Assembly: GCA_007376135.1 (NCBI GenBank)
Contig: VMFR01000006.1
Span: 3,273-67,272 of the forward strand
Direction of reading: 5' to 3'
DNA length: 64,000 nucleotides
Source of the DNA: Parcubacteria group bacterium Gr01-1014_31
GTDB lineage: Bacteria; Patescibacteriota; Patescibacteriia; Buchananbacterales; GWA2-38-13
Both the position numbers and the translations under genes were made by a program. This document shows, piece by piece, positions 1 through 64,000 of the stretch. How positions within the stretch are numbered: the stretch's first letter is position 1; the number at the start of each line of letters is the position of its first letter. The notes beneath the pieces were generated by a model. The model ran no database searches. It was given only the letters and a program-made list of their open reading frames with translations, and was not told the origin of the DNA.

Positions 1-124
1 GGGTTGGTTCATTTCGGCTTCACAGCCGCGGATCTCGACTTTGACCTGGTCGAGGTCAAAGTAACCTCCAATGCACAGCCGCTTTCTCGCGCAGCTGGAA
101 AATTTCTTTCAGTAATTCTTTCAT
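1..124 (-). CDS. prfB: peptide chain release factor 2, 5' end only (gene runs off the window); contains the programmed +1 frameshift site
   Basis: Minus-strand ATG at 122-124 gives MKELLKEIFQLREKAAVHWRLL followed by an in-frame TGA. A +1 shift at CTT TGA C (plus 55-61) continues as DLDQVKVEIRGCEAEMNQP. This aligns with E. coli RF2 LRGYL|DYDAKKERLEEVNAELEQP. An SD-like GGAGG lies 3 nt upstream of CTTTGAC, as in the canonical RF2 shift site. Confidence 0.7.
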
Positions 125-188
125 GGGTGGCCTGATTGAATGATGAATATATCCTATCGTTCGGAAAAATTCAATGCCGTGCGTTCGT

Positions 189-560
189 CTAGCGGCAGCC
201 CTTATCCGCGAGGTACTGCTTGCCGAGCGCGCTGCAATCGCAGTAGTCGCCGAATTTGGACCGCTTCCAGGTGCCGCCGCTCGCGGAGCACACCGGCTGG
301 GCCGCGGTCGTCAGCGCGGAAACCGGCTCGCAGGCGCGGAACTCCACGGCGGTCGCATCCCCGCGTCCGGGTTCATAGTAAGCCTGGCACCCGGGATGGC
401 GGCCGCATTGGGCCTCGCTCAGATACTGGCAGCGGCGTATGCCTAAAATGTACGACTGCAAACGCTCGCCCATCAGGCCGCGGTAGGCCATGATGAACAG
501 GAGCGCCAGGATGGCGACGGCGGCAAAAACGGCGAAGAGCGGAAATAATCGTTTGTGCAT
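189..560 (-). CDS. hypothetical small Cys-rich membrane-anchored or secreted protein (124 aa, start at internal MHKRLF)
   Basis: N-terminal hydrophobic helix (LFPLFAVFAAVAILALLFIMAY) followed by a Cys-rich C-terminal half. The track ORF 189..767 has a Pro/Arg/Gly-rich N-terminal extension typical of GC artefact. No recognisable family. Confidence 0.35.
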   Translation of the reverse strand: MHKRLFPLFAVFAAVAILALLFIMAYRGLMGERLQSYILGIRRCQYLSEAQCGRHPGCQAYYEPGRGDATAVEFRACEPVSALTTAAQPVCSASGGTWKRSKFGDYCDCSALGKQYLADKGCR

Positions 561-567
561 AGAATGT

Positions 568-891
568 TTATCTGCTCGGCGATATCGCGGGGATAGCGAT
601 GAACGCCGAATCGGACACGCGCCCGCAACGGTCGATCGCGACGCCCTCGGACCGCAAAAGTTCCGCTTTCCGGCGCCGGCCCCAGGCAAACCCGCCCAGG
701 TCCCCGCTGCTGGCAACGACCCGATGGCAAGGTACCGGCCCCGGGGTCGGATTTCGGTGCAGCGCATTGCCCACCGCCCGGGCCGCCCGCCGGCACCCGA
801 CGGCCGCTGCTATCGCCGCGTAGGAAGCAACCCGACCGGCCGGTATGCGTCGCGCCGCCGCATACACGAGCTGCGTGAACGTGTCCTCCAT
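568..891 (-). CDS. methylated-DNA-protein-cysteine methyltransferase family protein (MGMT/Ogt C-terminal DNA-binding domain, short YbaZ-like form)
   Basis: 107 aa with the active-site motif VPCHRVV (PCHR) and the surrounding helix-turn-helix region. Confidence 0.7.
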   Translation of the reverse strand: MEDTFTQLVYAAARRIPAGRVASYAAIAAAVGCRRAARAVGNALHRNPTPGPVPCHRVVASSGDLGGFAWGRRRKAELLRSEGVAIDRCGRVSDSAFIAIPAISPSR

Positions 892-894
892 AGC

Positions 895-1260
895 CTACCG
901 CAATGGCGGCAACAGTTTCAGATACTCCTGCACGTACGACTGAATGAGCGGCGGCAAGTAAATTACACCCACCACCAGCGGCACAACGATGAGGAGGAAT
1001 TTGACCGCTCCCCAAACCCGATGCCAGAACATCCACCGCCGCCAACGCTCCAAGAGCGCGTAGCAGGCTTTGGTGTAATTGAGGTTGTCCTCCAGTAGCT
1101 GCCGCAGCTCCTGGATACGCTCGACCGCATCCTTCGGCGTGAACTGATGGATGGTTTTCGCGTACCGCAGCGTTTCCTCCGCCACCCCGCGCATTTCATC
1201 GAGATGCTCATGGAACGACTTGCTGTCGCCGCTGGTGCGCTGGTTGATGCTTTCCGGCAT
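895..1260 (-). CDS. hypothetical C-terminally membrane-anchored protein
   Basis: 121 aa with non-biased composition and a coiled, charged N-terminal part. A C-terminal TM (FLLIVVPLVVGVIYL) is present. It is the last gene of the co-directional B12-related block. Confidence 0.4.
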   Translation of the reverse strand: MPESINQRTSGDSKSFHEHLDEMRGVAEETLRYAKTIHQFTPKDAVERIQELRQLLEDNLNYTKACYALLERWRRWMFWHRVWGAVKFLLIVVPLVVGVIYLPPLIQSYVQEYLKLLPPLR

Positions 1261-1354
1261 AGGTTTTTATCACGTTCACTATACCATAAAAACCGGTCCG
1301 ACAAAAAACCTGCCGAACGGTGGGTTCGCAGACTCCGCTGACGAAAAAATTGGC

Positions 1355-1909
1355 TTACTGGCGCGCTAAAGGCAGAGGGGCCAAGACGGGCTTCCGCAGG
1401 CTGCGCCGAGCCCGGACGGCCTCAACCGCACCGAACATCACGGAGGTAAACACCAGATCCCCCACCAAGGTATTGCGGAAGAACGGCAGGGCGGCCACGT
1501 AGCTGGAAAGCAATCCGGCACCGGTCGTCGGGTACAGCGGGGTGAACTGCCATACCGCGTAGTTGGTCACCAGGTAAAACAGCGTGGAACCGCCCAAACT
1601 CGCCAGAACGACGCGCTCCCACCGGACGGCGCCGTGCCGCCGGATGCAGGCGCCCAGCCACGCCATGACAACAAAACTTCCGTACACCGACAACATGACG
1701 GGCAGCGCGTAGCCGCCGATGATGAAATTGCTCACGACCATGCCGGCGAGCCCGACCAGCATGCCCCAACGCCAGCCAAGGTACCCGGCGGCCACCAACG
1801 TAACGGCCGCCGCCGCGGTGAAGTTCGCCTGGTGCGGCAGCAGCCGCGTCACGACCGCGAATGCGATAAGGGCAACAGCAGCGACACCGCGGGAAATATT
1901 TACGTTCAT
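1355..1909 (-). CDS. polytopic membrane protein, possible ECF-transporter S-component (CbrT-like)
   Basis: 184 aa with about 5-6 TM helices, a size typical of ECF S components. It sits immediately downstream of a DUF4430 gene, a pairing seen in cobalamin ECF loci, and the riboswitch upstream of the block supports a B12 role. Confidence 0.4.
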   Translation of the reverse strand: MNVNISRGVAAVALIAFAVVTRLLPHQANFTAAAAVTLVAAGYLGWRWGMLVGLAGMVVSNFIIGGYALPVMLSVYGSFVVMAWLGACIRRHGAVRWERVVLASLGGSTLFYLVTNYAVWQFTPLYPTTGAGLLSSYVAALPFFRNTLVGDLVFTSVMFGAVEAVRARRSLRKPVLAPLPLARQ

Positions 1910-1955
1910 ATGATGGAAAATGCAAAAAAAATTTAATCGCGATGAGGGGCCGAGT

Positions 1956-2450
1956 TCACCTCATTTCCGCCACAAAACCTCTGTCGGTGTATTTCCACAG
2001 CACCTGGTCGCCTGGCTGCAGCGGGAATCGGCTGGCGCTGACCTCGGCGAAACGCTGATTGACCCAGTAATGCCAGAAACGATCGGCACCGGCATCATTC
2101 CTGATGCCGCCGATACCATCCACAAGCACGCCCATTGCTCCAAAATCCTCGTGGGTAACGGCAAGCCCGTTGTCTTTTTCCACCTGCTGCAGTGCCGACC
2201 ACACCGTCTGCTCTGCGGCCAGCGGAATGGTGCCGTACGTAACCACGCGTCCGTCGCCGAAGTCCACCATCACGCTCGCGGTCGAGGTCGGCACCGCGGC
2301 GGGGATTTGCACCGCCGGCGCGAAGGGAACGAAGGACCGGGGCAGAAACCAACCCGCTGCCACCCCAACGGCCAGTATCGCCAAACCGCTAAACCAACGA
2401 CGCATACCCCGTAGGATAACGGTCAAACGTGCAGTCGCGTATTGCTCCAT
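1956..2450 (-). CDS. DUF4430 domain protein (secreted or membrane-anchored)
   Basis: N-terminal anchor followed by a DUF4430-like core: VMVDFGDG...GTIPLAAEQTVWSALQQ...DFGAMGVLVDGIGG...DRFWHYWVNQRFAEVSASRFPLQPGDQVLW. This follows the pattern of DUF4430 family proteins from Firmicutes. Confidence 0.6.
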   Translation of the reverse strand: MEQYATARLTVILRGMRRWFSGLAILAVGVAAGWFLPRSFVPFAPAVQIPAAVPTSTASVMVDFGDGRVVTYGTIPLAAEQTVWSALQQVEKDNGLAVTHEDFGAMGVLVDGIGGIRNDAGADRFWHYWVNQRFAEVSASRFPLQPGDQVLWKYTDRGFVAEMR

Positions 2451-2497
2451 AAAGTTTTTCTACGCTGCCGCAGGTTCGCTCTGCGCCGCCCGTGGTC

Positions 2498-3001
2498 CTA
2501 CGGGGCATAGGAACGTGAACGGTTATGCCGCAGCAGGTACGCCGCCAACACCGAAAGCGCGCCAAGTACTATGCCCCGCACCGCCGCCCCTACCCAGGCA
2601 TGTTCCGCGGCCAGCTCGACAGGATAGCGAATTCCGGTGGCGATCCGTATGGCAGAACCCTGCAACGGCCGCGCCACAACCAGCACATCGACTGATCTGG
2701 TGCGCCAGCCTGAGGGCCGGTAGCGCAGCGCTACCCGTTCGCTGGCGCCGGGGTTGAGCTGGAACGCCTCCGGTTCGATCGCCAGGGCAACGCCGTCCGG
2801 CGGCTGGATAGTGTAGGCGGCGGGCTCCGGCATGATATTCGTGACCAGGAACTCCCCGGCGACCGGCTCCCCGGCCGGCCCGGACAATCGCAGCGAGGCC
2901 GGACGGACGCTCAACCCAGCGGCGTTGCCGGGCAGAGCCGACAGGACACCCGCGACGATGGCCAGCAGCGCGCCATGGAGATACGAACGCGGGTTCAGCA
3001 T
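2498..3001 (-). CDS. hypothetical secreted protein with C-terminal TM anchor
   Basis: Signal peptide, a roughly 100-aa beta-rich domain and a C-terminal TM (VRGIVLGALSVLAAYLL). It is the middle gene of the riboswitch-controlled block. Confidence 0.4.
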   Translation of the reverse strand: MLNPRSYLHGALLAIVAGVLSALPGNAAGLSVRPASLRLSGPAGEPVAGEFLVTNIMPEPAAYTIQPPDGVALAIEPEAFQLNPGASERVALRYRPSGWRTRSVDVLVVARPLQGSAIRIATGIRYPVELAAEHAWVGAAVRGIVLGALSVLAAYLLRHNRSRSYAP

Positions 3002-3034
3002 ATCGGAAATAGCGGGAAAGAGGAATCCACCGCC

Positions 3035-4855
3035 CTACCTCGGATCGGCCCAAAAGATAAGTTCGCCGGTCTTAATGCCGCGGCCGAGGTAGCTGCCAGG
3101 AACGGTCAGCTCGGCGGTCACGGGAGCAGTGTGTTGGTGCAATACGTCAACGGCAAACTCCGGCCACGCGACACCGCCCAATACCAGCGCGGCGAACAGC
3201 GGGTCCCCCTTCACCTCGGCGGTCACCGCCACATCCACGGTGCCGTCATTTTTCAACGTCACGTCGCCCGCCGCTCGTTGTCCGGGGGTCAGGCGGCCGA
3301 AATCCAACTGCGCCGGGGTGACCGAGAAGACAATGGAGGAGCCCCCGACCGTACCGCCTGGACCACCGCCCCCCTCCACCACCTCTACCTTAAGCTGCAT
3401 GGTGCCAGAAACCCCGTCACCGACCGATAATTCCTGCGACGCGCTGCGCACAAAGTCGGTCTTGCTGGCCTGCAGCGTGTAGCGCCCGTCCGGTAATGAC
3501 AGGAGCGCGGTGCCGTCACTGGCCGTCGTCACCGGACTTGGCGTGCCAGCTATCGTTGCTCCATCGAGGGAGGACCAGGCACCATCGCGGAACACTGTTA
3601 CCGTCGCGGTCACTGAACCGCCGCTGGCAACGGCTGCCGACGTTAGGCCCAACCGCAACGGGCGGTCGTAGTCAGGATACTCCGGCGTTCGATAATCAGG
3701 GTCCCAATACACCAGCACTTCGTCGTTCGGCTGCAACTGGTAACTCTGCAGTCCGACGCTGGCTGGCTCGTTGTTCACCAAATACATCCACGAAGCAAGC
3801 CCGCTGGCGTGTTCGTCATTGATGTCGGTCAGCAGAAACCCCAGCCCTTCAATGGTCGCGCCGCTGAACGAGTACCCACAGGCCGTCGCGCCCGCCGCGA
3901 GAAGGTCGTAGGCCGTGCTACCGTCCAGGCGGGTGTTGCAGAGCGTGCGGTCGCGGCCTTCCACGCGGTAGACGTACGCGCCATCAACCGCGGGACGGTA
4001 GTACCCGACCGGAATAGTAGCACCCGACAAGGCCAACGCTGCATCCTGGGTCGCGAACGCATTTGCCCCCGGCTGCGATAGCATCCAGGAGAACGACCCG
4101 TCAGAGTTCTCCAATGACGCGAGAAAGGTGAGCGGCGTGCCGCCCGGCTGCGTGACCTCTGCCGGGTCCAGCCCGAGCTTGCGGAGGGCCAACATTGCCC
4201 AGGCGGTGGAATCCGCATCCGATTCCGTACCGGCGACATAAGGAAACCCGCCGTCGCCATTCTGCAGTCCGCGCAGATAGCTCAGGGCCGAGGCGAGCGC
4301 GGGAGCATCGGCGGCCACTCCTGCTTCGCGCAGCGCCAACAATGCGGCGGCGGTGCTGTTGGAATCGCTGGAACTGCCGACCGCAAAGCCGAAACCCCCG
4401 TCGCTGTTCTGGTGGGAGACCAGGTACGATTTTGCGCTGGAAATCAGCGGGTCGCTTGTAGAAATACTGGCGGATGACAGCGCAAGAATTCCCCAGGCGT
4501 CGTCATTGAGGAACGCCGGGTCGCCCAGCTGTCCCCCGCTGGCCAGCGCCTGCAGTTGCGCGACGTAATCCACGTTGCCAAAAGTTGCGGGGTTTTGCCC
4601 GAGGGCGGCGAGCGCCAAAATAGCTTTGGCGTAGTCGTTCACTCCGCTGCCGGAAACGCTGCGCAAATGTTCCGTCGGCAGATTTGCAACGCCATTGGCG
4701 GCGAGCGCCATCGTGATCCAGGCGTTGGGCGCGAGGGTTTGCAGGTAACTGACCGTGGTCGGACTGATGCCGGCCCGACCGGGCATCACGGTGGCCGCCA
4801 GGACCGTCACCACGGCTCCGGATGCGGCGATCCAACGGAATCGGTTTGCGGACAT
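3035..4855 (-). CDS. surface protein with prenyltransferase/squalene-oxidase-like alpha-alpha toroid repeats, a DUF4430 domain and Ig-like C-terminal domains
   Basis: Start set at MSANRFRW (signal peptide) with an AGGGAG SD. It contains repeated ...LALxxxG...SDGGF/SDGSF... motifs typical of terpenoid-cyclase/prenyltransferase repeats. A second DUF4430-like segment follows (...ASGLASWMYLVNNEPASVGLQSYQLQPNDEVLVYW). The C-terminal region is Gly-rich and beta-type. Confidence 0.6.
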   Translation of the reverse strand: MSANRFRWIAASGAVVTVLAATVMPGRAGISPTTVSYLQTLAPNAWITMALAANGVANLPTEHLRSVSGSGVNDYAKAILALAALGQNPATFGNVDYVAQLQALASGGQLGDPAFLNDDAWGILALSSASISTSDPLISSAKSYLVSHQNSDGGFGFAVGSSSDSNSTAAALLALREAGVAADAPALASALSYLRGLQNGDGGFPYVAGTESDADSTAWAMLALRKLGLDPAEVTQPGGTPLTFLASLENSDGSFSWMLSQPGANAFATQDAALALSGATIPVGYYRPAVDGAYVYRVEGRDRTLCNTRLDGSTAYDLLAAGATACGYSFSGATIEGLGFLLTDINDEHASGLASWMYLVNNEPASVGLQSYQLQPNDEVLVYWDPDYRTPEYPDYDRPLRLGLTSAAVASGGSVTATVTVFRDGAWSSLDGATIAGTPSPVTTASDGTALLSLPDGRYTLQASKTDFVRSASQELSVGDGVSGTMQLKVEVVEGGGGPGGTVGGSSIVFSVTPAQLDFGRLTPGQRAAGDVTLKNDGTVDVAVTAEVKGDPLFAALVLGGVAWPEFAVDVLHQHTAPVTAELTVPGSYLGRGIKTGELIFWADPR

Positions 4856-5100
4856 AAAAAAATCTCCCTGATTCGAGGGAGTGGAACGGCCACGCGCGGA
4901 CGCCCGCGGAGCGCCAGCAGGCCTGGCCGATTCACCAACTCTTATTCCTCGAAGAGTTACGTGAGTAAGCGTTCCGTGGATAGCGACCGGGCTTGGTCCC
5001 CACGACATGGGGCCATTACCGTTGCGGGTCAGCGGCTGAATCACACAGCACTTCGTACCCGCGGAACGTTCGGATTGTCAATCCTTCGACTGGCTCAGGA
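4856..5100 (-). promoter_or_regulatory. cobalamin (AdoCbl) riboswitch with terminator-type expression platform
   Basis: The minus strand reads GGGTACGAAGTGCTGTGTGATTCAGCCGCTGACCCGCAACGGTAATGG (plus 5013-5060). This matches the cobalamin riboswitch core (GCxGxCCCGCxACxGTxA and the upstream AGTG..A.TC) and closely parallels E. coli btuB GGGAATCCAGTGCGAATCTGGAGCTGACGCGCAGCGGTAAGG. A B12-box-like CCAAGCCCGG (plus 4988-4997) is identical over 9 nt to btuB. The leader ends in the hairpin CTCCCTGATTCGAGGGAG plus U7 (plus 4856-4881), which also contains the SD directly before the ATG. Confidence 0.75.
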
Positions 5101-5243
5101 CTTTGAGTCATGAGCGCCTCAGGCCAATGATTGACCCTGAGCGCAATCGAATGGGTCAATGCAATGCTTGAGCTTCACCAGCGTACGCAGCATCTCAACA
5201 TCCGTCAAGGACGCTGATTGTGGATAAACGATACCGGCATCCC

Positions 5244-7133
5244 CTACTTAGCTGCCGGCCCCGCCGGACGGAAGATCTCTGCGACCATGGCCGCCACCGC
5301 TGGCGCGCCGCCATAAGGACGGGGAGAAAGTTCCAACGGGTCCTGGGCGAGGTCGAACACCGAAACGGTATCCGCCTGAAAATCCACCAGATATTTCAGG
5401 GGGAAACGGAGGAGCGCCAAGCGCGGCCGCGTATACGGCTGCAACATCAATATGGATGTGGCCACGGCAGCGGGCCTGCCCTGTAACGGGTCGCGCAACG
5501 ATCGCCCCAAGAGCGTCGGCGAAACCGGCAATTGCAGCAGGTCGACGATCGTGGGGAGAATGTCCATCTGGCTGCGGGCTTCAGCTATCGGTTGCCCGAA
5601 AGAGAAACGCCAAGGGTTTTCCTTGGGCGGTACGGCCAGCAAGAAGCTGCTGAAACTTCCGTCGCGCACGTCGTACTCAACGGTCGTGAAATTGCCGATC
5701 CGGTCCATCTGGAACCCGGTATCGCTATAGGCAAACACCATGGTGCCAGGCATCTCCTCTAATGCCTCCAGCAGCTGCCCCAGGTAAGCGTCCTGAACGA
5801 AGGTGGTGTTGATCAGCTGCTCGCGGAACGTCTGCGGGGTCGGGAACGGTACCGATGCAAGCATTGCCGGATCTTGTACCGTCGGCCACGGGTAGTGGTT
5901 GGTGCCACTGACCGCAATCAGCGCGAACACCCGGTCGTTCTCCGCGCGACGCAGCACTTCAACGACGCGCCGGAAGTACACGTCTTCACGGTACCCCCAA
6001 GGCAACAGCGGGTCGCCCGGTTCGGTGATATCGGCGTCGTGCAGCTCGTCAAAGCCGATAGCGGAAAGCCACCGGTCGCCGTGCGCGAACGTCAGGTGGT
6101 CGTTCTTAAAAACTATCGTGCGGTAGCCGGCCTCGCGCAGCAGCCGCGGCAAGCAGGGCAATCGCTGGAGCTGCTCACGAGGGTAGCTGTTGACGAGGGT
6201 GTCGCCCACGGACGGCGGCAGACCGCACAACAGACTTTCCTGCGACCGGATGGTCTGGACCCCGTTGCTATAGAAGCGCGGAAACAGCACGCCGCGCTGG
6301 GCGTACCGATACAGTGTGGGTGTGGTCGTCGGACGCACCAGGTCGCCGCTGACGCTCTCCAGCTGGACAAAAATAATGCGCCGGGGCGCGTCCGCGGGCA
6401 GCGACCCGCTGCGTTGGGGAGCGCTCGCGCTGCGCTCCAACAGCCGCGCGTACCCCGTGGCGTACGCTCCCCGACCCGCGTTCCCGAAGGTATGGACAAA
6501 GCGGGATAATTCTCCGGTGAACTCGCGGTATCCCAACAGCGCCCCGAGCGCAGCGACCAGCAACAACGCGCTCGTCCCGATCTGGAGCCAGTTGCGTTCG
6601 GACCGCGGCCGGGAGTTCCACGACCACGCCAGCAACAACCAAAAAACGGCGAACGCGGGTCCGAGCAACCCAAGTGCCCACAGCACTTCGGGCCCGAAAC
6701 TGCGCGCCACGGTGGTGAGCGCATCACCGCGGTTGAACCAAAAGAAAGCGAAATCGAAGGTCAAACCGCTGCGCCAGTGGTAGAGCAGCAAAAACCAATA
6801 GAGCTGGTGGACCAGGCCGAAACCCGCGGCCGTCGCGATGACGACCGCTATCCGCAGCAGTCGCGGACGCAGAAATCCCGCTGTCAGAACGAGCCATAGC
6901 GGCACGAATATTGACCAACCAACGGTCACCACGAGCCAGACCGGCAGTGATGTAAATGGCGCCGCGACTGCCTGGTGTGCGATCAACAGCGTCCGCCTAA
7001 CAAGGTAAAGCTCGATCAGCGCCGCCGCCAGCCAATACACCACCAGCAACCCGAGCAACGGCCAGGCCGCATAACGGGCGGCGGCAACGCCTCCCCGGTC
7101 CAGGAATGTTGACCAACGCTTCAGTAGGGACAT
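5244..7133 (-). CDS. LTA-synthase / sulfatase-family membrane protein (alkaline-phosphatase superfamily, LtaS/MdoB-like)
   Basis: 629 aa with N-terminal multi-TM region and an extracytoplasmic sulfatase-like domain (RIIFVQLESVSGDLV..., ...GTNHYPW...). Confidence 0.65.
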   Translation of the reverse strand: MSLLKRWSTFLDRGGVAAARYAAWPLLGLLVVYWLAAALIELYLVRRTLLIAHQAVAAPFTSLPVWLVVTVGWSIFVPLWLVLTAGFLRPRLLRIAVVIATAAGFGLVHQLYWFLLLYHWRSGLTFDFAFFWFNRGDALTTVARSFGPEVLWALGLLGPAFAVFWLLLAWSWNSRPRSERNWLQIGTSALLLVAALGALLGYREFTGELSRFVHTFGNAGRGAYATGYARLLERSASAPQRSGSLPADAPRRIIFVQLESVSGDLVRPTTTPTLYRYAQRGVLFPRFYSNGVQTIRSQESLLCGLPPSVGDTLVNSYPREQLQRLPCLPRLLREAGYRTIVFKNDHLTFAHGDRWLSAIGFDELHDADITEPGDPLLPWGYREDVYFRRVVEVLRRAENDRVFALIAVSGTNHYPWPTVQDPAMLASVPFPTPQTFREQLINTTFVQDAYLGQLLEALEEMPGTMVFAYSDTGFQMDRIGNFTTVEYDVRDGSFSSFLLAVPPKENPWRFSFGQPIAEARSQMDILPTIVDLLQLPVSPTLLGRSLRDPLQGRPAAVATSILMLQPYTRPRLALLRFPLKYLVDFQADTVSVFDLAQDPLELSPRPYGGAPAVAAMVAEIFRPAGPAAK

Positions 7134-7190
7134 GGCATGAAAAAACCGTCGGTACGCTCCGACAGCCAGCTGACGGCGCCCGCCTGGCCG

Positions 7191-8450
7191 CTACCGCTTG
7201 ATGCGGCGGCGGATGAATGCGGGGATCTCCAGCTCCTCCTCTTCGGTAGTTTTTGACGGGGTAGGCATGGTGGGCTCTTCCGCGACTGGTTCGGGGATGG
7301 GCATCGGGCGCGGGGCGGGGCGGGGCGGTTCGGGCTTCCGCTCGCGGCGGACAAAGGCGGTGGGCTTGTAGCTGGTCTCCGCGGTCGGTTCCTCGTGTAA
7401 GGACTTCGCGCGCTCGGCAAACCCCGTGGCAATGACAGTGATCTTCACCTCGTCTTTCAGCGCCTCGTCGATGACGGTGCCGAAGATGATCTTGGCGTTG
7501 GGGTCGGCCGATTGGGTGATGATCTTGGCCGCTTCGTTGACCTCGTGCATCGTAATGCCGCGCGGCCCGGCGATGCTGAACAAAATGCCTTTGGCGCCCT
7601 CAATGGAGAGCTCCAGGAGCGGGCTGGAAACGGCGGCCTTGGCGGCGTTGACCGCGCGGTTCTCGCCGCTGGCGCGGCCGATACCCATCAACGCGGACCC
7701 GGTATCCGACATGATGGCTTTGACGTCGGCGAAATCCAGGTTGATAAGTCCGGGAACCGTAATGAGGTCGGCGATCCCCTGCACGCCCTGCCGCAGGGTC
7801 TCATCGCACGTTTCAAAAGCGTCCAAGAGGGATACCTGCTTGTCCACCACCTGCAGCAGCCGGTCGTTGGGGATGGTGATAATGGCATCCACCTTCTCTT
7901 TCAGTTCGGCGTGCGCTTTCTCGGCGATCTCGCGCCGCTGCGCGCCTTCAAAAGTGAACGGCTTGGTCACCACCGCCACGGTCAATGCCCCCAATTCTTT
8001 GGCAATGCCGGCCACCGTCGGCGATGCGCCCGAGCCGGTGCCGCCGCCCAGACCGCAGGTGATGAACACCATATCCGCGCCACGCAGCATATCGCGCAGC
8101 TCATTGACGCTCTCGTCGGCCGCCGCGCGTCCAACCGTCGGGTCCATGCCGGCGCCGAGTCCGCGGGTGGTGTTCTTGCCGATATGCAAACGGTGCTGCG
8201 CGTGACACTGATGCAGCGCCTGCAGATCCGTATTGATCGCCAAAAAATCGACGCCCTTGATCTTGGCGGCAACCATCCGGTTAACGGCCGACCCTCCCGA
8301 CCCCCCGACGCCGATCACCTTGATCTTTGCGATTGTCTCAATGTCTGGTTTGAATTCGCCCATAACGGTATTGAGGATCGAGAATGCAGAATCGGGAATT
8401 GAGAAGATGTGCTCGCGGATAAACCCCTTGGACTCCATTTCGCCTCCCAA
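7191..8450 (-). CDS. ftsZ: cell division GTPase FtsZ
   Basis: Tubulin signature GGGTGSGASP, ...VVTKPFTFEG..., and a C-terminal Pro-rich tail with conserved end EIPAFIRRR. Confidence 0.95.
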   Translation of the reverse strand: MGGEMESKGFIREHIFSIPDSAFSILNTVMGEFKPDIETIAKIKVIGVGGSGGSAVNRMVAAKIKGVDFLAINTDLQALHQCHAQHRLHIGKNTTRGLGAGMDPTVGRAAADESVNELRDMLRGADMVFITCGLGGGTGSGASPTVAGIAKELGALTVAVVTKPFTFEGAQRREIAEKAHAELKEKVDAIITIPNDRLLQVVDKQVSLLDAFETCDETLRQGVQGIADLITVPGLINLDFADVKAIMSDTGSALMGIGRASGENRAVNAAKAAVSSPLLELSIEGAKGILFSIAGPRGITMHEVNEAAKIITQSADPNAKIIFGTVIDEALKDEVKITVIATGFAERAKSLHEEPTAETSYKPTAFVRRERKPEPPRPAPRPMPIPEPVAEEPTMPTPSKTTEEEELEIPAFIRRRIKR

Positions 8451-8479
8451 TTCACAATTCCGAATCCCTGATTCCCCGC

Positions 8480-9730
8480 TTACCGGCGCAAGCGCAACGT
8501 CCGCAACAATTTATCAAACGCCCGCGGCAATTGTTGCAGGCCGCCGCTCAACATTCCGCCCTTGGCCTGGCCGCGGTGTGAGATCATCTGATTGCCCCAC
8601 AACACCAGTCCGATGGCGGTCGTGAACGTTACATCATTGGCTTTATCAACCGTCGAGGTCACGCCGACGGGATACCCGAGCGCGGCCGGCAGCCGCAGTT
8701 TCCTTTTTGCAACTTCAGTGACGCCGGAAAGTTTGCTGCCGCCTCCCGTCAACAATACGCCTGCGGGCAGCATACCAGAGCGTCCTACCTTTTTCAATTC
8801 AGCGTCCACCTTGTCAAAAATTTCCTCCACACGTGCTTCAATGATCTCGCCGACGTACCGCTTGGACACCGGCGCGTTGCCGCCGCCCGCCACCGACAGG
8901 TCGATCTCCTCGCGCTTGCTGACCTCCTTGGGCAGCGCGGTACCGTATTCCAGCTTTATTTTTTCCGCCGCATCAATGGAAATGCGCAAGCCGATGGCAA
9001 TGTCCGACGTCACATGCTCGGAACCCACCGGCAGGATGGCCGTATGGAGAATATCTCCCTCTTCGTAGACCGCCAGACTGGTCGTGGAGCCCCCGATGTT
9101 AATGACCGCCGCGCCAAGCTGTTTGCTGCGGGGCGTCAGCACCGCTTCGGCCGTCGCCAACACCGCCAGCACCAGGTCATCCACGTCCAGCCCCGCCCGG
9201 AAGATGGCCTTGGTCAGGTTCTTGATCTGCGCGCTCAGCCCCTGGATAATTTGCGTATCCACTTCAAGCCGCACGCCGGTCATGCCGATCGGATCGCGGA
9301 TGCCGGACTGGCCGTCCACGGTAAAACTCTTGGGAATGACGTGGAGGATCTCGTAGTTGGGCGGGGTCGCCACGGTACGCGCCGCTTCAATGGCCCGCTC
9401 CACGTCGGCCTCGGATATCTCGCCATTGGGTTTGGCCACCGCGACCACGCCACGGCTTTCCTGGGACGCGATATGACTGCCGGAAATTCCGACCCAGACG
9501 TGCTCAATATCCACCCCGGCAATGCGTTCGGCCTTCTCCAGACACGAAGAAATGGAAGAAACGGCATCATCAATGCTGGTAATGACGCCGCGGCTGATGC
9601 CAGCCGAAGGCACCTCGGCCACGCCGACGATGTGAGGCGGCTGGTCCGGCTGGATCGAGCGCTGGCCAACCGCGATCCGCACCGCGCTTGACCCGATGTC
9701 TAAACCTGCCAGGGTAGACGGTTCTGGCAT
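8480..9730 (-). CDS. ftsA: cell division protein FtsA
   Basis: Actin-like ATPase: LDIGSSAVRIAVG, INIGGSTTSLAVY, LTGGGSKLSGV. Located directly upstream of ftsZ, with a GGAGGG SD. Confidence 0.9.
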   Translation of the reverse strand: MPEPSTLAGLDIGSSAVRIAVGQRSIQPDQPPHIVGVAEVPSAGISRGVITSIDDAVSSISSCLEKAERIAGVDIEHVWVGISGSHIASQESRGVVAVAKPNGEISEADVERAIEAARTVATPPNYEILHVIPKSFTVDGQSGIRDPIGMTGVRLEVDTQIIQGLSAQIKNLTKAIFRAGLDVDDLVLAVLATAEAVLTPRSKQLGAAVINIGGSTTSLAVYEEGDILHTAILPVGSEHVTSDIAIGLRISIDAAEKIKLEYGTALPKEVSKREEIDLSVAGGGNAPVSKRYVGEIIEARVEEIFDKVDAELKKVGRSGMLPAGVLLTGGGSKLSGVTEVAKRKLRLPAALGYPVGVTSTVDKANDVTFTTAIGLVLWGNQMISHRGQAKGGMLSGGLQQLPRAFDKLLRTLRLRR

Positions 9731-9843
9731 AGAATCCCTCCTACAACGGTCAAAAACTTAACTGAACACCTTAATTATCCACACGCCGAAGGTCAATTTC
9801 TCGCGCCAACCGGCGCTTCGGCTTGGATTTATCATAGCACAAA

Positions 9844-10212
9844 TCATGGAGCGGCCACAAGGTAGGGCCAGACCACCAGCAGGATAACCAAGGCTGCCGC
9901 ACTGGCGGTGATCAAAACCGCCCCCGCCATCATGTTTTTCACCGCTGCGGCATAATGGTGGACGCGCGGCTGCGCCATGTCCACCAAACGTTCTGCGGCC
10001 GAATTCACCAGCTCCATCGCGGGGACGGCGGCCGCGGCCGCGATCACGATCGCCAGCTCCAGCGAATCTACGCCCAGCCAGATCGACCCGGCGACCGCAA
10101 CCACCCCGGCGATGACCTGGAACCGGAAATTCTGCTCCTCCCGCAGTGCGGTCATGACCGCGGCGCTGGCGCGCCGGAGGCTCATGACGAATTTCTCAAA
10201 ACTGAACGGCAT
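9844..10212 (-). CDS. dgkA: diacylglycerol / undecaprenol kinase (DgkA family)
   Basis: 122 aa with 3 TM helices. Motifs REEQNFRFQ, ELVNSAAERLVD and KNMMAGAVL match the prokaryotic DAG kinase family. Canonical position next to ybeY. Confidence 0.75.
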   Translation of the reverse strand: MPFSFEKFVMSLRRASAAVMTALREEQNFRFQVIAGVVAVAGSIWLGVDSLELAIVIAAAAAVPAMELVNSAAERLVDMAQPRVHHYAAAVKNMMAGAVLITASAAALVILLVVWPYLVAAP

Positions 10213-10224
10213 AGCCCAATGAAG

Positions 10225-10668
10225 TTAACGGGAGCGGGAAAGCGCCCGGACGGCGACGGATGCCTCGAACGCGCTCATCTTGGCCGCCGCGATCTTTGTG
10301 TCATGGTCGAATCCGGCCAAATGCGCCAGCCCGTGGATGAGCAGCTCGATCACCTCGCGACGCGCGCTGTGCCCGTACGTTTTCGCTTGACGCACCGCAA
10401 TGGGATAACAGATCACCACTTCACCCAATATCCGTTCGACCGGCCTGGGCCACGACGCGTCGTCGCGGGATGGGAAACTCAATACGTCGGTCGGCCCATT
10501 CACCCCGCGGGCGGCGCGGTTCAACCGACGTGAAATCACGCGATCCACCAGCGCAACGGTGACCGCCTTTCCTCTCGCCCGCGGCCAGCGGCTGCGGAAT
10601 GCTCCCACCACGCGCGTGACCAGCGCTTTGGATATCGGCGCGCCAACCGGATTGGATAGCCTCACCAT
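10225..10668 (-). CDS. ybeY: rRNA maturation RNase YbeY
   Basis: Zn-binding motif HGLAHLAGFDHD. The track ORF extends to 10746 (alternative upstream start). The start is set at MVRLSNP. Confidence 0.8.
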   Translation of the reverse strand: MVRLSNPVGAPISKALVTRVVGAFRSRWPRARGKAVTVALVDRVISRRLNRAARGVNGPTDVLSFPSRDDASWPRPVERILGEVVICYPIAVRQAKTYGHSARREVIELLIHGLAHLAGFDHDTKIAAAKMSAFEASVAVRALSRSR

Positions 10669-10672
10669 GACC

Positions 10673-11608
10673 CTACGGTCCCCACCGGAATGTCCCAATA
10701 ATCGCCTCAAAAGTGGCGGAAAAACTCGGCGAACTCCCCGTCGCATAGGTGACGGCTACCACCGCCGACTTGTCCGGGGTCACGAAGTAGTACCGCGGTA
10801 TGGCGTCGGCCGTACGCGCGCCCGCCACGCCGTTCGCGCTGAATTCCAACACCTGTGGATTTCCCCAACGCTGCAGCAGCGTGGACAGACGGCTCATCGG
10901 ATGACGCTCGGCGACCATGGTTTCCCCGGTCTTCGTATCCAAGCGTACGGTCGCCACTCCGCCTTCGGTGGACTCCTGCGCCAGCCAAGCGGTCGGAAAG
11001 GCCCAACGGAAGCCCCCGCTGGTTGCGACAGCCGTGAACAGGCCATCGGCGACCAGTGTCCGCCCGGACGGATCGCGCGGACTATACCCCTTGCGGATCT
11101 CGTCACCGTCGCTGTAGCTGTCACCATCGGAATCGCTGACGGTCGGCTGTGTCGTGTACAGGCGCTCTTCATCCAGGCTCAAACCGTCGTTATCCTCGTC
11201 GCTCGCACCGCTGGGACCCGACGGCGTCGGAGACGGGCTGGGCGTCTCCGTGGGCTGAACGGTCGGCGCAATGGTCGGCTCCGCGGTCGGCGCTACGGTC
11301 GGTTCCGCTATCGGCGGCACCGTCGCTTCCGGCGTCGGGGTGAGCGCGGGACTGCTGTCCGGCAGGGGCGCTTCCTGCTCGACAGGTGCGGGGCCGAATT
11401 TCCAAATTGCCAGCGCCACTGCCGTCAGGAGCCCGACCACAATGACCGCCACGCCCACCAGGAGGAACGTTTTATTAGAGCGCGAACGCGGCGCCAAGTA
11501 GAACCGCTCCGGCATGACGCGGATCTGTTCGACGACGTCTGGCGCGATATTCGCCCCAGCCTGCGCCACCGTTGGCTGAGCATCGCTCTTTTTCTTTTTG
11601 CCAAACAT
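10673..11608 (-). CDS. bitopic membrane protein with Pro/Thr-rich linker and thrombospondin-type-3-like Ca-binding repeats
   Basis: TM helix (FLLVGVAVIVVGLLTAVALAIW), a PT-rich linker, DxDxDG-type repeats (SDSDGDSYSDGDE) and a C-terminal beta domain. Paralogous to the next two genes. Confidence 0.5.
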   Translation of the reverse strand: MFGKKKKSDAQPTVAQAGANIAPDVVEQIRVMPERFYLAPRSRSNKTFLLVGVAVIVVGLLTAVALAIWKFGPAPVEQEAPLPDSSPALTPTPEATVPPIAEPTVAPTAEPTIAPTVQPTETPSPSPTPSGPSGASDEDNDGLSLDEERLYTTQPTVSDSDGDSYSDGDEIRKGYSPRDPSGRTLVADGLFTAVATSGGFRWAFPTAWLAQESTEGGVATVRLDTKTGETMVAERHPMSRLSTLLQRWGNPQVLEFSANGVAGARTADAIPRYYFVTPDKSAVVAVTYATGSSPSFSATFEAIIGTFRWGP

Positions 11609-11785
11609 TTTCTTTCTGATTATTCTTGGTGGTGGTAATACGGATTCAAAGCGTAAAACGCAAAGCGAAAAACAACAACATAAAAATGCAAAAATATCTT
11701 TTTCCCTTCAAGGTCAGGATGCTTGAACCCAACATAACACAGTTGTTTTGCATTTTCCGTTTTGCGGTTTGCGCTGCTCGGCCCA

Positions 11786-12682
11786 TTATGGCTGCGGCGG
11801 CACTTCCTTGATCCGGCCGCCGCCCTTGGGATTGTAGCCATTCAGCACCTCGGCGCCATCCTGGTAGCCATCGCCGTCGGTGTCCGGGTTGGTCGGCTCG
11901 GTACCGAATACCTTGGTCTCATCGCGGTCGGTCAATCCGTCAGCATCGGTGTCGGTCGCGTACTTATTGGTGCCGTACAGCTCTTCCTCGCGGTCGGTTA
12001 ACCCATCATGGTCGGTATCCGTTTCCACTTCGGCCGGCACCGGCTCAGGCGTCGCCGAGATCTCCGGGATCGGCGCGGTCGGTGATGGCTCAGGCGTCGC
12101 CGACGGTATCGGGGTGATATTTTCCGCGGGGGTTTCCTGCGGCTGCGGGGTGCCGCTCGATGGCGTTTGCGATGCCTGCCAGTACGTGTAAGCGACCCAC
12201 GCGCCCGTTCCGAGAGCCGCCAAACCCAACAGGGTTACCAGCCCAATGATGAAGCTGCGGCGAGCCAGCAGGGGCGGCTGTTTGGCAACCGTACTTTGCT
12301 CTTCCTCGGTCGGGAATGAACGCTCGGCCTCTGCCGCGGTGGCCGCGGGGCGCTGCGGTCCCATCCCCTGCCCCGTTGGGATAAACCCCGGGCGCGGCTG
12401 GCGCACCAGCGGCCGCGAACGTTCCACCCCGGAAAAAATATCATCGGCCTGGGCGACCGGCGCGGGTCGAGGAGGCGCGGGCGGCAGCGGCGGGAGCATG
12501 CCATCTTCTCGCGGGGGCCGCACCTCCTCAGGTGCGGCGGGCGCGAACACGTCGGCCCCGGGAAGATTGGGCGGCGGCGCGGCGCGACCGGCCCCCGACG
12601 GCCGCGCGGCAGCCGCTGCCGGATCCACGGCATCAAAAATATCTTCCAATTGTTCGCCGCCAAACCGCTGGCTGTTGGCCAT
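11786..12682 (-). CDS. bitopic membrane protein with TSP3-like repeats
   Basis: Pro-rich cytoplasmic N-terminus, TM (FIIGLVTLLGLAALGTGAWVAY), PT-rich linker and three TSP3-like repeats (TDTDHDGLTDREEE / TDTDADGLTDRDE / PDTDGDGYQDGAEVLNGYNPKG). Confidence 0.5.
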   Translation of the reverse strand: MANSQRFGGEQLEDIFDAVDPAAAAARPSGAGRAAPPPNLPGADVFAPAAPEEVRPPREDGMLPPLPPAPPRPAPVAQADDIFSGVERSRPLVRQPRPGFIPTGQGMGPQRPAATAAEAERSFPTEEEQSTVAKQPPLLARRSFIIGLVTLLGLAALGTGAWVAYTYWQASQTPSSGTPQPQETPAENITPIPSATPEPSPTAPIPEISATPEPVPAEVETDTDHDGLTDREEELYGTNKYATDTDADGLTDRDETKVFGTEPTNPDTDGDGYQDGAEVLNGYNPKGGGRIKEVPPQP

Positions 12683-12845
12683 AGAGCAAAAGGTTACCTG
12701 TCCGTCTCGGACCGATGGATATAAAATACCATACCCGGTAGTACAACGATAGATATAGTAATTTCACGAACCACGCTCATGCTGGTCATTGCTCGGCAGG
12801 TGCACGATGCTGTGGGCATCTGTTGTCCTACCGGGCATACTCTCG

Positions 12846-13730
12846 CTACCGTTGCAGCCGTCCCGGACCCCGGGGGTCGAACCCGCCCTGGACTTCCACC
12901 CCGTCGGAATAACCGTCGCTGTCCGTATCAACTTTTTTAGGGTCGGTCCGATACACGCGCAACTCATCGTAGTCGGATAACCCATCGCTGTCGCTGTCGG
13001 CTGCTTTCGGGTCCGTCCGGTAGGAAGCCTGCTCGGCGTAGTCGGACAAACCGTCACCGTCGGTATCAACGGGCAGGCTCGCGAGGCAACGCTGGGCGGC
13101 TGCCGCGTCGGCGATCTTCCGACAGGCCTGGTAATCAACCTTGGTGGTGGCCTGAACCGTCCAGTACCGCTCCAGGCACCGCGTACGTACGGCCACCTCG
13201 TACTGGTCGCAGTACGAGGGGTCATCCACGCGGTTGTTGATGAGCACCTGCTGCTCGCAGAACACTCGGTCCTCGTCGGTCGGCGCCGATGCACAAGCGG
13301 AAAAATCGCTCCCCCAAGAAAGCACGGCGCTCCGACACCGTTGCTTCCCCTCATCGGTACTGATACTCCCGCAGGGTGCTTCGTCAATGCCGGTCGTCGC
13401 ATACCACTCATAGCAGTTATCGCGGTCTTCCGCATTATCCACTGCCGCACACGCTGCGGGGTCGTTGGCTTTATGCGCCTTACCGCTCTGCACCGTGTTC
13501 CACACGTAGTACCCCACTTTTTGACATTCGGGAACCTTGTCCTTCGCCGCGATGTCGTCGCATCGCGCAACCTCTTCAGCGGTTGGCCCGGGACCGGTCG
13601 CCGCAGGCGATGCGGTCGCCCGAGGACCGGACGATGGCGTTACATTTCGCCCGCGCAGATACCACCATGCCCCGGCGACAACCGCGAAAACCAGCAGCAG
13701 GATGATGGCGAGATTACGAATAGCGCGCAT
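12846..13730 (-). CDS. secreted Cys-rich protein with C-terminal TSP3-like repeats
   Basis: Signal-anchor, a Cys-rich domain of about 170 aa, then DTDGDGLSDYAE / DSDSDGLSDYDE / DTDSDGYSDGVEVQGGFDPRG. The start is 6 nt after the stop of the giant ORF. Confidence 0.5.
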   Translation of the reverse strand: MRAIRNLAIILLLVFAVVAGAWWYLRGRNVTPSSGPRATASPAATGPGPTAEEVARCDDIAAKDKVPECQKVGYYVWNTVQSGKAHKANDPAACAAVDNAEDRDNCYEWYATTGIDEAPCGSISTDEGKQRCRSAVLSWGSDFSACASAPTDEDRVFCEQQVLINNRVDDPSYCDQYEVAVRTRCLERYWTVQATTKVDYQACRKIADAAAAQRCLASLPVDTDGDGLSDYAEQASYRTDPKAADSDSDGLSDYDELRVYRTDPKKVDTDSDGYSDGVEVQGGFDPRGPGRLQR

Positions 13731-13736
13731 AGCGGT

Positions 13737-16700
13737 CTACTGGCAAATGTAACGATCCACGCCGTTCACCCGCTCCAGGCAGGTAATGCGTAAATTGGTG
13801 ATCTCCGACGCATTGCCGTCACGGTCCGAGCGCGTCACGATCTTGAACTTCAGGTAACGGCCCACCAGCTCGCCGGGCGCCGGGAACTGGTTGGAGGTAA
13901 TCAGCGGGCTTTCCCCGATGCGGGCATTGAAATTATCGCGGTCGCGGGTCGTGTTGCGTTCGTCCACCGGTATCCACATATCGGAATCCACAGGCGGGAA
14001 CCCATTCACATCGTCGGATGTGTAGACGTAGATATTGATGTAGCTGCCGCCGCGCTCCACTTTGTCGTAGAGGATCTTGCCCCAGCGGCGGCTCCAGCTG
14101 GTCACGGTGGTGTCAAAGGCGGAAAGCGCATCTGCGTCGCCCGGCGGGAAGGCGACAGCATTCTCGCGCAGCACCAAGGTACGGTTCAGTCCCAGGAAGT
14201 CACTATACATGTAAGGAGCGCCACCGCCGGGATTTCGATTGCTTAAGGGGAAGCACTGGGTCGGCACTCCCAGAGGATTGGCACCGCAGGTCGGCGTGCT
14301 GGGAGGAACGATACGGCACGCGCTGCCGCCGCTTTCCGAGATGGCCCAGATGCAACCCATACTGTCGCCGGACGCTCCATATGCGGCGCGATTACCCGCC
14401 GGCAACGGATGATCCTTAACCAGCACGCCGTCAGTGGTGAGTTCTCGTACATGGGGGCCGCCCGGCTGGGCGAGAAGCATGTTGCCCTTTGTGGTGATAC
14501 CGACGCCGCGAGTGGCACCGTTGCTGAACCGGTCATACGACAGATCGGCATTCACTCGATCGACGCCGCCGCCGCCATCAAAACTGCCTACCCAGGCGCG
14601 TCCGTCCAGATCCACGGCGATACCATATATCCCCCCTCGAGGTACCAAGTTGCAGCTAATATCGGTACCGCACACTAAACCGGCTCTGCCGGCATTGCCT
14701 GGATCCAGTAGCCCGCCGATCTTGCGGATGACATTCTGCGAACGGCCGGAAATCCATATATTGTCCTGCTGGTCCACTGCCAGCCCGTAGGTCCACAGTC
14801 TGCCTTCGGTTGACCGCTCCGGCGTACACTCGTCATTCGAATTGTCGAGCCGGAACAACCGCCCGGGGTCATCAAATTCACCAACCCAGGCGAACCCCTC
14901 GCTGTCGATGGCAACACCCTTCCCATTGGCGCCATTGCCCTTCACGCCCTTGCATATCTTCACTACGCCCAATCCTTCGTCGAGCATGGTGACTTTTTCC
15001 GTACCGCGATCAACGATCCAGGCTTGACCAGCCTCGACGTTCACCGCCGTGCGCGACGGATTACCGATCTCGGACCCACAGTCACGGGCGGTACCCGCCG
15101 GGCAGGTGGTGTTACACCCATCACCGACCGTGGTATTTCCGTCAAAACACGGGAAACCTTCTCCTTCATAGACGTTCGTTGTCGCCGGGTTGTCAGGAAT
15201 AGTCTTATTCGTATTTGCAGTTGCAGTCACCGTCACGCAGCCTGCCGGCCCGCAGAGCTGAGTATCGCCGGCGGAATTCATGCGCGGAAAATCCAGTACA
15301 CAGTAAGCCTTTTCGCACTGCCCACTCCCATCACTGCAGGTATCACCTACGGACATGAAATCCGCATTGCAGTTCCCACCGCCATCATTGCAGCGGTAGA
15401 CATTACCGCCGCTGTCACAGATGCGATATTCGTGCACGACCGTTCCAATGGGGTACACATCGGCGGTCCCAGGCTTCATAACCCCATCGACAGCCACCAT
15501 TTGTGTGATGCGATTAGCGCCGCTCTGCGCCGCCCAGAGGTACGGCGTATGGACGATGGTCGGCGGCACGGTCAGCACGTCCACCTTGATGGGCATGCAG
15601 GTGCGCAACGTCTCGATCTGACAACGCAAGTTGTTGCAGGACGCGCAGAAGTTGTCCACCATGTACAGGGTCAAGCTCTCGGAAACCGGCCCAAGGCACT
15701 GGTTACGGATGGCCGAAACTCGCGCGGAAATGATGGCATCCGTCAGGATCTCCGACCGGAACTCAAGCTCATCCAGCCAGACCTGCGAGGTGTGCAGCCC
15801 CAGCACCCACAGCCACCAGCTGATATCCAGGTTGGGCGGCGGGGATACGGAACCGGCGGGTAACGAGATGTTGCGCGGCAAGCCGTCCAGGAACAGGCGG
15901 ATATTGTCGAAGGTGAAGGTGCCGCCGCCGGCATCGGTCGCCCGCCAGGTCACCGCGACATGGTGCCAGGTGTTGGGTTGCCACGCGGTCCCCAGTTCGA
16001 TGACCGCGCCGGAAATATCAGCCAGAGTCAGCTCGTCCACCCGGTCCTTGACGTTCACCCACATCGTCACCGAACGGTCCCCCGGTCCATAGACATTATT
16101 CGCTCCTGCCGGCATATCGTAGACCAAGGCGTCCCCGGGGTTGAACACCAGCGACGAGCCGAGCTTCACGGGGTTGCCGGCCGCATCCTGACTGCCGTCC
16201 GTCAACCCGTCGGCAAGACTGGAAACGGTCGCGCCCGCCATCGGACGGACGACGCTGCCGTCGCCACGCCGCGCGTCCAACGCCCCCGGCAGCACGCCGT
16301 CGAAGTGCGCAAGGAACAGGTCGGAAGCGACCCGCTGCAAGGGGTAGATCTGCCGGTAGGTCGCGCTGGAGCCGGTCGTGTACGGCTTGTCGCAGTTGGA
16401 GCCGACGTTGAAATTGTTGCTGTCACACTCCTCACACGTCTGCACGCCGCGCACCGGGTCGAAACACTGGTTGACGATGTCCTCGGTGTCGAACCCCAGG
16501 GTGATGCTGGAACGGCCATCGCCGATCCGCGTCAAACAAGTGTGTGAGCCGCCGGGGAACGGGTTGGGGCAGTCCCGCGGACCCAATGCCGCATCCGGCC
16601 TGGCCTCGGTGCAGGGGCCGGCGTCGCATGTACCCGCATACATCGCGGTCCACCCCGAAGCAAAGATCGGCGAACGTCCGGAGGCGGCCGTGAATCGGAT

Positions 16701-19700
16701 CTCCACCGCATCCAGGTTGTTGCCGTCCGTCGCCGCAGCGGGGTTCCGCCAGGCGACGCTGGTAAAGTAGCCGCCATCGGGATTTAACGTCCCGTCCATG
16801 TTGCTCCAGTAAAAATCGTAGCATTCGCCAGAGCTCGTCCAAGCGTCGCACCGGGCCTGCGCGGCGGCATCCCCGCCGATCGCCAGTTGTCCATCGGCCT
16901 CGCTGACTTGCTGGATGAGCCGAGCATCCGTTGCCGGGAACGTGAACACGGTCGCGTTGGTATCCGCCGAGGTGATCTCATATACTGTGACACTCGCCAC
17001 GTCGGCCAAGCTCGCCAGCGGAGCCGCCTGACGGACGTTTTCCACCTCGCGGTTGCCGCAGGCCTGCGCGTCGCAGTCGTCCGCGATGCCGTCCACATCC
17101 GCGTCGCGCGCGAACGACCGCCACGATACTTCATCGTGCGAGAGGGTCCGGGCGTAGCCTTCTTCGCGGAAAACGCGGTAGTTGGGTGACGGCAGTTCCG
17201 CAATGGTCCGGCCCGGGTACAGGCGTGCGTTCACGTCGTGGCCGGGCTGACGCTTCAACTGCTCCCAGTTGTAACAGGCGTCGCCGTCGGCATCGAGGTC
17301 ACAAGCGTCGCCGCCGCAGAACTGGCAGCTGCCGCCCAGCCGGAATCCAAGCGAATCGTTGCAGCTCGCCACGTCGGAGCTGACCGACACGTACGGCTGC
17401 AGGGTGTCAAAACGGCAAGCATTGGCGTCCTGGTCGTAGTCGGCCTGGTCCGGGTTGTAGGTCGCCGGGCAGTTGTCCGACTTGAAGAAGGAGCCGGGGC
17501 AGCTGGAAACGTTGAACCCGGCGTCGCCGAACCGGTCGTTGTCGCGGTCGGTGCAGCGGTCACAGAGGTCACCGACGTTGTCCTCGTCGTAGTCGGGCTG
17601 CATGCAGACCCCGACCCCGCCGCCGACGGTTGCCCCCGGGACCGCGCCTACCCCGGGCACCGCGCCAGTGAAGACCGGCCGCTCCCGGAACCACAGCTGG
17701 CCATAGTTGGCGGCATTGAGCAGCGGGAATCCCGTACCGGCGTTGATACTCGTGAAATCGTTGAACGTTCCGCTACCGGCCCCACCCCCCGCGCCGCCGT
17801 CATACCAGTTGCCCAGACCCTGCGGACCGGGGTTAAGCACGTCGCCCTGGCTCATCATCGCGACCACCGAAATTTCCGCTTCGTCGCCCTCGGCGGTCGG
17901 GTCCGACAGGTCGTTGCCGATGCCGGGAACGTCCGCCTTCTTGACGCAGTAGTCCCCAGCACGTTCGCTGTCCCGCGGTCCCAACACGATGCCGCGCACC
18001 GGGTCCACCATCTCGTTGATGGTCACGGTGAAACGCCGGGCGCCGCCGGCCGCGGTTCCGGTCGCCTCGCGGTCGCAGACCACCAGATCCTGCAGGTAGC
18101 CGTGGAGCGCCGGGTCGGGTGACCCCTCCAATTGGACGGTTGCCGTGATGGGACCAACGCCGGGGTCGTAGGTGAACAGCAGCCGCGCATCATCAGCTCC
18201 GGTATTGGCTGCCATTCCGAACTCCGCCGTCGTCGCTCCCGTGACCCGCGCGTAATCGTTGAAATTCCAGACGCCGCAGCCGGGAGCCGGCCAGCAGCCA
18301 GCCGACAACGGCGGAATTTCGTACCGCCGATTCGTACTCGACTCGCCGACCGTCAACAGGCCACCGGTCACCGAAAACTCGCGGTCTAGTGCATTCAAGG
18401 CCGCCTCGCTCTCCGGCGTCCCGTTGTCAATCGCCCACCCGATGATAGTAACTCCTGCACTACTAAACGTGATACTGCCACGCACGAACGCGGAGTTAGT
18501 GGAGTCCGGCAGGTCGTGCCAATTGCGCAGGAGGATGGAGTGAACGTTATTGCGGGTGCTTGCCGCAATCGTCGCGCCGGTCTGGGAATCGCGGTACAAC
18601 AACGGCAGCGCCACACCATCGCTATCGCTGCGGAACCGCTCCACGATGGCGATGAAGTCACCGCTGGCGGAGGTATCCGTGGACGCCTTCAGGGTCGGCC
18701 GATTGCCACATTGGAATGGGCTGGGTACCAGCGACCCGCCACCGCGACTACCGGACTTCACCGCCGCCTCCGGGTCATACTGCGGGCAGTAGGCAGCCTT
18801 CCAGAGCGACAGGTCGGCAAACGTCTTTAAGCCATCGGCAACGCCATTACGCCAGACCGCGTAAATCTCCTGCCCGGCGGCGCCGGGGGTATATGCGCCG
18901 GCCACCGGGAAGCTGTAGGCGTCCGGATGGATGGTCACCATAACGTCGGCGACCGGGATGGTATCAAACGCGCGCGCCTTGTAGTCGTCGGTGCCACCGC
19001 GCCCAGCGTTATGCGGAGCCCCGTCGAACCACCACGTCGCATCCATTCCTTCGTCAGGCGCGGCCGGATTGGGGTCATGGTTGTACCGTGCCGTCCAGCG
19101 TTTCGCATCGCTGTCGTCCATCCGCGCCACCATAGTCCAGCCACCGCCGTCGGTGGTCATATCGCAGTACACCTGCTCGACGCCCGTGCCGTCGCGGTTG
19201 ACGTCGATCTGGTACCAATTGTTGCCATCCGGTGCGACCCCGTCGGACGACGCGCCCGCCCGCAGGATCTCCAGGCAGGAAGCAAAGAACGGCTGCGAAC
19301 CGGCGAGGCCGAAGTCTAACACAAGTTTGGTCGTGCCGTTGCCCAGCGCGGTCGTTATGCTGTTGGGGCTGCCCAGCGCCGCTTCGGCATTCGGCGTGCT
19401 GCCGGCCTCAACCACCGGCGCGCCGGAAATGCGCTGGGCGTAAACCACCGCATTGGTCACCAGATCCAACCGCACGGCGTCCACGTTATGGCCGGGGCCG
19501 GTTGCAGCCGGGTCGCGGTAGGCGTCGATCGCCAGGAACAGCCCGGCCGGGTCGTCTGTGCCCGCGGCATTGCTCCAGTACAGGTCGTAGCACTCCCCTT
19601 CGCTGGTCCACAGGTCGCAGTCCTGCGCGGGGTTGCCGTTCACCCCGAGGCCGGTCGCGGCGGCCTGTTCGCTGGGGATGTCCGTCGTCAGCTCGGCACC

Positions 19701-22700
19701 GCCGATACCAGTATCGAACGCGTAGGATTTGATCTCGCCGGAACGCTCGAACAGGGTCAGCGCCTTGACGTTGCCGCGCGGCGGATTGACGCAGTCAGCA
19801 GAACTGTTGCAGATGGCGCCATGGAAACGGCCGCCCACGCAGCGGGTGGGGTTGTTCAGCACGCGGCAATTGTCCATCGGCCGGTACGTTTCCTGGCCCG
19901 GGTCCCACCCCAACGGCGGCCACCCGGGGCGCTGGCAACTTTCGCCTTCATTATCCCGGCGGAATCCGACCGTGAAATCATCCACGTTCAGCGAGGCGTT
20001 GTTGCCGAAGATGACCGGGCTGGTGATGGCATTCTCCAAGGCCAGTTCAAAAGCGATGGGGTCGTTGGCCAACGAACGGTTAATCTCAAAGTTTGATCGA
20101 AGCGAATACCACCCATCACCTAGGTCCTGCACCCAAACAGGCTCCCGCAGCGGCAGCCGGAACCCGAGGCCATCGCCAAGGACCGGCCCGTCGGGCGGGT
20201 CTTGGCAACTGACCCGGTACTCCAGCCCGTGCAATGGGGCCTTGACCTGGAAGCGGGTGCAGGCGCGGATGGGACGGAATCGGAGGCGGCCCACCATCTG
20301 CGGGTCGGACGGCCTGACCCTTGCCTGCATGACGTACTTGACCGGATAATCCGGCGAGGTCTGCAGGAACTGCGGATTGCGCGCGCTGCGCAGCGCCAGG
20401 TACTGCCCGGGCGCGAGATTCTGGATAAGGATCTCGGCGCTGTGCACGCCGCGGTAGGCGCGGGCGTGGTTGTTGCTGGGGTGAAAATCGCTCAACCGCC
20501 GGTAGTCGGTCGCCTGCCGCAGGTGGGCGTCCGCGCCGGCGCTGGCGAACATCTGCCAGCCGTTCAGCCCGTCTTCAAAGCTGGAATTCCCGACGAGCTG
20601 GTCGGTGAGCTGGTCGTTGTCCGAGTCGATGCAGGAATCGCAGCGGTACCCGGTGCCGTCATTATCATAGTCCTCCTGGCCGGGGTTGAACCCCTGGCTC
20701 AACTGCGCGCCGGTGAGCTGGCAGTTGTCGCGTCGACAGGATTCCGCCGGTAACCCCGACCCCCAGCCGTCGCTGTCGGGGTCGGTGCACAGGTCGCACG
20801 CGTCGCCCCACTCGCGTCCGTTGGGCCACACCTGGCCGGCATGCACGTCCGGCGACTGCTGCTGGCAGAGCTCGGCCCGCACAACGCCGGCGCTGTCAAA
20901 ACACGTGTTAGGTGCGATGGTGCAATCGCGTCCGGCCTCACCCGGGCGTGCCGTGGCGATAACTCCGCCACCGATATCGACTTGCGCCACACAGTACCGT
21001 CGCTGCTGTGCGGCCGGCACTGCGAGCGCGCCATCGCTGTTCGTTTGCGACGGGTTGTAGACGGTCGGGCAGTTGTCCACCGCGTCGCATTGGCCGTCGC
21101 GATCCAGGTCCTGCGCGCAGTTGGTGTCGCAGGCGTCGCCGGTGTTGTCGCTGTCCGCATCGCGCTGATCGGGATTGGGCACGTCCGGGCAGTTGTCGGG
21201 GCGGTAGCCGTACTGCGGGTTATCCAGCCCGTTCTCGCACACCCCGTCGTGGTCCAGGTCGTTCTCCCCGGAATTCGGGCACGGGTCGCAGACATCGCCA
21301 AAGCCATCCACGGTGGACCAGATCTCAAGCTCGGAAAGCCGGTCGGTCGGGGGCGAGACATTGGGAATATCCGTGCCCGTCGTACGGTAGAGACGGACGT
21401 ACTGCGCGTACTGCTCGGGGAAATTATACATGACGCCCGGCGGGTCGCAGATCGGGTCGTTGGGCGGGTTGGTCGATGTCGGGCAGTTCACCCCGCGATG
21501 GTCCGTGAAGTTGCTGATCCGCTCCTGAACGCCGATGAAACGGCCGGCCACCGTGCCGGGCCAGTTGTTCTCGGTCGCGACCACCGTGAACTGGCCGGCG
21601 CTAAAGAAGGGGTCATTGCTCACCTGGACCTCAAAGCGCTGGAAGAAGGTGGTCGGCGTCCCGGGATTCGGGAACACCCGCACTTGGTTGAACCGCATCG
21701 CCCGCCCCAGGTTGATGCCAATGTATGCGTTCTGGGTATGCCCCGCCTGGTTCACGTTGGCCGGCGCCCAATAGGAGACATTGTCAAAGAAGTGGCCGGA
21801 ATTGACGTTATCCGAGGTAAACGAGAAGAACGGGCTGGAGATCGGTTCCTTGCCGCGCGCAATGTTGGTCGGGTTGATGTCCGAATCCATCTGCCAGCAG
21901 GTCCCGGCATTGCCGCACTCGCGATTGGTGCCCGACGGGCAAAGCGTGCCGTCCGGCTGCGCGCCGCCGAGACACTGGTACGGATTCGCATTATTGGGGC
22001 AATTATCCTGGTCATCGCGCACGCCGTCGCGGTCCGCGTCGCCTTCGCCCAGCGCCAGGAAATTGAAGCAGGCGTCGCCCATGCCCGAGACGCTTTCCGA
22101 ACCTTCACGCCAGCCGCCGCGCTCCTTGGGGAATTCCAGCCGCGTGTAGAGCCGGTACCCCTGCCCATTGCGCGTGCGGTCCACGCTGTAGCCGTAGACG
22201 TACGCCCGCAGCGGGCAGCCGAACCGCAGCCCCTGCTCATCCCAGCAGGTTTTGCTGTCGTATGGCGGAATGCAGCCGACAAACTGGTTGATGGGGTCGG
22301 TCGGGGGCACGCCGCCCAATTGCTGCGCGAACGTCTGCCCCCACGACGGCCAGACCGAGAAACTGTGGCCCGGCACGTAGGTGCCGCCCGTGAACTCGCG
22401 CCGCACCGCGTCCCACAGCGGGAAACCGCCGCGCTTCCGGGCCGATGCGCGCAGCGCCAATTGCAGGTCCTGGAGCTGACCGAACCGGATGGCGTCGCGG
22501 CGGATCTTGGACTGCGGATTCAGACAGGAATTATCCGCCTGACCCGGGCAATCCAGGTCATTAGCGCAAGCGACGTTGCTGCAGACGCCAGCCGTGCCGC
22601 AGGAATCCCCGACGCCCGGCTGGATGCACACACCGGCAGTGCCGGCGTCGCCATCGCCGTCACAGGGATTGCCGGCAGCGGCACAGCCGGCAAACACGTC

Positions 22701-25700
22701 TCCGGTATCGCTGCACCGCAACGCGCTACAGTTGCCGCCCGCCTCGCTGCAGGACATCGCCGCGCACGCGCCCACGGACACCAGGTCGGTATTGAACTTC
22801 CAGTTCCGCGACAGCTCGTCAAAAATGGACAGCGTCTGCTCGCCCGCGCCTTCGTTGTAGGACATCAGGTAAATATTGGCGAACAATTTTTGGGCCTGGC
22901 ACACGCCGCCCGCGCATGGGCCATTGTTGCCGACCGAACAGACCGCGCCGTTACTATCGCACGCGCTGTTGTCGCCAGCCGTCAAGGTGACCAAATTGGT
23001 CGCGCCCACATATACCGTGCGACCGTCGCGGATCGCGGAGTACCCGTCCACCAAGGTAGACTGGGGCGACTTGCCGCGGTTGGGCACATTGTAGACGCAG
23101 CGGCCCGTGACACAGTCGGCATCGCCGAAACACAGCCCATTGAGGGACGCGATATCCTCGGGTTCCGAGCAGGTACCGCTGCCGTCGGCGCAGGTCGCGC
23201 CGAGCGTCCGGCCGGCACAATCGACGACACTCAAGTTGTCGCTGCAGCGGAACGACGCGTTGGAGCAAATACCGCTCGCGTACCAGGTGCCGGGCGACAC
23301 GCGCCAGGGGTTGGCAAGTACCTGCACGCCGATGACGTCATGCTTGATATTCGCCTTGCCGAACCCGATACGGCAGACGGCGATGGTCTCATTCCCGTTC
23401 TGCGTGGCGTCATCGTTCTCATAGCGAAACGCGACCAGCAACGGCCGCCCGGCATCGACGTCGCTGCGCGCCTGACCAAGGTCAAAGGTAACGATCTGCC
23501 GGCTGGAGAGCTCCAGCGACGGGAGGATACGCGCCTGTTCCGGCGCGTCCACCGCGCCATCGCGGTCATGATCAATCGCGATGGAGATCGCGCTGGCGGG
23601 CTCGAAGTCCGGGTCGTTGTTCACCACCTCGAAAGCAACCTGGTAGTGCCCGGTTTCCGGGACGTTCAACGCATAGGCCAGCTGCACGACCGCGCCGGTA
23701 TTGCCCATCATGCACTGTGTATCGCCGGCCGATCCGGTCCTCGCCATCAAGGTGGTCAAAAAATTGTTGGACCCCGCCACCTGCATGTCCGTACCCTGGA
23801 TGATCTGCACCGCCGGCGTCTCCTGGAAATAATTCAAAGGGAAGAGGAACTGCTTGGGCAGGCTGGACGCGCGCACGGTCGGCGGCGCCTGCACCGGCGG
23901 CAGGTCGTCGTTAGCCGACGGCGTGCGGTTCAAGTCGCGGCAGTAGAAGAGCTCAAAATTGGTGTAGGGGGCTTTGTTGTCCGTTGCTCCCGCGCCGATG
24001 GGAAACACTGACGTATCCTTCCACGGGAACACCCATGGATCTGGCCAGGGGTTGGCGCAGACGAAATTCGTGATATCCACCAGCTGCTCGGCACGGCCTT
24101 GTGTAGCGCCCGAACCGGTCGCGACGACTGCCACGCGTGCCTCGCCATTCACGAACGTGTTGGTGGTAATGAGCGTGGAATCATCCAGCGCGGTCGCGGT
24201 GGTGCACCCCGCAACCACGGAACACGACAGATTGACGGCGCCGTTCACGTCGTAGGCCTCGCGCCACTGATAGGTGACGGATGCCGCCGGCTGGCCCGCG
24301 CTGCGGTCATAGCACTCCGCGTCATAGGCGTGCTGATTGCCGGTAACTGCGAGGTCTAAATCCCCCTGGCAGGTATTGCCGGCGCAAGCGAACTGGTCCT
24401 GGAAACCGTAGACTCCTTTGGGCATCAGCCAAGCGCGCACCGCGTCGCACCGGCACTGCCGCGCGCCCCGCGCAATGGAGAAGTCCCAATGCACGTCGCC
24501 GCCGATACCGCCGTTCAAAGGCAGCCCGGAAACGCCGACGATCCGGTCGGCCCCGACCTTCAGCACCATATGGTAACGGAGGTCGGCCGTATCGCTGGTA
24601 GGCAAATTGGTCGGCCGCACCACGCTCAAGCGCTCGGAGATGGGGTTGTAGGCCAATTCTTGAATAAGGTTTTCGTCCGGCATGCAGCCGCCGCCGTCGG
24701 TGTAGTCCGTATCGCTGCACAGCAGCACGTTGTCGTAGAAACCGGTGCCGTCGCGGCGCAGGAGCGACTCGCGGTCCATCGGCCCGTCAAAGGTGACCGA
24801 TATCTGCGGGCTGGAACAGTTGACGACCCCCGCATCCGTACAAGCGTCCGCGGTGCCGGTGGGCGTGCAGCGGTCCACTTGCGGAGCGCCGGCCAACGAC
24901 GCGCCGGAAATGCACTGGGCCGCCACCGCCTGATAGCGCGCTTCTATCTCCTGCGCGTCCATCACCCCTTGGCCGAGCTCAAGTTCATCGATATCGGCGC
25001 GGGCGTCGGTCGCTGCCATAATAAAGTCATTCCCAACGCGCAGACGGGTCGTCCCATCCACCACGATCGGCGCGACGGCTCCGCGGGCAACCACCGGGGG
25101 CTGGCCGTCAAGGCTCATGCCGACGACGACATCGGCGCCCTGGATCTCCCACGAGGCAACCACCAGGTGCCATTCATCGCCGACAGTGGCGAACTGCGCG
25201 CCGTTCATCGCTACCTGGATACCACCGTAGTTGATCCTGACGGTTGAAAACCCCCCAACCGAGGTGAAGATGATATTGAAAAGATCGTTCGTGGTCGCCA
25301 ACAATGTCCGGCTCGTGGCCAGCGACTCCCGTGACCGCAACCAGAGCGAAACGGTACCTTGCCGCGGATCGAACAAACCGGCTGCCGGGTACTCGAGCAG
25401 GTCGGTGTCAGCATCAAAAGTAACCGCCTGTCCCAGCCGCGCCGTGCCGCCGTCGGTCAAACCATTGTTGTACGTCAGGCCGACCTGCGTCGACGGTTCC
25501 AGAGTGCGGCCGTTGCCCAGGTCCAGCCTCGGCACGCCGTCAAAATGGCCGATTACCGTGGTGTCCACGCCGGGCTGCAGCGGGTAGATGTTGTAGCGCG
25601 TGCCGGAACGGTACGGCAGCTGGCACAGATTGCCGACCGCGAACCGCGCCAGACCCGACACCCCGTCGGGAGGATAGAACGCTTCAATATCCGCTTGCCG

Positions 25701-28700
25701 TGCGCCGACAAACGGCGTCCATTGAGCGACCGCGGTCACCGTCAACTGCCGGTTATTCGCGCCGGCAGCCCCCGGAGCGCCGGCAATCGCCGGGTCGCTG
25801 GTGATCTGCCGCCACTCCCACCGGTAATTGACCGTGGGTATCAACTGCGCCCGCTGCGCCGGGTCAATATCCATCCAGAAGGTGCCGGTACGGGTGACTG
25901 CCGCATCGCTGAAGCTCATCCAAATCCCGCAACCCAGAACGACCGTCCCCGCGCTGTCCATCCGCGCCGCGGGCAAAAAGCCGCCGGGCAAAGACACGCG
26001 GGTGGCGGCCGCGCAGTCGTTGGCCGAGTTGGCGGAGATGGCGTAGTTCACGCCATCGGTGCTCGCTGGACAGATGAAGACGTTCGCGCTGCACCCCAAC
26101 ACTCCCCCAAGGGTTGGGGTTCCCACCCCAGCGCCGATACGCGTGACCGCCCCACCCACCACCGTTGCGGAACGCAACGGTCCCACAAGCGACGCATTGT
26201 AAACCTGCGAGTCGCTGGGCCGGACCTGGGCGAACGCCGGGTCCACTTCCACGTCGGTCGCGCGGCACACCTGCGTGCCAGTCCGGAACGTCCACCTGCA
26301 CTCGCCGGGTCGGCAGACCAACGGCCGCGGCGTGGCGCTCGTATCAAAGATAGCTGCGGCATTCGTTTCAAGATCAACTTCGTAGGTCGCGTTCTGCGCC
26401 CAGCGCGACCCGTTCGGCGTAATAGTTACCGCGTTCCCATTGACGAGGATTTGGGTCGCCGGTGTCGTGATGCCGTACGCCCCGCCGTTCTCCGCAAGCC
26501 GAACCTGTGCCCGCACGGTTGCGATATCCGGCGGAGCGCTGAAATGAACTACAATGGCTTCGTTCAAACACGCCTCGGTTGACCCTTCCGGCTGTTTGGA
26601 GGTGATGCGGAAAGGCCCGCCCGCGCCGCCCGTACCATCCGTCGGCACGATGAACGTGCCGCGGCCGACCACCGTGCCGTCGGCAGCCGTAATATTCGCA
26701 GTCCCGACCCCAATAGCTTCTACCAACTGGTGTGGGCTGGTGATAGTGCTCGCCGTCCCCGTCAGCAAACAGCTGTTGGTACACCCGTCGGTGTTATCGC
26801 CGCCGTATTCGCCGGTATCGCACTCTTCCCCGGATTCAATGTTGCGATTACCACAGACCGAGATGGGCGCCGCTTGCGCGTTGCCGGCAATGCCGGTGGT
26901 TGTACAATTTGTGGCACAATTCCCCACCGCCGCGCCCCGCGGCCGCCGGTTGTTGGCAAAATCGCTAGACGCACAGGACCCATACCAGATGGGCGCCATG
27001 CCTGCACCCGCCCCGCACACCTCACAGGCCTCGCCTGGCCCAACGATTCCGTCGCCGCAGACCGAACGGCCAAATCGCGGTCCTTCCAGTTGGCAATTAA
27101 CGCCGCAACCGTCGCCGGACAGCAGGTTGCCATCATCACATTGCTCCTCGCCGTTCTCGGGGATACCATCACCGTCATTTTCCACGATGCCATTACCACA
27201 CGCCCACGAAGCTACGCTCCCCGGTCGCACGGTATTGCCGGTATCGGTATCGGGGTTAATCTGGCAGGACGCGTCGCAGTTGTCGGTCGCAACGTCCGGC
27301 CCGTTGTCGCATTCCTCCCCCGTTTCCATCACCGCGTTGCCGCAGCCGTTCGTGCCGCCTGCCGGCCCAAGGATTGCCGCAACACCTGCGGCGGACGACG
27401 CCCATAGCCAATCAATGCTGAACGGGTCCAGACGCTGGCCGAGCGGGTCGCAGGCATCCGGGGTCTTTCTGGGGATGGCCGTGTACGGCACCCGCTGGGG
27501 TGGATACGCCGTCACGGTCGGCGGCGACACATCCACCTTGCTCACCGCGCAGAGCGAAAAATTCTCCTGCACCTTGAACACCCAGGAGTAAGAATCCAGG
27601 GTGCCGTTGTTATCAGCGTCAAAATTCAGTTTGCCCAGGCCCTTGCCCTCGGTGCTGGCAAGCCCCGTATCCGCGCCTGCTGCGTCGGTATCCGAATCCA
27701 ACACCACGCGGTAATACACGCCGGGGATGAGACGGCCGCCATTGTGGGCGTTGACGGGGCTGAATGTGGCAATCGTGCCGCCGCCGGACACCGTCACGCC
27801 CGTCAGACTCACTAAATTATCCGGATTCGGCACACAGATATAATCAAGCCCGCAAACGTACAGCCGCGTGTGATTAGTGTTGGAAAGCCGGTTGGCGTCC
27901 GCAGCATCATTTTCCATCGGCAGGGAGAACTCCACGCCTAGTTGCGCATTGGGACACGCCGACTGACAGTCCGGCCATTTGCGCAGCACCACCGGGGTAG
28001 CCAGGTCAACGGAAATTCTACATATACCGACTTCTGTCGTCTGCGCAGGAATGGTCACGGAAACATTCGTGCCTGAAGTTTGGCCTTGGGCAGTCGCCGT
28101 CTCGCGCTCGGTGGTGCTGCCGCCGATACTGACGCGCGCGGCGTCGGCGGTTGCCCATAACCACGTTGATGTTCGCAAATCCAATAACATGCAGGCGTTC
28201 TCGCTCGACCATGCCTCACCGGTCAAGGGCTGCGTATCGCCGCGACTGTAAAGAGCCGCCTGTTCCGGACTGCAGCCGACGCACCCAACCTGACCGGGAG
28301 CGATGTTGTTACGAGTCCGGAATACCCAGACGAAATTGCCCGTGCTCGGGTCGGTATTGGCCAACTGCTCCCCGCTGGGCGACCTGATATCCTTAGTCAA
28401 CGTAACCCGATACCAATGATCTTCCTGGAGCGGCTGTCCTGGGGCAAATGGCGTGAGTGTCACATTGATCCGATGAGCGCGAACACCATGGTAGACCCAC
28501 TCCACCAACGGTGTAACGGCGCTGGCATGATTGGTGGTGGCATCACAAGTTGCTGGATCGAAAGTTGCCCCGGTACCACAAAGTTCGACTTTGACGGTTG
28601 ACAAGGTCACCGTCGAGGGATCGAGCAAGCGATCGATACTGGCCGAGATCAGCGCATTGACCGGGACCTCGCTGCCCGGCGGCGGCGTCGGGCTGGAGTA

Positions 28701-31700
28701 GCCGCCCACAGAGCAATCCAGCGTCCGGGTACATTGCTGGATCACCCGCGGGCCGACCTTACCGGTAATGAAATGCCACCGATAGGAGCTTTGCATGGTC
28801 ACGCCGCCGCAGGAACCGGCGGGCGCGCACGACCCACTGTACGGTCCCACCGCGCAGCATTCTTGCCCACCCGTGCAGGCTTCCTGGCCGCGGCAGTCGC
28901 CGACCGAAAACAGCAGCGGGTTGCTATTCACAGGACCCGGATTTTGCACCCGCACGTCGCCGGTCACCGCGCCACCAGGGACGGTTGCCGTTAATTGATC
29001 GGCGTTGCTGGGATCACCCGATAATGAAACCGATGAAGGCGGCGCGATTACCGTTCCTGCTGATGCAGTGAATACCACTTGAGAGTCCGCAGGTGGATTT
29101 TTTACGAACCGCTCGCCGTAAATCGTAATGCGCGCCGTGCCCGCCGGCCCGTTGTCCGGCTGCAGTTTGCAAATCCCAGGGCCCGCAGTGCCGCCGACCG
29201 TCAGGTCGTCAAGAGCCGGACCGTTGGTGTCGGCGCTCGTATCGCGCAAACCCGCATCGGTCACCACTTCAATGGGGCCGGTGACCGCGCCGGTCGGCAC
29301 CTTCACCAGGATTCTGCTGTCGCTCCAGATGTCCGAGCCGCACTGCGATGGGAAGGTGAAATTACCGTTCCGCTTGGCTGCCTCCGTACACCCGGCATCA
29401 CCGCAGAATTTTACCGTCCCGCTCCCCTGCCGCCCGCCAAAGTTGGCGCCGATGATGGTGAGGTAGTCTTCGATTGCCGCATTGTGCGGAGCAGCATTCG
29501 GCCCGCTGAATTCCAAAATAACAGGGTGGTCGGCGCCGGGCTGCACACGAAAACCAAGATTGTTGCTGGGCTGCGAGCCGTCCACTTCCAGCCACACCCG
29601 CACAAGGCCTGGCACCAAGCTCGGCACCACGCCACTGTTGACTTCGGTATTGTTCCAGACCGACGGTACGCCGAACGCTGCCAAGTGGCCGCCAAACAGG
29701 ATGCGGTCATTGGTTGCATCGGCGTCCGTGCGCAGTAGCCGGATACCGTGAATATGCACGGGGTCCTTGAATTCGCCGGACGTCGGGTCAAGCCGACAGA
29801 TGCCGGGCAAGACCGCAGCTGGGTTTACATCAAAATCCGGGATGGCACGCTCGGTGCTCCGCGGCGCGTTGTTTGTAATATCCTGCTGGCCGTCGCCGGT
29901 GGTGACGCGAATCGGACCGTCCACCGCTCCGGCCGGCACCACTACAATGATCTCCGTATCCGTCCACGTGTTACCACAGGCCGCATTCACCGAGCCGGCA
30001 AGCCCTGCCACCACCCATCCGCCGCCATTTGAAAATTCAACCACGCTGCTGCCTGCAACGTAGGCGCCAAAATTGCGGCCGATGATGGTTACGAGGTTGC
30101 CAACCGCGCCGAACGGCTGGTCATCGTTGTACTGGTCGCCGTCGGGGTCCACGGGCGTGCCGTCGTTGTCCGTCTGCACGTCGTTGGCCGGGCTGACATA
30201 GTCAATGAACGGCGGTTCCACACACAGACAGCTGGTCGTGCTGCAACCGAATGCACACACGCTGTCGTTGGGTTGACACGCGGGTGTCGCAGTGTCGATG
30301 TCGCACGCTACGCCGGAACACGCGCCGCACTCTGATCCGCCGCAGTCCACCCCAAGCTCACCGGCAGCGGCATCTTGGACGCCGTTGCAGCAATGCCCTG
30401 GCCGCACCTGGTAGGTGCGCTCGCTGCGCGCCTTGTGGTCGTCAAAATCAAAGGCCTCGGCGCGCACCCGCAGCGATCCGAGCGGATAACCCGTCAAATC
30501 CACCGCGATGTCGGCAGTACCCGCGGCCTCGCTGCCTGCGGGCGTATCGTAGTCCGGCCAAACGATGGCGGGGTTGGTCAGGTTATCGAACGCGACCAGG
30601 TCCACGCCGGAATCGGGGTCGGAATAACTGGCGCGCAAATGCTGGCCCACATCGGCGCAAATGTTACCGGGCAGCAGGTTCACTGATGGGGCCTGGAGGT
30701 CAACGATATCGTTGGTCTTAAAGAACCAGACGCACTGGGAGCGGCAGAAACCGCCCGTACCGCAAGCAGCGCCCAGCGCCCCGCAAACTCCTGCCGGGTC
30801 GCTGCAAAATACCGCCGGGTCGCAGCTCACTGCCTGCCCGCCACACTGCAGCGGCGGCTGCACCGTCACCTTGTATTTCCGGTCGGACCGGAAACACTTC
30901 GCGCCGGTACCGGGACAAAAGGAATCGTCGAGCGGCTTGAACTCAGCACGACGGCCATTCGTAGTGATGGTTCCCGGCACCGAATTACCCCCGCAGGTTC
31001 CCAAACACTCGCCGGACAAACAAGCGAAGTCTGACAGGCAGACATCGCCATTACTGCCGGTAGCACCCGGTTCCTCCAGTTGCACCAAAAAATTCGTCTG
31101 CAGGTCTGCGCCCTGCACCGGGCCTTGGTTAAAATTCACCCGCACCACCGAGTTTTTCACGCGGTTATCACGGTCGGGGCTGACTGTATTAATACGGCAC
31201 GCAAGCGTGGTTCCACCTGGCCCCGGACCCGGTCCTGGCCCCGGACCACCGCCGCCGGCAACCGGCCCCGTCGCGGAGACCAGCGAACGGATGACGAAAC
31301 TGACAATGGCAAACGCGCCAAAAATGAGGAACAGCCCGATGACGGCTTCCACCAGGATACGTTTGGCTCGGTCCACCTTCTGCGGGTCGCCAGCTGCCGT
31401 CATCCACAACCACCCGGCGTAGATGATGATGAGTACGGCCACGACTCCCAGGAACCCGAACAGGACCTGGATGATGCGCATGATGGTCACGCGCAAATCC
31501 TGCGTACCCCACCCCACGATTGTCCCGAATCCCAGCCCTTCGTTCACCGACGCACCCAGCTGCGCGAAAGCGGGAGCGGCGACGGCAAGTCCGCCCGCCA
31601 GCGTCAGGGCGGCAGCCAGGGTCAGGTATTTTGTGGAACGGGATGGCTTCAGATATCGCGGTATCAAGTATGAAGTATCAGGTATCAAGGAAACCGTGTC

Positions 31701-31706
31701 GGCCAA
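13737..31706 (-). CDS. giant (5,989 aa) multi-domain surface protein with an N-terminal two-TM pilin-like module of the type IV secretion (VirB2/TrbC) type
   Basis: Uninterrupted 17,970-nt ORF. The N-terminus has a signal peptide followed by IMRIIQVLFGFLGVVAVLIIIYAGWLWMTAAGDPQKVDRAKRILVEAVIGLFLIFGAFAIVSFVI. This matches the conserved T4SS-pilin pattern (...LLGFLGVI..LIIYAGFLWMTAGGN...AKK.L...IIGL.I...AY.I). Recognisable passenger domains follow. These are Myxococcus-type Cys-rich repeats (CGNG..E.GEECDDGN...GDGC), IPT/TIG (LVTIIGRNFG, YLTIIGANFGG), two LamG/ConA-like domains, and an F5/8 type C discoidin-like domain. There is a fibrinogen-C-like domain (YCDMTTDGGGWTMVAR), at least four TSP3 repeats (DNCPxxxNPxQxDxD) and a C-terminal NHL-like beta-propeller. 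Start-codon assignment is uncertain (see findings). Confidence 0.85.
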   Translation of the reverse strand: MADTVSLIPDTSYLIPRYLKPSRSTKYLTLAAALTLAGGLAVAAPAFAQLGASVNEGLGFGTIVGWGTQDLRVTIMRIIQVLFGFLGVVAVLIIIYAGWLWMTAAGDPQKVDRAKRILVEAVIGLFLIFGAFAIVSFVIRSLVSATGPVAGGGGPGPGPGPGPGGTTLACRINTVSPDRDNRVKNSVVRVNFNQGPVQGADLQTNFLVQLEEPGATGSNGDVCLSDFACLSGECLGTCGGNSVPGTITTNGRRAEFKPLDDSFCPGTGAKCFRSDRKYKVTVQPPLQCGGQAVSCDPAVFCSDPAGVCGALGAACGTGGFCRSQCVWFFKTNDIVDLQAPSVNLLPGNICADVGQHLRASYSDPDSGVDLVAFDNLTNPAIVWPDYDTPAGSEAAGTADIAVDLTGYPLGSLRVRAEAFDFDDHKARSERTYQVRPGHCCNGVQDAAAGELGVDCGGSECGACSGVACDIDTATPACQPNDSVCAFGCSTTSCLCVEPPFIDYVSPANDVQTDNDGTPVDPDGDQYNDDQPFGAVGNLVTIIGRNFGAYVAGSSVVEFSNGGGWVVAGLAGSVNAACGNTWTDTEIIVVVPAGAVDGPIRVTTGDGQQDITNNAPRSTERAIPDFDVNPAAVLPGICRLDPTSGEFKDPVHIHGIRLLRTDADATNDRILFGGHLAAFGVPSVWNNTEVNSGVVPSLVPGLVRVWLEVDGSQPSNNLGFRVQPGADHPVILEFSGPNAAPHNAAIEDYLTIIGANFGGRQGSGTVKFCGDAGCTEAAKRNGNFTFPSQCGSDIWSDSRILVKVPTGAVTGPIEVVTDAGLRDTSADTNGPALDDLTVGGTAGPGICKLQPDNGPAGTARITIYGERFVKNPPADSQVVFTASAGTVIAPPSSVSLSGDPSNADQLTATVPGGAVTGDVRVQNPGPVNSNPLLFSVGDCRGQEACTGGQECCAVGPYSGSCAPAGSCGGVTMQSSYRWHFITGKVGPRVIQQCTRTLDCSVGGYSSPTPPPGSEVPVNALISASIDRLLDPSTVTLSTVKVELCGTGATFDPATCDATTNHASAVTPLVEWVYHGVRAHRINVTLTPFAPGQPLQEDHWYRVTLTKDIRSPSGEQLANTDPSTGNFVWVFRTRNNIAPGQVGCVGCSPEQAALYSRGDTQPLTGEAWSSENACMLLDLRTSTWLWATADAARVSIGGSTTERETATAQGQTSGTNVSVTIPAQTTEVGICRISVDLATPVVLRKWPDCQSACPNAQLGVEFSLPMENDAADANRLSNTNHTRLYVCGLDYICVPNPDNLVSLTGVTVSGGGTIATFSPVNAHNGGRLIPGVYYRVVLDSDTDAAGADTGLASTEGKGLGKLNFDADNNGTLDSYSWVFKVQENFSLCAVSKVDVSPPTVTAYPPQRVPYTAIPRKTPDACDPLGQRLDPFSIDWLWASSAAGVAAILGPAGGTNGCGNAVMETGEECDNGPDVATDNCDASCQINPDTDTGNTVRPGSVASWACGNGIVENDGDGIPENGEEQCDDGNLLSGDGCGVNCQLEGPRFGRSVCGDGIVGPGEACEVCGAGAGMAPIWYGSCASSDFANNRRPRGAAVGNCATNCTTTGIAGNAQAAPISVCGNRNIESGEECDTGEYGGDNTDGCTNSCLLTGTASTITSPHQLVEAIGVGTANITAADGTVVGRGTFIVPTDGTGGAGGPFRITSKQPEGSTEACLNEAIVVHFSAPPDIATVRAQVRLAENGGAYGITTPATQILVNGNAVTITPNGSRWAQNATYEVDLETNAAAIFDTSATPRPLVCRPGECRWTFRTGTQVCRATDVEVDPAFAQVRPSDSQVYNASLVGPLRSATVVGGAVTRIGAGVGTPTLGGVLGCSANVFICPASTDGVNYAISANSANDCAAATRVSLPGGFLPAARMDSAGTVVLGCGIWMSFSDAAVTRTGTFWMDIDPAQRAQLIPTVNYRWEWRQITSDPAIAGAPGAAGANNRQLTVTAVAQWTPFVGARQADIEAFYPPDGVSGLARFAVGNLCQLPYRSGTRYNIYPLQPGVDTTVIGHFDGVPRLDLGNGRTLEPSTQVGLTYNNGLTDGGTARLGQAVTFDADTDLLEYPAAGLFDPRQGTVSLWLRSRESLATSRTLLATTNDLFNIIFTSVGGFSTVRINYGGIQVAMNGAQFATVGDEWHLVVASWEIQGADVVVGMSLDGQPPVVARGAVAPIVVDGTTRLRVGNDFIMAATDARADIDELELGQGVMDAQEIEARYQAVAAQCISGASLAGAPQVDRCTPTGTADACTDAGVVNCSSPQISVTFDGPMDRESLLRRDGTGFYDNVLLCSDTDYTDGGGCMPDENLIQELAYNPISERLSVVRPTNLPTSDTADLRYHMVLKVGADRIVGVSGLPLNGGIGGDVHWDFSIARGARQCRCDAVRAWLMPKGVYGFQDQFACAGNTCQGDLDLAVTGNQHAYDAECYDRSAGQPAASVTYQWREAYDVNGAVNLSCSVVAGCTTATALDDSTLITTNTFVNGEARVAVVATGSGATQGRAEQLVDITNFVCANPWPDPWVFPWKDTSVFPIGAGATDNKAPYTNFELFYCRDLNRTPSANDDLPPVQAPPTVRASSLPKQFLFPLNYFQETPAVQIIQGTDMQVAGSNNFLTTLMARTGSAGDTQCMMGNTGAVVQLAYALNVPETGHYQVAFEVVNNDPDFEPASAISIAIDHDRDGAVDAPEQARILPSLELSSRQIVTFDLGQARSDVDAGRPLLVAFRYENDDATQNGNETIAVCRIGFGKANIKHDVIGVQVLANPWRVSPGTWYASGICSNASFRCSDNLSVVDCAGRTLGATCADGSGTCSEPEDIASLNGLCFGDADCVTGRCVYNVPNRGKSPQSTLVDGYSAIRDGRTVYVGATNLVTLTAGDNSACDSNGAVCSVGNNGPCAGGVCQAQKLFANIYLMSYNEGAGEQTLSIFDELSRNWKFNTDLVSVGACAAMSCSEAGGNCSALRCSDTGDVFAGCAAAGNPCDGDGDAGTAGVCIQPGVGDSCGTAGVCSNVACANDLDCPGQADNSCLNPQSKIRRDAIRFGQLQDLQLALRASARKRGGFPLWDAVRREFTGGTYVPGHSFSVWPSWGQTFAQQLGGVPPTDPINQFVGCIPPYDSKTCWDEQGLRFGCPLRAYVYGYSVDRTRNGQGYRLYTRLEFPKERGGWREGSESVSGMGDACFNFLALGEGDADRDGVRDDQDNCPNNANPYQCLGGAQPDGTLCPSGTNRECGNAGTCWQMDSDINPTNIARGKEPISSPFFSFTSDNVNSGHFFDNVSYWAPANVNQAGHTQNAYIGINLGRAMRFNQVRVFPNPGTPTTFFQRFEVQVSNDPFFSAGQFTVVATENNWPGTVAGRFIGVQERISNFTDHRGVNCPTSTNPPNDPICDPPGVMYNFPEQYAQYVRLYRTTGTDIPNVSPPTDRLSELEIWSTVDGFGDVCDPCPNSGENDLDHDGVCENGLDNPQYGYRPDNCPDVPNPDQRDADSDNTGDACDTNCAQDLDRDGQCDAVDNCPTVYNPSQTNSDGALAVPAAQQRRYCVAQVDIGGGVIATARPGEAGRDCTIAPNTCFDSAGVVRAELCQQQSPDVHAGQVWPNGREWGDACDLCTDPDSDGWGSGLPAESCRRDNCQLTGAQLSQGFNPGQEDYDNDGTGYRCDSCIDSDNDQLTDQLVGNSSFEDGLNGWQMFASAGADAHLRQATDYRRLSDFHPSNNHARAYRGVHSAEILIQNLAPGQYLALRSARNPQFLQTSPDYPVKYVMQARVRPSDPQMVGRLRFRPIRACTRFQVKAPLHGLEYRVSCQDPPDGPVLGDGLGFRLPLREPVWVQDLGDGWYSLRSNFEINRSLANDPIAFELALENAITSPVIFGNNASLNVDDFTVGFRRDNEGESCQRPGWPPLGWDPGQETYRPMDNCRVLNNPTRCVGGRFHGAICNSSADCVNPPRGNVKALTLFERSGEIKSYAFDTGIGGAELTTDIPSEQAAATGLGVNGNPAQDCDLWTSEGECYDLYWSNAAGTDDPAGLFLAIDAYRDPAATGPGHNVDAVRLDLVTNAVVYAQRISGAPVVEAGSTPNAEAALGSPNSITTALGNGTTKLVLDFGLAGSQPFFASCLEILRAGASSDGVAPDGNNWYQIDVNRDGTGVEQVYCDMTTDGGGWTMVARMDDSDAKRWTARYNHDPNPAAPDEGMDATWWFDGAPHNAGRGGTDDYKARAFDTIPVADVMVTIHPDAYSFPVAGAYTPGAAGQEIYAVWRNGVADGLKTFADLSLWKAAYCPQYDPEAAVKSGSRGGGSLVPSPFQCGNRPTLKASTDTSASGDFIAIVERFRSDSDGVALPLLYRDSQTGATIAASTRNNVHSILLRNWHDLPDSTNSAFVRGSITFSSAGVTIIGWAIDNGTPESEAALNALDREFSVTGGLLTVGESSTNRRYEIPPLSAGCWPAPGCGVWNFNDYARVTGATTAEFGMAANTGADDARLLFTYDPGVGPITATVQLEGSPDPALHGYLQDLVVCDREATGTAAGGARRFTVTINEMVDPVRGIVLGPRDSERAGDYCVKKADVPGIGNDLSDPTAEGDEAEISVVAMMSQGDVLNPGPQGLGNWYDGGAGGGAGSGTFNDFTSINAGTGFPLLNAANYGQLWFRERPVFTGAVPGVGAVPGATVGGGVGVCMQPDYDEDNVGDLCDRCTDRDNDRFGDAGFNVSSCPGSFFKSDNCPATYNPDQADYDQDANACRFDTLQPYVSVSSDVASCNDSLGFRLGGSCQFCGGDACDLDADGDACYNWEQLKRQPGHDVNARLYPGRTIAELPSPNYRVFREEGYARTLSHDEVSWRSFARDADVDGIADDCDAQACGNREVENVRQAAPLASLADVASVTVYEITSADTNATVFTFPATDARLIQQVSEADGQLAIGGDAAAQARCDAWTSSGECYDFYWSNMDGTLNPDGGYFTSVAWRNPAAATDGNNLDAVEIRFTAASGRSPIFASGWTAMYAGTCDAGPCTEARPDAALGPRDCPNPFPGGSHTCLTRIGDGRSSITLGFDTEDIVNQCFDPVRGVQTCEECDSNNFNVGSNCDKPYTTGSSATYRQIYPLQRVASDLFLAHFDGVLPGALDARRGDGSVVRPMAGATVSSLADGLTDGSQDAAGNPVKLGSSLVFNPGDALVYDMPAGANNVYGPGDRSVTMWVNVKDRVDELTLADISGAVIELGTAWQPNTWHHVAVTWRATDAGGGTFTFDNIRLFLDGLPRNISLPAGSVSPPPNLDISWWLWVLGLHTSQVWLDELEFRSEILTDAIISARVSAIRNQCLGPVSESLTLYMVDNFCASCNNLRCQIETLRTCMPIKVDVLTVPPTIVHTPYLWAAQSGANRITQMVAVDGVMKPGTADVYPIGTVVHEYRICDSGGNVYRCNDGGGNCNADFMSVGDTCSDGSGQCEKAYCVLDFPRMNSAGDTQLCGPAGCVTVTATANTNKTIPDNPATTNVYEGEGFPCFDGNTTVGDGCNTTCPAGTARDCGSEIGNPSRTAVNVEAGQAWIVDRGTEKVTMLDEGLGVVKICKGVKGNGANGKGVAIDSEGFAWVGEFDDPGRLFRLDNSNDECTPERSTEGRLWTYGLAVDQQDNIWISGRSQNVIRKIGGLLDPGNAGRAGLVCGTDISCNLVPRGGIYGIAVDLDGRAWVGSFDGGGGVDRVNADLSYDRFSNGATRGVGITTKGNMLLAQPGGPHVRELTTDGVLVKDHPLPAGNRAAYGASGDSMGCIWAISESGGSACRIVPPSTPTCGANPLGVPTQCFPLSNRNPGGGAPYMYSDFLGLNRTLVLRENAVAFPPGDADALSAFDTTVTSWSRRWGKILYDKVERGGSYINIYVYTSDDVNGFPPVDSDMWIPVDERNTTRDRDNFNARIGESPLITSNQFPAPGELVGRYLKFKIVTRSDRDGNASEITNLRITCLERVNGVDRYICQ
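31373..31577. repeat. roughly 200 bp DNA repeat (about 85% identity to 34596-34800) encoding the shared pilin-like module
   Basis: A run such as ...cactcccaggaacccgaacaggacctggatgatgcgcatgatggtcacgcgcaaatcctgcgtacccc... is nearly identical to 34670-34740. Confidence 0.7.
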
Positions 31707-31745
31707 TCCTTAATACTTGATACTCAATACTAAATACTCCACTAA
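31655..31745. promoter_or_regulatory. two inverted arrays of four tandem heptads (NNATACT x4 and GTATCAN x4) spanning the annotated start of the giant ORF
   Basis: Plus 31714-31741 reads TAATACT TGATACT CAATACT AAATACT. Plus 31661-31688 reads GTATCAA GTATGAA GTATCAG GTATCAA. The same NNATACT x4 array recurs at 36519-36546. The region is AT-rich in a 65% GC context. Confidence 0.45.
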
Positions 31746-34700
31746 TTCGTGCACGGGGTTGCCCGCGCGGTTCCGTTGCAGCAGTACTTGTTGACGCGGT
31801 CGGTGTTGCACGCGCCGCCGCCGGAGTTTGGCCCCTCGGACGGCAGGTAGCAGTTCTGGTACAGGTCCTTGATGCCCGAACCCATGTCCGCGCCGTAGCG
31901 GCTGTACTCGGCCAGCGGCGTGTGGTTGATCTGGACCTCGGTGAAATCCGGATACCCGTCGGACGTGGAATCGCGGCCGACGTTGGTTATCCACCACCCC
32001 GAGCAGCGGCCGCCGCTACCGCACGCATAATCCTTCAGCGTCACGTGCTGACGCGTCTGGCAAGAAAAACCGCTCGCTGCACCCGTGCGGTTCTTACAGT
32101 CGCCATCGACCTGGCAATAATTATCCTGGCCCGACTGGCTGCGACAGGTGAAAGAACCCCCGCCGCCGTTATCGCACACTTCACCGGTCTTGCAATCGTT
32201 GTCCACTGTGCACCCGCAACGCCCGTCGCGGTAGCGGTTGTCCGGCTTCAGGCTGGACGACGAGAGGAGCTTATCAAATTGCGCCGTTGGTAAGGTGGTA
32301 ATGGGCAGCCCGACGCCGGGGTCAGTGGCGGCAACGTCCATGTTCGGCGCAATTCCGTCTTCGTTCGGGGTGATTGGCCCGGCCGTGTCGATTTTGATGG
32401 CGGGCGGCTTCAGTTCCAGCCGGTTGCTGGCCCAGAACGTCCACTGCACGCCGTCGCCATTTGAAGCAATTGAATCATTCAACGAATGGTAGGGTGACGC
32501 TGGACCCGGCAAGGGACCCTGCGCGCCGTTCACCTTGTTGCCGTCCAGCGAATTTTGCGCGGCATCCATCGCGCCGTCGGGCGGCGTACGCGACGTTGGG
32601 AAATTTTGGAGAGCCGAATTTACGCAGATGCCTGCGGCGTTGCAATCCGGGAACGAAGAGTCGTAACAGTCGTTCGCGGTGGACGCATCACCTTCATTGC
32701 ACTGGTACAGTTGCGCCGCCTGCACGCGGATTTGGTAGCGGGTGACTCCGGCGATATTGCCGGCAACCGGTTGCACGGTCGGCAAACAGTAGATCTGGTC
32801 GCCGCAGGAGTTGCGAACGGCATTGCAGGTGGCACCTCCGCCTCCGCAGTCGGCATCTCGGACGCACGGCGAATCCGAGTTGCTGCATAAGCCGCACAGC
32901 GTCGCGGACTGGAATTCCACGGTCTGGTACTGGTTGGAAATGATGAACGTGCCGGCCACGAACTCGTAGGCGTCGAATGTACCGTTATTATTCAAGTCAG
33001 CCTGAATAGTTACGAACGGCGGGTCAGTTGAATCCACTAAGGAACCAACATTTTCGTAATCAGGTTGGCCGGCCCCAGATTCCGCGCCGTCGTTCACCGC
33101 CACGGGCACCAGCACCGGACCGCTGACGGTGAGCGGGAACATCGCTTCCGAATAATCAAACCTCGGCACGGCGTTGCGGGCGACGTCCAGCGCTTCCACA
33201 ATGCCGCCCGCGCCCAGGGTTTGCGTGAATCCGGGGTCGCGGCCGCCGCTGAATGGCGGAACAGATACGGCCGCCCAGCCGCCCGATGGCGTGATGCGAA
33301 TACGGTTGCCTGCGGCCCCGGCAACGGTGGCAGTCAACGTGACAGTATCGGTTCCACCGGAAGCCCCGGACACGTCCGGATTTTGCACTTCCGCGGTAAG
33401 TTTGGTGGCGATGTTATTGGCGATCTGCAATGGCGTGAGCGGCGTTGCCGGCGGGCCGACCACGATTTCTGTTGCGCTCCCGCCTGCATCCACGAACGTG
33501 TACGTCGGGCTCTGTCCTACGCGCAACGTGTCGGCTGGCCGCGTGGCAATGGCTCGGAAACGCCATTGGTTGCCATCCTGAATATCTCCCGCCGCTATTG
33601 CTGCGGGAATATCGCTGATATTCACTCCACCATCAACAAACCCGATAGCCACACTGCAGCCAAGGGTAATGCTGTTGCCGCCCACCACGCCGTTGGTCAG
33701 CCACCCGCCGAACGCGACATCGGGTGCGGTGCAATCCGCAGCTGATACGGATTTCGGGTGAACTTCAAAACGGTTCGCCCCGCCGTTATATCTCACGCAG
33801 ACCAGATTATCCTGTGCGCAGGTGTACGTGGTTGTGCGCAGTGATGCGTCAGGAGAGGCCGGCACGTCTTTACCAAGATACGACGTTTGCGCCACCTGGA
33901 GCGTATTTGGCCGGCTATTCACCTTTAGCGACCCCGTTGCCCGTACGGCCGCCTGGTCGGCATACGTATCTTTAGTATCGTCCGGCTGCGGGAACACGAC
34001 ATCCAACGTCGGCGGCGTCAGGTCCAGCCGCGTACCGACGGTGAAAGTCCAGGAATAACCACCCTCATCGGGGCCACCGCACCTCGTGAAAGCGTTATTA
34101 CCATCTGCTTTCTTGATTCCACATCCCAAAATCACTCTGTAGCGCACGTCGCGCACGCCATCGCCCAAGTATGGTAAGGAATCAAAGGTGAATGTCAGGT
34201 TATCGCCGCTTGCGGCATTAACGTCGGCTGATAATAGGGCGGGTAGCAACACGTTATTTTCATCATACGCTCGGATGAGGATTTGGCCGCTAATCTTGTC
34301 CACGCCGCCAATGGTTTGCAGCAGCGTTGAGCGGTCCATCAGCTCCTTGAACGTCACGAAAATCAACGTGTTCCTCGGCACATCCCGAGCCCCTGGCGCC
34401 GGGTACACGCTTTCAATGATACCCGCGCCCAGCGTGTCGCAGTTGGTACACGGCAGGGTCGGCGGTGGGCGTCTGGTTCTCCCCTGCGGCCCGGCAGCGT
34501 CGGACAACGCCCGGATGACAAAGCTGACAATGGCAAATGCCATGAAAATGACCAGCAGCCCGAGCGCCGCGTTGATGAGCGTACGCTTGGCTTCGTCTAT
34601 CTTTTGCGGGTCGCCGCCCGAGGTCATCCAGCGCCAGCCGGCATACAGGATGATGAGCACCGCGACCACTCCCAGGAACCCGAACAGCACCTGGATGATG

Positions 34701-34909
34701 CGCATGATGGTCACGCGCAAGTCCTGCGTGCCCCACCCGACGATAGTGCCGTAGCTCAACCCTTCGTTGACCGAGGCGCCGAGCTGCGCGGATGCGGGCG
34801 CAGCAACAAAAACGGCTACCATCAGGGTCAGAACGACCACGCCGATGGTAGCCGAAAATTTCGACCACGACGCAACAATCTTTTGTTTTTGGTGCCCGCT
34901 CGACTGCAT
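31742..34909 (-). CDS. large (1,055 aa) surface protein with the same N-terminal T4SS-pilin-like module; passenger with Ig-like and Cys-rich domains
   Basis: The N-terminus (...AQLGASVNEGLSYGTIVGWGTQDLRVTIMRIIQVLFGFLGVVAVLIILYAGWRWMTSGGDPQKIDEAKRTLINAALGLLVIFMAFAIVSFVIRAL) is about 85% identical to the giant protein over about 140 aa and diverges completely afterwards. The ATG is preceded by GGAGTGA. Confidence 0.8.
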   Translation of the reverse strand: MQSSGHQKQKIVASWSKFSATIGVVVLTLMVAVFVAAPASAQLGASVNEGLSYGTIVGWGTQDLRVTIMRIIQVLFGFLGVVAVLIILYAGWRWMTSGGDPQKIDEAKRTLINAALGLLVIFMAFAIVSFVIRALSDAAGPQGRTRRPPPTLPCTNCDTLGAGIIESVYPAPGARDVPRNTLIFVTFKELMDRSTLLQTIGGVDKISGQILIRAYDENNVLLPALLSADVNAASGDNLTFTFDSLPYLGDGVRDVRYRVILGCGIKKADGNNAFTRCGGPDEGGYSWTFTVGTRLDLTPPTLDVVFPQPDDTKDTYADQAAVRATGSLKVNSRPNTLQVAQTSYLGKDVPASPDASLRTTTYTCAQDNLVCVRYNGGANRFEVHPKSVSAADCTAPDVAFGGWLTNGVVGGNSITLGCSVAIGFVDGGVNISDIPAAIAAGDIQDGNQWRFRAIATRPADTLRVGQSPTYTFVDAGGSATEIVVGPPATPLTPLQIANNIATKLTAEVQNPDVSGASGGTDTVTLTATVAGAAGNRIRITPSGGWAAVSVPPFSGGRDPGFTQTLGAGGIVEALDVARNAVPRFDYSEAMFPLTVSGPVLVPVAVNDGAESGAGQPDYENVGSLVDSTDPPFVTIQADLNNNGTFDAYEFVAGTFIISNQYQTVEFQSATLCGLCSNSDSPCVRDADCGGGGATCNAVRNSCGDQIYCLPTVQPVAGNIAGVTRYQIRVQAAQLYQCNEGDASTANDCYDSSFPDCNAAGICVNSALQNFPTSRTPPDGAMDAAQNSLDGNKVNGAQGPLPGPASPYHSLNDSIASNGDGVQWTFWASNRLELKPPAIKIDTAGPITPNEDGIAPNMDVAATDPGVGLPITTLPTAQFDKLLSSSSLKPDNRYRDGRCGCTVDNDCKTGEVCDNGGGGSFTCRSQSGQDNYCQVDGDCKNRTGAASGFSCQTRQHVTLKDYACGSGGRCSGWWITNVGRDSTSDGYPDFTEVQINHTPLAEYSRYGADMGSGIKDLYQNCYLPSEGPNSGGGACNTDRVNKYCCNGTARATPCTN
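34596..34800. repeat. roughly 200 bp DNA repeat, the partner of 31373-31577
   Basis: See 31373-31577. Confidence 0.7.
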
Positions 34910-34915
34910 GCTGTG

Positions 34916-35326
34916 TCACTCCCCCACCCTAACTCCTCTCCCTGAGGGAGAGGGTGGCCCCAGGCCGGGTGAGGGCTCTATTCTTTTTATTAGACAATCA
35001 ACTATTTTCTGATATACGGCTTCAACATTGTGATCAACCTCGTTATTCCACACGCGAATTACTTGATAGCCAAGCTCGTGGAGGTATCCATCGCGTACCG
35101 TGTCGCGGAATCGTGCGAACATTTCATTATGTCCTCCACCGTCAAGTTCGACCACCAGCCCGGCCTGAACGCAGCAGAAGTCCGCAACATACTTACCGAT
35201 AGGGTACTGACGCCGGAATTTATACCCGAGGAATTGCCGATTTCGTAGTAAACTCCAAATCCTGCGTTCTTGCGGTGTCGTACTCTTCCGTAACTGGCGT
35301 GCGATTTTCGTTAATCCTTTCTGCAT
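34916..35326 (-). CDS. DUF559 (Vsr-like endonuclease fold) protein
   Basis: The sequence ...ARQLRKSTTPQERRIWSLLRNRQFLGYKFRRQYPIGKYVADFCCVQAGLVVELDGGGH... is the DUF559 signature. GC is about 48% against about 65% in the flanks. The track ORF starts at GTG 35341 and the start is set at MQKGL. The C-terminal tail PSPGLGPPSPSGRGVRVGE is encoded by a flanking hairpin repeat. Confidence 0.75.
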   Translation of the reverse strand: MQKGLTKIARQLRKSTTPQERRIWSLLRNRQFLGYKFRRQYPIGKYVADFCCVQAGLVVELDGGGHNEMFARFRDTVRDGYLHELGYQVIRVWNNEVDHNVEAVYQKIVDCLIKRIEPSPGLGPPSPSGRGVRVGE

Positions 35327-35376
35327 GACCAGTGCCCTCACCCTACCCTCTCCCTCAGGGAGAGGGAGTGCGTGCC
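34921..35376. mobile_element. low-GC DUF559 insertion bounded by imperfect inverted repeats containing CTCTCCCTNAGGGAGAG hairpins
   Basis: The left element at 34921-34977 reads cccaccctaactcctctccctgagggagagggtgg...gggtgagggc. The right element at 35334-35376 reads gccctcaccctaccctctccctcagggagagggagtg. The termini gggtgagggc and gccctcaccc are reverse complements. Confidence 0.35.
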
Positions 35377-35822
35377 GGAGATAGGACCTCCTTCACCAGC
35401 TTGCTCACGACAGTGCCATCCGCGCTGGAGCCCGCCTGCTTCATCACCGCACCCATCACCTTGCCGAAATCCTTGGTGCTGGTCGCGCCGAGCTTCGCGA
35501 CCGTTTCCTGCACGAGCTTTTTCAGCGCCGCAACGTCCGGACCAGCGGACAGGTAGGTTTTCAATACCTGCACTTCCGCAGCTTCTTTCTCCGCCAGGTC
35601 CTGCCGGTTGCCGCGCTGGTATTCCACAATTGCTTCCTCGCGGCGCTTCACCTCCGTACGCAGGACTTTTATCTCGTCGGCTTCCGCCAGCGGTTCCGGG
35701 CGCTTGGCGATGACCGCCTGCATCAGGGAAGATTTCACCATCCGCAGGGTACGTAAACTCACCTCATCACGCTGTTTCATGGCGCGATGGAGGTCGTGTT
35801 CGACGCGTTCGAGCAAGTTCAT
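35355..35822 (-). CDS. yqeY: GatB/YqeY domain protein
   Basis: 155 aa with the typical YqeY pattern (MNLLERVEHDLHRAMKQRDEVSLRTLRMV...LKTYL...). Located downstream of rpsU as in many bacteria. Confidence 0.8.
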   Translation of the reverse strand: MNLLERVEHDLHRAMKQRDEVSLRTLRMVKSSLMQAVIAKRPEPLAEADEIKVLRTEVKRREEAIVEYQRGNRQDLAEKEAAEVQVLKTYLSAGPDVAALKKLVQETVAKLGATSTKDFGKVMGAVMKQAGSSADGTVVSKLVKEVLSPARTPSP

Positions 35823-35905
35823 CTCCGCGGAAGTAAGAAGTACGGAGCGGGAAGTATGGGGAAAGCGGCCGATTATACCCTGCTTCGTGCTTCCTGATTC
35901 ATGCT

Positions 35906-36139
35906 TCAGCGCCTGCGCGTATCCTCTTCCAGGCGCCCGATCTTCTTCAAGTACTCGCGCATCTTGCGGATTTCCATCCGGCGCAACGCGGAGTCGCGCT
36001 GCAAATTGCGGCTCTTATCCGGCTTATGGAAGCGGATTTTGCGGGTCTGGATCTGCTTGCCGCTCTGCTGCACCTTGCGGTTGAAGCGTCGGATTAAACT
36101 TTCGAAGGATTCGCCTTTCTTGCGTTTAATCTCAGCCAC
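35906..36139 (-). CDS. rpsU: 30S ribosomal protein S21
   Basis: The sequence ...AEIKRKKGESFESLIRRFNRKVQQSGKQIQTRKIRFHKPDKSRNLQRDSALRRMEIRKMREYLKK... belongs to the S21 family. GTG start with a GAGGTGA SD (alternative GTG at 36148). The remainder of track ORF 35906..36415 is an upstream extension. Confidence 0.75.
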   Translation of the reverse strand: MAEIKRKKGESFESLIRRFNRKVQQSGKQIQTRKIRFHKPDKSRNLQRDSALRRMEIRKMREYLKKIGRLEEDTRRR

Positions 36140-36327
36140 GTTCGTCACCTCACTTTCCGTGTCCGGAAAAATTCCGAACAGCAATGACGCCCCTGCATTA
36201 ATGCTTAATTTCGCGCTGTTTTTGCCAGCGCATTTGGGGCGTGATGTTGATAACTCTAATATAAAATCCACGTAAAAGCAAATCCTGCAAGACCACAAAC
36301 GGCAATAATTGTCAACAACAAAAAGTT

Positions 36328-36546
36328 TATCGTTCGAGCCCGGTCGAGAACCAGCTAAGTTGCTTCTCCACGCGCTCCGCTTGGTCGAAGGATAGTACTG
36401 TCCAAACACTGCCAAGAACTGCCTATCGTAAGGATATTACTGTTCGAGCCCGGTCGAGAACTTCTTTAAGGCGGGCTTCTCGACTCGTCCGCCTTCGGCG
36501 GCCTCGCTCGAAGGATACTTGATACTAGATACTTAATACTTCGTTT
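36328..36546. repeat. diverged tandem duplication of about 110 bp, each unit beginning with cgttcgagcccggtcgagaac
   Basis: The units are 36328-36437 and 36438-36546. The second ends in the GGATACT TGATACT AGATACT TAATACT heptad array. Confidence 0.5.
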
Positions 36547-36556
36547 TGGCTTGACT

Positions 36557-36585
36557 AAGCAACAAAAATCGGCTAGTATCACCAG
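36557..36585 (+). promoter_or_regulatory. sigma70-type promoter (TTGACT, 17 nt spacer, TAGTAT) for the 36835 gene, preceded by a 4x heptad array
   Basis: TTGACT aagcaacaaaaatcggc TAGTAT has perfect spacing. The NNATACT x4 array sits at -40 to -70, as an activator site would. A roughly 250-nt structured leader follows. Confidence 0.55.
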
Positions 36586-36608
36586 TTGTTCGTTGACAAC
36601 TGACAAAT

Positions 36609-36637
36609 GTCATCCCGGCCCCGGAGCCGGGATCCAG
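36609..36637. repeat. REP-like palindromic element GTCATCCCGGCCCCGGAGCCGGGATCCAG
   Basis: Hairpin ATCCCGGC/GCCGGGAT. Two related copies in inverted orientation occur at 40130-40198. Confidence 0.5.
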
Positions 36638-36834
36638 AAACCAAGAAACAAAAATGGCAGGCCCCGCTGCGAGTCGCAGCGCGGTCAAAGCCACAAACCC
36701 ATCAAGGAAAAAGTTTCAAAATTAAGATGGCAAGCCCAGATTTCTCCCCCTTTCGAAGGGGGAGGTAGAGGGGGTTAGGGCCAATTCCTTAATTCTTGAT
36801 TCTTGCTTCTTGATTCAATGGAACGGAGGTTCCC

Positions 36835-39800
36835 ATGTCTCGGATTCAGAATGTTCTGGTCGTCTTCGGTCGCCAAAGCTCTGCGTCAGCGACGCTCGTC
36901 GGCATCGTCGTCGCCCTGGTCGTCTCGACGGCTCCTGTCGCCACTCCCGTCCTGACTGTCGCCACGGTCATCGCCCTGCCCTCCCCCATCCACGCCCAAG
37001 TCCAACCTCCGAAGGTGGAGTGGGAACGGATCTACTACGACTTTGACTTTAGTGGTTTTGTTGAGAACGAAAACCTGTCAGTTCAGCAAACCAAAGACGG
37101 GGGGTTCATCGTAGTTGGTCGAACAGAGTCATCTGAGGCTAGATTGAGTGATATCCTGCTGCTAAAAACTGACACCGAGGGAAACCCAACGTGGCAGAAA
37201 ACGTATGGCGGTACAGGTGAAGATTGGGGATATTCGGTTCAACAGACCGCTGATGATGGTTACATCATAACAGGATACACCACCTCCTTTACTACCGGGA
37301 AAATTTACCTGCTAAAAACTGACACCGAGGGAAACCCAACGTGGCAGAAAACGTATGGAGCACCCGGCGATTTAGCCTGGTCAGCGCAACAAACCAACGA
37401 TGGGGGTTACGCTATCGCTGGTTCTGGATTTTCACTTGCCCGAGCTGGCGAGGTGTATGTGGCCAAAACTGACACTATTGGTACTGTAATCTGGCAACAA
37501 ACCTTCGGTGGTGAAAATGAAGACTCCGGCCACTCAATCCAGCAAACCTTTGGTGCTGATAAAAGTCCTAATGGTTATATAATAACCGGCAGGACGGATT
37601 CCTTCGGCGACGGAACGCCCCTTCATCCAGACGTCTACCTACTGAAAACTGACAATACAGGATCCTTGGTTTGGCAACAGACCTTCGGTGGACCGGCTAA
37701 CGACCAAGGCTGGTCGGCCCAACAAACTAGCGATGGCGGTTATGTACTAGCCGGATACACATTTTCTTTTGGTATCAACGGCGATGTCTACCTAATCAAG
37801 ACCGACGTCACCGGTTCCCTGGTTTGGCAACAGACCTATGGTGGATCATTAGGAGACACAGGAAGATCAGTCCAACAAACTACCGATGGTGGGTACATTA
37901 TTGCAGGTGAATCTCGGTCATTTGGATCAGGTAACGAGGATGTCTACCTAATCAAGACCGACGTCACCGGTTCCCTGGTTTGGCAACAGACCTATGGTGG
38001 TGCAAATCACGACTTGGGATTCTCAGTCCAACAGACTGTTGATGGTGGCTACATCGTGGTAGGATATTCCAATTCATTTAATCCTGCCAACTGGTGTGTC
38101 TACCTCGTCAAACTCGGCCCCGAGCGACCTACTCCCCCCACCCGCCACCAGCTGCACCTGTTCCGCGACAACCAGTTCGTCCCCCTCACCGATGAAGCCA
38201 GAGCAGACTTCGACCCCCAACTCCCCGCCATCGTCATCGTCCACGGCTGGAACAGCCACCTCCTCGACCAGCTCCCCGACTGGACCCTGCAGACCGCCCG
38301 CGCCCTGGCTGCCCGCGATACCAACCCCTACGTCAACCTCTTGGCCTGGGACTGGATGCTGGAAGCCAAAGGCAACGCCACCACCACCCTCAACCCGTTT
38401 GGCCTAGAAAAAGCCGCTGCCGAAGTCTACGACCAGTCAGCCAAACTGGCTTCCGCCCTGCGGCAAACGTTTGCCGCCCGCGGATTCACGCTACCGGTCC
38501 ACCTGATGGGCCACAGCCTGGGGTCGTTCGTAGTGACCTTCACCGGGCTGCAGCTCCAAGACCCGGCGTTCGGGACCACCTACGACGTCGCCAACGTTAC
38601 CCTCTGGGACCCGCCAGACGCAGTCCCCAACAGCCTGGCCGACAACGTCCCCTTGCTGCGCAGCCTGGGCACCTACGTCGACAACTTCCGCGGCGCCTTC
38701 AACCGCAAAACGTACTTCGCCAACGCCTGGGTAGCTGCCCCGTCGGCCAGCGACGACGGCACCACGTCCCACGACACCTACCGCTGGTACCGCGACCGCG
38801 TCCAGCCTGCCGACGAACCCATCCTCCACACCACCCTCACCTGCACCGACGATCGCTACAACGGCACCGTCGGCTTCGGCGCCTCGGCCACCCACGCGCC
38901 ACCCACGCGCCAGCTGCGCTTCCCGTGCGATGCGGGTAACCTCGGCATCTCGCTAGTTGCCGACTCCGCCGATACGCGCTGCGCGGACGCCCGCGACCTG
39001 ACCATCTACGGCCAGTACTGCGTGGCGGATGCCCGCACGACCCCCGTCCTTACCCTCAAATTGGATACTGGCGTTGGCAGCAACCTCTGTGATTGCCTCC
39101 TTCCCACCGACCTGGAGCTGCGCATGAGGATCAAGCCTCGGCAAGCGCTTCGGGGACAAGGTGGAGCCGATGACGACCTGACCGCCACCTACACCCTGCC
39201 CCTCACCGTCGCTGAACCGTGGGATTTCCTGCAGTTTAGCTACCAGTTCGTTGCCGTTCCGGCCCCCGCCGCGCTCACCGTGAGCGTCATTGACGGCGTT
39301 GACGAAACGCCGCTGCTGGCGCTGACGTCGGAGCAAAACCCCATCGGGGTTGAACGGCTCTCGCCGCTGCTGGATATTTCGTCCTTCCGCGGCAAAACCG
39401 TTGACCTGGTGTTTTCGCTCACGTCCTCACAGGAGGGCGCAAGCGTTGAGGTTGCCAACCTCACAGCGCTGCAAAGCGCGTTCCACGCCAACGTCCCGCC
39501 CACCGTGTCCGCGGGTGCAGACCAAGCCGTCGCCGTTACCGACCCCCTCTTCACTGCCGTTACCCTGAACGGTTCGGCCACATCGGACCCCAACGGCGAC
39601 CCGCTCGTGTACGCGTGGACGCTGCCCTCCGGTATTGCGGCCGTCGGTGTACAACCGACGCTCGCCCTGCCCCTGGGCGGCTACCCGTTCACGCTGCATG
39701 CGCGCGACCCGTTCGACGGGTTTGGGTTCGACGAGACCGTCGTCGAGGTGGAGTATCCGTTCGTGCGCGGCGATGCCAATGCCGATGGCGAAGTGAACAT

Positions 39801-40026
39801 CACCGACCCCATCGTCACGCTTTCCGCGCTGTTCCTGGACCCCACCGTCATCCTGTGCCGCGATGCGGCCGATGCCAACGACAGCGATACCGTCGACATC
39901 TCCGACCCTATCGCGACCCTCGGGTTCCTGTTCCTGGGGACGCCGGCCGCGCTGCCCGCGCCCTCCCCTGCGCCGGGGCTCGACCCCACGCCTGACCTTT
40001 TGGGCTGCATCCTACCGCGGCCCTGA
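36835..40026 (+). CDS. secreted multi-domain protein: beta-propeller repeats + lipase-like alpha/beta hydrolase + PKD-like domain + C-terminal dockerin-like module with conserved Cys tail
   Basis: GGAGG SD. Signal peptide. About seven 47-aa repeats (...G(Y)xxxGxTxSFGxGxxDVYL(I/L)KTDxxGxxxWQ(Q/K)TYGG...SVQQTxDGGY...), some duplicated exactly at DNA level. Lipase motifs IVIVHGWNS and GHSLGS. A PKD-like domain (VSAGADQAV...LNGSATSDPNGDPLVYAWTL). The C-terminus reads GDANADGEVNITDPIVTLSALFLD...CRDAADANDSDTVDISDPIATLGFLFLG...PGLDPTPDLLGCILPRP. Confidence 0.8.
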   Translation: MSRIQNVLVVFGRQSSASATLVGIVVALVVSTAPVATPVLTVATVIALPSPIHAQVQPPKVEWERIYYDFDFSGFVENENLSVQQTKDGGFIVVGRTESSEARLSDILLLKTDTEGNPTWQKTYGGTGEDWGYSVQQTADDGYIITGYTTSFTTGKIYLLKTDTEGNPTWQKTYGAPGDLAWSAQQTNDGGYAIAGSGFSLARAGEVYVAKTDTIGTVIWQQTFGGENEDSGHSIQQTFGADKSPNGYIITGRTDSFGDGTPLHPDVYLLKTDNTGSLVWQQTFGGPANDQGWSAQQTSDGGYVLAGYTFSFGINGDVYLIKTDVTGSLVWQQTYGGSLGDTGRSVQQTTDGGYIIAGESRSFGSGNEDVYLIKTDVTGSLVWQQTYGGANHDLGFSVQQTVDGGYIVVGYSNSFNPANWCVYLVKLGPERPTPPTRHQLHLFRDNQFVPLTDEARADFDPQLPAIVIVHGWNSHLLDQLPDWTLQTARALAARDTNPYVNLLAWDWMLEAKGNATTTLNPFGLEKAAAEVYDQSAKLASALRQTFAARGFTLPVHLMGHSLGSFVVTFTGLQLQDPAFGTTYDVANVTLWDPPDAVPNSLADNVPLLRSLGTYVDNFRGAFNRKTYFANAWVAAPSASDDGTTSHDTYRWYRDRVQPADEPILHTTLTCTDDRYNGTVGFGASATHAPPTRQLRFPCDAGNLGISLVADSADTRCADARDLTIYGQYCVADARTTPVLTLKLDTGVGSNLCDCLLPTDLELRMRIKPRQALRGQGGADDDLTATYTLPLTVAEPWDFLQFSYQFVAVPAPAALTVSVIDGVDETPLLALTSEQNPIGVERLSPLLDISSFRGKTVDLVFSLTSSQEGASVEVANLTALQSAFHANVPPTVSAGADQAVAVTDPLFTAVTLNGSATSDPNGDPLVYAWTLPSGIAAVGVQPTLALPLGGYPFTLHARDPFDGFGFDETVVEVEYPFVRGDANADGEVNITDPIVTLSALFLDPTVILCRDAADANDSDTVDISDPIATLGFLFLGTPAALPAPSPAPGLDPTPDLLGCILPRP

Positions 40027-40040
40027 CGTCCTTTTGTCCG

Positions 40041-40092
40041 GCATACCCCGGTATGCCCAACGGCTCGACAGCACCAGTCGAGCCGTTTTTTT
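40041..40092 (+). terminator. intrinsic terminator(s) after the 36835 gene
   Basis: ggcataccccggtatgcc hairpin, then ggctcgacagcaccagtcgagcc followed by TTTTTTT (40086-40092). Confidence 0.65.
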
Positions 40093-40129
40093 ATCGCCCC
40101 ACCCCAGGCAGGAAAGTAGATAGAAAAAC

Positions 40130-40198
40130 GTCATCCCCGCGCCGCAGCGGGGATCCAGTAACCCGATTCTGGATCCCGGGTCAGGGCCCGGGATGACA
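40130..40198. repeat. pair of REP-like hairpin elements in inverted orientation
   Basis: gtcatccccgcgccgcagcggggatccag ... ctggatcccgggtcagggcccgggatgac, the same family as 36609-36637. Confidence 0.5.
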
Positions 40199-40250
40199 TC
40201 AAGTGTTGAATGCCCATGGACGCATCGCCGGCAAGGCGATCCGGGCCACA

Positions 40251-40284
40251 GTAAGAAAGCGCCGCATATGCGGCGCTTTCTTAC
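40251..40284. repeat. perfect 34-bp palindrome GTAAGAAAGCGCCGCATATGCGGCGCTTTCTTAC
   Basis: 17+17 nt perfect inverted repeat immediately 3' of hisS. No flanking T-run on either strand. Confidence 0.6.
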
Positions 40285-40298
40285 TGCGACTGACTACT

Positions 40299-41846
40299 CT
40301 ATATCCCCTCAACCAAATTTTCATCGGAGTCGGGTAGCGATAGCTGACTGCCGCTCGATGACCGCTGCTTCTTGCCGGATGGCTTTGGCTGCGGCGCTTC
40401 GGCCTCTGGAGCCGTAACTGGCGTTTCGCCCTCGACCGGCGCAACTGCGCCTTCCTCAATAATAGGTGATGCCGCGCCGTTCTTCAGTTTCCGCTCCAGG
40501 TCCCCGGAGATCTTGTCGTAGCCGATGATCTCCTGCACCCCGCCGTCCATGTCGCGGATGAGGACCGTGCCGTCCAGCACTTCCTTCTGGCCAATGATGA
40601 TGGCGTAGCGCGCGTGCTGCTTGTTGGCGATCTCCAGCTGCGCCTTCAGGCTATCCTTGGAAAAATTTTCGCTGACCGCGAAGCCCTCGCGGCGCAGGCG
40701 CTCGAACAGCTTCAACGCCTTGATTTTGGCCTGCTCGCCGATCTGCGCCACGAACACGTCGGGCGCCTTGGGAGCCGCCGGGCTCACGTTCATTTCCTTC
40801 AGCCGCAGGATGAGGCGGTCGATGCCGACCGCAAAACCGGCCGCGGGCGTGGGATTGCCGCCCATCAGCCCCAGGAGATCGTCGTAACGGCCGCCGCCGC
40901 CCAACGCCGCGGTGCTGCCCGCCGCGTCCGCCGTGGGCCAGACCTCGAACACCGTGCGGGTGTAGTAGTCCAGGCCGCGCACCAGGTACGGGTTGAGCAC
41001 GTACGGAATTTCCATTCCATCCAGGTACTCGACGACCGCCATGAAATGCTTCTTGCAGGCATCGTCCACCCAGTCCAGCAACTGCGGCGCGCCCGCGATG
41101 TGCTGCTGGCAGTTGGCGTTCTTGCAGTCGAGCAGGCGCAGCGGGTTTTTGGAAAGCCGCTTCTTACAATCCTCACACAGGTAGCGGCGCTTGGGTTTGT
41201 AGTAGTTGACCAGCTCGGTGCGGTACTCCGCGCGGCAGGTGGCGCAACCCAGGCTATTGAGCTGGATGCTGACCGGCGCGATACCCAGCTGCTCGCACAA
41301 GTGGTAGAACATCGCGACCAGCTGCGCATCCACGACCGCCGCCCCCGACCCGATGACCTCGACGCCGAATTGCGTGAACTGGCGGTACCGGCCATGCTGC
41401 GGGCGCTCGCGGCGGAAGGCCGGACCCCAGTAGGCCACGCGGATCGGCTGCGGATTGTTCAACAGGCCGTGCTCGATGTACGCGCGCACCACGCCGGGGG
41501 TGAACTCGGGGCGCAGGGCCACATTCTCGCCGCCCGTATCGGTGAAGGAGAACATTTCCTTGGTGACGATGTCCGAATGGCGCCCGGCCGCGCGGGAGAA
41601 CAGCGCGACGTCCTCCAGCACCGGCGGGTCGATCCAGCCGAAACCGTAGCCGGTCGCCAACTCATCGGCGACCTGGCGCACGTGGCGCCACACCAGCTGG
41701 TCGGCCGGCAGCAGGTCGCGGAAACCGCGCAACGACCGCGGCGTGGGCGGGCCGGTGCGGACCGGCGGAAGAACGGCAGCACCCGGTTTCGAGGTGAATA
41801 CGGGTTTCGCAGCGGGTTTGGGGGAAGCCATAACAATAAAATTCAA
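40299..41846 (-). CDS. hisS: histidine--tRNA ligase
   Basis: Class II aaRS motifs aligned to HisS (...RGFRDLLPADQLVWRHV..., EMFSFTDTGGENVALRPEFTPGVVRAYIEHGL, GPAFRRERPQHGRYRQFTQFGVEVIG, GGGRYDDL), plus a C-terminal anticodon-binding domain and an acidic or Ser-rich tail. Confidence 0.9.
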   Translation of the reverse strand: MNFIVMASPKPAAKPVFTSKPGAAVLPPVRTGPPTPRSLRGFRDLLPADQLVWRHVRQVADELATGYGFGWIDPPVLEDVALFSRAAGRHSDIVTKEMFSFTDTGGENVALRPEFTPGVVRAYIEHGLLNNPQPIRVAYWGPAFRRERPQHGRYRQFTQFGVEVIGSGAAVVDAQLVAMFYHLCEQLGIAPVSIQLNSLGCATCRAEYRTELVNYYKPKRRYLCEDCKKRLSKNPLRLLDCKNANCQQHIAGAPQLLDWVDDACKKHFMAVVEYLDGMEIPYVLNPYLVRGLDYYTRTVFEVWPTADAAGSTAALGGGGRYDDLLGLMGGNPTPAAGFAVGIDRLILRLKEMNVSPAAPKAPDVFVAQIGEQAKIKALKLFERLRREGFAVSENFSKDSLKAQLEIANKQHARYAIIIGQKEVLDGTVLIRDMDGGVQEIIGYDKISGDLERKLKNGAASPIIEEGAVAPVEGETPVTAPEAEAPQPKPSGKKQRSSSGSQLSLPDSDENLVEGI

Positions 41847-41849
41847 AAG

Positions 41850-42290
41850 TCAAAAGGTAAAAGGCAAAAGTAAAGGTAAAAAATTAAAAGTTCTTTTGTT
41901 TTAATTTGATGACACCACTGGCAAGCATATTGGCAAGTTCAGTAACTTCCTGAAGTAATCCGTCAATCACAGCCGGTACCGCGAGCCCGGCATCTTTCAG
42001 TAGGCCAAGCCAGTACTTGGTTTCATTCGCACTCTTCAACGAAATCTCATAAAATTTCTTGAATTCCAGACGTGAGCTAGAGGCTCGGGCCTCAACGAGA
42101 TTTGCTCCGACCGACGTCGCCGACCGGATGAGTTGGTCTGCCAACACCCACGCGCTGCGGCGGTTTGGCAGCGTATCGGTCAGCGCAATGACTTGTAAAC
42201 TGAAACGATAGCAGCGGTCACGGAGGTCACTTTTAAATTTTGGATTGTCATTTTGCATTTTGGCTTTTGCCTTTTGACTTTCCTACGGCA
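41850..42290. mobile_element. low-GC insertion carrying a 23S-rRNA-IVS-type four-helix-bundle gene, flanked by AT-rich inverted repeats
   Basis: Left 41850-41885 reads aaagtcaaaaggtaaaaggcaaaagtaaaggtaaaa. Right 42259-42290 reads cattttggcttttgccttttgacttt. The reverse complement of the left repeat is approximately ttttacctttacttttgccttttaccttttgacttt. Gene GC is about 47%. Confidence 0.4.
41884..42258 (-). CDS. four-helix-bundle protein (23S rRNA intervening-sequence protein family)
   Basis: 124 aa. The sequence ...FKSDLRDRCYRFSLQVIALTDTLPNRRSAWVLADQLIRSATSVGANLVEARASSSRLEFKKFYEISLKSANETKYWLGLL... matches the family pattern (F.dL.vw..a......t..fP..E...L..Q.rRAa.SI.aNiaEG..R.s..EF..Fl.ia.gS..E....L). 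Confidence 0.8.
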   Translation of the reverse strand: MQNDNPKFKSDLRDRCYRFSLQVIALTDTLPNRRSAWVLADQLIRSATSVGANLVEARASSSRLEFKKFYEISLKSANETKYWLGLLKDAGLAVPAVIDGLLQEVTELANMLASGVIKLKQKNF

Positions 42291-42918
42291 GATTATAATC
42301 CGGCGGCTCCAGGAACAGATCCAACTTTGCCAGCGGCCAGCCGCGGAGAAAGACCCGGCCGGTGATGAAGCGGCGATTGACCGCGCCAAAATAGCGGGAA
42401 TCCAGCGACTCGGCCCGGTTGTCGCCCAACAGGAAAAATTCGTCGTCAGCCAGCTTGACCGTCTTTGCGCCATCCACTTTCGTACCAGCCGGCAGGTAAG
42501 TTTCGTCCAACGCCACGGCCGCATCCTGGCCCACCGGCGTCACCAGAACTTTGCCGTCGCTGATCTGCACCTGCTCGCCGGGCAGGCCGACGATGCGCTT
42601 GATGAAATAGTCGCGCGGATTGAGCGGGTAACGGAAAACCACCACCTCCCCGCGCTTGGGCTGGCGGAAACGGTAGGTGATCTCGTCAATGATGAGATAC
42701 TCGTGGTCGGTAAAACTCGGCTCCATCGACGCGCCCTTGACGTAGAATGGCTGGATCAAAAAGTACCGGATGGGCACGATGATGGCCAGGCTGATGCCGA
42801 CGACCTTCACCAGCTCCCAAACGAACACCAGCGCGTCGCGCCACATTGATGGCGGCCGCATTGGCTCTTCCGACGGCGGGCGGGAGCGGCGAAACAAGGA
42901 CATAGAGAGGAAGGGCAA
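42283..42918 (-). CDS. lepB: signal peptidase I
   Basis: N-terminal TM, catalytic Ser box VKGASMEPSF, and Lys box region ...GDNRAESLDSRYFG. Confidence 0.85.
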   Translation of the reverse strand: MPFLSMSLFRRSRPPSEEPMRPPSMWRDALVFVWELVKVVGISLAIIVPIRYFLIQPFYVKGASMEPSFTDHEYLIIDEITYRFRQPKRGEVVVFRYPLNPRDYFIKRIVGLPGEQVQISDGKVLVTPVGQDAAVALDETYLPAGTKVDGAKTVKLADDEFFLLGDNRAESLDSRYFGAVNRRFITGRVFLRGWPLAKLDLFLEPPDYNLP

Positions 42919-42939
42919 AAGTTATCACCGCCATGGCGG

Positions 42940-42990
42940 CCACCGCCGTAGGCGGGGTCCCGCAGGATGCGGTGAGATCCCACCGACCTT
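42940..42990. repeat. roughly 50 bp repeat copy 1 (ccaccgccgtaggcggggtcccgcaggatgcggtgagatcccaccgacctt)
   Basis: A near-identical direct repeat at 43934-43987 brackets the glycerophosphodiesterase gene. Confidence 0.55.
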
Positions 42991-43047
42991 ATCTCATTAC
43001 AAGACGGTGGCGGGAAAAGGCAACAATCAAAAGTGTGATATCGGAAT

Positions 43048-43713
43048 TTATATCAAATCGGGAAAATTGGACATGATGCCGTCCACGCCCAGCCCCTTCA
43101 GGTGTGCAATGGCCTCGGCGTCATCCACCGTCCAAACAAAGACCTTGACGCCGGCGCGATGGGCGGCCGTCAGCAGCCGCTTGCGGAACGCGCTGTGCGA
43201 TACGACAATAGCCTCCGCCTGCACCAGCTGGGCGAACCGCAGGCAGGTACCAACCGTTGCGGGCGCCGAGGTCAGCAGCGCGGCCACCCGCAACGCGGGG
43301 TCGATGGCCTTCAGCCGCAGCAGCTCGGCGGAAAGGAATGAAGAGAAGAGCACCCGGTGGTGGCAGTTGAGCGCCTTGACCACGGCGGCAGCGGCCTCCG
43401 CCAGTCCGCGTTCCTTGAGCTCCACATTGATCTCGCAGGCATCGGTCAAAGCCGGCAGCACGTCGGCCAGCCGCGGGATGACCTGTCCGCCGACCTGATG
43501 CTGCTGCAGCTCGGTGAAACTCAGTTCTCGCAGCGTCACCGCGTTGCCGGTCAGCCGGTCCAGCCGTGCGTCGTGACAGACGACCAACTCATGGTCGCGC
43601 GTACGCCGCACGTCCAGCTCGATCATATCCACCTCCAGTTCCAACGCTTTGTGGAATGCCGCCCACGTGTTCTCGGGCGCGTAGCCCGACGCCCCGCGAT
43701 GGGCAATGCGCAT
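43048..43713 (-). CDS. glycerophosphodiester phosphodiesterase (GDPD family)
   Basis: The sequence MRIAHRGASGYAPENTWAAFHKALELEVDMIELDVRRTRDHELVVCHDARL... matches the GDPD signature (HRG...ENT...AF...G.D.IE.DV..T.D...VV.HD). The track ORF extends to 43908, so alternative upstream starts would add a possible signal peptide. Confidence 0.8.
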   Translation of the reverse strand: MRIAHRGASGYAPENTWAAFHKALELEVDMIELDVRRTRDHELVVCHDARLDRLTGNAVTLRELSFTELQQHQVGGQVIPRLADVLPALTDACEINVELKERGLAEAAAAVVKALNCHHRVLFSSFLSAELLRLKAIDPALRVAALLTSAPATVGTCLRFAQLVQAEAIVVSHSAFRKRLLTAAHRAGVKVFVWTVDDAEAIAHLKGLGVDGIMSNFPDLI

Positions 43714-43933
43714 GACCTGGCGGCTGCCGCTGGTCGGAGCGGCCGCGGCGACCGCGACATGCCGGGCACCGGGAAATAAAAAATTCCGGGCCATGGCGGA
43801 CCACCCGTACCCGCGGTACCAACGTTGCGGCGAAGGAAAAATGCGCTTGAACACGAACGTAGAAAATGCCGGGAGACTGAGGGGTAAAGAAGGGAATGGT
43901 GGATGCACCTGGACTCGTCACCGCCATCCGGCA

Positions 43934-43987
43934 GCCACCGCGGTCGGCGGCGTCGCGCAGGATGCGGCGAGATCCCGCCGACTTTTT
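43934..43987. repeat. roughly 50 bp repeat copy 2 with hairpin GTCGGCGG...CCGCCGAC followed by TTTTT
   Basis: cagccaccgcggtcggcggcgtcgcgcaggatgcggcgagatcccgccgacttttt. This is a direct repeat of 42940-42990 and lies adjacent to tRNA-Val. Confidence 0.55.
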
Positions 43988-44043
43988 AATAATAAATTTC
44001 GGGGCGGGAAGCCAGGGACCTCTGCGACCCGCCTGCCAAAGCA

Positions 44044-44120
44044 ATGGTGGTCACGCCTGGGCTCGAACCAGGGACCTCGCCGATGTGAACGGCGCGCTCT
44101 AACCAACTGAGCTACGTGAC
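44044..44120 (-). tRNA. tRNA-Val (anticodon CAC), CCA encoded
   Basis: The reverse complement folds as a cloverleaf. Acceptor GGTCACG/CGTGACC. D-arm GCTC-AGTTGGTTA-GAGC. Anticodon arm CGCCG-TTCACAT-CGGCG. Variable loop AGGTC. T-arm CCTGG-TTCGAGC-CCAGG. Discriminator A, then CCA. Confidence 0.85.
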
Positions 44121-44668
44121 CGCGGTGGGCAGGTGTGAACACAGCGCTCCCTGTCCCGCCGTATGGCGGGATAACTTCACCCCACACCTTTCGGGTTTTA
44201 TTGTAAACCGTCAACCATCCGACGTTGCAACTGCGTTCACACCATCGTACATCGTTCCCTCAAATCCGAAAGGTGTGGGGCAAGCTGAGCTATGCATCCA
44301 AGGTATCAACGCTTCAAAACAGCGGCCGGTCGGGTCGACAAAGATGAAAAAATCGCGTAACCAGCGCAATCTTTCCCCAAGTGTACCATAAAGCGGGCCG
44401 CAAATCAACACGGCGGTATCCATCGCTCGTACCTTGACGCGGAAACGTTTTCTTGTCATGATGAGCGTTCACTGCAACCCTGCTTGGCTCTTGCTGGCAT
44501 CTCCCCTCCTCTTTATAATGGGAACGAGTCCCGCGCCGGGAACCAACGCAGGAACGCGCGCGGTACTCATCGGTTTCCTTTCGGACCAGCGGCGGGGCTG
44601 CCTCGGTGCCTGAATGCTCCCGGCACGGCCCGAGCGGCAACGGCGCGGTCCAATTTTTTTACTGCTCA

Positions 44669-46153
44669 ATGGACCCTTTTGAAGAACAACTGAAGCCATC
44701 ACTCCCGCCCCCGGAGGCGACACCGAAGCCGCCCCGCAAACGGCGCTGGCTTGCCCGCACGCTCAAGATCGTATTAGTGATCGCGGTGCTCGCGGCCGCG
44801 CTGTTCAGCTACGAGATCATTTCTTCGGGTTCGAGCCCGACGGAGGTGCTGGTGCAGATCGGCCGCCTCATCACCAGCCGCGACCGCGAGCTGCAGGGCG
44901 AAGACGACGGGCGCATCAACATCCTGCTGCTGGGCATCGGCGGCTCCGGCCACGAAGGGCCGCTGCTGACCGACTCGATGCTGCTCATCAGCTTCCGGCC
45001 GGGAACCAACCAGGTCGCCCTCATCTCCGTGCCCCGCGACCTGCTCGCGCCCATCCCCGGCTACGGGCAACGGCGCATCAACAACGCTTACGCGCTGCCG
45101 GAGCTCAACCGCACGGGCGCCGGAGGCCCGACGGTGCGCGCCGTGGTCGCCGACATCTTTGGCATCCCCATCCACTACTCCCTGCTGCTGGATTTCGCCG
45201 GCTTCACGGAACTCGTGGATTCGCTGGGCGGCGTGACGGTGGACGTGGAGCAGACGCTGGACGATGAATACTACCCCGTCCCCGGCAAGGAGATGGCGAG
45301 CGACGCGGAACGGTACGAGCACCTCTACATCCCCGCCGGTCGCCAGCATCTGGACGGGATGACGACACTCAAGTATGTGCGCTCGCGCAAAGCCAAAGGC
45401 GCGCAAGGTTCGGACTTCGCGCGCAGCCACCGCCAGCAGCAGGTCATCTCGGCCATCCGCGACCAGGCCACCGCGTGGGGCGTGCTGCGCCCGGGCCGTC
45501 TGGGGGAACTGCTGCGCATCCTCAACGCCCACATGGACACCAATCTTGAAGCGTGGGAAATGCTGCGGCTGTATCAACTGGCGCGCAAAGTCAACCCCGA
45601 CGAGGCCGTCAAACACGTGCTGGACGACCGGCCGGACGGCGTGCTGATGGCGACCTTCGTGGAGGGCGCGTACGTCCTGGTGCCGCGGACGGGTGATTTT
45701 TCCCAGCTGCGGTCAATCGCGCTGGACCCCTTCCAGCCGCTCCCCGTCACCCAGGCGCTGCAGGCAACTGCTGCCACCGCGTCTTCCACCGCGCCCGCGG
45801 CGTCAAAGCTGCCGCCGGTATCCAGCGCCCCTCGCGTGCAGATCCATAATGGCACCACGATCGCGGGCTTGGCCGCGCGCACCGAGAGCTATCTACGCGG
45901 CAAGGGCTACCAGGTGGTATCGGTCGGGAACGCCCCGGTGCAAACCTATCTGAAAACGGTCGTCTACGACCTGCGGCCGCCCGCCGGCGCCAAAGCCCTG
46001 CGCGCGCTGGGCGAGCTGCTCTCCGGCATCACCTTTGACTCCGGCCCGCCGCCATTGCCGCACAACAACAAACCATACCCGGTGCATCCGCAGGCCGACC
46101 TTCTTATCATTCTGGGACAGAACCTGGATAACCTCCTGCCCGCCGAAGAGTAA
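44669..46153 (+). CDS. LytR-CpsA-Psr (LCP) family cell-wall polymer transferase
   Basis: TM anchor, then the LCP domain (INILLLGIGGSGHEGPLLTDSMLLISFRPGTNQVALISVPRDL...RINNAYA...). Followed by a roughly 150-aa C-terminal extension. The start is set at MDPFEEQ (alternative 44606). Confidence 0.8.
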   Translation: MDPFEEQLKPSLPPPEATPKPPRKRRWLARTLKIVLVIAVLAAALFSYEIISSGSSPTEVLVQIGRLITSRDRELQGEDDGRINILLLGIGGSGHEGPLLTDSMLLISFRPGTNQVALISVPRDLLAPIPGYGQRRINNAYALPELNRTGAGGPTVRAVVADIFGIPIHYSLLLDFAGFTELVDSLGGVTVDVEQTLDDEYYPVPGKEMASDAERYEHLYIPAGRQHLDGMTTLKYVRSRKAKGAQGSDFARSHRQQQVISAIRDQATAWGVLRPGRLGELLRILNAHMDTNLEAWEMLRLYQLARKVNPDEAVKHVLDDRPDGVLMATFVEGAYVLVPRTGDFSQLRSIALDPFQPLPVTQALQATAATASSTAPAASKLPPVSSAPRVQIHNGTTIAGLAARTESYLRGKGYQVVSVGNAPVQTYLKTVVYDLRPPAGAKALRALGELLSGITFDSGPPPLPHNNKPYPVHPQADLLIILGQNLDNLLPAEE

Positions 46154-46164
46154 AGTATTTTGCT

Positions 46165-47598
46165 ATGGCATCCCTCCCCACCATTGCGCTCATCGGCCGC
46201 ACCAACGTCGGCAAATCGCGGCTGTTCAACCGGCTGACCGAGAGCGTGCAGGCGATCGTTTCGCCTCAGGCCGGCACCACGCGCGACCGCACCTACGGCA
46301 CGTGCCTGTGGCGCGGGCGCAGTTTCCGGCTGGTCGACACCGGCGGCGCGGACGTGGCGACCGTGCGCGACAGCATCCGGCTCCTGGAGGATCCGAAACC
46401 CGAGAGCACCGCCGACCCGCTGGGAGCGGCGATCGTGCGCCAAACGCAGGCCGCCATCAGCGAAGCCGAGGTGTTGCTGCTGGTCGTGGACGGCCGCGCC
46501 GGCGTTCAGGCGGGCGACCGCCAGCTGGCGCGCGTCGTGCAGCGCCTGGCGCACGGCACCGAAACTCTGCCCGCCAAAACGGTAGTACTGGTATGCAATA
46601 AGATCGACAACAACCGCGATGAATCAAAGGTATCGGAATTCCTGGCGCTCGGCCTGGGCGATGCGCTCCCGGTGTCGGGAAAGAGCGGCCGCGGCACGGG
46701 CGAATTGCTGGACGTCATCGCCGCCGCGCTGCCGGTGCGCACGCCCGACCCCGAGACCCCGGCCATCCGCCTGGGGCTGCTCGGACGCCCCAACGTCGGC
46801 AAATCGTCACTGGCCAACCGCTTGCTGGGCACGGAGCGCTCGGTGGTGTCGCCCGAGCCGCTGACCACCCGCGAGGCCCTGGAAACGCCGTTCACCTATC
46901 AAGGCCACAACCTGGTGCTGGTGGATACGGCGGGCGTCAAACCATGGAAAAGGACCGACCAGGGCGTGGCCACGGTCGCCCAGCAGCAGAGCCTGGCGGC
47001 GCTGAAAACGGTGGACGTCGTCCTGCTGGTGGTCGAAGCCCAGCAGCCCATCTCCCACCAGGACCAGGCGCTGGCATCGCTGATCGACGAAAGCAAGACC
47101 GGCAGCGCCATCATCGTGAACAAATGGGACCTGGTGGCCGCCGCCGGGAGCGCGCCGATAAAAAACGTCGCGGCGCACTATCACGCGCACCTCCCCGCGA
47201 TGGCCTGGGCGCCGGTGCAGACGGTATCGGCGGCAACTGGCCAAAATACGTCAAACATCCTAGACTTAACCCTGAGCATTTGGCAGCGACGCCAACTGCG
47301 GGTGGATGAAGCCGCGCTGCAGGAACTGCTAGCGTACGCGGCGCGCCGTCAACGCCCCCGCGGGACCGGCAAGGGCAAGGCCGGACAGCCCGGCGCGGAG
47401 CGGCCGCGGCTCGTCAAGCTGGAGCAAACCGGCGTCAATCCGCCGACCTTCACGCTCTGGATGAAGCCGCGCCAATCGCTCCACTTCACCTACCAGCGCT
47501 TCGTCGAACGCCTGCTGGTCGAAAAATTCGATCTGGGGGGAACGAACTGTAAACTCTATGTTCAACAACTCCGTGCGGCTGATCGTCGGGCTGGGTAA
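46165..47598 (+). CDS. der: ribosome-associated GTPase Der (EngA)
   Basis: Two tandem GTPase domains (GRTNVGKSRLFNRL ... DTGG; GRPNVGKSSLANRL ... DTAG ... NKWD) plus a KH-like C-terminus. Confidence 0.9.
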   Translation: MASLPTIALIGRTNVGKSRLFNRLTESVQAIVSPQAGTTRDRTYGTCLWRGRSFRLVDTGGADVATVRDSIRLLEDPKPESTADPLGAAIVRQTQAAISEAEVLLLVVDGRAGVQAGDRQLARVVQRLAHGTETLPAKTVVLVCNKIDNNRDESKVSEFLALGLGDALPVSGKSGRGTGELLDVIAAALPVRTPDPETPAIRLGLLGRPNVGKSSLANRLLGTERSVVSPEPLTTREALETPFTYQGHNLVLVDTAGVKPWKRTDQGVATVAQQQSLAALKTVDVVLLVVEAQQPISHQDQALASLIDESKTGSAIIVNKWDLVAAAGSAPIKNVAAHYHAHLPAMAWAPVQTVSAATGQNTSNILDLTLSIWQRRQLRVDEAALQELLAYAARRQRPRGTGKGKAGQPGAERPRLVKLEQTGVNPPTFTLWMKPRQSLHFTYQRFVERLLVEKFDLGGTNCKLYVQQLRAADRRAG

Positions 47599-48145
47599 CC
47601 CCGGCGAACAGTACGAACGCACCTGGCACAACATCGGTTTCCTGGTGGTGGACGCGCTGCGGGAAGCCGAATACTTCCGCTACGCCGAATGGGCCCCGGA
47701 CGGCAAGGCCAACGCGCTGGTTGCCACCTCGCTCCTGCCTGGGTCGCGGCTGCTGCTCGCCAAACCCCAGACGATGATGAATAACTCGGGGGAAGCGGTC
47801 AACGAACTGATGCGCTTCTACCACCTCCGGCCCGAAGACCTGTGGCTCATCCACGATGAGCTGGACCTGCCGCTGGGAAAACTGCGCATCAGCCGCAATG
47901 CCACCGCGGCAGGCCATCGCGGGGTGCAGTCGGTGTTCGACCAGATCGGCAGCAGCACCGTCACCCGTTTCCGGATCGGCGTCGGTACTGCCGAACGCGG
48001 AGAACTGCCGGCCGAGGACTACGTACTGCGGCCATTCCCCGAAACGGCGGCAGCGCTCGTGCAAGAGACCATTGAACGCACGGTGCAGGCCATCACGTTG
48101 GCGCAACTGGCCGGCGTGCCGGAAGCGATGAACCAGTACAACTAG
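47558..48145 (+). CDS. pth: peptidyl-tRNA hydrolase
   Basis: LIVGLGNPGEQYERTWHNIGF..., catalytic region ...HDELDLPLGKLRI...GHRG. Overlaps the der 3' end by about 40 nt. Confidence 0.85.
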   Translation: MFNNSVRLIVGLGNPGEQYERTWHNIGFLVVDALREAEYFRYAEWAPDGKANALVATSLLPGSRLLLAKPQTMMNNSGEAVNELMRFYHLRPEDLWLIHDELDLPLGKLRISRNATAAGHRGVQSVFDQIGSSTVTRFRIGVGTAERGELPAEDYVLRPFPETAAALVQETIERTVQAITLAQLAGVPEAMNQYN

Positions 48146-48149
48146 CCAA

Positions 48150-48186
48150 CACAAAACCCCTCCACACTTGCGGAGGGGTTTTTGGT
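48150..48186 (+). terminator. intrinsic terminator after pth
   Basis: acaaaaCCCCTCCacacttgcGGAGGGGttttt. Confidence 0.7.
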
Positions 48187-48372
48187 CTCTCGGGCGGTTT
48201 ATCGGCGCTAGCCTGCTTGCCTGCGGGAAGCGCGCAGCCGAGTTAGGAGGGGTACTCAACGCGCGCCCCAAGGCAAGCAGAATATCGCCGACATTTACCG
48301 TCCCCGGCGCCACGTATTCCCCGGGGGCATTTCACCGTAGCATACGCGGCACCCATCGTCAACGGTCCCCCC

Positions 48373-49476
48373 ATGCCCGATACCCCTCTCCCCGTACCGC
48401 CGAACGACCGTCCCTACTGGGCTGCCTGGGCGGCGCTCAACCTCCAGCCAACGGAAACGGTCGCCATCCTGCGCGCCTTCCCCAGCCTGCAGACGGCTTG
48501 GATGGCGGGAGTAAATGCGCTGCACCAAGCCGGAATACCGGCGGCCACGGCGGAACGGATCGCGCGGACCCGGCCGGAAATCACGCCCCAGTCGTTCCTC
48601 CCTTCACTGGCAGCGGCCGGTATTGCCATGCATCTCATGCCGGACCCCGACTACCCCGCGCGCCTGCGGCACATCCCCGACCCGCCCATCGCGTTATTCT
48701 GCCGCGGCCACATGCGCTCCCAAGAGCTGGCGGTTGCGATTGTCGGCACGCGTCGCGCCAGCGACTACGGACGCCAGATGGCCGGCCAGCTCGCCGCCGA
48801 CCTGGCCGCAGCCGGGGTTACGGTGGTTTCGGGACTGGCGCTCGGCATCGACACCTGCGCGCATACGGGAGCTACCCGCGCCCGCGGCCGCACCGTCGCG
48901 ATCTTGGGCGGCGGCATTGATCCGCCAACCCTCTACCCGCCGTCCAACGTCCGTCTCGCGGAACGCATCATTGCGGAAGGCGGCGCGGTCGTTTCCGAAT
49001 ACCTGCCGGGTACGCCATCACTGCCCTACCGCTTCCCGCTGCGCAACCGCATCATCGCCGGCTGGGGACTGGCGACCGTGGTGGTGGAAGCGCCGATGAA
49101 ATCGGGCGCGATGATCACCGCCCGCCTCAGTCTGGAGTACGACCGTGAGGTATTCGCGGTCCCCGGGCGAGCGACCGACCCCAATGCCGAAGGTCCCAAC
49201 CACCTGATCGCCCGCGGAGCGGCGCTGGCGCGCACCGCCCGCGATATCGCCCAAAATCTCGGGCTTGCCTGGGAGGAATCCCCCGCCGCGGCCGTACCGG
49301 AAACGGACGAAAACGGCCATGCGGTCCTTGACGGACTGGATGAACCGAGAACTCTGCATGAGCTGCAACGACGGCTTGGACTGCCGCCCGCGACCATAGC
49401 GACAACGGTGACCCTCCTGGAGGTCGCAGGACACGTACAGCGCCTACCGAGCGGCAAATATTTCCGCGTCCGGTGA
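48373..49476 (+). CDS. dprA: DNA processing protein DprA (Smf)
   Basis: Rossmann-like DprA core (...AIVGTRRASDYGRQMAGQLAADLAAAGVTVVSGLALGIDTCAH..., GGGID, ...FPLRNRIIAG..., AMITARLSLEYDREVFAVPG) plus a C-terminal winged-helix domain. Confidence 0.85.
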   Translation: MPDTPLPVPPNDRPYWAAWAALNLQPTETVAILRAFPSLQTAWMAGVNALHQAGIPAATAERIARTRPEITPQSFLPSLAAAGIAMHLMPDPDYPARLRHIPDPPIALFCRGHMRSQELAVAIVGTRRASDYGRQMAGQLAADLAAAGVTVVSGLALGIDTCAHTGATRARGRTVAILGGGIDPPTLYPPSNVRLAERIIAEGGAVVSEYLPGTPSLPYRFPLRNRIIAGWGLATVVVEAPMKSGAMITARLSLEYDREVFAVPGRATDPNAEGPNHLIARGAALARTARDIAQNLGLAWEESPAAAVPETDENGHAVLDGLDEPRTLHELQRRLGLPPATIATTVTLLEVAGHVQRLPSGKYFRVR

Positions 49477-49485
49477 GACCGGGAT

Positions 49486-49514
49486 TTGACAAACGCCCAC
49501 GCTCTCCCTTATCG
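49486..49514 (+). promoter_or_regulatory. candidate promoter for topA (TTGACA, 17 nt spacer, TTATCG)
   Basis: Perfect -35 but a weak -10. A GGAGGG SD lies before the topA ATG. Confidence 0.3.
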
Positions 49515-49565
49515 TTACCAACAATCGTAAGAATTTGGCGCCGCCAAAGTTAACGGAGGGACCAA

Positions 49566-51797
49566 ATGCCGAAAGCCAAAGCCAAAAAATCCCGCGGACA
49601 CCTCGTCATCGTCGAGAGCCCGACCAAAGCCAGAACCATCAGCAGGTTTTTGGGGTCGGGTTTTCAGGTTGAGTCGTCGTACGGGCACGTGCGCGACCTG
49701 CCGAAGAGCAAACTCGGCGTGGACGTGGAGAAAAATTTCTCCCCGACGTACGTCGTGCCGCTCAAGGCCAAGGCCCGCGTAACAGAACTGAAAAAACTGG
49801 CGGCCAAGGCCGATACCATCTATTTTGCAACTGATGAAGACCGGGAAGGCGAAGCCATCTCGTGGCACCTGGCGGAGCTGCTCGCGCCCAAGCCCGACCG
49901 CATCAAGCGCATCGTCTTTCACGAGATCACCGACAGCGCCATCCACGAAGCGCTGGAGCATCCCCGCAGCATCGACCAACGGCTGGTGGACGCCCAGCAG
50001 GCGCGCCGCGTGCTGGACCGGCTCGTCGGGTATAAACTGTCCCCGCTGCTCTGGGCCAAGGTCGCGCGCGGACTATCGGCTGGACGCGTCCAGTCGGTCG
50101 CCGTCAGGCTCATCGTGGAACGCGAACGGGAAATTTCCGCCTTCAAGCCCCAGGAGTACTGGACCGTTGACGCCACGTTCACGAGCGGCCAGGACGAGAT
50201 CGCGGCGGTGCTGGCCAAGCTGGACGGTAAGGCCGTCGGCAAATTCGGCATCGGCAACCAGGCGGCGGCCGACGGGGTGCTGGCCCGCCTGTCGGAAAAA
50301 ACCTGGGCGGTGACGGCCGTGGACCGTAAACAGACCACGCGCCGCCCGCAACCGCCCTTCACCACCAGCACCCTGCAGCAGGCGGCCAACAAGCGCCTCG
50401 GGTTTTCGGCCAGCCAGACCATGGTGCTCGCGCAGCAGCTCTACGAAGGCATCGAGGTGGGCAAGGGCCAATCGGTCGGTTTGATCACCTACATGCGTAC
50501 GGACTCGGTCAACCTGGCCGGTCTTTTCTTGCAGCAGGCCAGCGGATTCATCCGCGAAACCTACGGCGAACGCTACGCTGCCGGCGGGCCGCGCACCTAC
50601 CAGACCAAGGCCAAAGGGGCGCAGGAGGCTCACGAAGCCATCCGTCCGACCGACGTGACACGCCGCCCCGAGACGGTCAAAGCACACCTGACCCCGACGC
50701 AGTTCCGGCTCTACCAGCTCATCTGGCAACGCGCCGTTTCCTCGCAGATGGCCGACGCCGAACTGCAAGCGACCGCCCTGGACATTGCCAACCCGGCGGG
50801 CACGGCGACGTTCCGCGCCACCGGGTCGGTGGTCGCCTTTGATGGCTGGCTCAAGGTTTACCCGACCGGTCTGCAGGAAACCGTCCTGCCGCAGCTGGCG
50901 CAAGGGACCGCCGTCGCGCTCAAAGCGGTTCAGCCCAACCAGCACTTCACCGAACCACCGGCGCGCTACTCGGAAGCGTCACTCGTCAAAACGCTAGAAG
51001 AATTAGGCATCGGGCGCCCGTCCACCTACGCCCCCACCATCGCCACGGTCATCAACCGCGGCTACGTGGAAAAAGTGGAAAAACGGCTGAAGCCGACCGA
51101 CATCGGCGAACTGGTCTCCGACCTGCTGGTCAAGCATTTCCCCAATATCGTGGACTACCAGTTCACGGCCACCGTGGAAGACGACCTGGACGCCATTGCC
51201 GAGGGCAAACACGCCTGGCAGCAGACCATCAAGGAATTCTACGGACCGTTCGCCAAACTGCTGGAAGAAAAAACCCAGGAGCTGTCCAAAAAAGAACTCA
51301 CGGAAACCGCGTCCGGCGCGGTTTGCATGAAGTGCGGCAAGCCGATGGTCATCAAGATCGGCCGCTTCGGCCGCTTTCTGGCCTGCAGCGGGTTCCCGGA
51401 GTGCACCAATAAGGCGCCCCTGGACAAGGAAGGCAAGGCCCAGCCGCTGCAGCTGCTGGACGAGAAGTGCCCCCAGTGCGGCAAGCCGCTGACAAATCGC
51501 GTGGGAAGATTTGGCCCATTCGTCGGCTGCTCGGGGTACCCGGACTGCAGGTACATCAAAAAAACGCCGTCCAAGGAATATGGCGCCTGCCCGAAGTGCG
51601 GCAAAGGCGCAATCGTCGCCAAACGGTCGCGGCGCGGAGTATTTTACGCCTGCAACGCGTATCCGGATTGCAAGAACGCCTACAACACCGAGCCGACCGG
51701 CGAGCATTGCACGACCTGCAAAGACCTGATGATCGCCGGCAAGGAAGCCCCCCGTTGCGGCAACAAGGAGTGCCCGACGCGCGCCAAAGCGGCGTAA
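49566..51797 (+). CDS. topA: DNA topoisomerase I
   Basis: TOPRIM (LVIVESPTKARTI), active-site region ...LITYMRTDS..., and four C-terminal Zn-ribbon C4 motifs (CMKCGKPM, CPQCGKPL, CPKCGKG, CTTC). Confidence 0.95.
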   Translation: MPKAKAKKSRGHLVIVESPTKARTISRFLGSGFQVESSYGHVRDLPKSKLGVDVEKNFSPTYVVPLKAKARVTELKKLAAKADTIYFATDEDREGEAISWHLAELLAPKPDRIKRIVFHEITDSAIHEALEHPRSIDQRLVDAQQARRVLDRLVGYKLSPLLWAKVARGLSAGRVQSVAVRLIVEREREISAFKPQEYWTVDATFTSGQDEIAAVLAKLDGKAVGKFGIGNQAAADGVLARLSEKTWAVTAVDRKQTTRRPQPPFTTSTLQQAANKRLGFSASQTMVLAQQLYEGIEVGKGQSVGLITYMRTDSVNLAGLFLQQASGFIRETYGERYAAGGPRTYQTKAKGAQEAHEAIRPTDVTRRPETVKAHLTPTQFRLYQLIWQRAVSSQMADAELQATALDIANPAGTATFRATGSVVAFDGWLKVYPTGLQETVLPQLAQGTAVALKAVQPNQHFTEPPARYSEASLVKTLEELGIGRPSTYAPTIATVINRGYVEKVEKRLKPTDIGELVSDLLVKHFPNIVDYQFTATVEDDLDAIAEGKHAWQQTIKEFYGPFAKLLEEKTQELSKKELTETASGAVCMKCGKPMVIKIGRFGRFLACSGFPECTNKAPLDKEGKAQPLQLLDEKCPQCGKPLTNRVGRFGPFVGCSGYPDCRYIKKTPSKEYGACPKCGKGAIVAKRSRRGVFYACNAYPDCKNAYNTEPTGEHCTTCKDLMIAGKEAPRCGNKECPTRAKAA

Positions 51798-51811
51798 TAT
51801 CGTGTCTGAAG

Positions 51812-51846
51812 ATACTAAAACCGGCCCAGACGGGCCGGTTTTTTGC
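51812..51846. terminator. bidirectional intrinsic terminator between convergent topA and the 51856 gene
   Basis: ctaaaaCCGGCCCagacGGGCCGGttttttg, with an A-run and a T-run on either side. The same hairpin recurs at 53864-53896. Confidence 0.7.
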
Positions 51847-51855
51847 CATCCACGA

Positions 51856-53802
51856 TCAGCGCTGGCACCGCGGGAAACTGGCGCACCGCAGGATATCTAG
51901 GGTCGGATCCGCTCCGCACGCCGCAAAGGGAAACGGGGGATCTTCCATTTCTCCGGTGAACAGGTACTTGAGCAGGTACCCAGGATCCGCGATATTCACG
52001 ATGCCGTCGTCATTGACATCCGCGGCATCCAGACAGCGCAGCGATGGGCCGCCCAAAAAAAGATGGTTCAAGATGAACATGGCATCACTGAGGTTATTAA
52101 CCCCATCGTCGTTCGTATCGCCGCGCATGAACAATCTCGGCGCGAGCCCGTCGGCGACGAACAGTATGGCAGCGGTCCTGCCCGCCAACGTGATAGGAGA
52201 GGATGACTCGGGCCCGAGCCCGACCCACCCATCGCGATTCACCGTGCGGTCGACAAAAGCCTGATACCTGATACCGGGATACTTGCGCGCGGGGTCGATG
52301 GTCACGGTCTCCGGCGTGGGGTTGACGATGACCAGTGCGCGCTCGAACTCCCGGGCGTACACCGCTTGCGTATCCGGCCAGATGAAATCACCGCCGAGGG
52401 CAAAACCAATGGGCTGGTCGAACCCCTCCCAATCATTCAGTTCCCCGACATTGTAGCGCAAATAGAACCGGTCCTCTTCCCGGCCAGCGGCCAATAGAAT
52501 GCTGGCGTACGTGAACAGCATCCGGTTATCGTTCGGCCATGGCGGCACGACGTATTCGCCCTTTTCATTTATGACGCCACCCGCCTCCCAATCCGCATTC
52601 AGCTTCTCACCCTCGCGGTACTGCTTCCCCATATACACCCACGCCAGACCCTTCTCCATGGCGGTTTTTACGTCTGCCAGCTGCCGCTGCCAGATCGTCA
52701 ACGGGGTGATCCCTCCCTTGGTGTGATAGTACGGCCCGTTGTGGGAGGCAAACCACGCTCCACTCTCCGATTGTACGGCCCCATACGTTGCCACGAGGTC
52801 CCACCCGTTGATCCCGCAGGCCTCCTCCTGAATGATCACATCACCGACATTCGGCGACATCACAATAGGCTTGCCGCTGATGGAACCGTCCGGGAAGGCT
52901 TGATCAACTCCGGCACGAACCGCCACTGCGATGTTCATGATCTCCTGGTACTGTTCGCAGGTCGTGTACGTGCTGCCGGTCCTGGGGTTCAGGGGATCCC
53001 AGCGGTGTTCCTTTTCCGCCGTACTGCCGTTCACGGCATCATACCGACGCACCTGCCAGTATCGAATTCCCGCATTATCCATCCAAAAACCGTCGGCGCC
53101 TTGCGCGATGGCCTGCTTGGCCCGATCGACAAAAAAACTCACAAACTCCTGGCTGCCCAGATCGTACACCCATTCGTTATAACTGGTTTCCGGTGCGGTC
53201 GGCACGGTGAACGGGGTGACCACCCGATGGAAAATATCTTTTACTCCCAACGGCATATGCAAATACCACTCCTCCTTGGTATCGCTTGAAGCAAAAATAT
53301 TAGCGGCGATATTCCGGGTATTCGCGTATTCCAGGATGTACACATTCGGATTCACGTTCCGAAGATACACATAAGCATCGGGCATCCATTCGCCGCTCCG
53401 CTGGATCCACGACGGTGAGATCATATCGTTGCGCAAGGCGATCGTCCTCAGCTCCGAGGTGATGCAATCCGGCAATGCTTCAAACGGCACTCCGCTCTGT
53501 CCGTTGCACATATCCTCCTGCCATCGTGAGTATTCTTTCGGCAGACCCCTATACAACAGCAGCGGCGACTGATGGTCGCCGGCCCGGATCGGCCTGCCGC
53601 CCAGGCCCAAAGGTTGCGCGGGCGACTCAAGGGCAATACCGACCCTGAGTGTTTTCGTGAGCGACCATCCGGCCGCGAGCGCCATCATCCCCCCGGCCAC
53701 AAAAAGCGCAACAGCGGAGACCGCAAGCATGACCGCCGCGGCAACGGCGGGGGCGTGCGATGTGCTCACCTTAGTGTTCGCGGAAGCGGAGGCAGTAACC
53801 AT
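51856..53802 (-). CDS. dockerin-tail family protein b: signal-anchor + putative glycoside-hydrolase-like TIM-barrel domain + C-terminal dockerin-like module
   Basis: N-terminus ...AVMLAVSAVALFVAGGMMALAAG. Central domain with ...FVDRAKQAIAQGADGFWMDNAGIRYW..., reminiscent of GH114/GHL-type polysaccharide hydrolases (low confidence). C-terminus GDTNDDGVNNLSDAMFILNHLFLGGPSLRCLDAADVNDDGIVNIADPGYLLKYLFTG...CGADPTLDILRC... Confidence 0.7.
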   Translation of the reverse strand: MVTASASANTKVSTSHAPAVAAAVMLAVSAVALFVAGGMMALAAGWSLTKTLRVGIALESPAQPLGLGGRPIRAGDHQSPLLLYRGLPKEYSRWQEDMCNGQSGVPFEALPDCITSELRTIALRNDMISPSWIQRSGEWMPDAYVYLRNVNPNVYILEYANTRNIAANIFASSDTKEEWYLHMPLGVKDIFHRVVTPFTVPTAPETSYNEWVYDLGSQEFVSFFVDRAKQAIAQGADGFWMDNAGIRYWQVRRYDAVNGSTAEKEHRWDPLNPRTGSTYTTCEQYQEIMNIAVAVRAGVDQAFPDGSISGKPIVMSPNVGDVIIQEEACGINGWDLVATYGAVQSESGAWFASHNGPYYHTKGGITPLTIWQRQLADVKTAMEKGLAWVYMGKQYREGEKLNADWEAGGVINEKGEYVVPPWPNDNRMLFTYASILLAAGREEDRFYLRYNVGELNDWEGFDQPIGFALGGDFIWPDTQAVYAREFERALVIVNPTPETVTIDPARKYPGIRYQAFVDRTVNRDGWVGLGPESSSPITLAGRTAAILFVADGLAPRLFMRGDTNDDGVNNLSDAMFILNHLFLGGPSLRCLDAADVNDDGIVNIADPGYLLKYLFTGEMEDPPFPFAACGADPTLDILRCASFPRCQR

Positions 53803-53863
53803 AGACCATACACTATCCTACTGACAGTATCCCACATCTTAACCCGCAAGAGAAACGAACCGG

Positions 53864-53896
53864 TTTAAAAAACCGGCCCAGATGGGCCGGTTTTGT
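53864..53896. terminator. bidirectional intrinsic terminator (second copy of CCGGCCCAGAnGGGCCGG)
   Basis: taaaaaaCCGGCCCagatGGGCCGGtttt. Confidence 0.65.
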
Positions 53897-53909
53897 GTAC
53901 GACATGAAC

Positions 53910-54407
53910 CTAGTAGGGCGAGGATGACGGCGACGGTGTTGGTGTGGGCGACGGAGCTGTGCACGGCGGCAGACTATCGGCCGTGGCATCGGTGCCAAGC
54001 ACCGTGGCCGGAGCAGCAGGGCCGGAACCGCTGCCGAACGCCCAGTTGATATAGGCAATCACATCGTTGACGTCGCGGACGCCATTGTCATTATAATCAG
54101 CGGCGTCGGCGCAACTCAGCGTGATGGATGGCGGGGCGGCGACCGGCCGCAGCTGCGACAACGCGCGACCCATCAGTTCGATCTCCTGCAGCGCCTCCTG
54201 CCGGTTGGTCGGGCTACCCAACACCCCGTCGCCGTCCACATCGCGACGGATGAACTTGGCTCCCGACGTGTTCGTGTTGGTGGTCGTCGTGTTGGTGTTG
54301 CTGGTATTCGTATTGGTGGCCGCCACGACCAGGGACGCGCCAACCGCCAGCACGAGCGTGGCGCTGGCCACCGTCAGACCGACGGCGATGAGCGAGCGTT
54401 GATGCAT
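53910..54407 (-). CDS. dockerin-tail family protein c: minimal member (signal peptide + Asn/Thr-rich linker + dockerin-like module + variant Cys tail)
   Basis: 165 aa. Signal peptide, TNTNTSNTNTTTTNTNTS, DVDGDGVLGSPTNRQEALQEIELM, SCADAADYNDNGVRDVNDVIAYINWAFG, tail GTDATADSLPPCTAP. Confidence 0.65.
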   Translation of the reverse strand: MHQRSLIAVGLTVASATLVLAVGASLVVAATNTNTSNTNTTTTNTNTSGAKFIRRDVDGDGVLGSPTNRQEALQEIELMGRALSQLRPVAAPPSITLSCADAADYNDNGVRDVNDVIAYINWAFGSGSGPAAPATVLGTDATADSLPPCTAPSPTPTPSPSSSPY

Positions 54408-54433
54408 AAAGTATGGGTTAATCGCTGAAAGTA

Positions 54434-54442
54434 ATTATACCA
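54434..54442 (-). promoter_or_regulatory. extended -10 promoter element TGGTATAAT upstream of the 53910 gene
   Basis: The minus strand reads ...ctttGGTATAATtactttcagcgattaacccatactttATG. This is a perfect TATAAT with a TGn extension about 26 nt before the ATG, and it sits just after the stop of the upstream paralog. Confidence 0.45.
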
Positions 54443-54459
54443 AAGGATGCCAGTCTACG

Positions 54460-55773
54460 CTAGGGATACTGCGCACACCCCAGCGGGTCGGCCGTGGGGT
54501 CGGGGCCGGGGGTGGTGGGGCCGGGTAAGGTAATGCTTCCCTCGCCCGTGAAAAGGAAACCGAGGGTATTCTTTGCGTCCGCGATATTCACGAGGCCGTC
54601 GTCGTTGCTGTCGGCAGCATCGTCGCACCGGATGGTCTTGCCGGTGCCCAAGAACAATACTTCCAGCGTATACACGGCATCGGAGATATCCACCTTGCCA
54701 GTGCCGTTGACGTCGCCGCGGCGGAACGATACGCATCCTTCATCGACCGTGCCATCGCAATTATTATCAATGGTGTCACAAAGTTCTACCGCCTCGACAT
54801 GCACCCCGCGATCAGTGTCATTACAATCGCACCGCTGCCACGAGGTAGTGCAGCTCTCGCTGCATGCGCTGTACCCATCGTCATCGGCATCCGTATCCAC
54901 GTCCGTACACACGCCGGCATTTAGGCCGGTGCATGTATACGTATCATCGGAGCACGCATCAAGATCGCTCGCACCCGCCACATCGCATCGCTGGTCCGGT
55001 TCATCAACCGCGCCATCGCAATCATTATCTTTCAGATCACACCACTCGAGATTATTCGGATGCATCCTCCAGTCCGCATCATTACAATCTGTTGCGTCGC
55101 CAAGACTGCATCCCCTGCTCCCGGGAGACCCGTAGCCATCGCGGTCAGCATCTTGACACGGAAGATGGGAGCAAGTCGGCCCGACGCCAAGCTCGGAAGC
55201 GCAGTTCAATCCCGCGAGCAGGTCGCCGGAGCCGGCCTCTAAACGGAAATGAATCTCATACTTCCGGGGATTGCCCTGGCCCAACGCGCTGTCGCCCTGC
55301 CGGTACGCATAATTACAGGGAAGATCGGCAGTCTGGCAAGAACGATCGTTATTCGGCGCGGCCGCGGAGCCACTGGGGTCCCGCGGGGCAACCGCCAGAA
55401 GGACGGGCTCCATGCACTCGGTATCAAACTCCCATCCGAGGCGGCCGAAGCAACCATAACCGTTCGGCGGATTGCCGATCTCCCCATCCCCCCAATGGGC
55501 AAAGGGGTAAGAATTCTTGTCGGCAAAATAGATTTCCATGACTGCCTGAATAGCGCGCACATCGCCGATACGCTGCGTATCGCGCTCTGCCGGACCCGCC
55601 GGAACAGCCGCGATACGGAATACATTTTGTCGCTGCGGGCCGACGATGCCGGCGACCGCCATCATGCCGCCAGCGAACGACAGGGCCACTGCGGTTACCG
55701 CAAGCACCGCGGCTGCGGCGACAGTCGTACCGGTTCGGGTGGCAGTCTGCGTGGCCAAAAATGGACGTGGCAT
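54460..55773 (-). CDS. dockerin-tail family protein d: signal-anchor + pilin-like head (GspG-like alpha-beta) + Cys-rich putative metal-binding repeats (DNDCDG..DE) + dockerin-like module + PGPDPTADPLGCAQYP tail
   Basis: ...AVTAVALSFAGGMMAVAG..., then ERDTQRIGDVRAIQAVMEIYFADKNSYP (compare pseudopilin ARD.QR.SD.R.IQ.ALE.Y..DNG.YP). Repeats CDLKDNDCDGAVDE and CDTIDNNCDGTVDE. The start is set at MPRPF (track ORF to 55848). Confidence 0.7.
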   Translation of the reverse strand: MPRPFLATQTATRTGTTVAAAAVLAVTAVALSFAGGMMAVAGIVGPQRQNVFRIAAVPAGPAERDTQRIGDVRAIQAVMEIYFADKNSYPFAHWGDGEIGNPPNGYGCFGRLGWEFDTECMEPVLLAVAPRDPSGSAAAPNNDRSCQTADLPCNYAYRQGDSALGQGNPRKYEIHFRLEAGSGDLLAGLNCASELGVGPTCSHLPCQDADRDGYGSPGSRGCSLGDATDCNDADWRMHPNNLEWCDLKDNDCDGAVDEPDQRCDVAGASDLDACSDDTYTCTGLNAGVCTDVDTDADDDGYSACSESCTTSWQRCDCNDTDRGVHVEAVELCDTIDNNCDGTVDEGCVSFRRGDVNGTGKVDISDAVYTLEVLFLGTGKTIRCDDAADSNDDGLVNIADAKNTLGFLFTGEGSITLPGPTTPGPDPTADPLGCAQYP

Positions 55774-55829
55774 AAATTCCGTTCTGTCAATGAAGGTTAA
55801 ATAATTATTGAATGACCTCATCGTGCACG

Positions 55830-58800
55830 CTAGGGATACTGCACGCACCCTAACGGGTCGGCCGTCGGGTCGGGGCCGGGGATTTGCGGGCCCGGAAACG
55901 GAATGCCGCCGGTACCGGTGAAGAGATAATTAAGCGTATTCATTGGATCGCTGATATTGACCAGGCCGTCGTCGTTCGCGTCGGCAGCGTCGTCGCACAG
56001 GAACTTGAGGTTAGGGTCGACGAACAGCGCCTTGAGGGTAAAAATGGCGTCGCTGATGTTCACTGCCCCGCTCGCGTCGGCGTCGCCGCGGCGGAACTGG
56101 GGCGCTGGCGGATCGGTTTCATCGTCATCCTCGGCGTTCTGACAGCCGGGGTCCTGCGAATCCGTCTTCCCATCACCGTCGTTATCCGCGGTATCGGAAC
56201 ACTGGGGAAGTACCGGCATGGTGACGACGACGGGACTCGACGTATCGGACGCACCGAACAAATTCACGAAGCGAACGCGGTATTGGTACGAACTGCCGGC
56301 GCGAACGGTTGTGTCCGTCACGGTACCGACCGCGGCTTTGACCGTATCCAACGCATTCCAGACCGCTCCGGTGAATGATCGTTCGACGACCGCCAGCGCA
56401 TCGGCCGGACCGGCGGACCAGCGGACGGTCACCTGCGTCGGGGCGGTTTCCGCCGTAACCCCGGATGGTATTTGCGGCAGCACGGGGAGGTCGGTGAACC
56501 TCGCGGCTTCGCCGATCAGGTACGGCCGCACCTGTTTGAAGATCAGCTGGCCGGACGGCAAATGCTTGAACTCAAAATCCAGGAGCACGCGTTCCGGCGC
56601 GTAAGGACCGCGATCGAGGGGAAATCTCTGTTCGACATAATACATAAACCACCCCATTTCCTTGACCTGCTCCGCGGTCAGCACCAACTGCCCTGCCGGG
56701 ACTTCGGTCGAGGCGCGCGCCCGGTAAACGATAACGTCGCCAAAACTGACGATCCGAAGCGCATCAATCTGGGCGTAATCGACCTCGGGCATGACTCCCG
56801 GATCGGGCGATACCACGCTGATATCGCCCGTCTGCGCGAAGATCTGGTACTTGTGATACCGATCTTGTGCTGTCGGGTACGCCGGATTGCCCGTGAAGGC
56901 AACCCCGTTGTCGCGCTCATCCGGAGTACCGGTATTCACCAAAATTGCCATTGCCACCTCATTCGGCAGCTGCCAGTACAACCGCTCCTCGAACGCGCGC
57001 GGTAAGAACGCCGACATCCACACATCCCGCAACGCGTGCGCGACCGTTTGCTCGTGGTCCTCGGAACTATCGCAGGTGGCCACCGTATCGCCGTCGTACT
57101 GATCGCTCAGACACACCGTGCGTGATTCATACAGCCCCGCACCGTTGAATTCAAGTCCGTCCTCCATATTGGAAGAGGAACGGAAGCGCACGCGGATGAG
57201 CTGGTTGGTCGCATCATCACGCCCATCTTTATTGGCATCGTTCCATAGCTGGCTGATGCGGTCCGCGATCACTTGCGCGGCGTTCTGCGGCAGCGCCGAC
57301 CCCGGCAAGGTGACGTTGGGGATGGTTCCGTGGTCCTTCCCGTAGTCCCAGAACGCATTCAGGCAGTCGTCGCGCTGCTTTGGACTGGCCAGAATGGCCG
57401 TATCGGCCAACAGCCGCCGGTAAAATTCTTCGTACGTGACCGCCCAACGACATTGGGCTGGAAAACTGGAAGTGCTGGTAATGCGACTACCGCGCAGGAA
57501 GTCGTAGAAATAGCTGAACGGGATGCCGAACGCCTCCAACTGGTACCTGGGTACCAGGATGCGGTAGAGCTTGGCCAACCCATTCACTTTGCCGCCGTAC
57601 CGGCTGAACGTGGAAGTTGGTTCTTCCGTCATCTCGCGGACACGGTCCAGCCCGCGGTAGGTGGCGTTGGTGGGCTGCGGGGGTTTCAGCCGCGGACGGT
57701 TCGCTTCCTGCCAGGAAACCACTTCTTCGGCGGTCGCAGGATTCACATTCACGACCGTACTCTCGACACTAATCTTCACCAGCTGGCCGTCATACGGAGC
57801 GTACACGGTAGCGGCGTTATCAACGTAGGCATTAGGTCGGTTACGACGCGCCATCCGCAGGCTCAAGTGGCTGGCGTTGGTAACTTGCCGCGTACCGGTG
57901 ATGACGGCCGTGACCGGCGTTTCCACATCAAACGGCGCCTCATCGAAGACGAGGATATCCTGCCAGCTGATGTTCCCCTCCTGCTGCAGCTGCTGAAACG
58001 TCTGCGGCGTCACCAGCCGCAAACGCCCATAGGCCGTGCCCAGCGTGTAGGGTTCGTACGGCGGGCCTTCCTTCGGCAGGATGACCGCAAACTCCTGCGG
58101 CTCCCAGGTTGTCGCCTCGGCGACTTCCGCATCGCTCAAAATGACGTACGCGAACGCCGCGCCTGGGATAGCAATGCCCTGCCGGATCGACTGGTAGAAT
58201 TCCACGACGTCCGGCAAGGTCGGAACGAACGGCGTGAACCCGCCGGGGCCAAGATTAACGAACAGCGAAAAACGATAGGTCGGATCGGGCCAGGTTCGCC
58301 ACAGCGACCCGGTACGATACACCCCATCGGGGCCGAACAGCTCCGGGGGAAGCTCGAATCCTTCAAAACCCGCGACCTGGTCGGGCGCCAGCAGCCGCAG
58401 CACGTCCAAGTGCCAGGTGGCGAAGGTCGCATTCGCAAACACCACCTGGTCCAGACACCGTTTTCCGGCCGCGCGGAACGGAGCGCAGTACGCGTCAATT
58501 TTACTCGGTCGCGGTACCACGACCATCAGCCGGCAGTACGGATCGGATTCGCTGCAACCCAGCAGCGTACGGAACTGGTCTTCAGAGGTTATTTCGTTCG
58601 TCCAAAGGGTCTCATAAAAGATTGGGAACGTAGCACCGGCCGCCTGCCAAGCGCGGGCCTGGCCGGTCAGCTCCTGATACTTGCCGTTCGGATAGTAGTG
58701 GACCGGCCCGAGCCCTACCCCCTGCTGCAGCGATGCCAGTACTGCGGTCACCTGCGCCTGCTGGGGAAGGATGATGCGGGAAGGTGTGGACGGGTCGAAC

Positions 58801-59357
58801 ATCACCGCGAACGCCGTGCCATAGCGGGTCGGGTCCTGCAAAATCCGGTGCAAATCAATAAAATCATACACCGCCGTGCGCGTTCCATCCCACCGGTCGA
58901 AAAATAACTCGCGAATCTGCGTGCTGTTCAGACCAGCAAATGCATCCGGATAATTCTGCTGAATAAAATCAGCTGCCACAAAATCTCGACGGTTGTAGAA
59001 GAGCGGGGTGCTCAAACACCGTTCATGGCCCGCACAAAAAATATCGATCTCGGGATGCCGCGGCACGACGACGCTCACATAGGCTCCCCGCCGGTCTTCG
59101 CGGTCGAAGTCGGCGACCAGCTGGTCGAACTGTTGGGACGTTGCGATCGACAGAGCGCAATCGGTTCGTCCGGCGCAAGGGTCAAAACCCACCGCGGAAA
59201 TCCGCACTCGCCCGCCGAACGCCTGGTAGCCGGCCGCCACCGCCATCATCCCCATCGCGAACGACATCGCCAGCGCCGACACGGTCACCATCAGCGACGC
59301 CGCGACCAGAACGCTGGACTGCAGCTTCACCCGCAGGAGGATATTCTGTTCTGGCAT
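55830..59357 (-). CDS. dockerin-tail family protein e: signal-anchor + PEP-utilizing-enzyme-like region (mobile-domain-like segment and PPDK/PpsA-type ATP-grasp nucleotide-binding domain) + Ig-like domains + dockerin-like module + tail
   Basis: N-terminus MPEQNILLRVKLQSSVLVAASLMVTVSALAMSFAMGMMAVAAG. IRVRFRSSSNMEDGLEFNGAGLYES aligns with PPDK/PpsA [22 protein letters not shown] / VRSSATAEDLP. GVAFTGNPAYPTAQDRYHKYQIFAQTGDISVVSP aligns with [35 protein letters not shown]. ...GTRQVTNASHLSLRMARRN... resembles the TSHAAI phosphohistidine segment. C-terminus RGDADASGAVNISDAIFTLKALFVDPNLKFLCDDAADANDDGLVNISDPMNTLNYLFTG...PGPQIPGPDPTADPLGCVQYP. Confidence 0.75.
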   Translation of the reverse strand: MPEQNILLRVKLQSSVLVAASLMVTVSALAMSFAMGMMAVAAGYQAFGGRVRISAVGFDPCAGRTDCALSIATSQQFDQLVADFDREDRRGAYVSVVVPRHPEIDIFCAGHERCLSTPLFYNRRDFVAADFIQQNYPDAFAGLNSTQIRELFFDRWDGTRTAVYDFIDLHRILQDPTRYGTAFAVMFDPSTPSRIILPQQAQVTAVLASLQQGVGLGPVHYYPNGKYQELTGQARAWQAAGATFPIFYETLWTNEITSEDQFRTLLGCSESDPYCRLMVVVPRPSKIDAYCAPFRAAGKRCLDQVVFANATFATWHLDVLRLLAPDQVAGFEGFELPPELFGPDGVYRTGSLWRTWPDPTYRFSLFVNLGPGGFTPFVPTLPDVVEFYQSIRQGIAIPGAAFAYVILSDAEVAEATTWEPQEFAVILPKEGPPYEPYTLGTAYGRLRLVTPQTFQQLQQEGNISWQDILVFDEAPFDVETPVTAVITGTRQVTNASHLSLRMARRNRPNAYVDNAATVYAPYDGQLVKISVESTVVNVNPATAEEVVSWQEANRPRLKPPQPTNATYRGLDRVREMTEEPTSTFSRYGGKVNGLAKLYRILVPRYQLEAFGIPFSYFYDFLRGSRITSTSSFPAQCRWAVTYEEFYRRLLADTAILASPKQRDDCLNAFWDYGKDHGTIPNVTLPGSALPQNAAQVIADRISQLWNDANKDGRDDATNQLIRVRFRSSSNMEDGLEFNGAGLYESRTVCLSDQYDGDTVATCDSSEDHEQTVAHALRDVWMSAFLPRAFEERLYWQLPNEVAMAILVNTGTPDERDNGVAFTGNPAYPTAQDRYHKYQIFAQTGDISVVSPDPGVMPEVDYAQIDALRIVSFGDVIVYRARASTEVPAGQLVLTAEQVKEMGWFMYYVEQRFPLDRGPYAPERVLLDFEFKHLPSGQLIFKQVRPYLIGEAARFTDLPVLPQIPSGVTAETAPTQVTVRWSAGPADALAVVERSFTGAVWNALDTVKAAVGTVTDTTVRAGSSYQYRVRFVNLFGASDTSSPVVVTMPVLPQCSDTADNDGDGKTDSQDPGCQNAEDDDETDPPAPQFRRGDADASGAVNISDAIFTLKALFVDPNLKFLCDDAADANDDGLVNISDPMNTLNYLFTGTGGIPFPGPQIPGPDPTADPLGCVQYP

Positions 59358-59396
59358 ATTTTGATTAATTCCCTTCTCGCTTTATGCCGGTCCGTA

Positions 59397-61382
59397 CTAG
59401 GGGTACTGCACACACCCCAATGGGTCGGCCGTCGGGTCGGGGCCGGGGATGGCGGGGCCGGGTGACGGTATCTCGGGTCCGCCCGTAAACATATATTTCA
59501 ATGCAGCAATCGCATCCTGGGTTTGGATCTGGCCGTTGTCATCCGCGTCAGCGGCGTCCTGGCAGCCGGGTTGCACCCCACCCGGGAGCAGGCTGTTGAG
59601 GATAAAGATGGGGTCCGAAATATCAACCATCCCGTCACCGTTCGCGTCGCCGCGGCGGAACAGAAATTCTCCCTTGGGTGGCGCCGGGAAAGCAGAGGGA
59701 TCATTGTACTCGTACCAAGCAGTGCGATGGAGATCGTGCCGAGCCATCGTCCATGGGGCGGCATACGCCGTAACATCACTCCCGGGAAATAAAAAGGAAA
59801 CCATTTTTTGATTGACGCAAGAGCCACCCAGGCAAGCATCTGCACGAAAAACCGCCTCAAGACGACCATCACCATTCAGATCCGCCACAGCCCCACCGGT
59901 ATGTTCGAACGCATACCCTTCAATATTCTGATACGCCCCGACCTGACTTCCGTCGGCTTTAAAAATCTTAATTCCATCGTTCTTGGTTGTCACAAAAATT
60001 TCTGGCACCGAGTCCGCATCAATATCAGCAAGCGTTGATTGCCCATACCATGCCTGATCGACGTGCAAATCGTTAAGTAAAATTCCGTGAACATCAAATA
60101 TCTCAACACGGGGGGGCTCCGAGTCTTCGTGATCTTCGTAAAATGAAGTGATAATTTCTGGCGTATCATTCACCGAGGTAACAACGTCTCCGACCGCCTG
60201 TAGAAGCAATCCAACACCATATCTTCGTCCCCAGCCCTCCTTTTGCCAGATTATGTCGCCATCGTTTTCCAAAAGGACAAGCCAACTTTTGGTTTCTGAC
60301 CCTGGCGTTGCCACGATTTCCATACTGGCATCGCGGAAAAAATCAGCCGCGGCGAGTTGGGGCATATAACCCGAAGTTTTTTGCTCAACATCGTTCACAA
60401 ACCGACGCCAAATTCGCTGGCCATCATGATCGAGCCGAAACACAGCGGTTCCGCAATACGGCCTTCCGTCGATCGGCCGTCGACGGACATTATCGCCAAC
60501 AATGATTATTGGACCAGGGTCGGGCCCGGCAGTAAAAGGAAACCCTTCAATTTGATCGTCGACATCGGTATCATCCGTCGTAATACAGTCACAGCTCACA
60601 AACACAATGTCATTCCACCCATCGCTATCCACGTCAGGGGTAATGGCGGGAGACGTACAGCTGGAAGAATAGTCTGTTTCGCCGACCGGGTATTCCCAAA
60701 GGACCCTGCCTGCCCCGCTCACGGCAAACACAACGTCCCGGTAACTCGGGTCAGAAGAAAGATCTCTTCCAACCAAGATGAAATCCTGCAGCTCGTCGCG
60801 ATCAAGATCCGCGATTGAAGGCTCCCAATGCATAAGATACTTGTCCTGTGGATCAACCGGCACGCGCAGGAGCATCTCGCCGTGCGCGGTCGTGAGCACC
60901 AAGGCATTCATGCCATCACTCGACGACATATACTCGATCTGAACCAGCTCATTCACTCCATCATTATTCCAATCAATAATAGAAATCGGGTTAAAATTAC
61001 TAAGCCGCCGATATTGAAAATCCTGATTTATACTTTTGCCTTGGTGAGAAAGAAATAACGGTGGCCCCTCATTGAATTCTTCAACAATATAGGTGTCACC
61101 GGCGAGAATCTCCATACCTACATCTGGCGTGATTTCACCCAGAGATGCCAAATAATAACTACTTCTCGATAAATAATCGTATTCCCACAATTTTTCCATG
61201 ACCGGCGAACCTGCGGCCATGTGAACCACAAGATGCCGTTCTTGCAATACCATCCCACCTGCCACCGCCATCATCCCCAGCGCAAAGGACAGCGCGACGG
61301 CCGAAATGCTGACCATCAGCGATGCCGCGACCAGAACGCTGGACTGCAGCTTCACCCGCAAAAGGATATTCTGCTCTGCCAT
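59397..61382 (-). CDS. dockerin-tail family protein f: signal-anchor + FG-GAP/VCBS-type beta-propeller + dockerin-like module + tail
   Basis: The N-terminus MAEQNILLRVKLQSSVLVAASLMVSISAVALSFALGMMAVAGG is near-identical to protein e, including about 70 bp at DNA level. FG-GAP-like DxDxDGxxD loops (DVDSDGWNDIVF, DLNGDGRLEAVF). C-terminus RGDANGDGMVDISDPIFILNSLLPGG...GCQDAADADDNGQIQTQDAIAALKYMFTG...PGPAIPGPDPTADPLGCVQYP. Confidence 0.75.
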   Translation of the reverse strand: MAEQNILLRVKLQSSVLVAASLMVSISAVALSFALGMMAVAGGMVLQERHLVVHMAAGSPVMEKLWEYDYLSRSSYYLASLGEITPDVGMEILAGDTYIVEEFNEGPPLFLSHQGKSINQDFQYRRLSNFNPISIIDWNNDGVNELVQIEYMSSSDGMNALVLTTAHGEMLLRVPVDPQDKYLMHWEPSIADLDRDELQDFILVGRDLSSDPSYRDVVFAVSGAGRVLWEYPVGETDYSSSCTSPAITPDVDSDGWNDIVFVSCDCITTDDTDVDDQIEGFPFTAGPDPGPIIIVGDNVRRRPIDGRPYCGTAVFRLDHDGQRIWRRFVNDVEQKTSGYMPQLAAADFFRDASMEIVATPGSETKSWLVLLENDGDIIWQKEGWGRRYGVGLLLQAVGDVVTSVNDTPEIITSFYEDHEDSEPPRVEIFDVHGILLNDLHVDQAWYGQSTLADIDADSVPEIFVTTKNDGIKIFKADGSQVGAYQNIEGYAFEHTGGAVADLNGDGRLEAVFRADACLGGSCVNQKMVSFLFPGSDVTAYAAPWTMARHDLHRTAWYEYNDPSAFPAPPKGEFLFRRGDANGDGMVDISDPIFILNSLLPGGVQPGCQDAADADDNGQIQTQDAIAALKYMFTGGPEIPSPGPAIPGPDPTADPLGCVQYP

Positions 61383-61392
61383 AGATGCCTAT

Positions 61393-61418
61393 CGAAAAAT
61401 CTCCGCCGGCAGCGGAGG
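61393..61418 (-). terminator. intrinsic terminator after the Clp-like gene (minus strand)
   Basis: The minus strand reads CCCTCCGCTGCCGGCGGAGatttttcg. Confidence 0.5.
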
Positions 61419-61419
61419 G

Positions 61420-62379
61420 TTAAATTTCTTCCCGCTTCATTTCGGCCAGCACTTCCTGCACGTCCCTGGCATTCACCGTAGGGACGATACCCTCCTTGCC
61501 AGCCGCCACCTTGCGCAAACCGACGCGCGATGCGGCCTCATCAATGAGGTCAATGGCCTTGTCCGGGAACGATTTCTCGGGAATACGCCGCGCCGCCAGA
61601 TCCACGGCGGTTTTTAGCGCCGCATCGGTCAGGGTCACGCCGTGGTGGCGCTCGTAGCGCGCCTTGATGCCCCGCAGGATCTCCAGCGTCTGCACCAGCG
61701 ACGGTTCATCCACCATGATGGGGTGCAGCCGGCGGTCCAGCGTGGCGTCCTTCTTGATGAATTTCAAATATTCGTCGCGCGTGGTAGCGCCGACCACCTG
61801 CAGGTCGCCCCGCGCCAGAGCGGGCTTGAGGATATCATCGGCCCCGATGGCGCCGGTTGCCTCTCCCGCTTCCGCCAGGGTGTGGATCTCGTCAATGAAC
61901 AGGATGATCTCCCGCTGCGACGCAATGATCTCGTCGGCGATGCGTTTCAGTCGCTGCTCGAATTCGCCGCGGTACTTGGTGCCGGCGACGATGTTGGCGA
62001 GATCCAGCGACAGCACGCGTTTGCCGTAGAGCAGCTGCGGCACCCGCTTGGCAACGATCGCTTCGGCCAAACCCTCGGCGATGGCGGTCTTCCCAACCCC
62101 CGATTTCCCGACCAGCACCGGATTGTTCTTGCTGCGACGCGACAGCACCTGGATGACCCGCTCAATTTCGTGCTCGCGCCCGATGACCGGATCAAGCCGG
62201 CCCTGCGCGGCCAGAGCCGTCAAGTCGCGCGAATACTGCGCCAGCGTCGGAGTTTTGGACATTTTCGTTTTGCCGCGCACCCAGGTAAAGACGACGAGCA
62301 GGACCACCAGCACGACGCCCAAAAAAATGAGCTCGGGCTTGAGGAGCAAAAATTTGAAAAAATTTACGAGGGACGGCAT
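61420..62379 (-). CDS. membrane-anchored single-domain Clp/Hsp100-type AAA+ ATPase (ClpA/ClpB D1-like only)
   Basis: The start is set at MPSLVNFFKF... (TM helix GVVLVVLLVVF). Then LAQYSRDLTALAAQGRLDPVIGREHEIERVIQVL, Walker A GKSGVGKTAIAEGLA, Walker B LFIDEIHTL, and GATTRDEY. It ends after D1 with no second AAA domain. The first 159 codons of the track ORF (to 62856) are Arg/Ser/Cys-rich, likely artefact. Confidence 0.65.
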   Translation of the reverse strand: MPSLVNFFKFLLLKPELIFLGVVLVVLLVVFTWVRGKTKMSKTPTLAQYSRDLTALAAQGRLDPVIGREHEIERVIQVLSRRSKNNPVLVGKSGVGKTAIAEGLAEAIVAKRVPQLLYGKRVLSLDLANIVAGTKYRGEFEQRLKRIADEIIASQREIILFIDEIHTLAEAGEATGAIGADDILKPALARGDLQVVGATTRDEYLKFIKKDATLDRRLHPIMVDEPSLVQTLEILRGIKARYERHHGVTLTDAALKTAVDLAARRIPEKSFPDKAIDLIDEAASRVGLRKVAAGKEGIVPTVNARDVQEVLAEMKREEI

Positions 62380-62491
62380 GGCGCGGTTGACGACAGTACC
62401 GTGCGTGCCTACAATGAGGGCGCGCGCCGGTCGCGGAGGACCGGGGAGATATCCCCACGCCGTAATTTCCCCTCCGCATTCCACGTCTATT

Positions 62492-64000
62492 ATGCCACAA
62501 ACCGAAGATAAGAACCAACCACCGCAACTCACCTTCGACGATCTGGCAAAGTCCGTCAAAGCGAATGATCTGAAGGTGGATATTGACGTCCTCAAAAAAG
62601 CTTTTGCCTTCGCGACGGAAGCGCACAAAGGGCAACGGCGGCGCTCGGGTGAACCGTATGTGCAGCACCCGCTGCAAACGGCCATCACCTTGGCGGAAAT
62701 GCGGCTGGACCAGGCCACTCTCGTCGCCGGGCTGCTCCATGACGTTCCCGAGGACACGACGTTCAACCTGGTAGAAATAGAGAAGCGTTTCGGCCCGGAA
62801 GTCGGCGGGCTGGTCGCCGGCATCACCAAGCTGGGCAAGATCAAATACCGCGGCATCGAGCGCTACGCCGAGAACCTGCGCAAGATGTTCATCTCCATGG
62901 CGCAGGACGTGCGGGTGGTGCTGATCAAAATGGCCGACCGGCTCCACAACCTGCGCACCATCGGCGCGCTCCCACCCGAAAAACAGCGCAGGATCGCGCT
63001 GGAGGTGTTGGAGATCTACGCGCCCATCGCCAACCGCCTGGGTATGGGCCGCTTCAAGGGCACCATGGAAGACCTTGCCTTCCCCATCGCCTACCCCGAG
63101 GAATGGGCGTGGTTCAAAACGCACATCCTGCCCCAGTACGAAGTGCGGGTCCAGGAGATCTCCTCCACCATCAGCGAATTGAAAAAAGTGCTCGGGGCCA
63201 ACAAGATCAAGGTGCTGGACATCCACGGCCGCGCCAAACACTACTACTCACTGTACCGCAAGCTGCTGCAGCCCCAGTACAATAAGAACCTCAACCTCGT
63301 CTACGACCTGGTGGCCATCCGCGTCGTGGTGCCCACCGCCGACGACTGCTACAAAGCCATGGGCGCCATCCACACCCGCTTCACGCCGCTCCCCGGACGC
63401 ATCAAAGACTACATCGCCCAGCCCAAACCCAATAACTACCGGTCACTGCACACCACGGTCTTTGCCGACGGCGGCAAGATCGTCGAGGTCCAGCTGCGCG
63501 ACCAGAAAATGCACCAACAGGCCGAATACGGTATTGCCGCGCACTGGCACTACAAGGAGATGGGCAAACACTTCTGGACGCGCATCTCCAAGACTCAGGG
63601 TTTCCACCATAAGGGCTACATGGTGCCCAAAAAAATGAAGTGGATCCAGGAGTTGGCCGTCTGGCAGCAGGAGGTGCAGGATACGCGCCAGTTCCTCAAA
63701 CGGCTCAAGATCGACGCCTTCCGCGACCGTATTTTCGTCTTCACCCCCAACGGCGACGTCATCGACCTGCCGGAAGACGCAACGCCCGTGGACTTCGCCT
63801 ACTACATCCACAGCGACATCGGCAACACCTGCGTCGGCGCCAAGATCAACGGCAAACTGGAGCAGCTGGACACCCAACTAAAAAACGGCGACGTCGTGGA
63901 GATCATCACCGATAAATCCCGCAAATCGCCGGGCCGCGACTGGCTGCGGTTCGTGCGCACGGCGGCGGCACGCAATAAGATCCGTAGCACCCTGCGCCAT
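62492..64000 (+). CDS. (p)ppGpp synthetase/hydrolase RelA/SpoT family, 5' part (runs off the window)
   Basis: ATG at 62492, open to the window end. It is not in the track because no stop falls within the window. HD domain (HPLQTAITLAEMRLD..., LLHDVPEDT), synthetase motifs (...YRSLHTTV..., YGIAAHWHYKE) and TGS (VFTPNGDVIDLPEDATPVDFAYYIHSDIGNTCVGAKINGK). Confidence 0.85.
   Translation, partial: MPQTEDKNQPPQLTFDDLAKSVKANDLKVDIDVLKKAFAFATEAHKGQRRRSGEPYVQHPLQTAITLAEMRLDQATLVAGLLHDVPEDTTFNLVEIEKRFGPEVGGLVAGITKLGKIKYRGIERYAENLRKMFISMAQDVRVVLIKMADRLHNLRTIGALPPEKQRRIALEVLEIYAPIANRLGMGRFKGTMEDLAFPIAYPEEWAWFKTHILPQYEVRVQEISSTISELKKVLGANKIKVLDIHGRAKHYYSLYRKLLQPQYNKNLNLVYDLVAIRVVVPTADDCYKAMGAIHTRFTPLPGRIKDYIAQPKPNNYRSLHTTVFADGGKIVEVQLRDQKMHQQAEYGIAAHWHYKEMGKHFWTRISKTQGFHHKGYMVPKKMKWIQELAVWQQEVQDTRQFLKRLKIDAFRDRIFVFTPNGDVIDLPEDATPVDFAYYIHSDIGNTCVGAKINGKLEQLDTQLKNGDVVEIITDKSRKSPGRDWLRFVRTAAARNKIRSTLRH

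Follow-up and report, generated by a model that had tools for sequence, protein, structure and literature searches.

A single open reading frame of 18 kb in Parcubacteria group bacterium Gr01-1014_31, which belongs to the tiny groundwater Patescibacteria of class ABY1, encodes a VirB2-like pilin module that runs on into a very large passenger of adhesin- and lectin-type modules. The protein is deposited as GenBank TSC75791.1 (GTDB class ABY1), where it is annotated as “uncharacterized protein.” We propose with moderate confidence that it serves as an adhesin on the surface of its ABY1 Patescibacterium, an ultra-small and probably episymbiotic cell, and that it is exported via Sec and anchored in the membrane by the pilin hairpin. 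This build, a pilin hairpin carrying a giant passenger, is undescribed in the searchable literature, yet common and conserved in ABY1. Coordinates are positions in the window, i.e., the whole 64-kb stretch of contig VMFR01000006.1 (GCA_007376135.1) that was analysed, and the giant gene lies on its minus strand.

Integrity of the Giant Reading Frame

13737–31706, minus strand: complete giant open reading frame, uninterrupted 5,989 codons, ~631 kDa, 216 Cys

The uninterrupted frame claimed in the original prediction was found exactly at these positions, with a third-codon-position GC of 0.69–0.83 across its entire length; it takes up ~1.3% of the 1.34-Mb source genome. Its extreme length, the rarity of stop codons at high GC content and the origin of the sequence from a metagenome-assembled genome (MAG) would all fit an artefact, such that a chimeric assembly, several genes fused in a row or a pseudogene in decay is mistaken for one gene. 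By contrast, a 5,989-aa gene is called in two records, one at NCBI (a 76.6-kb contig) and one at ENA (72.3 kb), which were matched via the upstream neighbour (100% identity) and in both of which the gene adjoins this neighbour. A collinear orthologue in another MAG (L004) shows 81% identity across 3,190 aa without a stop codon, both protein ends are common to full-length homologues, synteny is kept in other genomes and the codon-position bias is uniform. An assembly chimera is thereby effectively refuted, and an artefact of any of these kinds is extremely improbable.

A Pilin Head With a Predicted Class I Signal Peptide

31563–31667, minus strand: predicted Sec signal peptide, aa 14–48, taken from the TTG at 31667 onward, with basic n-region, hydrophobic core and A-F-A↓Q-L
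31269–31562, minus strand: mature VirB2-like pilin module, aa 49–146, with helix 1, basic loop GDPQKVDRAKR and helix 2
31209–31268, minus strand: Gly/Pro-rich linker GPVAGGGGPGPGPGPGPGG, which starts exactly where stand-alone pilins end

The pilin-core motif quoted in the original prediction is present in the sequence, and the identification of the N-terminus as a pilin was upheld by the Pfam model T4SS_pilin (PF18895), which scores 40.6 bits on the isolated N-terminus (gathering score 26.6; residues 71–138) and 36.1 bits within a 2,000-aa piece. Judged by these profile scores, the N-terminus is a true member of the T4SS_pilin sequence family of Patescibacteria and Gram-positive bacteria. It is 57–59% identical to 128-aa stand-alone pilins, one of which is encoded by the source genome itself (59%). 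The TrbC/VirB2/TraA proteins of diderm bacteria (PF04956) share the predicted membrane topology and a weak similarity across the whole module, but with 23.6 bits the match stays below the gathering score of 27.9. Likewise, NF045849, the Mbov_0395 pilin-like conjugal transfer protein of Mollicutes ICE, reaches 35 bits against a cut-off of 40, so that the head appears related to this family, yet is no member of it.

The AF2 model of the N-terminus is a helical hairpin (aa 71–103 and 108–145), but a Foldseek search with it returned no match at E ≤ 0.001, the conjugation pilus of A. pernix (8dfu) ranking 16th with E = 3.2, because two helices in a hairpin offer too little structure to tell folds apart. 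A profile built from the pilin alignment matched PDB sequences at chance level only, with no solved pilin among them.

The signal peptides of the homologues aligned with the giant all end at AxA↓QL, and the close relative L004 has a GTG start 30 residues ahead of the same cleavage site. The N-terminus lacks the prepilin-peptidase motif of class III signal peptides (G↓F/M-T-L-x-E) and has the class I AxA site instead. Hydropathy of the full protein identifies as hydrophobic segments only the signal peptide (aa 27–48) and two helices (~aa 71–107 and 114–147), with no segment beyond aa 147 and, hence, no C-terminal anchor. Following export by Sec, signal peptidase would cleave after A-F-A, leaving the mature N-terminus extracellular; helix 1 would pass inward through the membrane, the basic loop would be cytoplasmic and helix 2 would lead back outward. 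The same in-out topology is known for VirB2/TraA pilins. With helix 2 exiting outward, the linker and the ~5,850-residue passenger would be outside, held by the pilin hairpin alone. The predicted fusion of a pilin to ~5,800 aa of extracellular modules was found as a Gly/Pro linker followed by the adhesin/lectin-type passenger, the location of which outside the cell is a prediction from topology.

The VirB2-like pilins of Patescibacteria and Gram-positive bacteria (PF18895, e.g., the array of Ca. Southlakia epibionticum, which is essential there) have in common with the head a signal peptide, two hydrophobic helices and a short basic loop. The above-cut-off score, the identity to the stand-alone pilin of the same genome and the presence of VirB4 in that genome add to the likeness. 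The giant differs by the residues added after helix 2 and by its gene lying in a housekeeping neighbourhood rather than beside VirB4, VirB6 or other T4SS genes. Cyclisation from head to tail, known for TrbC/VirB2, could take place only once the passenger had been removed. In a rival reading, the protein would be cleaved at the conserved ...S-L-x-x-A-T-G junction, for which the C-terminal trimming of TrbC serves as a model; the head would act as a cleavable export or anchor module, and the passenger would leave the membrane to be secreted or to associate with an S-layer. The (A/V)TG junction motif is kept in 12/12 long fusion proteins that were read, coincides with the natural C-terminus of stand-alone pilins and is directly followed by the flexible linker, and an S26 signal-peptidase gene lies in the conserved neighbourhood. 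However, the candidate protease site and the processing enzyme are hypothetical, the S26 gene resembles housekeeping LepB, and conservation of the junction may just mark the end of the membrane helix; we consider release by cleavage improbable.

Domain Content of the Passenger

28902–30104, minus strand: IPT/TIG (Ig-like) array, ~aa 535–935; Pfam TIG 43.6–46.3 bits in two stretches
26727–27350, minus strand: Myxococcus-type Cys-rich acidic repeats, ~aa 1453–1660; TIGR02232 39.3 bits (cut-off 20.8), DUF4215 29.2 bits (cut-off 27)
26280–26615, minus strand: Big_5 bacterial Ig-like domain, aa 1698–1809; Pfam 63.3 bits
24945–25397, minus strand: LamG/concanavalin-A-like lectin domain, aa 2104–2254; Laminin_G_3 30–31.5 bits vs 27.6
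21027–22085, minus strand: TSP3 calcium-binding repeats, aa 3208–3244 and 3465–3560; TSP_3 44.5 bits, PDB COMP/thrombospondin E = 3e-16
18936–19280, minus strand: fibrinogen-like/intelectin (X-type lectin)-like YCDxxxxGGGW domain, aa 4143–4257; NF040941 46.6 bits (cut-off 30)
15687–16415, minus strand: probable second LamG-like domain, weak, ~aa 5098–5340; Laminin_G_3 18 bits, below cut-off
14247–15059, minus strand: NHL-type six-bladed beta-propeller, ~aa 5550–5820; SBBP 25.2 bits, AF2 core pLDDT 60–80
13740–14129, minus strand: conserved C-terminal end domain RWGKILYD ... NLRITC ... IC, common to full-length homologues

Most of the modules named in the original prediction were recovered by the profile scan above cut-offs, namely TIG, DUF4215/TIGR02232, one LamG, TSP_3 and NF040941, whereas discoidin and the second LamG fell below. 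Big_5 likewise scores above its cut-off. The discoidin-like stretch (aa 3307–3384), which lies between the TSP3 repeats, is weak (F5_F8_C 21–23 bits vs ~28); the second LamG-like region cross-matches the LamG region of the homologues P0061 and P0075. The fibrinogen-C-like module holds through NF040941, while Pfam Fibrinogen_C passes only on a 600-residue piece (22.9 vs 22) and scores 21.0 on a 2,189-residue piece; against PDB sequences aa 4143–4257 match XEEL, FIBCD1 and intelectin-1 (E = 1.6e-4 to 2e-3). The propeller is weak by HMM, but its moderate-confidence model matches NHL-type propellers in Foldseek (Pizza6, TRIM2-NHL, virginiamycin B lyase and PknD, E ~1e-10), a comparison made with the propeller core alone, the C-terminal AF2 model having a pLDDT of 52 overall. 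Several of the lectin-type assignments sit below or barely at their cut-offs.

From these domain types, the passenger may be pictured as a long, disulfide-rich and calcium-stabilised stalk of TIG, Big_5, Cys-rich and TSP3 modules, bearing carbohydrate- or ligand-binding heads (LamG, the intelectin/fibrinogen-like domain, possibly discoidin) with the NHL propeller near the distal end. The targets would most plausibly be glycans that a host cell or substrate exposes on its surface. The label “adhesin” is meant at the level of a class, as suggested by the domain types, and the giant may instead have an enzymatic or S-layer-like role.

Giant adhesins of hundreds of kDa to about a megadalton are known from other bacteria, such as the T1SS-exported RTX/BAP proteins LapA, SiiE and MpIBP and the Gram-positive Ebh. 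With these the giant shares large size, Ig-like stalks, calcium-binding repeats and terminal ligand-binding domains. It differs in its anchor, which is the N-terminal pilin hairpin: an LPXTG motif with hydrophobic segment is absent from the C-terminus (the end reads ...RITCLERVNGVDRYICQ), as is a C-terminal transmembrane segment, and none of the Pfam matches across the whole protein belongs to an RTX repeat family. The giant proteins of Omnitrophota, ultra-small bacteria that depend on a host, are likewise surface proteins of very large size with dockerin/discoidin/TSP3-type attachment modules, but they exceed 30,000 aa, contain many transmembrane segments and SecA-like domains, and have no pilin head (bioRxiv 10.1101/2023.11.21.568195).

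Neighbouring Genes and the 5′ End

31742–34909, minus strand: partner gene, 1,055 aa, TSC75792.1, with the same pilin head and a Big_5-containing passenger
31657–31741, no strand assigned: inverted heptad-repeat palindrome with a 15-nt loop; RNA fold −41.9 kcal/mol, z = −6.4
12846–13730, minus strand: downstream 294-aa membrane-anchored protein with bacterial TSP3 repeats, beginning 6 nt past the giant stop

The giant is not the one-off that it had been taken for. The gene directly upstream, separated by a 35-nt gap, bears the same head (79% identity in the mature core), and the two genes keep their synteny in other ABY1 genomes, so that the giant would act within a conserved tandem together with a ~1,000-aa partner. 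On the other side, the spacing of 6 nt indicates that the 294-aa gene is probably co-transcribed with the giant.

The start of the gene differs from the original prediction, which had assumed an ATG. The annotated start is the TTG at 31706, and reading of the sequence finds no ATG at or near it. Two further in-frame TTGs (31688 and 31667) lie upstream of the mature region, so the claim that no alternative in-frame ATG, GTG or TTG exists is wrong. None of the three candidate TTGs is preceded by a clear Shine-Dalgarno sequence.

The inverted heptad-repeat array at the start is real. Its arms (AGTATTT AGTATTG AGTATCA AGTATTA AGGA / TCCTTGA TACCTGA TACTTCA TACTTGA TACC) fill the 35 nt that separate the giant from the gene upstream and span all three TTGs. 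Kindred palindromes occur in the window at 11647–11775 and on both sides of an IVP gene at 41839–42281, and Rfam has no match to the 31657–31741 hairpin. The hairpin is a member of a recurrent intergenic palindrome family, some copies of which accompany a 23S-rRNA-IVP gene, and not a regulator specific to the giant, contrary to the unusual start regulation that had been suggested. An intrinsic terminator was rejected, because a T-run is absent after the hairpin.

Conservation and Frequency of Pilin Fusions

Three homologues (P0075, P0061 and P0056; 5,100–5,900 aa) are collinear with the giant from the pilin head through the last residues, and giant-like homologues are found at no fewer than 30 GTDB loci (≥30). 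The gene order S21-YqeY-[~1,000-aa pilin fusion]-[~5,750-aa pilin fusion] is found again in two further genomes, and the tandem of fused genes is kept in L003, L004, L007–L009 and other ABY1 genomes. A word-indexed search with the 147-aa head returned short pilins only; the long fusions emerged from an exhaustive search, in which many of the best 150 cluster representatives are 1,000–6,860 aa long and some relatives carry 4–17 pilin repeats in tandem.

The original prediction had described the family as normally ~100-aa stand-alone proteins. This does not apply to the subfamily: among the 79 closest pilin loci (GTDB species), 33 are stand-alone and 35 carry at least 525 further residues (≥525), while ten more run off the stored DNA after at least 1,123 further residues (≥1,123) and one is cut too early to classify. 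Within this pilin subfamily, stand-alone proteins are no more common than fusions, and, given the 35 complete fusions and the ten running off, small size is therefore no defining trait.

Within a genome the two tandem heads are more similar (79% and 66% identity) than orthologous heads are between genomes (51–59%). This co-evolution, seen in two independent lineages only, suggests that the two heads may sit in the same assembly, or it could reflect gene conversion between adjacent paralogues.

Relation to Type IV Secretion

Modular type IV pilins such as PilB and PilC of Streptococcus sanguinis and the minor pilins CofB and TcpB combine a filament-subunit module with an adhesin or lectin module. 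They share this design with the giant, but represent an unrelated class with a class III signal peptide, a motif that the giant does not have, and their passengers are tens of times smaller. They provide a parallel for a reading that we regard as possible but unlikely, in which a T4SS with VirB4 would extract the head into a VirB2-like pilus consisting mainly of the 128-aa pilin, the giant and its 1,055-aa partner being minor or tip subunits that display adhesins. In known conjugative pili, as the structures of the F and T pilus show, the pilin has both its ends on the outside, so that a subunit that is rare in the filament or sits at its tip could carry a C-terminal passenger without steric conflict. 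Membership in PF18895, the 59–64% identity of the genome's own stand-alone pilin to both fused heads and the co-evolution of these heads are consistent with such a role, as is the T4SS of Patescibacteria having pilins and no identified adhesin (PMC12102498, PMC12857230). The source genome is VirB4-positive (Table S1, PMC12102498), but the window contains no T4SS genes, VirB4 included.

The wider neighbourhoods argue against a pilus role as well. Around the 79 closest pilin loci, fused or stand-alone, a search of the flanking 10 kb on each side found no VirB4-like ATPase; it consisted of a Walker A pre-filter on ORFs of 400–1,400 aa followed by Pfam on a subset, and the Walker A ORFs were rejected as Der, FtsK, IF-2, HisRS, SMC-like proteins or pilin fusions. 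Furthermore, a 600-kDa passenger would impede extraction and packing, proteins with 4–17 tandem pilin repeats fit poorly with classical pilus assembly, and a pilus has so far not been seen for any Patescibacteria T4SS, nor has any pilin of this group been seen to polymerise into one (PMC12857230).

It is equally tentative to regard the VirB2-like heads in ABY1 as an address tag, by which giant modular adhesins would be loaded into or onto the T4SS-built pilus of the monoderm, their variable C-terminal halves setting host specificity; the fusions would then supply the adhesins that are missing from the T4SS of Patescibacteria. In the literature, the organism counts as a monoderm. An adhesin that stays in the membrane by means of its pilin hairpin remains the reading that we prefer.

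Implications for Host Attachment

Much of the uncultured bacterial diversity is accounted for by Patescibacteria, whose way of life is attachment to host cells, and their T4SS and VirB2-like pilins are essential in the sole tractable species. Accounts in the searchable literature treat only small VirB2-like pilins and report no adhesins (PMC12102498, PMC12857230, PMC10633639); adhesins such as PrgB went undetected in a survey of 3,035 Patescibacteria genomes (PMC12102498). Among open-access papers and bioRxiv preprints, where absence is no proof, no fusion of a pilin to a giant protein was found to be described. The claim of an undescribed architecture therefore stands for the searchable literature, although such proteins have long been in public databases. 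For counts of VirB2-like pilins this means that small size is unusable as a filter. In ABY1, the pilin module often serves as an N-terminal anchor for huge surface proteins rich in lectin modules, which are conserved and syntenic, and the giant and its kin are candidate host-attachment proteins.

Giant ORF and start codon

The single giant ORF without a stop that had been proposed from the sequence was confirmed:

13737..31706 (-), giant ORF, 5,989 codons without interruption

The gene encodes a predicted ~631 kDa protein with 216 cysteines, identical to GenBank TSC75791.1 ("Uncharacterized protein G01um101431_1118") of Parcubacteria group bacterium Gr01-1014_31, and its 1,055-aa upstream neighbour (31742..34909, -) is TSC75792.1. 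Third-position GC stays at 0.69-0.83 from end to end, in a window of ~62% GC, indicating a uniform coding signal along the whole ORF. The source assembly (GCA_007376135.1; 1,336,367 bp, 1,210 CDS) belongs to GTDB class ABY1 and is listed with "Presence of VirB4: Yes" (Table S1, PMC12102498).

The start has to be revised, since the original prediction assumed an ATG and no alternative ATG, GTG or TTG before the mature region. ATG is absent near the 5' end, and the in-frame candidates are TTGs at 31706, 31688 and 31667, the next being a GTG within the mature region. In a close relative (GCA_030648715.1, locus L004) the giant starts with GTG, 30 residues ahead of the AFA|QL site. By analogy, the most plausible start here would be the TTG at 31667, from which the signal peptide would be 35 aa long.

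The pilin head

As anticipated, the N-terminus matches a pilin family: PF18895 (T4SS_pilin) reaches 40.6 bits, above its gathering score of 26.6, with PF04956 (TrbC/VirB2; 23.6 bits, threshold 27.9) and NF045849 (Mollicutes ICE pilin-like model; 35 bits, threshold 40) falling below their cut-offs. In multiple alignments with 128-aa stand-alone pilins, among them P0002 from another site of the same genome, the N-terminus as a whole is 52-54% identical and its mature core 57-59%. The stand-alone proteins stop at ...SLANATS, and the giant runs on from exactly there with GPVAGGGGPGPGPGPGPGG. Hydrophobic segments occur only at aa 27-48, ~71-107 and ~114-147 of all 5,989 residues:

aa 27-48, signal peptide, hydrophobic segment ending in A-F-A|Q-L
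aa ~71-107 and ~114-147, two hydrophobic helices with the basic loop GDPQKVDRAKR between them

AlphaFold models the head as a helical hairpin (pLDDT ~80-86 within the helices). For the head, searches by fold and by PDB profile returned nothing significant, so that its identity as a pilin module rests on sequence and not on fold.

A conserved and abundant family

An exhaustive search with the 147-aa head as query returned 30,305 cluster representatives at E <= 1e-3, the best 150 of which include 56 proteins of 501-1,500 aa, 29 of 1,501-4,000 aa and 10 of more than 4,000 aa (longest 6,860). The long proteins among these 150 mostly carry one N-terminal pilin head, and some shorter ones have 2-17 pilin copies in tandem. 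'Poly-pilins' such as P0021 (1,775 aa) and P0018 (427 aa) contain 4-17 tandem T4SS_pilin hairpins per polypeptide; they are hard to square with classical pilus assembly, hinting at a possible side-by-side packing of the hairpins within the membrane.

Three homologues, P0075 (5,145 aa), P0061 (5,873 aa) and P0056 (5,280 aa), align collinearly with the giant all the way from its pilin head to the shared C-terminal end (...RITC.DSAGR.IC), over 4,500-4,980 of its residues. Other giants match stretches only within its first ~3,750 residues, and their C-terminal halves are unlike. The neighbourhood is the same in Ca. Buchananbacteria GCA_013359225.1 (locus L003; DprA-Pth-Der-LytR-GDPD-S26-HisRS-S21-YqeY-[958-aa pilin fusion]-[5,756-aa pilin fusion]), and on the shorter contig of GCA_030648715.1 the core S21-YqeY-[1,039-aa pilin fusion]-[5,758-aa pilin fusion] is visible. 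The giant of the latter is 81% identical to that of the window over 3,190 collinear residues with zero stops. Judged by these alignments, the giant is a member of a conserved gene family and not the one-off it had appeared to be. The full-length homologues, the conserved synteny and the stop-free relative also led us to reject an artefact, which is extremely improbable.

Scanning GTDB with a single genome for each species gave at least 581 related pilin loci, the best 79 of which belong to Buchananbacteria, Uhrbacteria, Magasanikbacteria, Kerfeldbacteria, Falkowbacteria and unnamed Patescibacteria.

Locus lengths, from pilin-match start to stop, in the best 79 of at least 581 loci
Stand-alone, 84-108 residues: 33 of 79
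151-500 residues: 0 of 79
525-975 residues: 16 of 79
1,539-3,182 residues: 19 of 79
Running off the stored DNA at >= 1,123 residues: 10 of 79, six of them at >= 3,420
Too short to classify (cut after 90 residues): 1 of 79

At least 30 of 81 loci (the best 79 plus L003 and L004) have a giant-like homologue, many of them with a 1,055-like gene directly upstream. Given these counts and the length classes, the fusion is a major form of this T4SS_pilin (PF18895) subfamily. Pilin-fusion genes show a strongly multimodal length distribution (~130 aa, ~550-1,000 aa, a tight class at ~3,000-3,200 aa, and >= 5,000 aa). Many GTDB-representative contigs, including those of L008, L011 and L015, are titled 'uncultured Gammaproteobacteria bacterium' (TPA), yet carry typical Patescibacteria pilin loci, and these titles look wrong.

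In the searchable papers the pilins described are all small, VirB2-like proteins, alone or in arrays; the pilus is treated there as speculative, and adhesins such as PrgB are reported as undetected (PMC12102498, PMC12857230, PMC10633639). One preprint names PF18895 as the dominant freshwater-specific domain. A 958-aa member has already been named "TrbC/VirB2 family protein" by NCBI. The pilin-giant architecture is real, conserved and abundant, and no mention of a pilin fused to a giant passenger was found in the searchable literature (PMC12102498, PMC12857230, PMC10633639 and the preprint).

The passenger

Scored against curated cut-offs, most of the predicted passenger modules stand: TIG (two stretches), TIGR02232/DUF4215 Myxococcus-type Cys repeats, Laminin_G_3, TSP_3 and NF040941 (fibrinogen-like GGGW domain) lie above them, as does Big_5 (63 bits), whereas discoidin and the second LamG score below. 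The TSP3 repeats are backed by a PDB sequence match to COMP (E = 3e-16), and matches of aa 4143-4257 to intelectin/XEEL/FIBCD1 (E = 1.6e-4 to 2e-3) indicate a lectin domain of this type. For the expected NHL propeller, the last 649 residues were modelled with moderate confidence; the core of the model (aa ~5550-5820) is a beta-propeller and matches the NHL propellers Pizza6, TRIM2, virginiamycin B lyase and PknD (E ~1e-10).

Relation to type IV secretion

The 64-kb window holds no T4SS genes, VirB4 included, and a Walker A motif pre-filter, followed by Pfam on a subset, showed no VirB4-like ATPase within 10 kb either side of the 79 best loci; the ORFs with the motif proved to be Der, FtsK, IF-2, HisRS and similar proteins. 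The link between the giant and a T4SS is thus one of homology and of a VirB4 somewhere in the genome, not of gene neighbourhood.

The 1,055-aa neighbour is also pilin-headed (PF18895, 39.3 bits, plus Big_5). The mature pilin cores of the adjacent pair are 79% identical in this genome (31269-31562 vs 34481-34786) and 66% identical in the Buchananbacterium pair (L003 13000-13305 vs 10115-10420), whereas orthologous cores of the two genomes share just 51-59%. Such a pattern points to concerted evolution or co-evolution. It would suit two heads that belong to one assembly or have a partner in common, and gene conversion could explain it equally well.

Incorporation of the giant into a T4SS pilus as a minor or tip subunit, which the pilin homology and the genomic VirB4 would favour and the neighbourhoods free of VirB4 would not, is a rather unlikely alternative. 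We consider it probable that the giant is an adhesin that would be exported by Sec and anchored by the pilin hairpin, with the passenger outside the cell and its lectin-type heads binding glycans of a host or substrate. A cut at the conserved ATG junction, freeing the passenger from this anchor, is more doubtful still.

Heptad palindromes

The giant start does lie inside an inverted heptad-repeat array, which encloses all three TTGs. This array and the similar palindromes found elsewhere are:

31657-31741, inverted heptad array with 31-nt arms
11647-11775, heptad palindrome, 'empty' hairpin
41839-42281, heptad palindromes around a 23S-rRNA-IVP (PF05635) gene
L004 7296-7745 (GCA_030648715.1), IVP gene with 51-nt heptad arms on each side, between the two pilin genes

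The array at the giant start folds as RNA with -41.9 kcal/mol (z = -6.4) and has no Rfam match. All four palindromes are intergenic and built of A/T-rich heptads, two being 'empty' and two surrounding a PF05635 gene; the latter are like an IVS cassette outside rRNA. The L004 cassette occupies the exact position of the window's empty hairpin between the pilin genes, and the Buchananbacterium pair has a plain 26-nt spacer with AAGGGA directly ahead of the ATG. Since like palindromes recur in three other places and the spacer is plain in Buchananbacterium, the hairpin is, by sequence comparison, a recurrent IVS-like intergenic element and not one peculiar to the giant. It may have a putative effect on RNA processing or translation initiation.

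Other genes in the window

Directly downstream of the giant (10673-13730, -) are three consecutive ~300-aa proteins, the first beginning 6 nt past its stop, each combining a single membrane segment with a Pro/Thr-rich spacer and with TSP3 (Ca-binding) repeats of the bacterial type. A DUF559 endonuclease-like ORF (34916-35341, -; E = 1e-36) between YqeY and the 1,055-aa pilin gene is missing at that position in L003 and L004, and is uncalled in the ENA record, which has a 72-aa opposite-strand ORF instead. Housekeeping genes elsewhere in the window encode FtsA, FtsZ, YbeY, HisRS, a LepB-type S26 peptidase, Der, Pth, DprA, TopA, S21 and YqeY. A 1,063-aa alpha/beta-hydrolase/lipase-like protein with a PKD domain (36835-40026, +) has its 5' part in a low-GC stretch (0.50 for 36001-38000 vs ~0.62 for the window), and its gene may have been acquired. 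Several secreted proteins are also encoded, including a cluster of further large ones (51856-61382, -): one pairs dockerin with a GHL15-like domain, another FG-GAP with dockerin, and the cluster also has MopE metal-binding repeats and a PPDK_N-like protein of 1,175 aa. Surface proteins are a heavy investment of this genome.

Follow-up and report, generated by a model that had tools for sequence, protein, structure and literature searches.

A Tandem Pair of Very Large Genes with VirB2-like Pilin Modules in Patescibacteria: Conserved Passengers and Concerted Evolution of the Modules

Introduction

A large share of bacterial diversity belongs to the Patescibacteria, which are thought to live attached to other cells. 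In a window of DNA from this group (the whole 64-kb stretch analyzed here), two neighboring genes, designated S and G, start with similar modules and continue into long, different passengers, which raises the question of what the common module is and how it has stayed alike in both genes. A first-pass annotation of the window had suggested that homologous recombination between the two 5′ modules would delete the intervening gene or swap passengers, in the manner of antigenic or adhesin variation systems. The type IV secretion system (T4SS) of Patescibacteria and its VirB2-like pilins are reportedly essential in the one species tested. A recent survey reported no adhesin for the T4SS and detected no adhesins in its Patescibacteria dataset (PMC12102498).

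Organization of the Two Genes

The source contig belongs to Parcubacteria group bacterium Gr01-1014_31, an uncultured, ultrasmall member of the Patescibacteria in the class ABY1. As first annotated, S and G are tandem and co-directional; they are separated by 35 nt. Their main features are the following:

31742 to 34909, minus strand: gene S, an open reading frame of 1,055 aa (ORF list, translation)
34787 to 34909, minus strand: signal peptide of S, aa 1-41, with an A-S-A / Q type I cleavage motif at its end
34487 to 34807, minus strand: pilin module of S, aa 35-141 (BLASTP against the G module, alignment with stand-alone pilins)
13737 to 31706, minus strand: gene G, an open reading frame of 5,989 aa (ORF list, Pfam, NCBIfam)
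31263 to 31583, minus strand: pilin module of G, aa 42-148 (BLASTP, nucleotide alignment, PF18895)
28761 to 30317, minus strand: conserved core of the G passenger, passenger aa ~316-834, with a TIG domain and Cys-rich motifs

Behind its signal peptide, S has a VirB2-like pilin module and a Pro-rich linker, then a Big_5 Ig-like domain and further β-rich, Cys-rich domains; its sequence is a 100% match to P0024 of Parcubacteria group bacterium Gr01-1014_31. G likewise has a signal peptide and a VirB2-like pilin module, followed by a (Gly-Pro)n linker and a giant passenger in which Pfam and NCBIfam detect TIG, Big_5, Laminin_G_3, TSP3, discoidin-like, and fibrinogen-like GGGW domains. The listed start codon of G is TTG, and an internal TTG a few codons downstream may be the true start. 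A promoter and terminator scan of the locus gave nothing above shuffled expectation; no terminator appeared between S and G, which would fit co-transcription without being proof of it. Proteins of this kind are currently labeled "hypothetical", "membrane protein of unknown function", or "TrbC/VirB2 family protein".

An AF2 model of S, of moderate quality (pLDDT 69), has a helical N-terminus followed by β domains; the pilin module itself is poorly modeled, with helices at residues 64-96 and 101-137 of low confidence. Foldseek searches with this model retrieved only generic Ig-like, CopC, NCAM, and SdrD folds, and no enzyme or specific receptor-binding fold.

A VirB2-like Pilin Module at Both N-Termini

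Both modules match PF18895 (T4SS_pilin) above its gathering score of 26.6, with 39.3 bits for S and 34.3 bits for G, and S also matches PF13205. The matches to PF04956 (TrbC) are below the cutoff of 27.9 (21.4 for S and 19.9 for G), those to VirB2 structures in the PDB (8cue, 8exh) are weak (E 0.6-0.8), and NF045849, a Mycoplasma ICE pilin family, matches the module near its cutoff. The closest homologs of the module are 115-147 aa long, and stand-alone pilins of 120-130 aa align with it end to end, stopping exactly where the linkers of S and G start. With up to 64% identity, the module is as similar to stand-alone pilins as these are to one another, and G, W, M, and A positions in it are invariant across the family.

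Of the traits of the pilin superfamily, S and G have the type I signal peptide and a pair of hydrophobic helices with a short charged loop between them, and the small stand-alone size (about 100-150 aa) is absent. The S module is predicted to start with a short exposed N-terminal segment, followed by helix 1, the charged loop (SGGDPQKIDEAKR), and helix 2. The junction of signal peptide and module reads ...AAPASA/QLG..., and cleavage of the S signal peptide there is suggested by the sequence motif, the same AxA-Q site being present in the aligned stand-alone pilins. The signal peptides of S and G are dissimilar except for about the last seven residues.

In the protein library, the module occurs alone (120-150 aa), as 2-17 modules per chain, or N-terminal to passengers of 487-4,334 aa. 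One protein (P0055) has six pilin modules in one chain, which suggests that a C-terminal extension is compatible with the topology of the module. A stand-alone copy (P0001) is encoded elsewhere in the same metagenome-assembled genome (MAG), and tblastn found no third copy of the module within the 64-kb window. The idea in the first-pass annotation that the module is a reusable device thus holds as far as a self-contained, reused PF18895 unit is concerned, and a role in export and anchoring is predicted. It should be noted that short pilins were all that a search with the single 107-aa module retrieved, and even S and G were absent from its output. This reflects how the word index restricts such a search and is not a sign that fusions are rare; the fusions were recovered by passenger searches and by a profile search of the full library.

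Conservation in Related Genomes

A search with the full-length S alignment identified at least 584 relatives among GTDB species representatives, and the pair occurs in hundreds of species-level genomes. The S passenger has 31 homologs, down to 25% identity, 29 of which carry both PF18895 and PF13205. The core of the G passenger has 189 relatives in metagenome contigs, and BLASTP and alignment place it at ~30% identity to the G genes of other species; in the sister species (L001), the G ortholog is 81% identical.

Among 78 evaluable species loci, 71 have G as the gene immediately downstream of S; among 66 evaluable metagenome loci, 64 have S upstream of G. When the genes downstream of S were compared by BLASTP, the G passenger was homologous in 72 of 75 loci. 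Both the S-then-G order and the identity of the passengers stay unchanged even where the S passengers of relatives share only 26-37% identity. S occurs without G in 7 of the 78 loci and G without S in 2 of the 66, the neighborhood being otherwise similar in the latter. The modules of these two G-only loci score as ordinary G modules (S minus G -5.6 and -8.1 bits), a result that neither supports nor excludes a crossover near the 5′ end.

Several neighbors accompany the pair:

12846 to 13730, minus strand: T1, a single-pass membrane protein of 294 aa with C-terminal bacterial TSP3 calcium-binding repeats (Pfam PF18884)
11786 to 12682, minus strand: T2, 298 aa, with a central transmembrane segment and TSP3 repeats (Pfam)
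10673 to 11608, minus strand: X, a single-pass membrane protein of 311 aa with a Pro/Thr-rich linker and a TSP3-like motif (sequence)
35355 to 35822, minus strand: yqeY (Pfam), an upstream neighbor of S that is conserved within this clade, a synteny marker and not a functional part

T1 lies directly downstream of G and has homologs in 80 other loci, on the S/G strand in all examples listed. Homologs of T2 were detected in 80 other loci and those of X, which has no Pfam match, in 66. The yqeY gene has the same position in L001 and L002, and YqeY homologs are present in 34 loci. Besides yqeY, the housekeeping genes hisS, lepB, der, dprA, topA, ftsA, and ftsZ surround the locus, and the neighborhood is common to the window and Buchananbacteria. 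On the best reading, S, G, and the three small calcium-repeat membrane proteins form a conserved cassette for pilin-anchored surface proteins.

Sequence Likeness and Concerted Evolution of the Modules

In the window, BLASTP of the N-termini gives a sole significant segment, in which aa 35-141 of S and aa 42-148 of G are identical at 86 of 107 positions (80%, E=1e-49). The passengers are thus unrelated in sequence, save for Big_5-type Ig domains in both; the first-pass statement that they diverge completely is correct apart from these domains. At the DNA level, the common block is 321 nt long (34487-34807 and 31263-31583) with 77.6% identity, and begins ~100 nt inside each gene; no alignment extends over the first 34-41 codons, which encode the cytoplasmic N-terminus together with the greater part of the signal peptide.

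These values replace several of the earlier ones. The similarity described there as ~85% identity over the first ~140 codons is real, but lower and confined to 107 codons, and a shared 5′ segment of 420 nt was an overestimate. The ~200 bp of near-identical DNA had been placed at 31373-31577 and 34596-34800, which is 1 nt out of register: for this 205-nt block, an offset of 3223 gives 24% identity and one of 3224 gives 82.4%. Near identity is also too strong a description, the longest exact run in the window being 32 nt (34689-34720 and 31465-31496). This run lies within the most similar stretch of the two genes:

31444 to 31505, minus strand: 62 nt with 2 mismatches to its partner at 34668-34729

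Over the 20 codons of this stretch, dS is 0.15, compared with 0.79 across the window modules, and the stretch may be what is left of a conversion tract. Synonymous differences occur in 33 of the 86 codons with identical residues.

Across the family, the modules evolve in concert. S and G modules of the same genome share 62% identity on average (74 species), compared with 47% between S modules, 46% between G modules, and 46% between S and G modules of different genomes. The excess of ortholog over cross-type identity is 0.28 in close genome pairs and vanishes in distant ones, with the within-genome value staying near 0.62, and identity within a genome exceeds that between orthologs in 95% of genome pairs. 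For 33 S modules, the best match among 74 G modules is the one in the same genome. Variable columns, such as 20, 22, 26, 42, and 98, have an identity of 0.57-0.91 within genomes and only 0.13-0.45 between them. GC content was considered as a cause of the likeness within genomes and rejected, cross-genome identity being 0.460 for genomes of similar GC and 0.456 otherwise.

Conversion tracts are present in some species. Exact S/G tracts of 92, 68, 64, and 44 nt were found in L051, L027, L054, and L043, respectively, at different positions of the module. In a run-length permutation test, 12 of 74 loci reached P<=0.01 against an expectation of 0.7, and 12 of 74 loci have a same-codon excess with z>3. 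The evidence for conversion from the window alone is modest: z is 3.5, the run-length test is marginal (P=0.023), and the dS of 0.79 between its S and G modules stands against a value of 1.0 when the S passengers of the window and the sister species are compared. In the comparison with L001, module orthologs are closer than paralogs, which implies that no conversion has taken place since that split. In about 50 of the 74 species, the synonymous sites of the modules are at codon-usage expectation, so the likeness within those genomes could be maintained by selection alone. Homogenization is also incomplete, since type-specific residues remain at a few positions, and HMMs built for each type tell S and G apart by about 6 bits. 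Taken together, gene conversion is the likeliest cause of the concerted evolution of the modules.

Interpretation

We consider it probable that S and G form a fixed gene pair of ancient origin in ABY1, coding for pilin-anchored surface proteins, in which episodic conversion homogenizes the modules and the passengers remain fixed. Each protein is a complete VirB2/TrbC-like pilin whose C-terminus runs via a flexible linker into a large, β-rich, Ig-like, calcium-binding passenger of the adhesin type. After cleavage of the signal peptide, the helical hairpin would sit in the membrane with both ends outside, such that Sec would export the passenger behind helix 2 for display at the cell surface. 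Either the hairpin alone might hold the passenger there, or the module might be built into the VirB2-like filament of the cell's T4SS. Short-tract gene conversion between the tandem copies would repeatedly homogenize the modules and leave the passengers in place, and selection to fit the same partner or machinery probably reinforces this. In the window, the last homogenization would be old, preceding the split from L001, and with their present identity at the DNA level the two modules are a weak substrate for recombination.

The proposal that the common 5′ module is a recombination handle for deletion or exchange of passengers, and thereby for adhesin or antigenic variation, appears scarcely credible by comparison. 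The tandem, co-directional copies with 321 nt of homology would allow it, module recombination evidently occurs in the family, and two G-only and seven S-only loci exist. However, the homology is on one side only, so that a single crossover can delete but never swap; the S-only loci are not the product of a module-to-module crossover, and the predicted deletion product, G without S, appears in just two of 66 evaluable loci, whose modules look like ordinary G modules. Within the window, exact identity is limited to 32 nt, and no silent or partial cassettes were detected, both copies of the module heading complete open reading frames with their own signal peptides, which also speaks against the likeness to antigenic variation seen in the first-pass annotation. 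Between species, the handle is largely refuted by the fixed order and the orthologous passengers, even where the latter are highly diverged. What stands of that proposal is recombination between the 5′ modules, which seems real at the family level in the form of gene conversion. A simple ancient duplication followed by independent evolution, with strong purifying selection on the pilin sequence keeping the copies alike, is very improbable as well. It would agree with the conservation of the module and its invariant residues, with the saturation of synonymous sites in most species, and with the closer orthologs in the window; yet purifying selection alone predicts ortholog identity at least equal to paralog identity at all depths, and the opposite is found in nearly all genome pairs. 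The same residue is carried by both paralogs at variable columns, 33 S modules have their same-genome partner as the top match among 74, and exact tracts reach 64-92 nt. Independent duplication of the pair in each lineage is contradicted by the orthology of both passengers.

Selection alone might also couple the modules if both have to fit the same partner, be it a major pilin, an assembly platform, or each other. The nearly constant likeness within genomes, even with saturated synonymous sites, and the persistence of type-specific positions would be expected from such co-evolution. The unlinked stand-alone pilin of the MAG has an identity of 0.61 and 0.56 to S and G of the window, against a mean of 0.43, a biased comparison that is uninformative on this point because the stand-alone pilins were chosen by similarity to the window S. 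Selection on protein sequence, however, produces neither exact DNA tracts of 64-92 nt nor the same-codon excess, and the matches at many variable, surface-exposed N-terminal positions are more simply explained by copying; as the sole cause, it is unlikely. A stronger contender, though still a doubtful one, is that the hairpin is a mere N-terminal membrane anchor for surface fibrils, with no polymerizing role and no link to the T4SS. This would suit a locus that is set among housekeeping genes and whose partners T1, T2, and X are simple membrane-anchored calcium-repeat proteins. Neither a T4SS gene within the 64-kb window nor one adjoining the stand-alone pilin of the MAG was found, so a link to pili is conjectural. 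On the other hand, the MAG is listed as VirB4-positive (Table S1 of PMC12102498) and has a stand-alone pilin, the full pilin sequence pattern is retained with up to 64% identity to stand-alone pilins, and concerted evolution would make more sense if the module had a partner to fit.

As complete VirB2-like pilins with very large Ig-like calcium-binding passengers, the proteins of the pair are obvious candidates for the role of T4SS adhesin. More speculatively, and with less likelihood than the mere anchor, S and G could be the missing adhesins of the Patescibacteria T4SS: minor pilins within, or capping, a filament of the stand-alone pilin, which would display host-binding passengers of 900 and 5,800 aa and whose modules conversion would keep compatible with the major pilin. 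If so, they would be the first "modular pilin" of the VirB2 family and a direct handle on host attachment in CPR bacteria of the class ABY1. Apart from any function, the pair is a clean natural case of domain-restricted concerted evolution, in which ~320 nt at the 5′ ends have been kept alike over a long time and the downstream parts evolve separately.

Comparison with Known Systems

Literature searches retrieved CPR pilin arrays, the unrelated Pam donor-strand pili, and giant genes of Omnitrophota, and gave no account of pilin-fused giant proteins or of the S/G pair.

Arrays of VirB2-like pilins in Patescibacteria were described earlier (Wang et al. 2023, Cell; Quinonero-Coronel et al. 2025, PMC12102498). 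As in S and G, tandem PF18895/TrbC-VirB2 genes are found in VirB4-encoding CPR genomes, with several paralogous pilins per genome, and the pair is itself an array in the sense used there, namely at least two pilin-profile genes in tandem or one gene apart (PMC12102498). The CPR arrays consist of small pilins, usually near virB4, with a mean identity of 25% and a maximum of 54% within an array (PMC12102498). S and G differ from such highly divergent members in that their modules are 80% identical in the window (mean 62% in 74 species), and also in their passengers of about 900 and 5,800 aa, the distance from T4SS genes, and the conserved yqeY-S-G-TSP3 cassette.

With regard to adhesive pilins, PilB and PilC of Streptococcus sanguinis are modular type IV pilins (Raynaud et al. 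2021, PMC8179133), in which a pilin module likewise serves as the carrier of a C-terminally grafted adhesive module, displayed in that case by the filament. Type IV pilins belong to another superfamily: their signal peptide is of class III with a site for a prepilin peptidase, and the only hydrophobic helix is the N-terminal one, whereas S and G have an AxA type I site, a two-helix hairpin, and a PF18895 match, and match no type IV pilin family. Their passengers are also 10-60 times larger, and their incorporation into a filament would be hypothetical.

Two further groups of systems resemble the pair in the recombination of surface-protein genes. In Neisseria pilE/pilS, Borrelia vlsE, and Anaplasma msp2, the conserved part provides the homology, as it does in S and G, but one expression site is served by silent partial cassettes and the variable part is diversified. 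In S and G, both genes are complete, expressed units; it is the conserved part that is copied, and the variable passengers are fixed. The tandem trwL (VirB2) paralogs of the Bartonella Trw T4SS, studied by Nystedt and colleagues in 2008, are reportedly more alike within a genome than between species, which was attributed to recombination. In these proteobacterial pathogens, whole small pilin genes are amplified 5-8 times, whereas in S and G homogenization affects just the 5′ module, the two giant genes being otherwise unrelated.

Two pilin-headed genes and their shared module

S and G, each encoding a pilin-like module followed by a linker and a C-terminal passenger, are tandem minus-strand genes separated by 35 nt:

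31742-34909, minus strand: gene S, ORF of 1,055 aa
13737-31706, minus strand: gene G, ORF of 5,989 aa
34487-34807 (S) versus 31263-31583 (G), minus strand: shared DNA block of 321 nt, 77.6% nucleotide identity

By BLASTP, aa 35-141 of S and aa 42-148 of G are identical at 86 of 107 positions (E = 1e-49), and this comparison gave no second significant similarity between the two proteins. The first-pass annotation had described a common 5' end of 420 nt, in part near-identical. The similarity is real and far above chance but was overstated, since it is confined to the 321-nt block, no exact run exceeds 32 nt (over the best stretch, 62 nt, there are 2 mismatches), and codons 1 to 34-41 of the two genes show no likeness. 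The 205-nt pair singled out earlier was one base out of register and is 82.4% identical once the offset is corrected. A TTG is listed as the start of G; the real start may be another. Upstream of the signal peptide, G has an N-terminal extension (31600-31706, minus strand) with a short direct repeat, SLIPDTSYLIPRY, with TGATAC-type repeats in the DNA.

Both N-termini match PF18895 (T4SS_pilin, a VirB2/TrbC-like pilin typical of bacteria in the CPR, the Candidate Phyla Radiation) above the Pfam gathering score. The closest relatives of the module are stand-alone pilins of 115-147 aa, and alignment with them indicates that the module spans an entire pilin (signal peptide to AxA|Q, short exposed segment, helix 1, charged loop, and helix 2). 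Stand-alone pilins stop exactly at the point beyond which S runs on into QGRTRRPPPTLP and G into (GP)n. Many library proteins contain 2-17 tandem PF18895 modules per polypeptide, such as P0055 (6 modules, 552 aa) and P0061, and these poly-pilins predominate among the best-scoring matches in the PF18895 library search. The earlier idea of a reusable pilin module is thus upheld. Domains found in the passengers include Big_5, TIG, Laminin_G_3, TSP3, discoidin-like, and fibrinogen-like domains. In the AlphaFold model of S (pLDDT 69), a helical N-terminus is followed by beta domains, and the sole fold matches of the model are Ig-like.

Conservation of the S-G pair

Homologs of the S passenger (n = 31) were found down to 25% identity, and 29 of them combine the pilin module with Big_5. 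S followed by a giant pilin-headed gene also occurs in the sister-species locus (L001) and in a Buchananbacteria locus (L002), where the S passenger is 34% identical; the gene order dprA-der-lytR-GDPD-lepB-hisS-rpsU-yqeY is common to the window and both loci. With one genome scanned per species, at least 584 S relatives were obtained. Among the best 80 of these, a long ORF headed by a second pilin module lies immediately downstream of S in 71 of 78 evaluable loci, and G passengers are homologous to that of the window, via a core of ~500 aa, in 72 of 75. A reverse scan seeded with this core retrieved 189 metagenome relatives, in which a pilin-headed gene lies upstream of G in 64 of 66 evaluable loci. 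In a subgroup of species (L025, L029, L030, L036, L044, and L070), S is followed by a gene of ~350-380 aa in place of G, at position ~12.4-13.6 kb of each locus, with otherwise similar surroundings.

It had been proposed that recombination between the two 5' modules swaps passengers or deletes the intervening gene, as in antigenic variation. The homology of S and G is one-sided, and therefore deletion is possible and exchange is not. Between species, the retention of the pair and the homology of its passengers speak against passenger swapping, and no sign of passenger exchange was seen among the S-G loci of the relatives compared. As for switching by deletion, just two of the 66 evaluable metagenome loci (L109 and L129) have G only, and their modules are of the ordinary G type. 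Because order and passenger homology are kept across relatives, the S-G pair is a fixed cassette of long standing whose passengers are stable. Neither deletion-switching nor antigenic variation is supported.

In the window, G is directly followed downstream by three genes (T1, T2, and X) whose products are small membrane proteins bearing calcium-binding TSP3 repeats. Their homologs were found in 80, 80, and 66 other loci, respectively, on the same strand as S/G in every example listed. A PF05635/bAvd-like four-helix-bundle gene is located between S and G in L001 (7347-7694, plus strand) and nearby in L002 (1119-1481, minus strand). This family has been linked to diversity-generating retroelements; no reverse transcriptase was seen in the flanks around the gene in L001 and L002.

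Concerted evolution of the modules

Averaged over 74 genomes, S and G modules from the same genome share 62% identity, whereas S-S, G-G, and S-G comparisons between genomes all give 46-47%. Within-genome paralogs are more alike than orthologs in 95% of genome pairs, and for 33 S modules the top match of the 74 G modules is that of the same genome (about 1 expected). Orthologous modules are nearer in very close genome pairs (0.92 vs 0.64); this advantage falls steadily with distance to zero in distant pairs, where within-genome identity is still ~0.62. Such a pattern is the signature of concerted evolution, and an ancient duplication followed simply by independent evolution is ruled out. Similar GC content as the cause of the same-genome likeness was also tested and rejected.

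In some lineages at least, gene conversion is indicated at the DNA level. S and G share exact tracts of 92, 68, 64, and 44 nt, at differing module positions, in four species (L051, L027, L054, and L043, respectively), a longest-run permutation test reached P <= 0.01 for 12 of the 74 loci (0.7 expected), and identical codons at identical residues exceed the codon-usage expectation (z > 3) in 12 of 74. Recombination between the two modules, as suggested in the first-pass annotation, is supported at the level of the family. In ~50 species synonymous sites are saturated, and in these either conversion happened long ago or selection for a common partner keeps the modules alike; a few type-specific S/G positions survive. 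In the window, dS between S and G is 0.79 (0.15 in the central 20 codons of the module); between the window and L001, it is 0.33-0.37 for the orthologous modules and 1.0 for the passenger of S. Together with the same-codon excess (z = 3.5) and the run-length test (P = 0.023), these values fit a conversion that came before the window and L001 split, and no later exchange.

Source genome and surroundings

Parcubacteria group bacterium Gr01-1014_31 has a protein that matches S at 100% identity; the MAG of this bacterium (1.34 Mb, class ABY1) is listed as VirB4-positive (PMC12102498 Table S1). The window is ordinary chromosome with ftsZ, ftsA, hisS, lepB, der, dprA, topA, and yqeY, and no T4SS genes were found within its 64 kb; the MAG also has a stand-alone pilin, which adjoins metK on a different contig. 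Other features include:

34916-35341, minus strand: DUF559 (endonuclease-like) gene between yqeY and S
4930-5081, minus strand: AdoCbl (B12) riboswitch, above the Rfam gathering score
51856-53802, minus strand: large secreted-type protein, dockerin and GHL15
54460-55848, minus strand: large secreted-type protein, MopE-like metal-binding repeats
59397-61382, minus strand: large secreted-type protein, FG-GAP and dockerin
36835-40026, plus strand: large secreted-type protein, lipase/alpha-beta hydrolase and PKD

The DUF559 gene looks like a small insertion, since it is missing from this position in L001, L002, and every other fetched locus. A 21-nt palindromic motif, CCCTCTCCCT[C/G]AGGGAGAGG, brackets the gene in two copies (34935-34955 and 35345-35365) and has no further copies in the window. 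The riboswitch lies at the 5' end of the gene for a 669-aa protein (prenyltransferase/squalene-cyclase-like, DUF4430, and CarboxypepD_reg domains) and overlaps its listed GTG start. The GC content of the 36-38 kb region is 0.50, compared with about 0.62.

Possible topology and role

VirB2/TrbC/TraA pilins have both termini outside the membrane and the inter-helix loop inside; once assembled into pili, they have their termini on the outer face. By analogy, a passenger C-terminal to the pilin module would be extracellular, because the pilin termini lie outside. Poly-pilin chains of up to 17 modules suggest that a C-terminal extension is compatible with pilin topology. S and G would then be surface-displayed, adhesin-like proteins held by the pilin hairpin, and the two proteins may be incorporated in the VirB2-like T4SS filament or may just be membrane anchored. 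The TSP3 repeats in G, together with T1, T2, and X, suggest a calcium-dependent surface assembly.

Comparison with known systems

Tandem VirB2 genes of the Bartonella Trw system reportedly evolve in concert (a study cited in PMC12102498). Fusions of VirB2-like pilins to giant passengers, and the S-G cassette itself, were not found described in the literature searched, and database records name such proteins as hypothetical or "TrbC/VirB2 family protein". The VirB2 arrays described in CPR consist of 2-11 small genes that are at most 54% identical and often near virB4, and no adhesins were detected in that study (PMC12102498). In type IV pili, carrier pilins with grafted modules are known (PMC8179133). 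What gives the present finding its weight is the conserved joining of a pilin to an adhesin-like passenger, along with a concerted evolution restricted to one domain, rather than switching.

Follow-up and report, generated by a model that had tools for sequence, protein, structure and literature searches.

A putative exported dikinase homologue with the domain order of glucan, water dikinases in a Parcubacteria genome

Gene e, its product and its neighbours

Within the window, the 64,000-nucleotide stretch of Parcubacteria group bacterium Gr01-1014_31 DNA analysed here, gene e occupies positions 55830..59357 of the minus strand, according to the open reading frame list and a translation check, and ends with a stop codon at 55830-55832 on that strand. 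All features given below lie on the minus strand as well. The gene encodes a dikinase homologue of 1175 amino acids, which carries export signals and is identical to the NCBI entry 'Uncharacterized protein G01um101431_1136' of the same bacterium. From N- to C-terminus, protein e contains a signal-anchor, two copies of an N-terminal domain (N-domain), a His domain, an ATP-grasp domain, an FN3-like domain, an acidic disulfide repeat and a divergent dockerin with a Cys tail. The three peptides quoted in an earlier note on this DNA are located at aa 723-745 (VRFRSSSNMED...), aa 818-851 (GVAFTGNP...) and aa 493-506 (TNASHLSLRMARRN).

The signal-anchor (aa 1-47; 59217..59357) is the sole hydrophobic segment of the protein. 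At the other end, weak sequence evidence points to an FN3-like domain (aa 964-1046; 56220..56468; Pfam fn3 14.2 bits, E = 0.053; PDB FN3con E = 0.008), a module found in every CPR-type orthologue, and the following acidic disulfide repeat (aa 1052-1074, C1053...C1072; 56136..56204) scores 29.9 bits against NCBIfam acid_disulf_rpt, under the cutoff of 41. The last module, a divergent dockerin-type double EF-hand with a conserved tail (aa 1087-1175; 55833..56099), includes C1121, C1171 and the conserved end PGPDPTADPLGC(V/A)QYP, and is common to six open reading frames of the window. It reaches 13.6 bits against Dockerin_1, covering profile positions 2-55 of 57. The tail of paralogue b shares 51% identity with it (E = 1e-20) and exceeds the Dockerin_1 threshold (25.4 bits, cutoff 22.9), as does the tail of orthologue P0006. 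The single hydrophobic segment, the Dockerin_1 coverage and the identity to paralogue b bear out the earlier description of an N-terminal anchor combined with a dockerin tail. The full layout of anchor, two N-domain repeats, His domain, ATP-grasp, FN3 and dockerin is shared by seven clusters with under 50% identity.

Gene e is flanked by two operon partners whose products have the same anchor and dockerin tail. Upstream, gene f (59397..61382) encodes an FG-GAP beta-propeller (FG-GAP_3, 51.5 bits), and downstream, gene d (54460..55848) encodes MopE-type Cys-rich repeats (Cu-binding_MopE, 64 bits). The operon is conserved in the orthologous locus L010, where an FG-GAP protein is also adjacent and the orthologue of d starts MPRPFLATQ...; the true start of gene d is probably an ATG located 25 codons into the listed reading frame. 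An AAA+ ATPase gene (AAA + AAA_lid_9 by Pfam, ClpB-D1-like) lies further upstream (61420..62856) and adjoins the operon in L010 too, its product there having an N-terminal hydrophobic segment.

ATP-grasp, His and N-terminal domains

The PPDK_N-type ATP-grasp nucleotide-binding domain spans aa ~575-950 (56508..57635). Taken alone, protein e gives a borderline match to Pfam PPDK_N, scoring 26.5 bits where the gathering cutoff is 27 (E = 4.7e-6), with aa 697-945 aligned to profile positions 81-308 of 328, whereas its homologues span the entire profile and score 38-72 bits, well above the threshold. When compared with PDB sequences, a family profile built from 22 sequences matched PEP synthase (8a8e, E = 6.1e-16) and rifampin phosphotransferase (RPH, E = 2.9e-6). 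An AlphaFold2 (AF2) model of aa 430-960 (pLDDT 90.7, pTM 0.91) retrieved RPH 5hv1 (E = 3.9e-13) and PPDK 1jde (E = 6.6e-6) by Foldseek, and superimposed on the isolated RPH ATP domain 5hv6 with a TM score of 0.69-0.73. The domain carries the motifs GGK590, VRFR726SSSNMED, GAGLYES745, NGVAFTGNP, DFE929FK and KQ942VRP, together with a family-specific loop that a predicted C749-C762 disulfide would close. According to profile alignments, Lys22 and Arg117 of RPH, whose roles have been described (PMC4844700), correspond to Lys590 and Arg726. Family profile, AF2 model and Foldseek agree, confirming the proposal that protein e contains a PPDK/PEP-synthase/RPH-type ATP-grasp domain with intact catalytic residues: His497, Lys590, Arg726, Glu929 and Gln942 are each retained by 143-145 of the 145 cluster representatives (<50% mutual identity).

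N-terminal to the ATP-grasp is the His domain (aa 431-555; 57693..58067), identified by conservation and Foldseek. Its candidate phosphocarrier, His497 (codon 57867-57869), lies in the motif NASH497LSLRMARRNRPN and is conserved in 144 of the 145 representatives and in 117/117 members of another sequence set. The position of His497 agrees with the earlier observation that the His-carrying domain precedes the ATP-grasp, opposite to the arrangement in PpsA. The Pfam PEP-utilizers model matched neither protein e nor its homologues. A profile of the His domain alone found nothing significant among PDB sequences, and in a non-significant HMMER alignment to the His region of PpsA (2ols domain 4) His was placed on His. 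Using an AF2 model of aa 60-560 (pLDDT 89.2), Foldseek returned, over ~100-150 columns, the MccF/LdcA C-domain, AF_0055, RraA, IlvD, aconitase X and the N-terminal phosphohistidine domain of Enzyme I (1zym, probability 0.94), which share the swivelling beta/beta/alpha fold.

The same model predicts an alpha/beta fold for the N-domain, which had no relatives in Pfam, among PDB sequences or in Foldseek searches of the PDB. Alignments and the model delimit repeat 1 (aa 60-245; 58623..59180), a degenerate copy with Cys pairs 61/67 and 108/114 and an Ala at the position of the other copy's conserved His. That residue, His316 (codon 58410-58412), is invariant across 72 sequences (column H257 of the A3 alignment) and belongs to repeat 2 (aa 246-430; 58068..58622), the putative acceptor-binding domain. 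Repeat 2 directly abuts the His domain, and is homologous to the single N-domain of a clade of ~700-aa lipoproteins.

A large family with export signals

Protein e belongs to a family of 1749 clusters from Planctomycetota, Myxococcota, Omnitrophota, CPR and other lineages, a membership that the earlier note did not detect; our literature search found no biochemical evidence for any member. One Planctomycetota chromosome holds 20 of the 76 loci listed. The dikinase core is fused to FG-GAP in 38/82 loci and 74/152 representatives, and to an LTD domain in one protein (P0003), while arrays of MYXO-CTERM surface proteins lie upstream in two loci (L001, L002). Exported CotH kinase genes occur within ~5 kb in 6 of 16 short-class loci, these CotH neighbours being found in Myxococcota-type loci; CotH was not found among the window reading frames scanned, and no universal partner gene emerged across the family loci.

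An N-terminal hydrophobic signal was called in 194 of 213 full-length members (~91%) across many phyla, 90 of the 194 having a lipobox-like motif, by a crude heuristic whose hydrophobicity test was passed by two of seven cytoplasmic controls. Only 8/213 members are Tat-like, so the protein would be exported unfolded and could not be pre-charged with phosphate. In protein e itself, the uncharged hydrophobic stretch (~aa 14-43) is preceded by R9 and K11 and followed by R50 and R52; its N-terminus is nearly identical to those of paralogue f and orthologue P0004, and the anchors of orthologues P0005, P0006 and P0095 are strongly positive on the N-terminal side. All 16 Cys residues of protein e fall into eight sequence-local pairs. 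Cys749 and Cys762 co-vary across the family (both present in 140 sequences, both absent in 3, mixed in 2).

Comparison with known systems

The domain order of protein e is that of glucan, water dikinase (GWD), not that of PpsA or RPH, the comparison with GWD being one of domain order. In StGWD1, a central acceptor domain, a 4-residue linker and a His domain with H992 precede the ATP domain, and GWD1 and PWD of plants and algae share this order of acceptor domain, very short linker, His domain and C-terminal PPDK-type ATP domain (PMC13553574). What the earlier note called a reverse order is the established GWD order (PMC13553574), which it had missed. The expected chemistry is also alike, ATP + acceptor + water giving AMP + phospho-acceptor + Pi through a phospho-His, as is the tethering of the enzyme to binding modules, which would keep it on a substrate that is insoluble or macromolecular. 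However, protein e has neither CBM45 nor CBM20; its N-domain is predicted to be alpha/beta, in contrast to the helical clusters described for the central domain of GWD (PMC13553574); and GWD is plastidial, whereas protein e appears exported. The top Foldseek matches of the aa 60-560 model did not include the solved structures of the GWD central domain (9HA9, 9QVI).

PpsA and PPDK, which include the best sequence match of the family ATP-grasp (8a8e, E = 6e-16), share its GGK, RSS..ED, D.E and Q.RP motifs and a phospho-His swivel mechanism. They differ in having the His domain after the ATP-grasp and in lacking the family's extra acidic loop, predicted to be disulfide-bridged, and its export signals; their PEP/pyruvate-binding TIM-barrel domain was not detected in protein e by Pfam. 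Among bacterial ATP-dependent enzymes with export signals are the CotH atypical protein kinases and the periplasmic ATP-dependent DNA ligase Lig E, which face the same problem of an ATP source outside the cytoplasm but have unrelated folds and chemistry.

Proposed function and its alternatives

The best reading of the sequence and models is that protein e is a putative extracytoplasmic "X, water dikinase". By homology with PPDK, PpsA, RPH and GWD, the C-terminal ATP-grasp would bind Mg-ATP through Lys590, Arg724/Arg726, Ser745, Glu929 and Gln942. His497 on the swivelling domain would then attack the beta-phosphate, releasing AMP, with the gamma-phosphate passing to water or phosphate. Finally, the His domain would pivot towards the neighbouring N-domain (repeat 2, with His316) and pass its phosphate to the acceptor bound there. 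In view of the FN3 and dockerin display modules and the repeated fusion or proximity to FG-GAP and other surface proteins, we consider an extracellular or cell-surface macromolecule the most likely acceptor, either a glycan or a protein, from the bacterium itself or from its host. The analysis establishes the domain identities, the complete catalytic residues, the export signals and the conserved architecture; that the enzyme is active, that it acts outside the membrane and what it phosphorylates are inferred. We give about an even chance to the full proposal of a membrane-anchored, surface-displayed three-domain dikinase (N-domain, His, ATP-grasp) with this mechanism and acceptor class.

The intact ATP-site and His residues would also serve an exported enzyme that processes nucleotides or phosphate without a specific acceptor. 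Such an enzyme could be an ATP pyrophosphatase (ATP to AMP + 2 Pi, with water as acceptor) scavenging host ATP for a CPR bacterium lacking nucleotide synthesis, and RPH variants uncoupled from acceptor phosphorylation do retain this activity (PMC4844700). It could also run in reverse to make surface ATP, which a CotH kinase encoded nearby, for example, might use; in the one clade where CotH genes are adjacent, the two enzymes may share a nucleotide economy. However, simple nucleotidases would do the job more cheaply, no high-energy phosphate donor is known outside cells for the reverse reaction, and the whole family keeps the N-domain, including a near-invariant His316, immediately next to the His domain, the place expected of an acceptor domain. 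We regard nucleotide processing as unlikely.

There is a rather slim chance that protein e is a delivered effector or toxin that phosphorylates a target or drains ATP inside a host or prey cell. The cytoplasm of such a cell is rich in ATP, which would remove the ATP paradox; predatory, attached or episymbiotic lineages (Myxococcota, Omnitrophota, CPR) are over-represented in the family; and one fused member has a weak TcdB_toxin_midN match (E = 0.0013). But a 30-residue, uncleaved-looking anchor with an FN3 spacer and a dockerin is an architecture for display, not delivery; many relatives are lipoproteins, no translocation domain or secretion-system genes were found adjacent, and the 20 loci on a single chromosome are more like a surface-protein family.

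The earlier note also considered that the topology might be misread and the whole family cytoplasmic. If the N-terminal helix were a reverse signal-anchor, protein e would face the cytoplasm; the balanced flanking charges leave the positive-inside rule ambiguous for this protein alone, and all characterised relatives are cytoplasmic or plastidial (PMC13553574, PMC4844700). Against this, classical cleavable Sec signals or lipoboxes, incompatible with a cytoplasmic location, occur in relatives from other phyla, and the orthologue anchors, the local Cys pairs, the co-varying Cys pair and the extracytoplasmic partners (FN3, FG-GAP, LTD, dockerin, MYXO-CTERM and CotH proteins) all point outward. 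Consequently, a cytoplasmic topology is unlikely, and we give the reverse-anchor reading very little credence.

Equally improbable is a pseudo-enzyme whose ATP-grasp and His module serves surface binding or structure, even though missing extracellular ATP makes catalysis hard to rationalise and protein e falls under the PPDK_N threshold. Its relatives do not, and the residues of the phosphate, Mg and nucleotide sites, like the phosphocarrier His, are almost completely conserved over the 145 clusters, which indicates purifying selection on catalysis.

The suggestion of an extracellular, RPH-like antibiotic-inactivating phosphotransferase is the hardest to credit: RPH supplies the best structural match of the ATP-grasp and the same tripartite design built around a swivelling His carrier, but it is cytoplasmic and ordered as ATP-grasp, RIF-binding domain and C-terminal His domain (PMC4844700), no rifampin-binding domain was detected in protein e by N-domain sequence and Foldseek searches and the N-domain matches no RPH region, leaving that role without support, NCBIfam RPH models reach ~27 bits on a relative against cutoffs of 999-1700, and 20 loci in one genome and adhesion-type propeller fusions ill suit a resistance enzyme.

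For an extracytoplasmic dikinase, ATP would most likely come from the host or the environment; we know of no ATP source outside the cytoplasmic membrane, and the gene e locus suggested none. The large exported dikinase-type family to which protein e belongs is uncharacterised and undescribed. A protein built for the surface, with a complete set of residues for ATP-driven phosphate transfer, presents a puzzle, since ATP is not expected outside the cell.

An ATP-grasp domain of the PPDK, PpsA and RPH fold

Protein e, the 1175-aa product of the minus-strand ORF at 55830-59357, is identical to 'Uncharacterized protein G01um101431_1136' of Parcubacteria group bacterium Gr01-1014_31. The three peptides quoted in the earlier note lie at residues 723-745, 818-851 and 493-506, and that note had claimed an ATP-grasp domain of the kind found in pyruvate, phosphate dikinase (PPDK) and PEP synthase (PpsA). 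Taken by itself, protein e falls 0.5 bit short of the Pfam PPDK_N model (PF01326; 26.5 bits against a gathering threshold of 27, E=4.7e-6), whereas relatives that are 40-54% identical score 38-72 bits, several of them spanning the full profile. A profile built for the core from 22 sequences gave E=6.1e-16 for the archaeal PEP synthase 8a8e and E=2.9e-6 for rifampin phosphotransferase (RPH), with the motifs GGK, RSS..ED, NGV.FT.NP, D.E and Q.RP in register with PEP synthase and RPH in the profile alignments. An AlphaFold2 model of residues 430-960, computed from a 117-sequence alignment (pLDDT 90.7, pTM 0.91), retrieved RPH with Foldseek (E=3.9e-13; TM 0.69-0.73 for the isolated RPH ATP domain), followed by PPDK (E=6.6e-6) and then by generic ATP-grasp ligases. 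These three independent lines, the relatives' Pfam scores, the core profile searched against the PDB and the structural comparison, settle that the ATP-grasp domain is real, and the original claim is borne out.

The catalytic residues, whose conservation the earlier note had proposed as a check, are kept almost throughout the family. Counted over 145 cluster representatives less than 50% identical to one another, Arg724, Ser745 and Glu929 are present in all 145, His497, Glu732, Asp733, Gln942 and Arg944 in 144, Lys590 and Arg726 in 143, and the residues of Ser727-Asn730 in 140-144. Lys590 is the lysine of the GGKGANL motif (Lys22 in RPH and PPDK), and a residue count along the 5fbs alignment places RPH Arg117 at Arg726; both Lys22 and Arg117 are essential in RPH (PMC4844700). 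Alignment to the PpsA and RPH motifs shows equivalents of the phosphate- and Mg-binding residues (Lys22, Arg92/Arg117, D.E and Q.R) in protein e. The position of RPH Thr136 falls in a gapped region where the alignment is ambiguous, and the nearby invariant Ser745 is a candidate for its equivalent. Judged by its conserved residues, the catalytic apparatus of the exported dikinase family is intact.

A probable swivelling His domain and an N-domain in the acceptor position

The earlier note had also placed a phosphohistidine swivel domain upstream of the ATP-grasp. Sequence models do not recognize one: Pfam PEP-utilizers (PF00391) gave no match at E<=1 in protein e and none in its relatives, and a profile of the His domain alone found no PEP-utilizing enzyme in the PDB, only chance matches to ribosomal protein L28. 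Its fold, its invariant histidine (His497, in 117 of 117 sequences) and its place beside the ATP-grasp speak for the swivel domain, so that the claim stands in these respects and fails in the sequence-model match. The fold comes from an AlphaFold2 model of residues 60-560 (pLDDT 89.2), for which Foldseek retrieved only small domains: the MccF/LdcA C-domain, AF_0055, RraA, IlvD, aconitase X and the phosphohistidine domain of Enzyme I (1zym, probability 0.94), all of which we take to have the swivelling beta/beta/alpha fold in common. The alignments cover about 100-150 columns, in keeping with the size of the His domain (residues 431-555), and we assign these matches to it rather than to the repeats that precede it.

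Those repeats occupy residues 60-430, where two copies of an alpha/beta domain of about 185 aa are predicted; relatives of about 700 aa have a single copy. His316, in the second repeat, is invariant in 72 sequences, and the first repeat has Ala at that position. Searches for relatives of this N-domain returned no Pfam match, no PDB sequence match with profiles and no Foldseek match in the PDB. From its position, the N-domain would be the acceptor domain.

The order in protein e is N-domain (residues 246-430 for the second copy), His domain (431-555) and ATP-grasp (575-950). PpsA and PPDK have ATP-grasp, His domain and TIM barrel, in that order; the reversal relative to PpsA that had been read from the sequence is confirmed, and Pfam detected no C-terminal PEP/pyruvate-binding TIM barrel in protein e. 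The suggestion that the protein phosphorylates an antibiotic as RPH does is without support, since RPH has a central rifampin-binding domain and a C-terminal His domain (PMC4844700), an order that is not that of protein e, no region of protein e matched the rifampin-binding domain (Foldseek of the 60-560 model; N-domain profile against the PDB), and the RPH NCBIfam models reach only about 27 bits on a family relative (P0161), against cutoffs of 999-1700.

In domain order the protein matches glucan, water dikinase (GWD), which we compared by its published description. Potato StGWD1 has a central acceptor domain (483-926), a 4-residue linker, a His domain (931-1050) with H992 and an ATP domain (1069-1387) (PMC13553574), and protein e likewise has a domain in the acceptor position, a His domain and a C-terminal ATP domain. 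The two differ in that the CBM45/CBM20 modules of GWD have no Pfam match in protein e, and in that the central domain of GWD is helical whereas the N-domain is predicted to be alpha/beta; the top 50 Foldseek matches of the 60-560 model include no entry for the GWD central domain. GWDs may carry an 'LSHVSVRARN'-like His motif, which forms no part of our evidence.

Probable export and the dockerin-like module

The earlier note described an N-terminal anchor and a dockerin tail, and left open that the topology prediction was wrong and that the protein faces the cytoplasm. The only hydrophobic stretch of protein e, about 30 residues long, is N-terminal; its flanking charges are balanced, leaving the charge bias ambiguous, and the anchors of its orthologues are clearly positive on the N-side. 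In the family as a whole, a crude heuristic (two of seven cytoplasmic controls pass its hydrophobicity test) finds an N-terminal hydrophobic signal in 194 of 213 full-length members, and 90 of these have a lipobox-like motif. Most of the members lacking a signal seem to be gene calls truncated so that they start within a lipobox. An insertion that is missing from PpsA carries Cys749 and Cys762, with both cysteines in 140 sequences, neither in three and one in two, and this covariation supports an oxidizing compartment; all 16 cysteines of protein e fall in sequence-local pairs. The signals, the orthologues' positive N-sides and the cysteine covariation together make a cytoplasmic topology unlikely. 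Export of a folded enzyme through the Tat pathway, its histidine already charged in the cytoplasm, was also considered and rejected: a loose twin-arginine motif occurs in only 8 of 213 members, which makes folded export of a pre-phosphorylated enzyme unlikely.

C-terminal of the catalytic core are an FN3-like domain, an acidic disulfide repeat and a divergent dockerin with a cysteine-containing tail. The Pfam model for type I dockerin (PF00404) aligns to protein e over positions 2-55 of its 57, at 13.6 bits (cutoff 22.9). The tail of protein e shares 51% identity with that of paralogue b, which passes at 25.4 bits, and the tail of an orthologue (P0006) passes at 23.3 bits. A dockerin-like C-terminal module is common to six window ORFs, at 36835-40026 (+), 51856-53802 (-), 53910-54407 (-), 54460-55848 (-), 55830-59357 (-) and 59397-61382 (-), and is degenerate in the smallest. 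All six have an N-terminal hydrophobic anchor, with the motif ...SFAxGMMAVAxG in four, and four end in the tail ...DPTxDxLGC (exactly in three). Their passengers differ, comprising a lipase/alpha-beta hydrolase with PKD, a GHL15-like domain, MopE repeats, the dikinase and FG-GAP. Pfam scans of the window ORFs identified no cohesin partner.

Genomic setting of protein e

The window belongs to a Parcubacteria (CPR) genome, has a GC content of 60% and carries ordinary chromosomal genes (FtsZ, FtsA, HisRS, EngA, DprA, topoisomerase I, an LCP protein and tRNA-Val). On the minus strand, a run of genes encodes an AAA+ ATPase, f (FG-GAP-dockerin), e (the dikinase), d (MopE-dockerin), c (a small protein) and b (GHL15-like dockerin). 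A second CPR locus, L010, retains the AAA, dikinase, FG-GAP-dockerin and MopE-dockerin genes, its dikinase being 51-54% identical. The AAA+ ATPase lies directly upstream of the dikinase operon in both; it is of the ClpB-D1 type (AAA plus AAA_lid_9) and is found at 61420-62856 (-) in the window and at 7682-8641 in L010, where the copy has an N-terminal hydrophobic segment. As listed, ORF d (54460-55848, minus strand) has a GTG start and shares 19 nt with the 3' end of gene e. Its L010 homologue, which begins MPRPFLATQ..., points to an ATG 25 codons further on as the probable true start, and e and d would then be separated by a short gap.

A mosaic counterpart of the gene lies at 7875-11297 of L009 (LBUD01000041.1, Parcubacteria GW2011_GWA2_38_13). 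Its passenger (residues ~60-1090, from the N-repeats through the His domain, ATP-grasp and FN3 to the acidic repeat) shares about 98% identity with protein e, lacks residues 328-371 of the second N-repeat, and lies between a signal-anchor of low GC and a dockerin, both of them diverged. The passenger has a GC content of 52-62%, against 31-44% in the surrounding contig. This suggests either a recent cassette transfer between two Parcubacteria, each keeping its own anchor and dockerin, or an assembly chimera.

Elsewhere in the window, the ORFs at 13737-31706 (-; 5989 aa) and, adjoining it, 31742-34909 (-; 1055 aa) both start with a T4SS-pilin/TrbC-VirB2-like segment with Big_5 downstream; TIG, LamG, TSP3 and F5/8-C occur in the larger one only. 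From these domains we read both as giant pilin-anchored surface proteins. At 4930-5081 (-), an AdoCbl riboswitch (52.8 bits against a cutoff of 50) overlaps with the GTG given as the start of ORF 3035-5044, whose true start is probably further downstream; with its prenyltransferase/SQHop-like toroid, DUF4430 and CarboxypepD_reg domains, the product may be a B12-regulated surface protein. At 36001-38000, where the dockerin-family ORF 36835-40026 starts, the GC content dips to 0.50 from about 0.60-0.65 elsewhere.

The predicted exported dikinase family and its neighbours

An exhaustive HMMER search recovered 1749 cluster representatives at E<=1e-3, 216 of them at E<=1e-30, and a genome scan located at least 591 loci in Planctomycetota, Omnitrophota, Myxococcota, Verrucomicrobiota, Kiritimatiellae, Anaerolineae and Parcubacteria. 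Database names are limited to 'hypothetical', 'PEP/pyruvate-binding domain-containing protein' and 'pyruvate, water dikinase', and NCBIfam holds no model specific for the family. Three architectures recur. The first comprises lipoproteins of about 700-800 aa. The second, of about 1800 aa, has a signal peptide, DCNGNG repeats and FG-GAP propellers, and accounts for 38 of 82 loci and 74 of 152 representatives when the fusion is counted with query segments clear of the shared N-domain. The third, the CPR type in seven clusters, has a layout identical to that of protein e. One relative (P0003) has added LTD domains. A single Planctomycetota MAG chromosome (OZ244999.1, 9.18 Mb) holds 20 of the 76 listed loci (within L016-L069), a large paralogue expansion of the long, FG-GAP-fused class.

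Unbiased clustering of the neighbours of 84 loci revealed no universal partner gene, and the recurrent Planctomycetota neighbours are generic to the phylum (PSCyt2/PSD1, DUF1501, ABC transporter, enolase-like). At 6 of 16 short-class loci, as against 1 of 66 long-class loci, a gene for a CotH lipoprotein stands no more than about 5 kb away; some of the six share one arrangement and represent fewer independent events. CotH-family (PF08757) genes adjoin the dikinase at L006 (10656-11999), L007 (9126-10418), L008 (14666-16069), L023, L032, L081 and L082, and several have lipoprotein signals. At L008, FtsE/FtsX and an M23 peptidase stand ahead of the operon and an S41 peptidase after it. The scanned window ORFs gave no CotH match. 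At Myxococcota-type loci, arrays of paralogous surface proteins precede the dikinase gene. In L001 (4773-8004) and L002 (4526-8004), three or four tandem paralogous ORFs stand directly before it; they have no Pfam match, hydrophobic signal-like N-termini, and a C-terminal Cys/Gly-rich segment followed by a hydrophobic stretch and RRRR. One of them passes the MYXO-CTERM model (24.8 bits, cutoff 20).

Interpretation

The best-supported reading of protein e is an exported, surface-tethered 'acceptor, water dikinase', GWD- or RPH-like, that would act outside the membrane with a new acceptor domain. As the conserved residues indicate, ATP binding would lead to phosphorylation of His497, and the architecture suggests that the phosphate would then pass to an acceptor on the N-domain. 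The kind of enzyme is already known; its predicted location, its putative acceptor domain and the size of the uncharacterized family are new. We found no description of exported PPDK_N or dikinase proteins, or of a link between CotH and dikinases, in the searchable literature.

A broader proposal, which we offer tentatively and consider rather doubtful as a whole, is that several bacterial phyla (Planctomycetota, Myxococcota, Omnitrophota, Verrucomicrobiota and CPR) possess an unrecognized extracytoplasmic system of ATP-dependent phosphorylation, whose core would be a GWD-like dikinase that is exported and bears a new acceptor domain; in some lineages, exported CotH kinases and FG-GAP propellers would accompany it. 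Its targets would be polymers or proteins at the cell surface or outside the cell, and episymbiotic Parcubacteria would display it on a surface assembly based on dockerins and fuel it with host ATP. Such a system would imply a usable pool of ATP outside the cytoplasmic membrane. To our knowledge, all characterized His-swivel dikinases (PPDK, PpsA, RPH, GWD, and flavonoid or aromatic kinases) act where ATP is abundant. In contrast, at least 1749 sequence clusters here keep their catalytic residues, are consistently predicted to be exported and carry a domain, acceptor by position, that has no detectable relatives. If the enzyme is inactive outside the cell, this pattern of conservation still needs an explanation.

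If active outside the cell, the family would establish that dikinases phosphorylate extracellularly or in the periplasm of bacteria, a result of consequence for the dealings of CPR episymbionts and predatory bacteria with their hosts or prey. A soluble ectodomain would then open the long-standing question of bacterial ATP use outside the membrane to direct tests.
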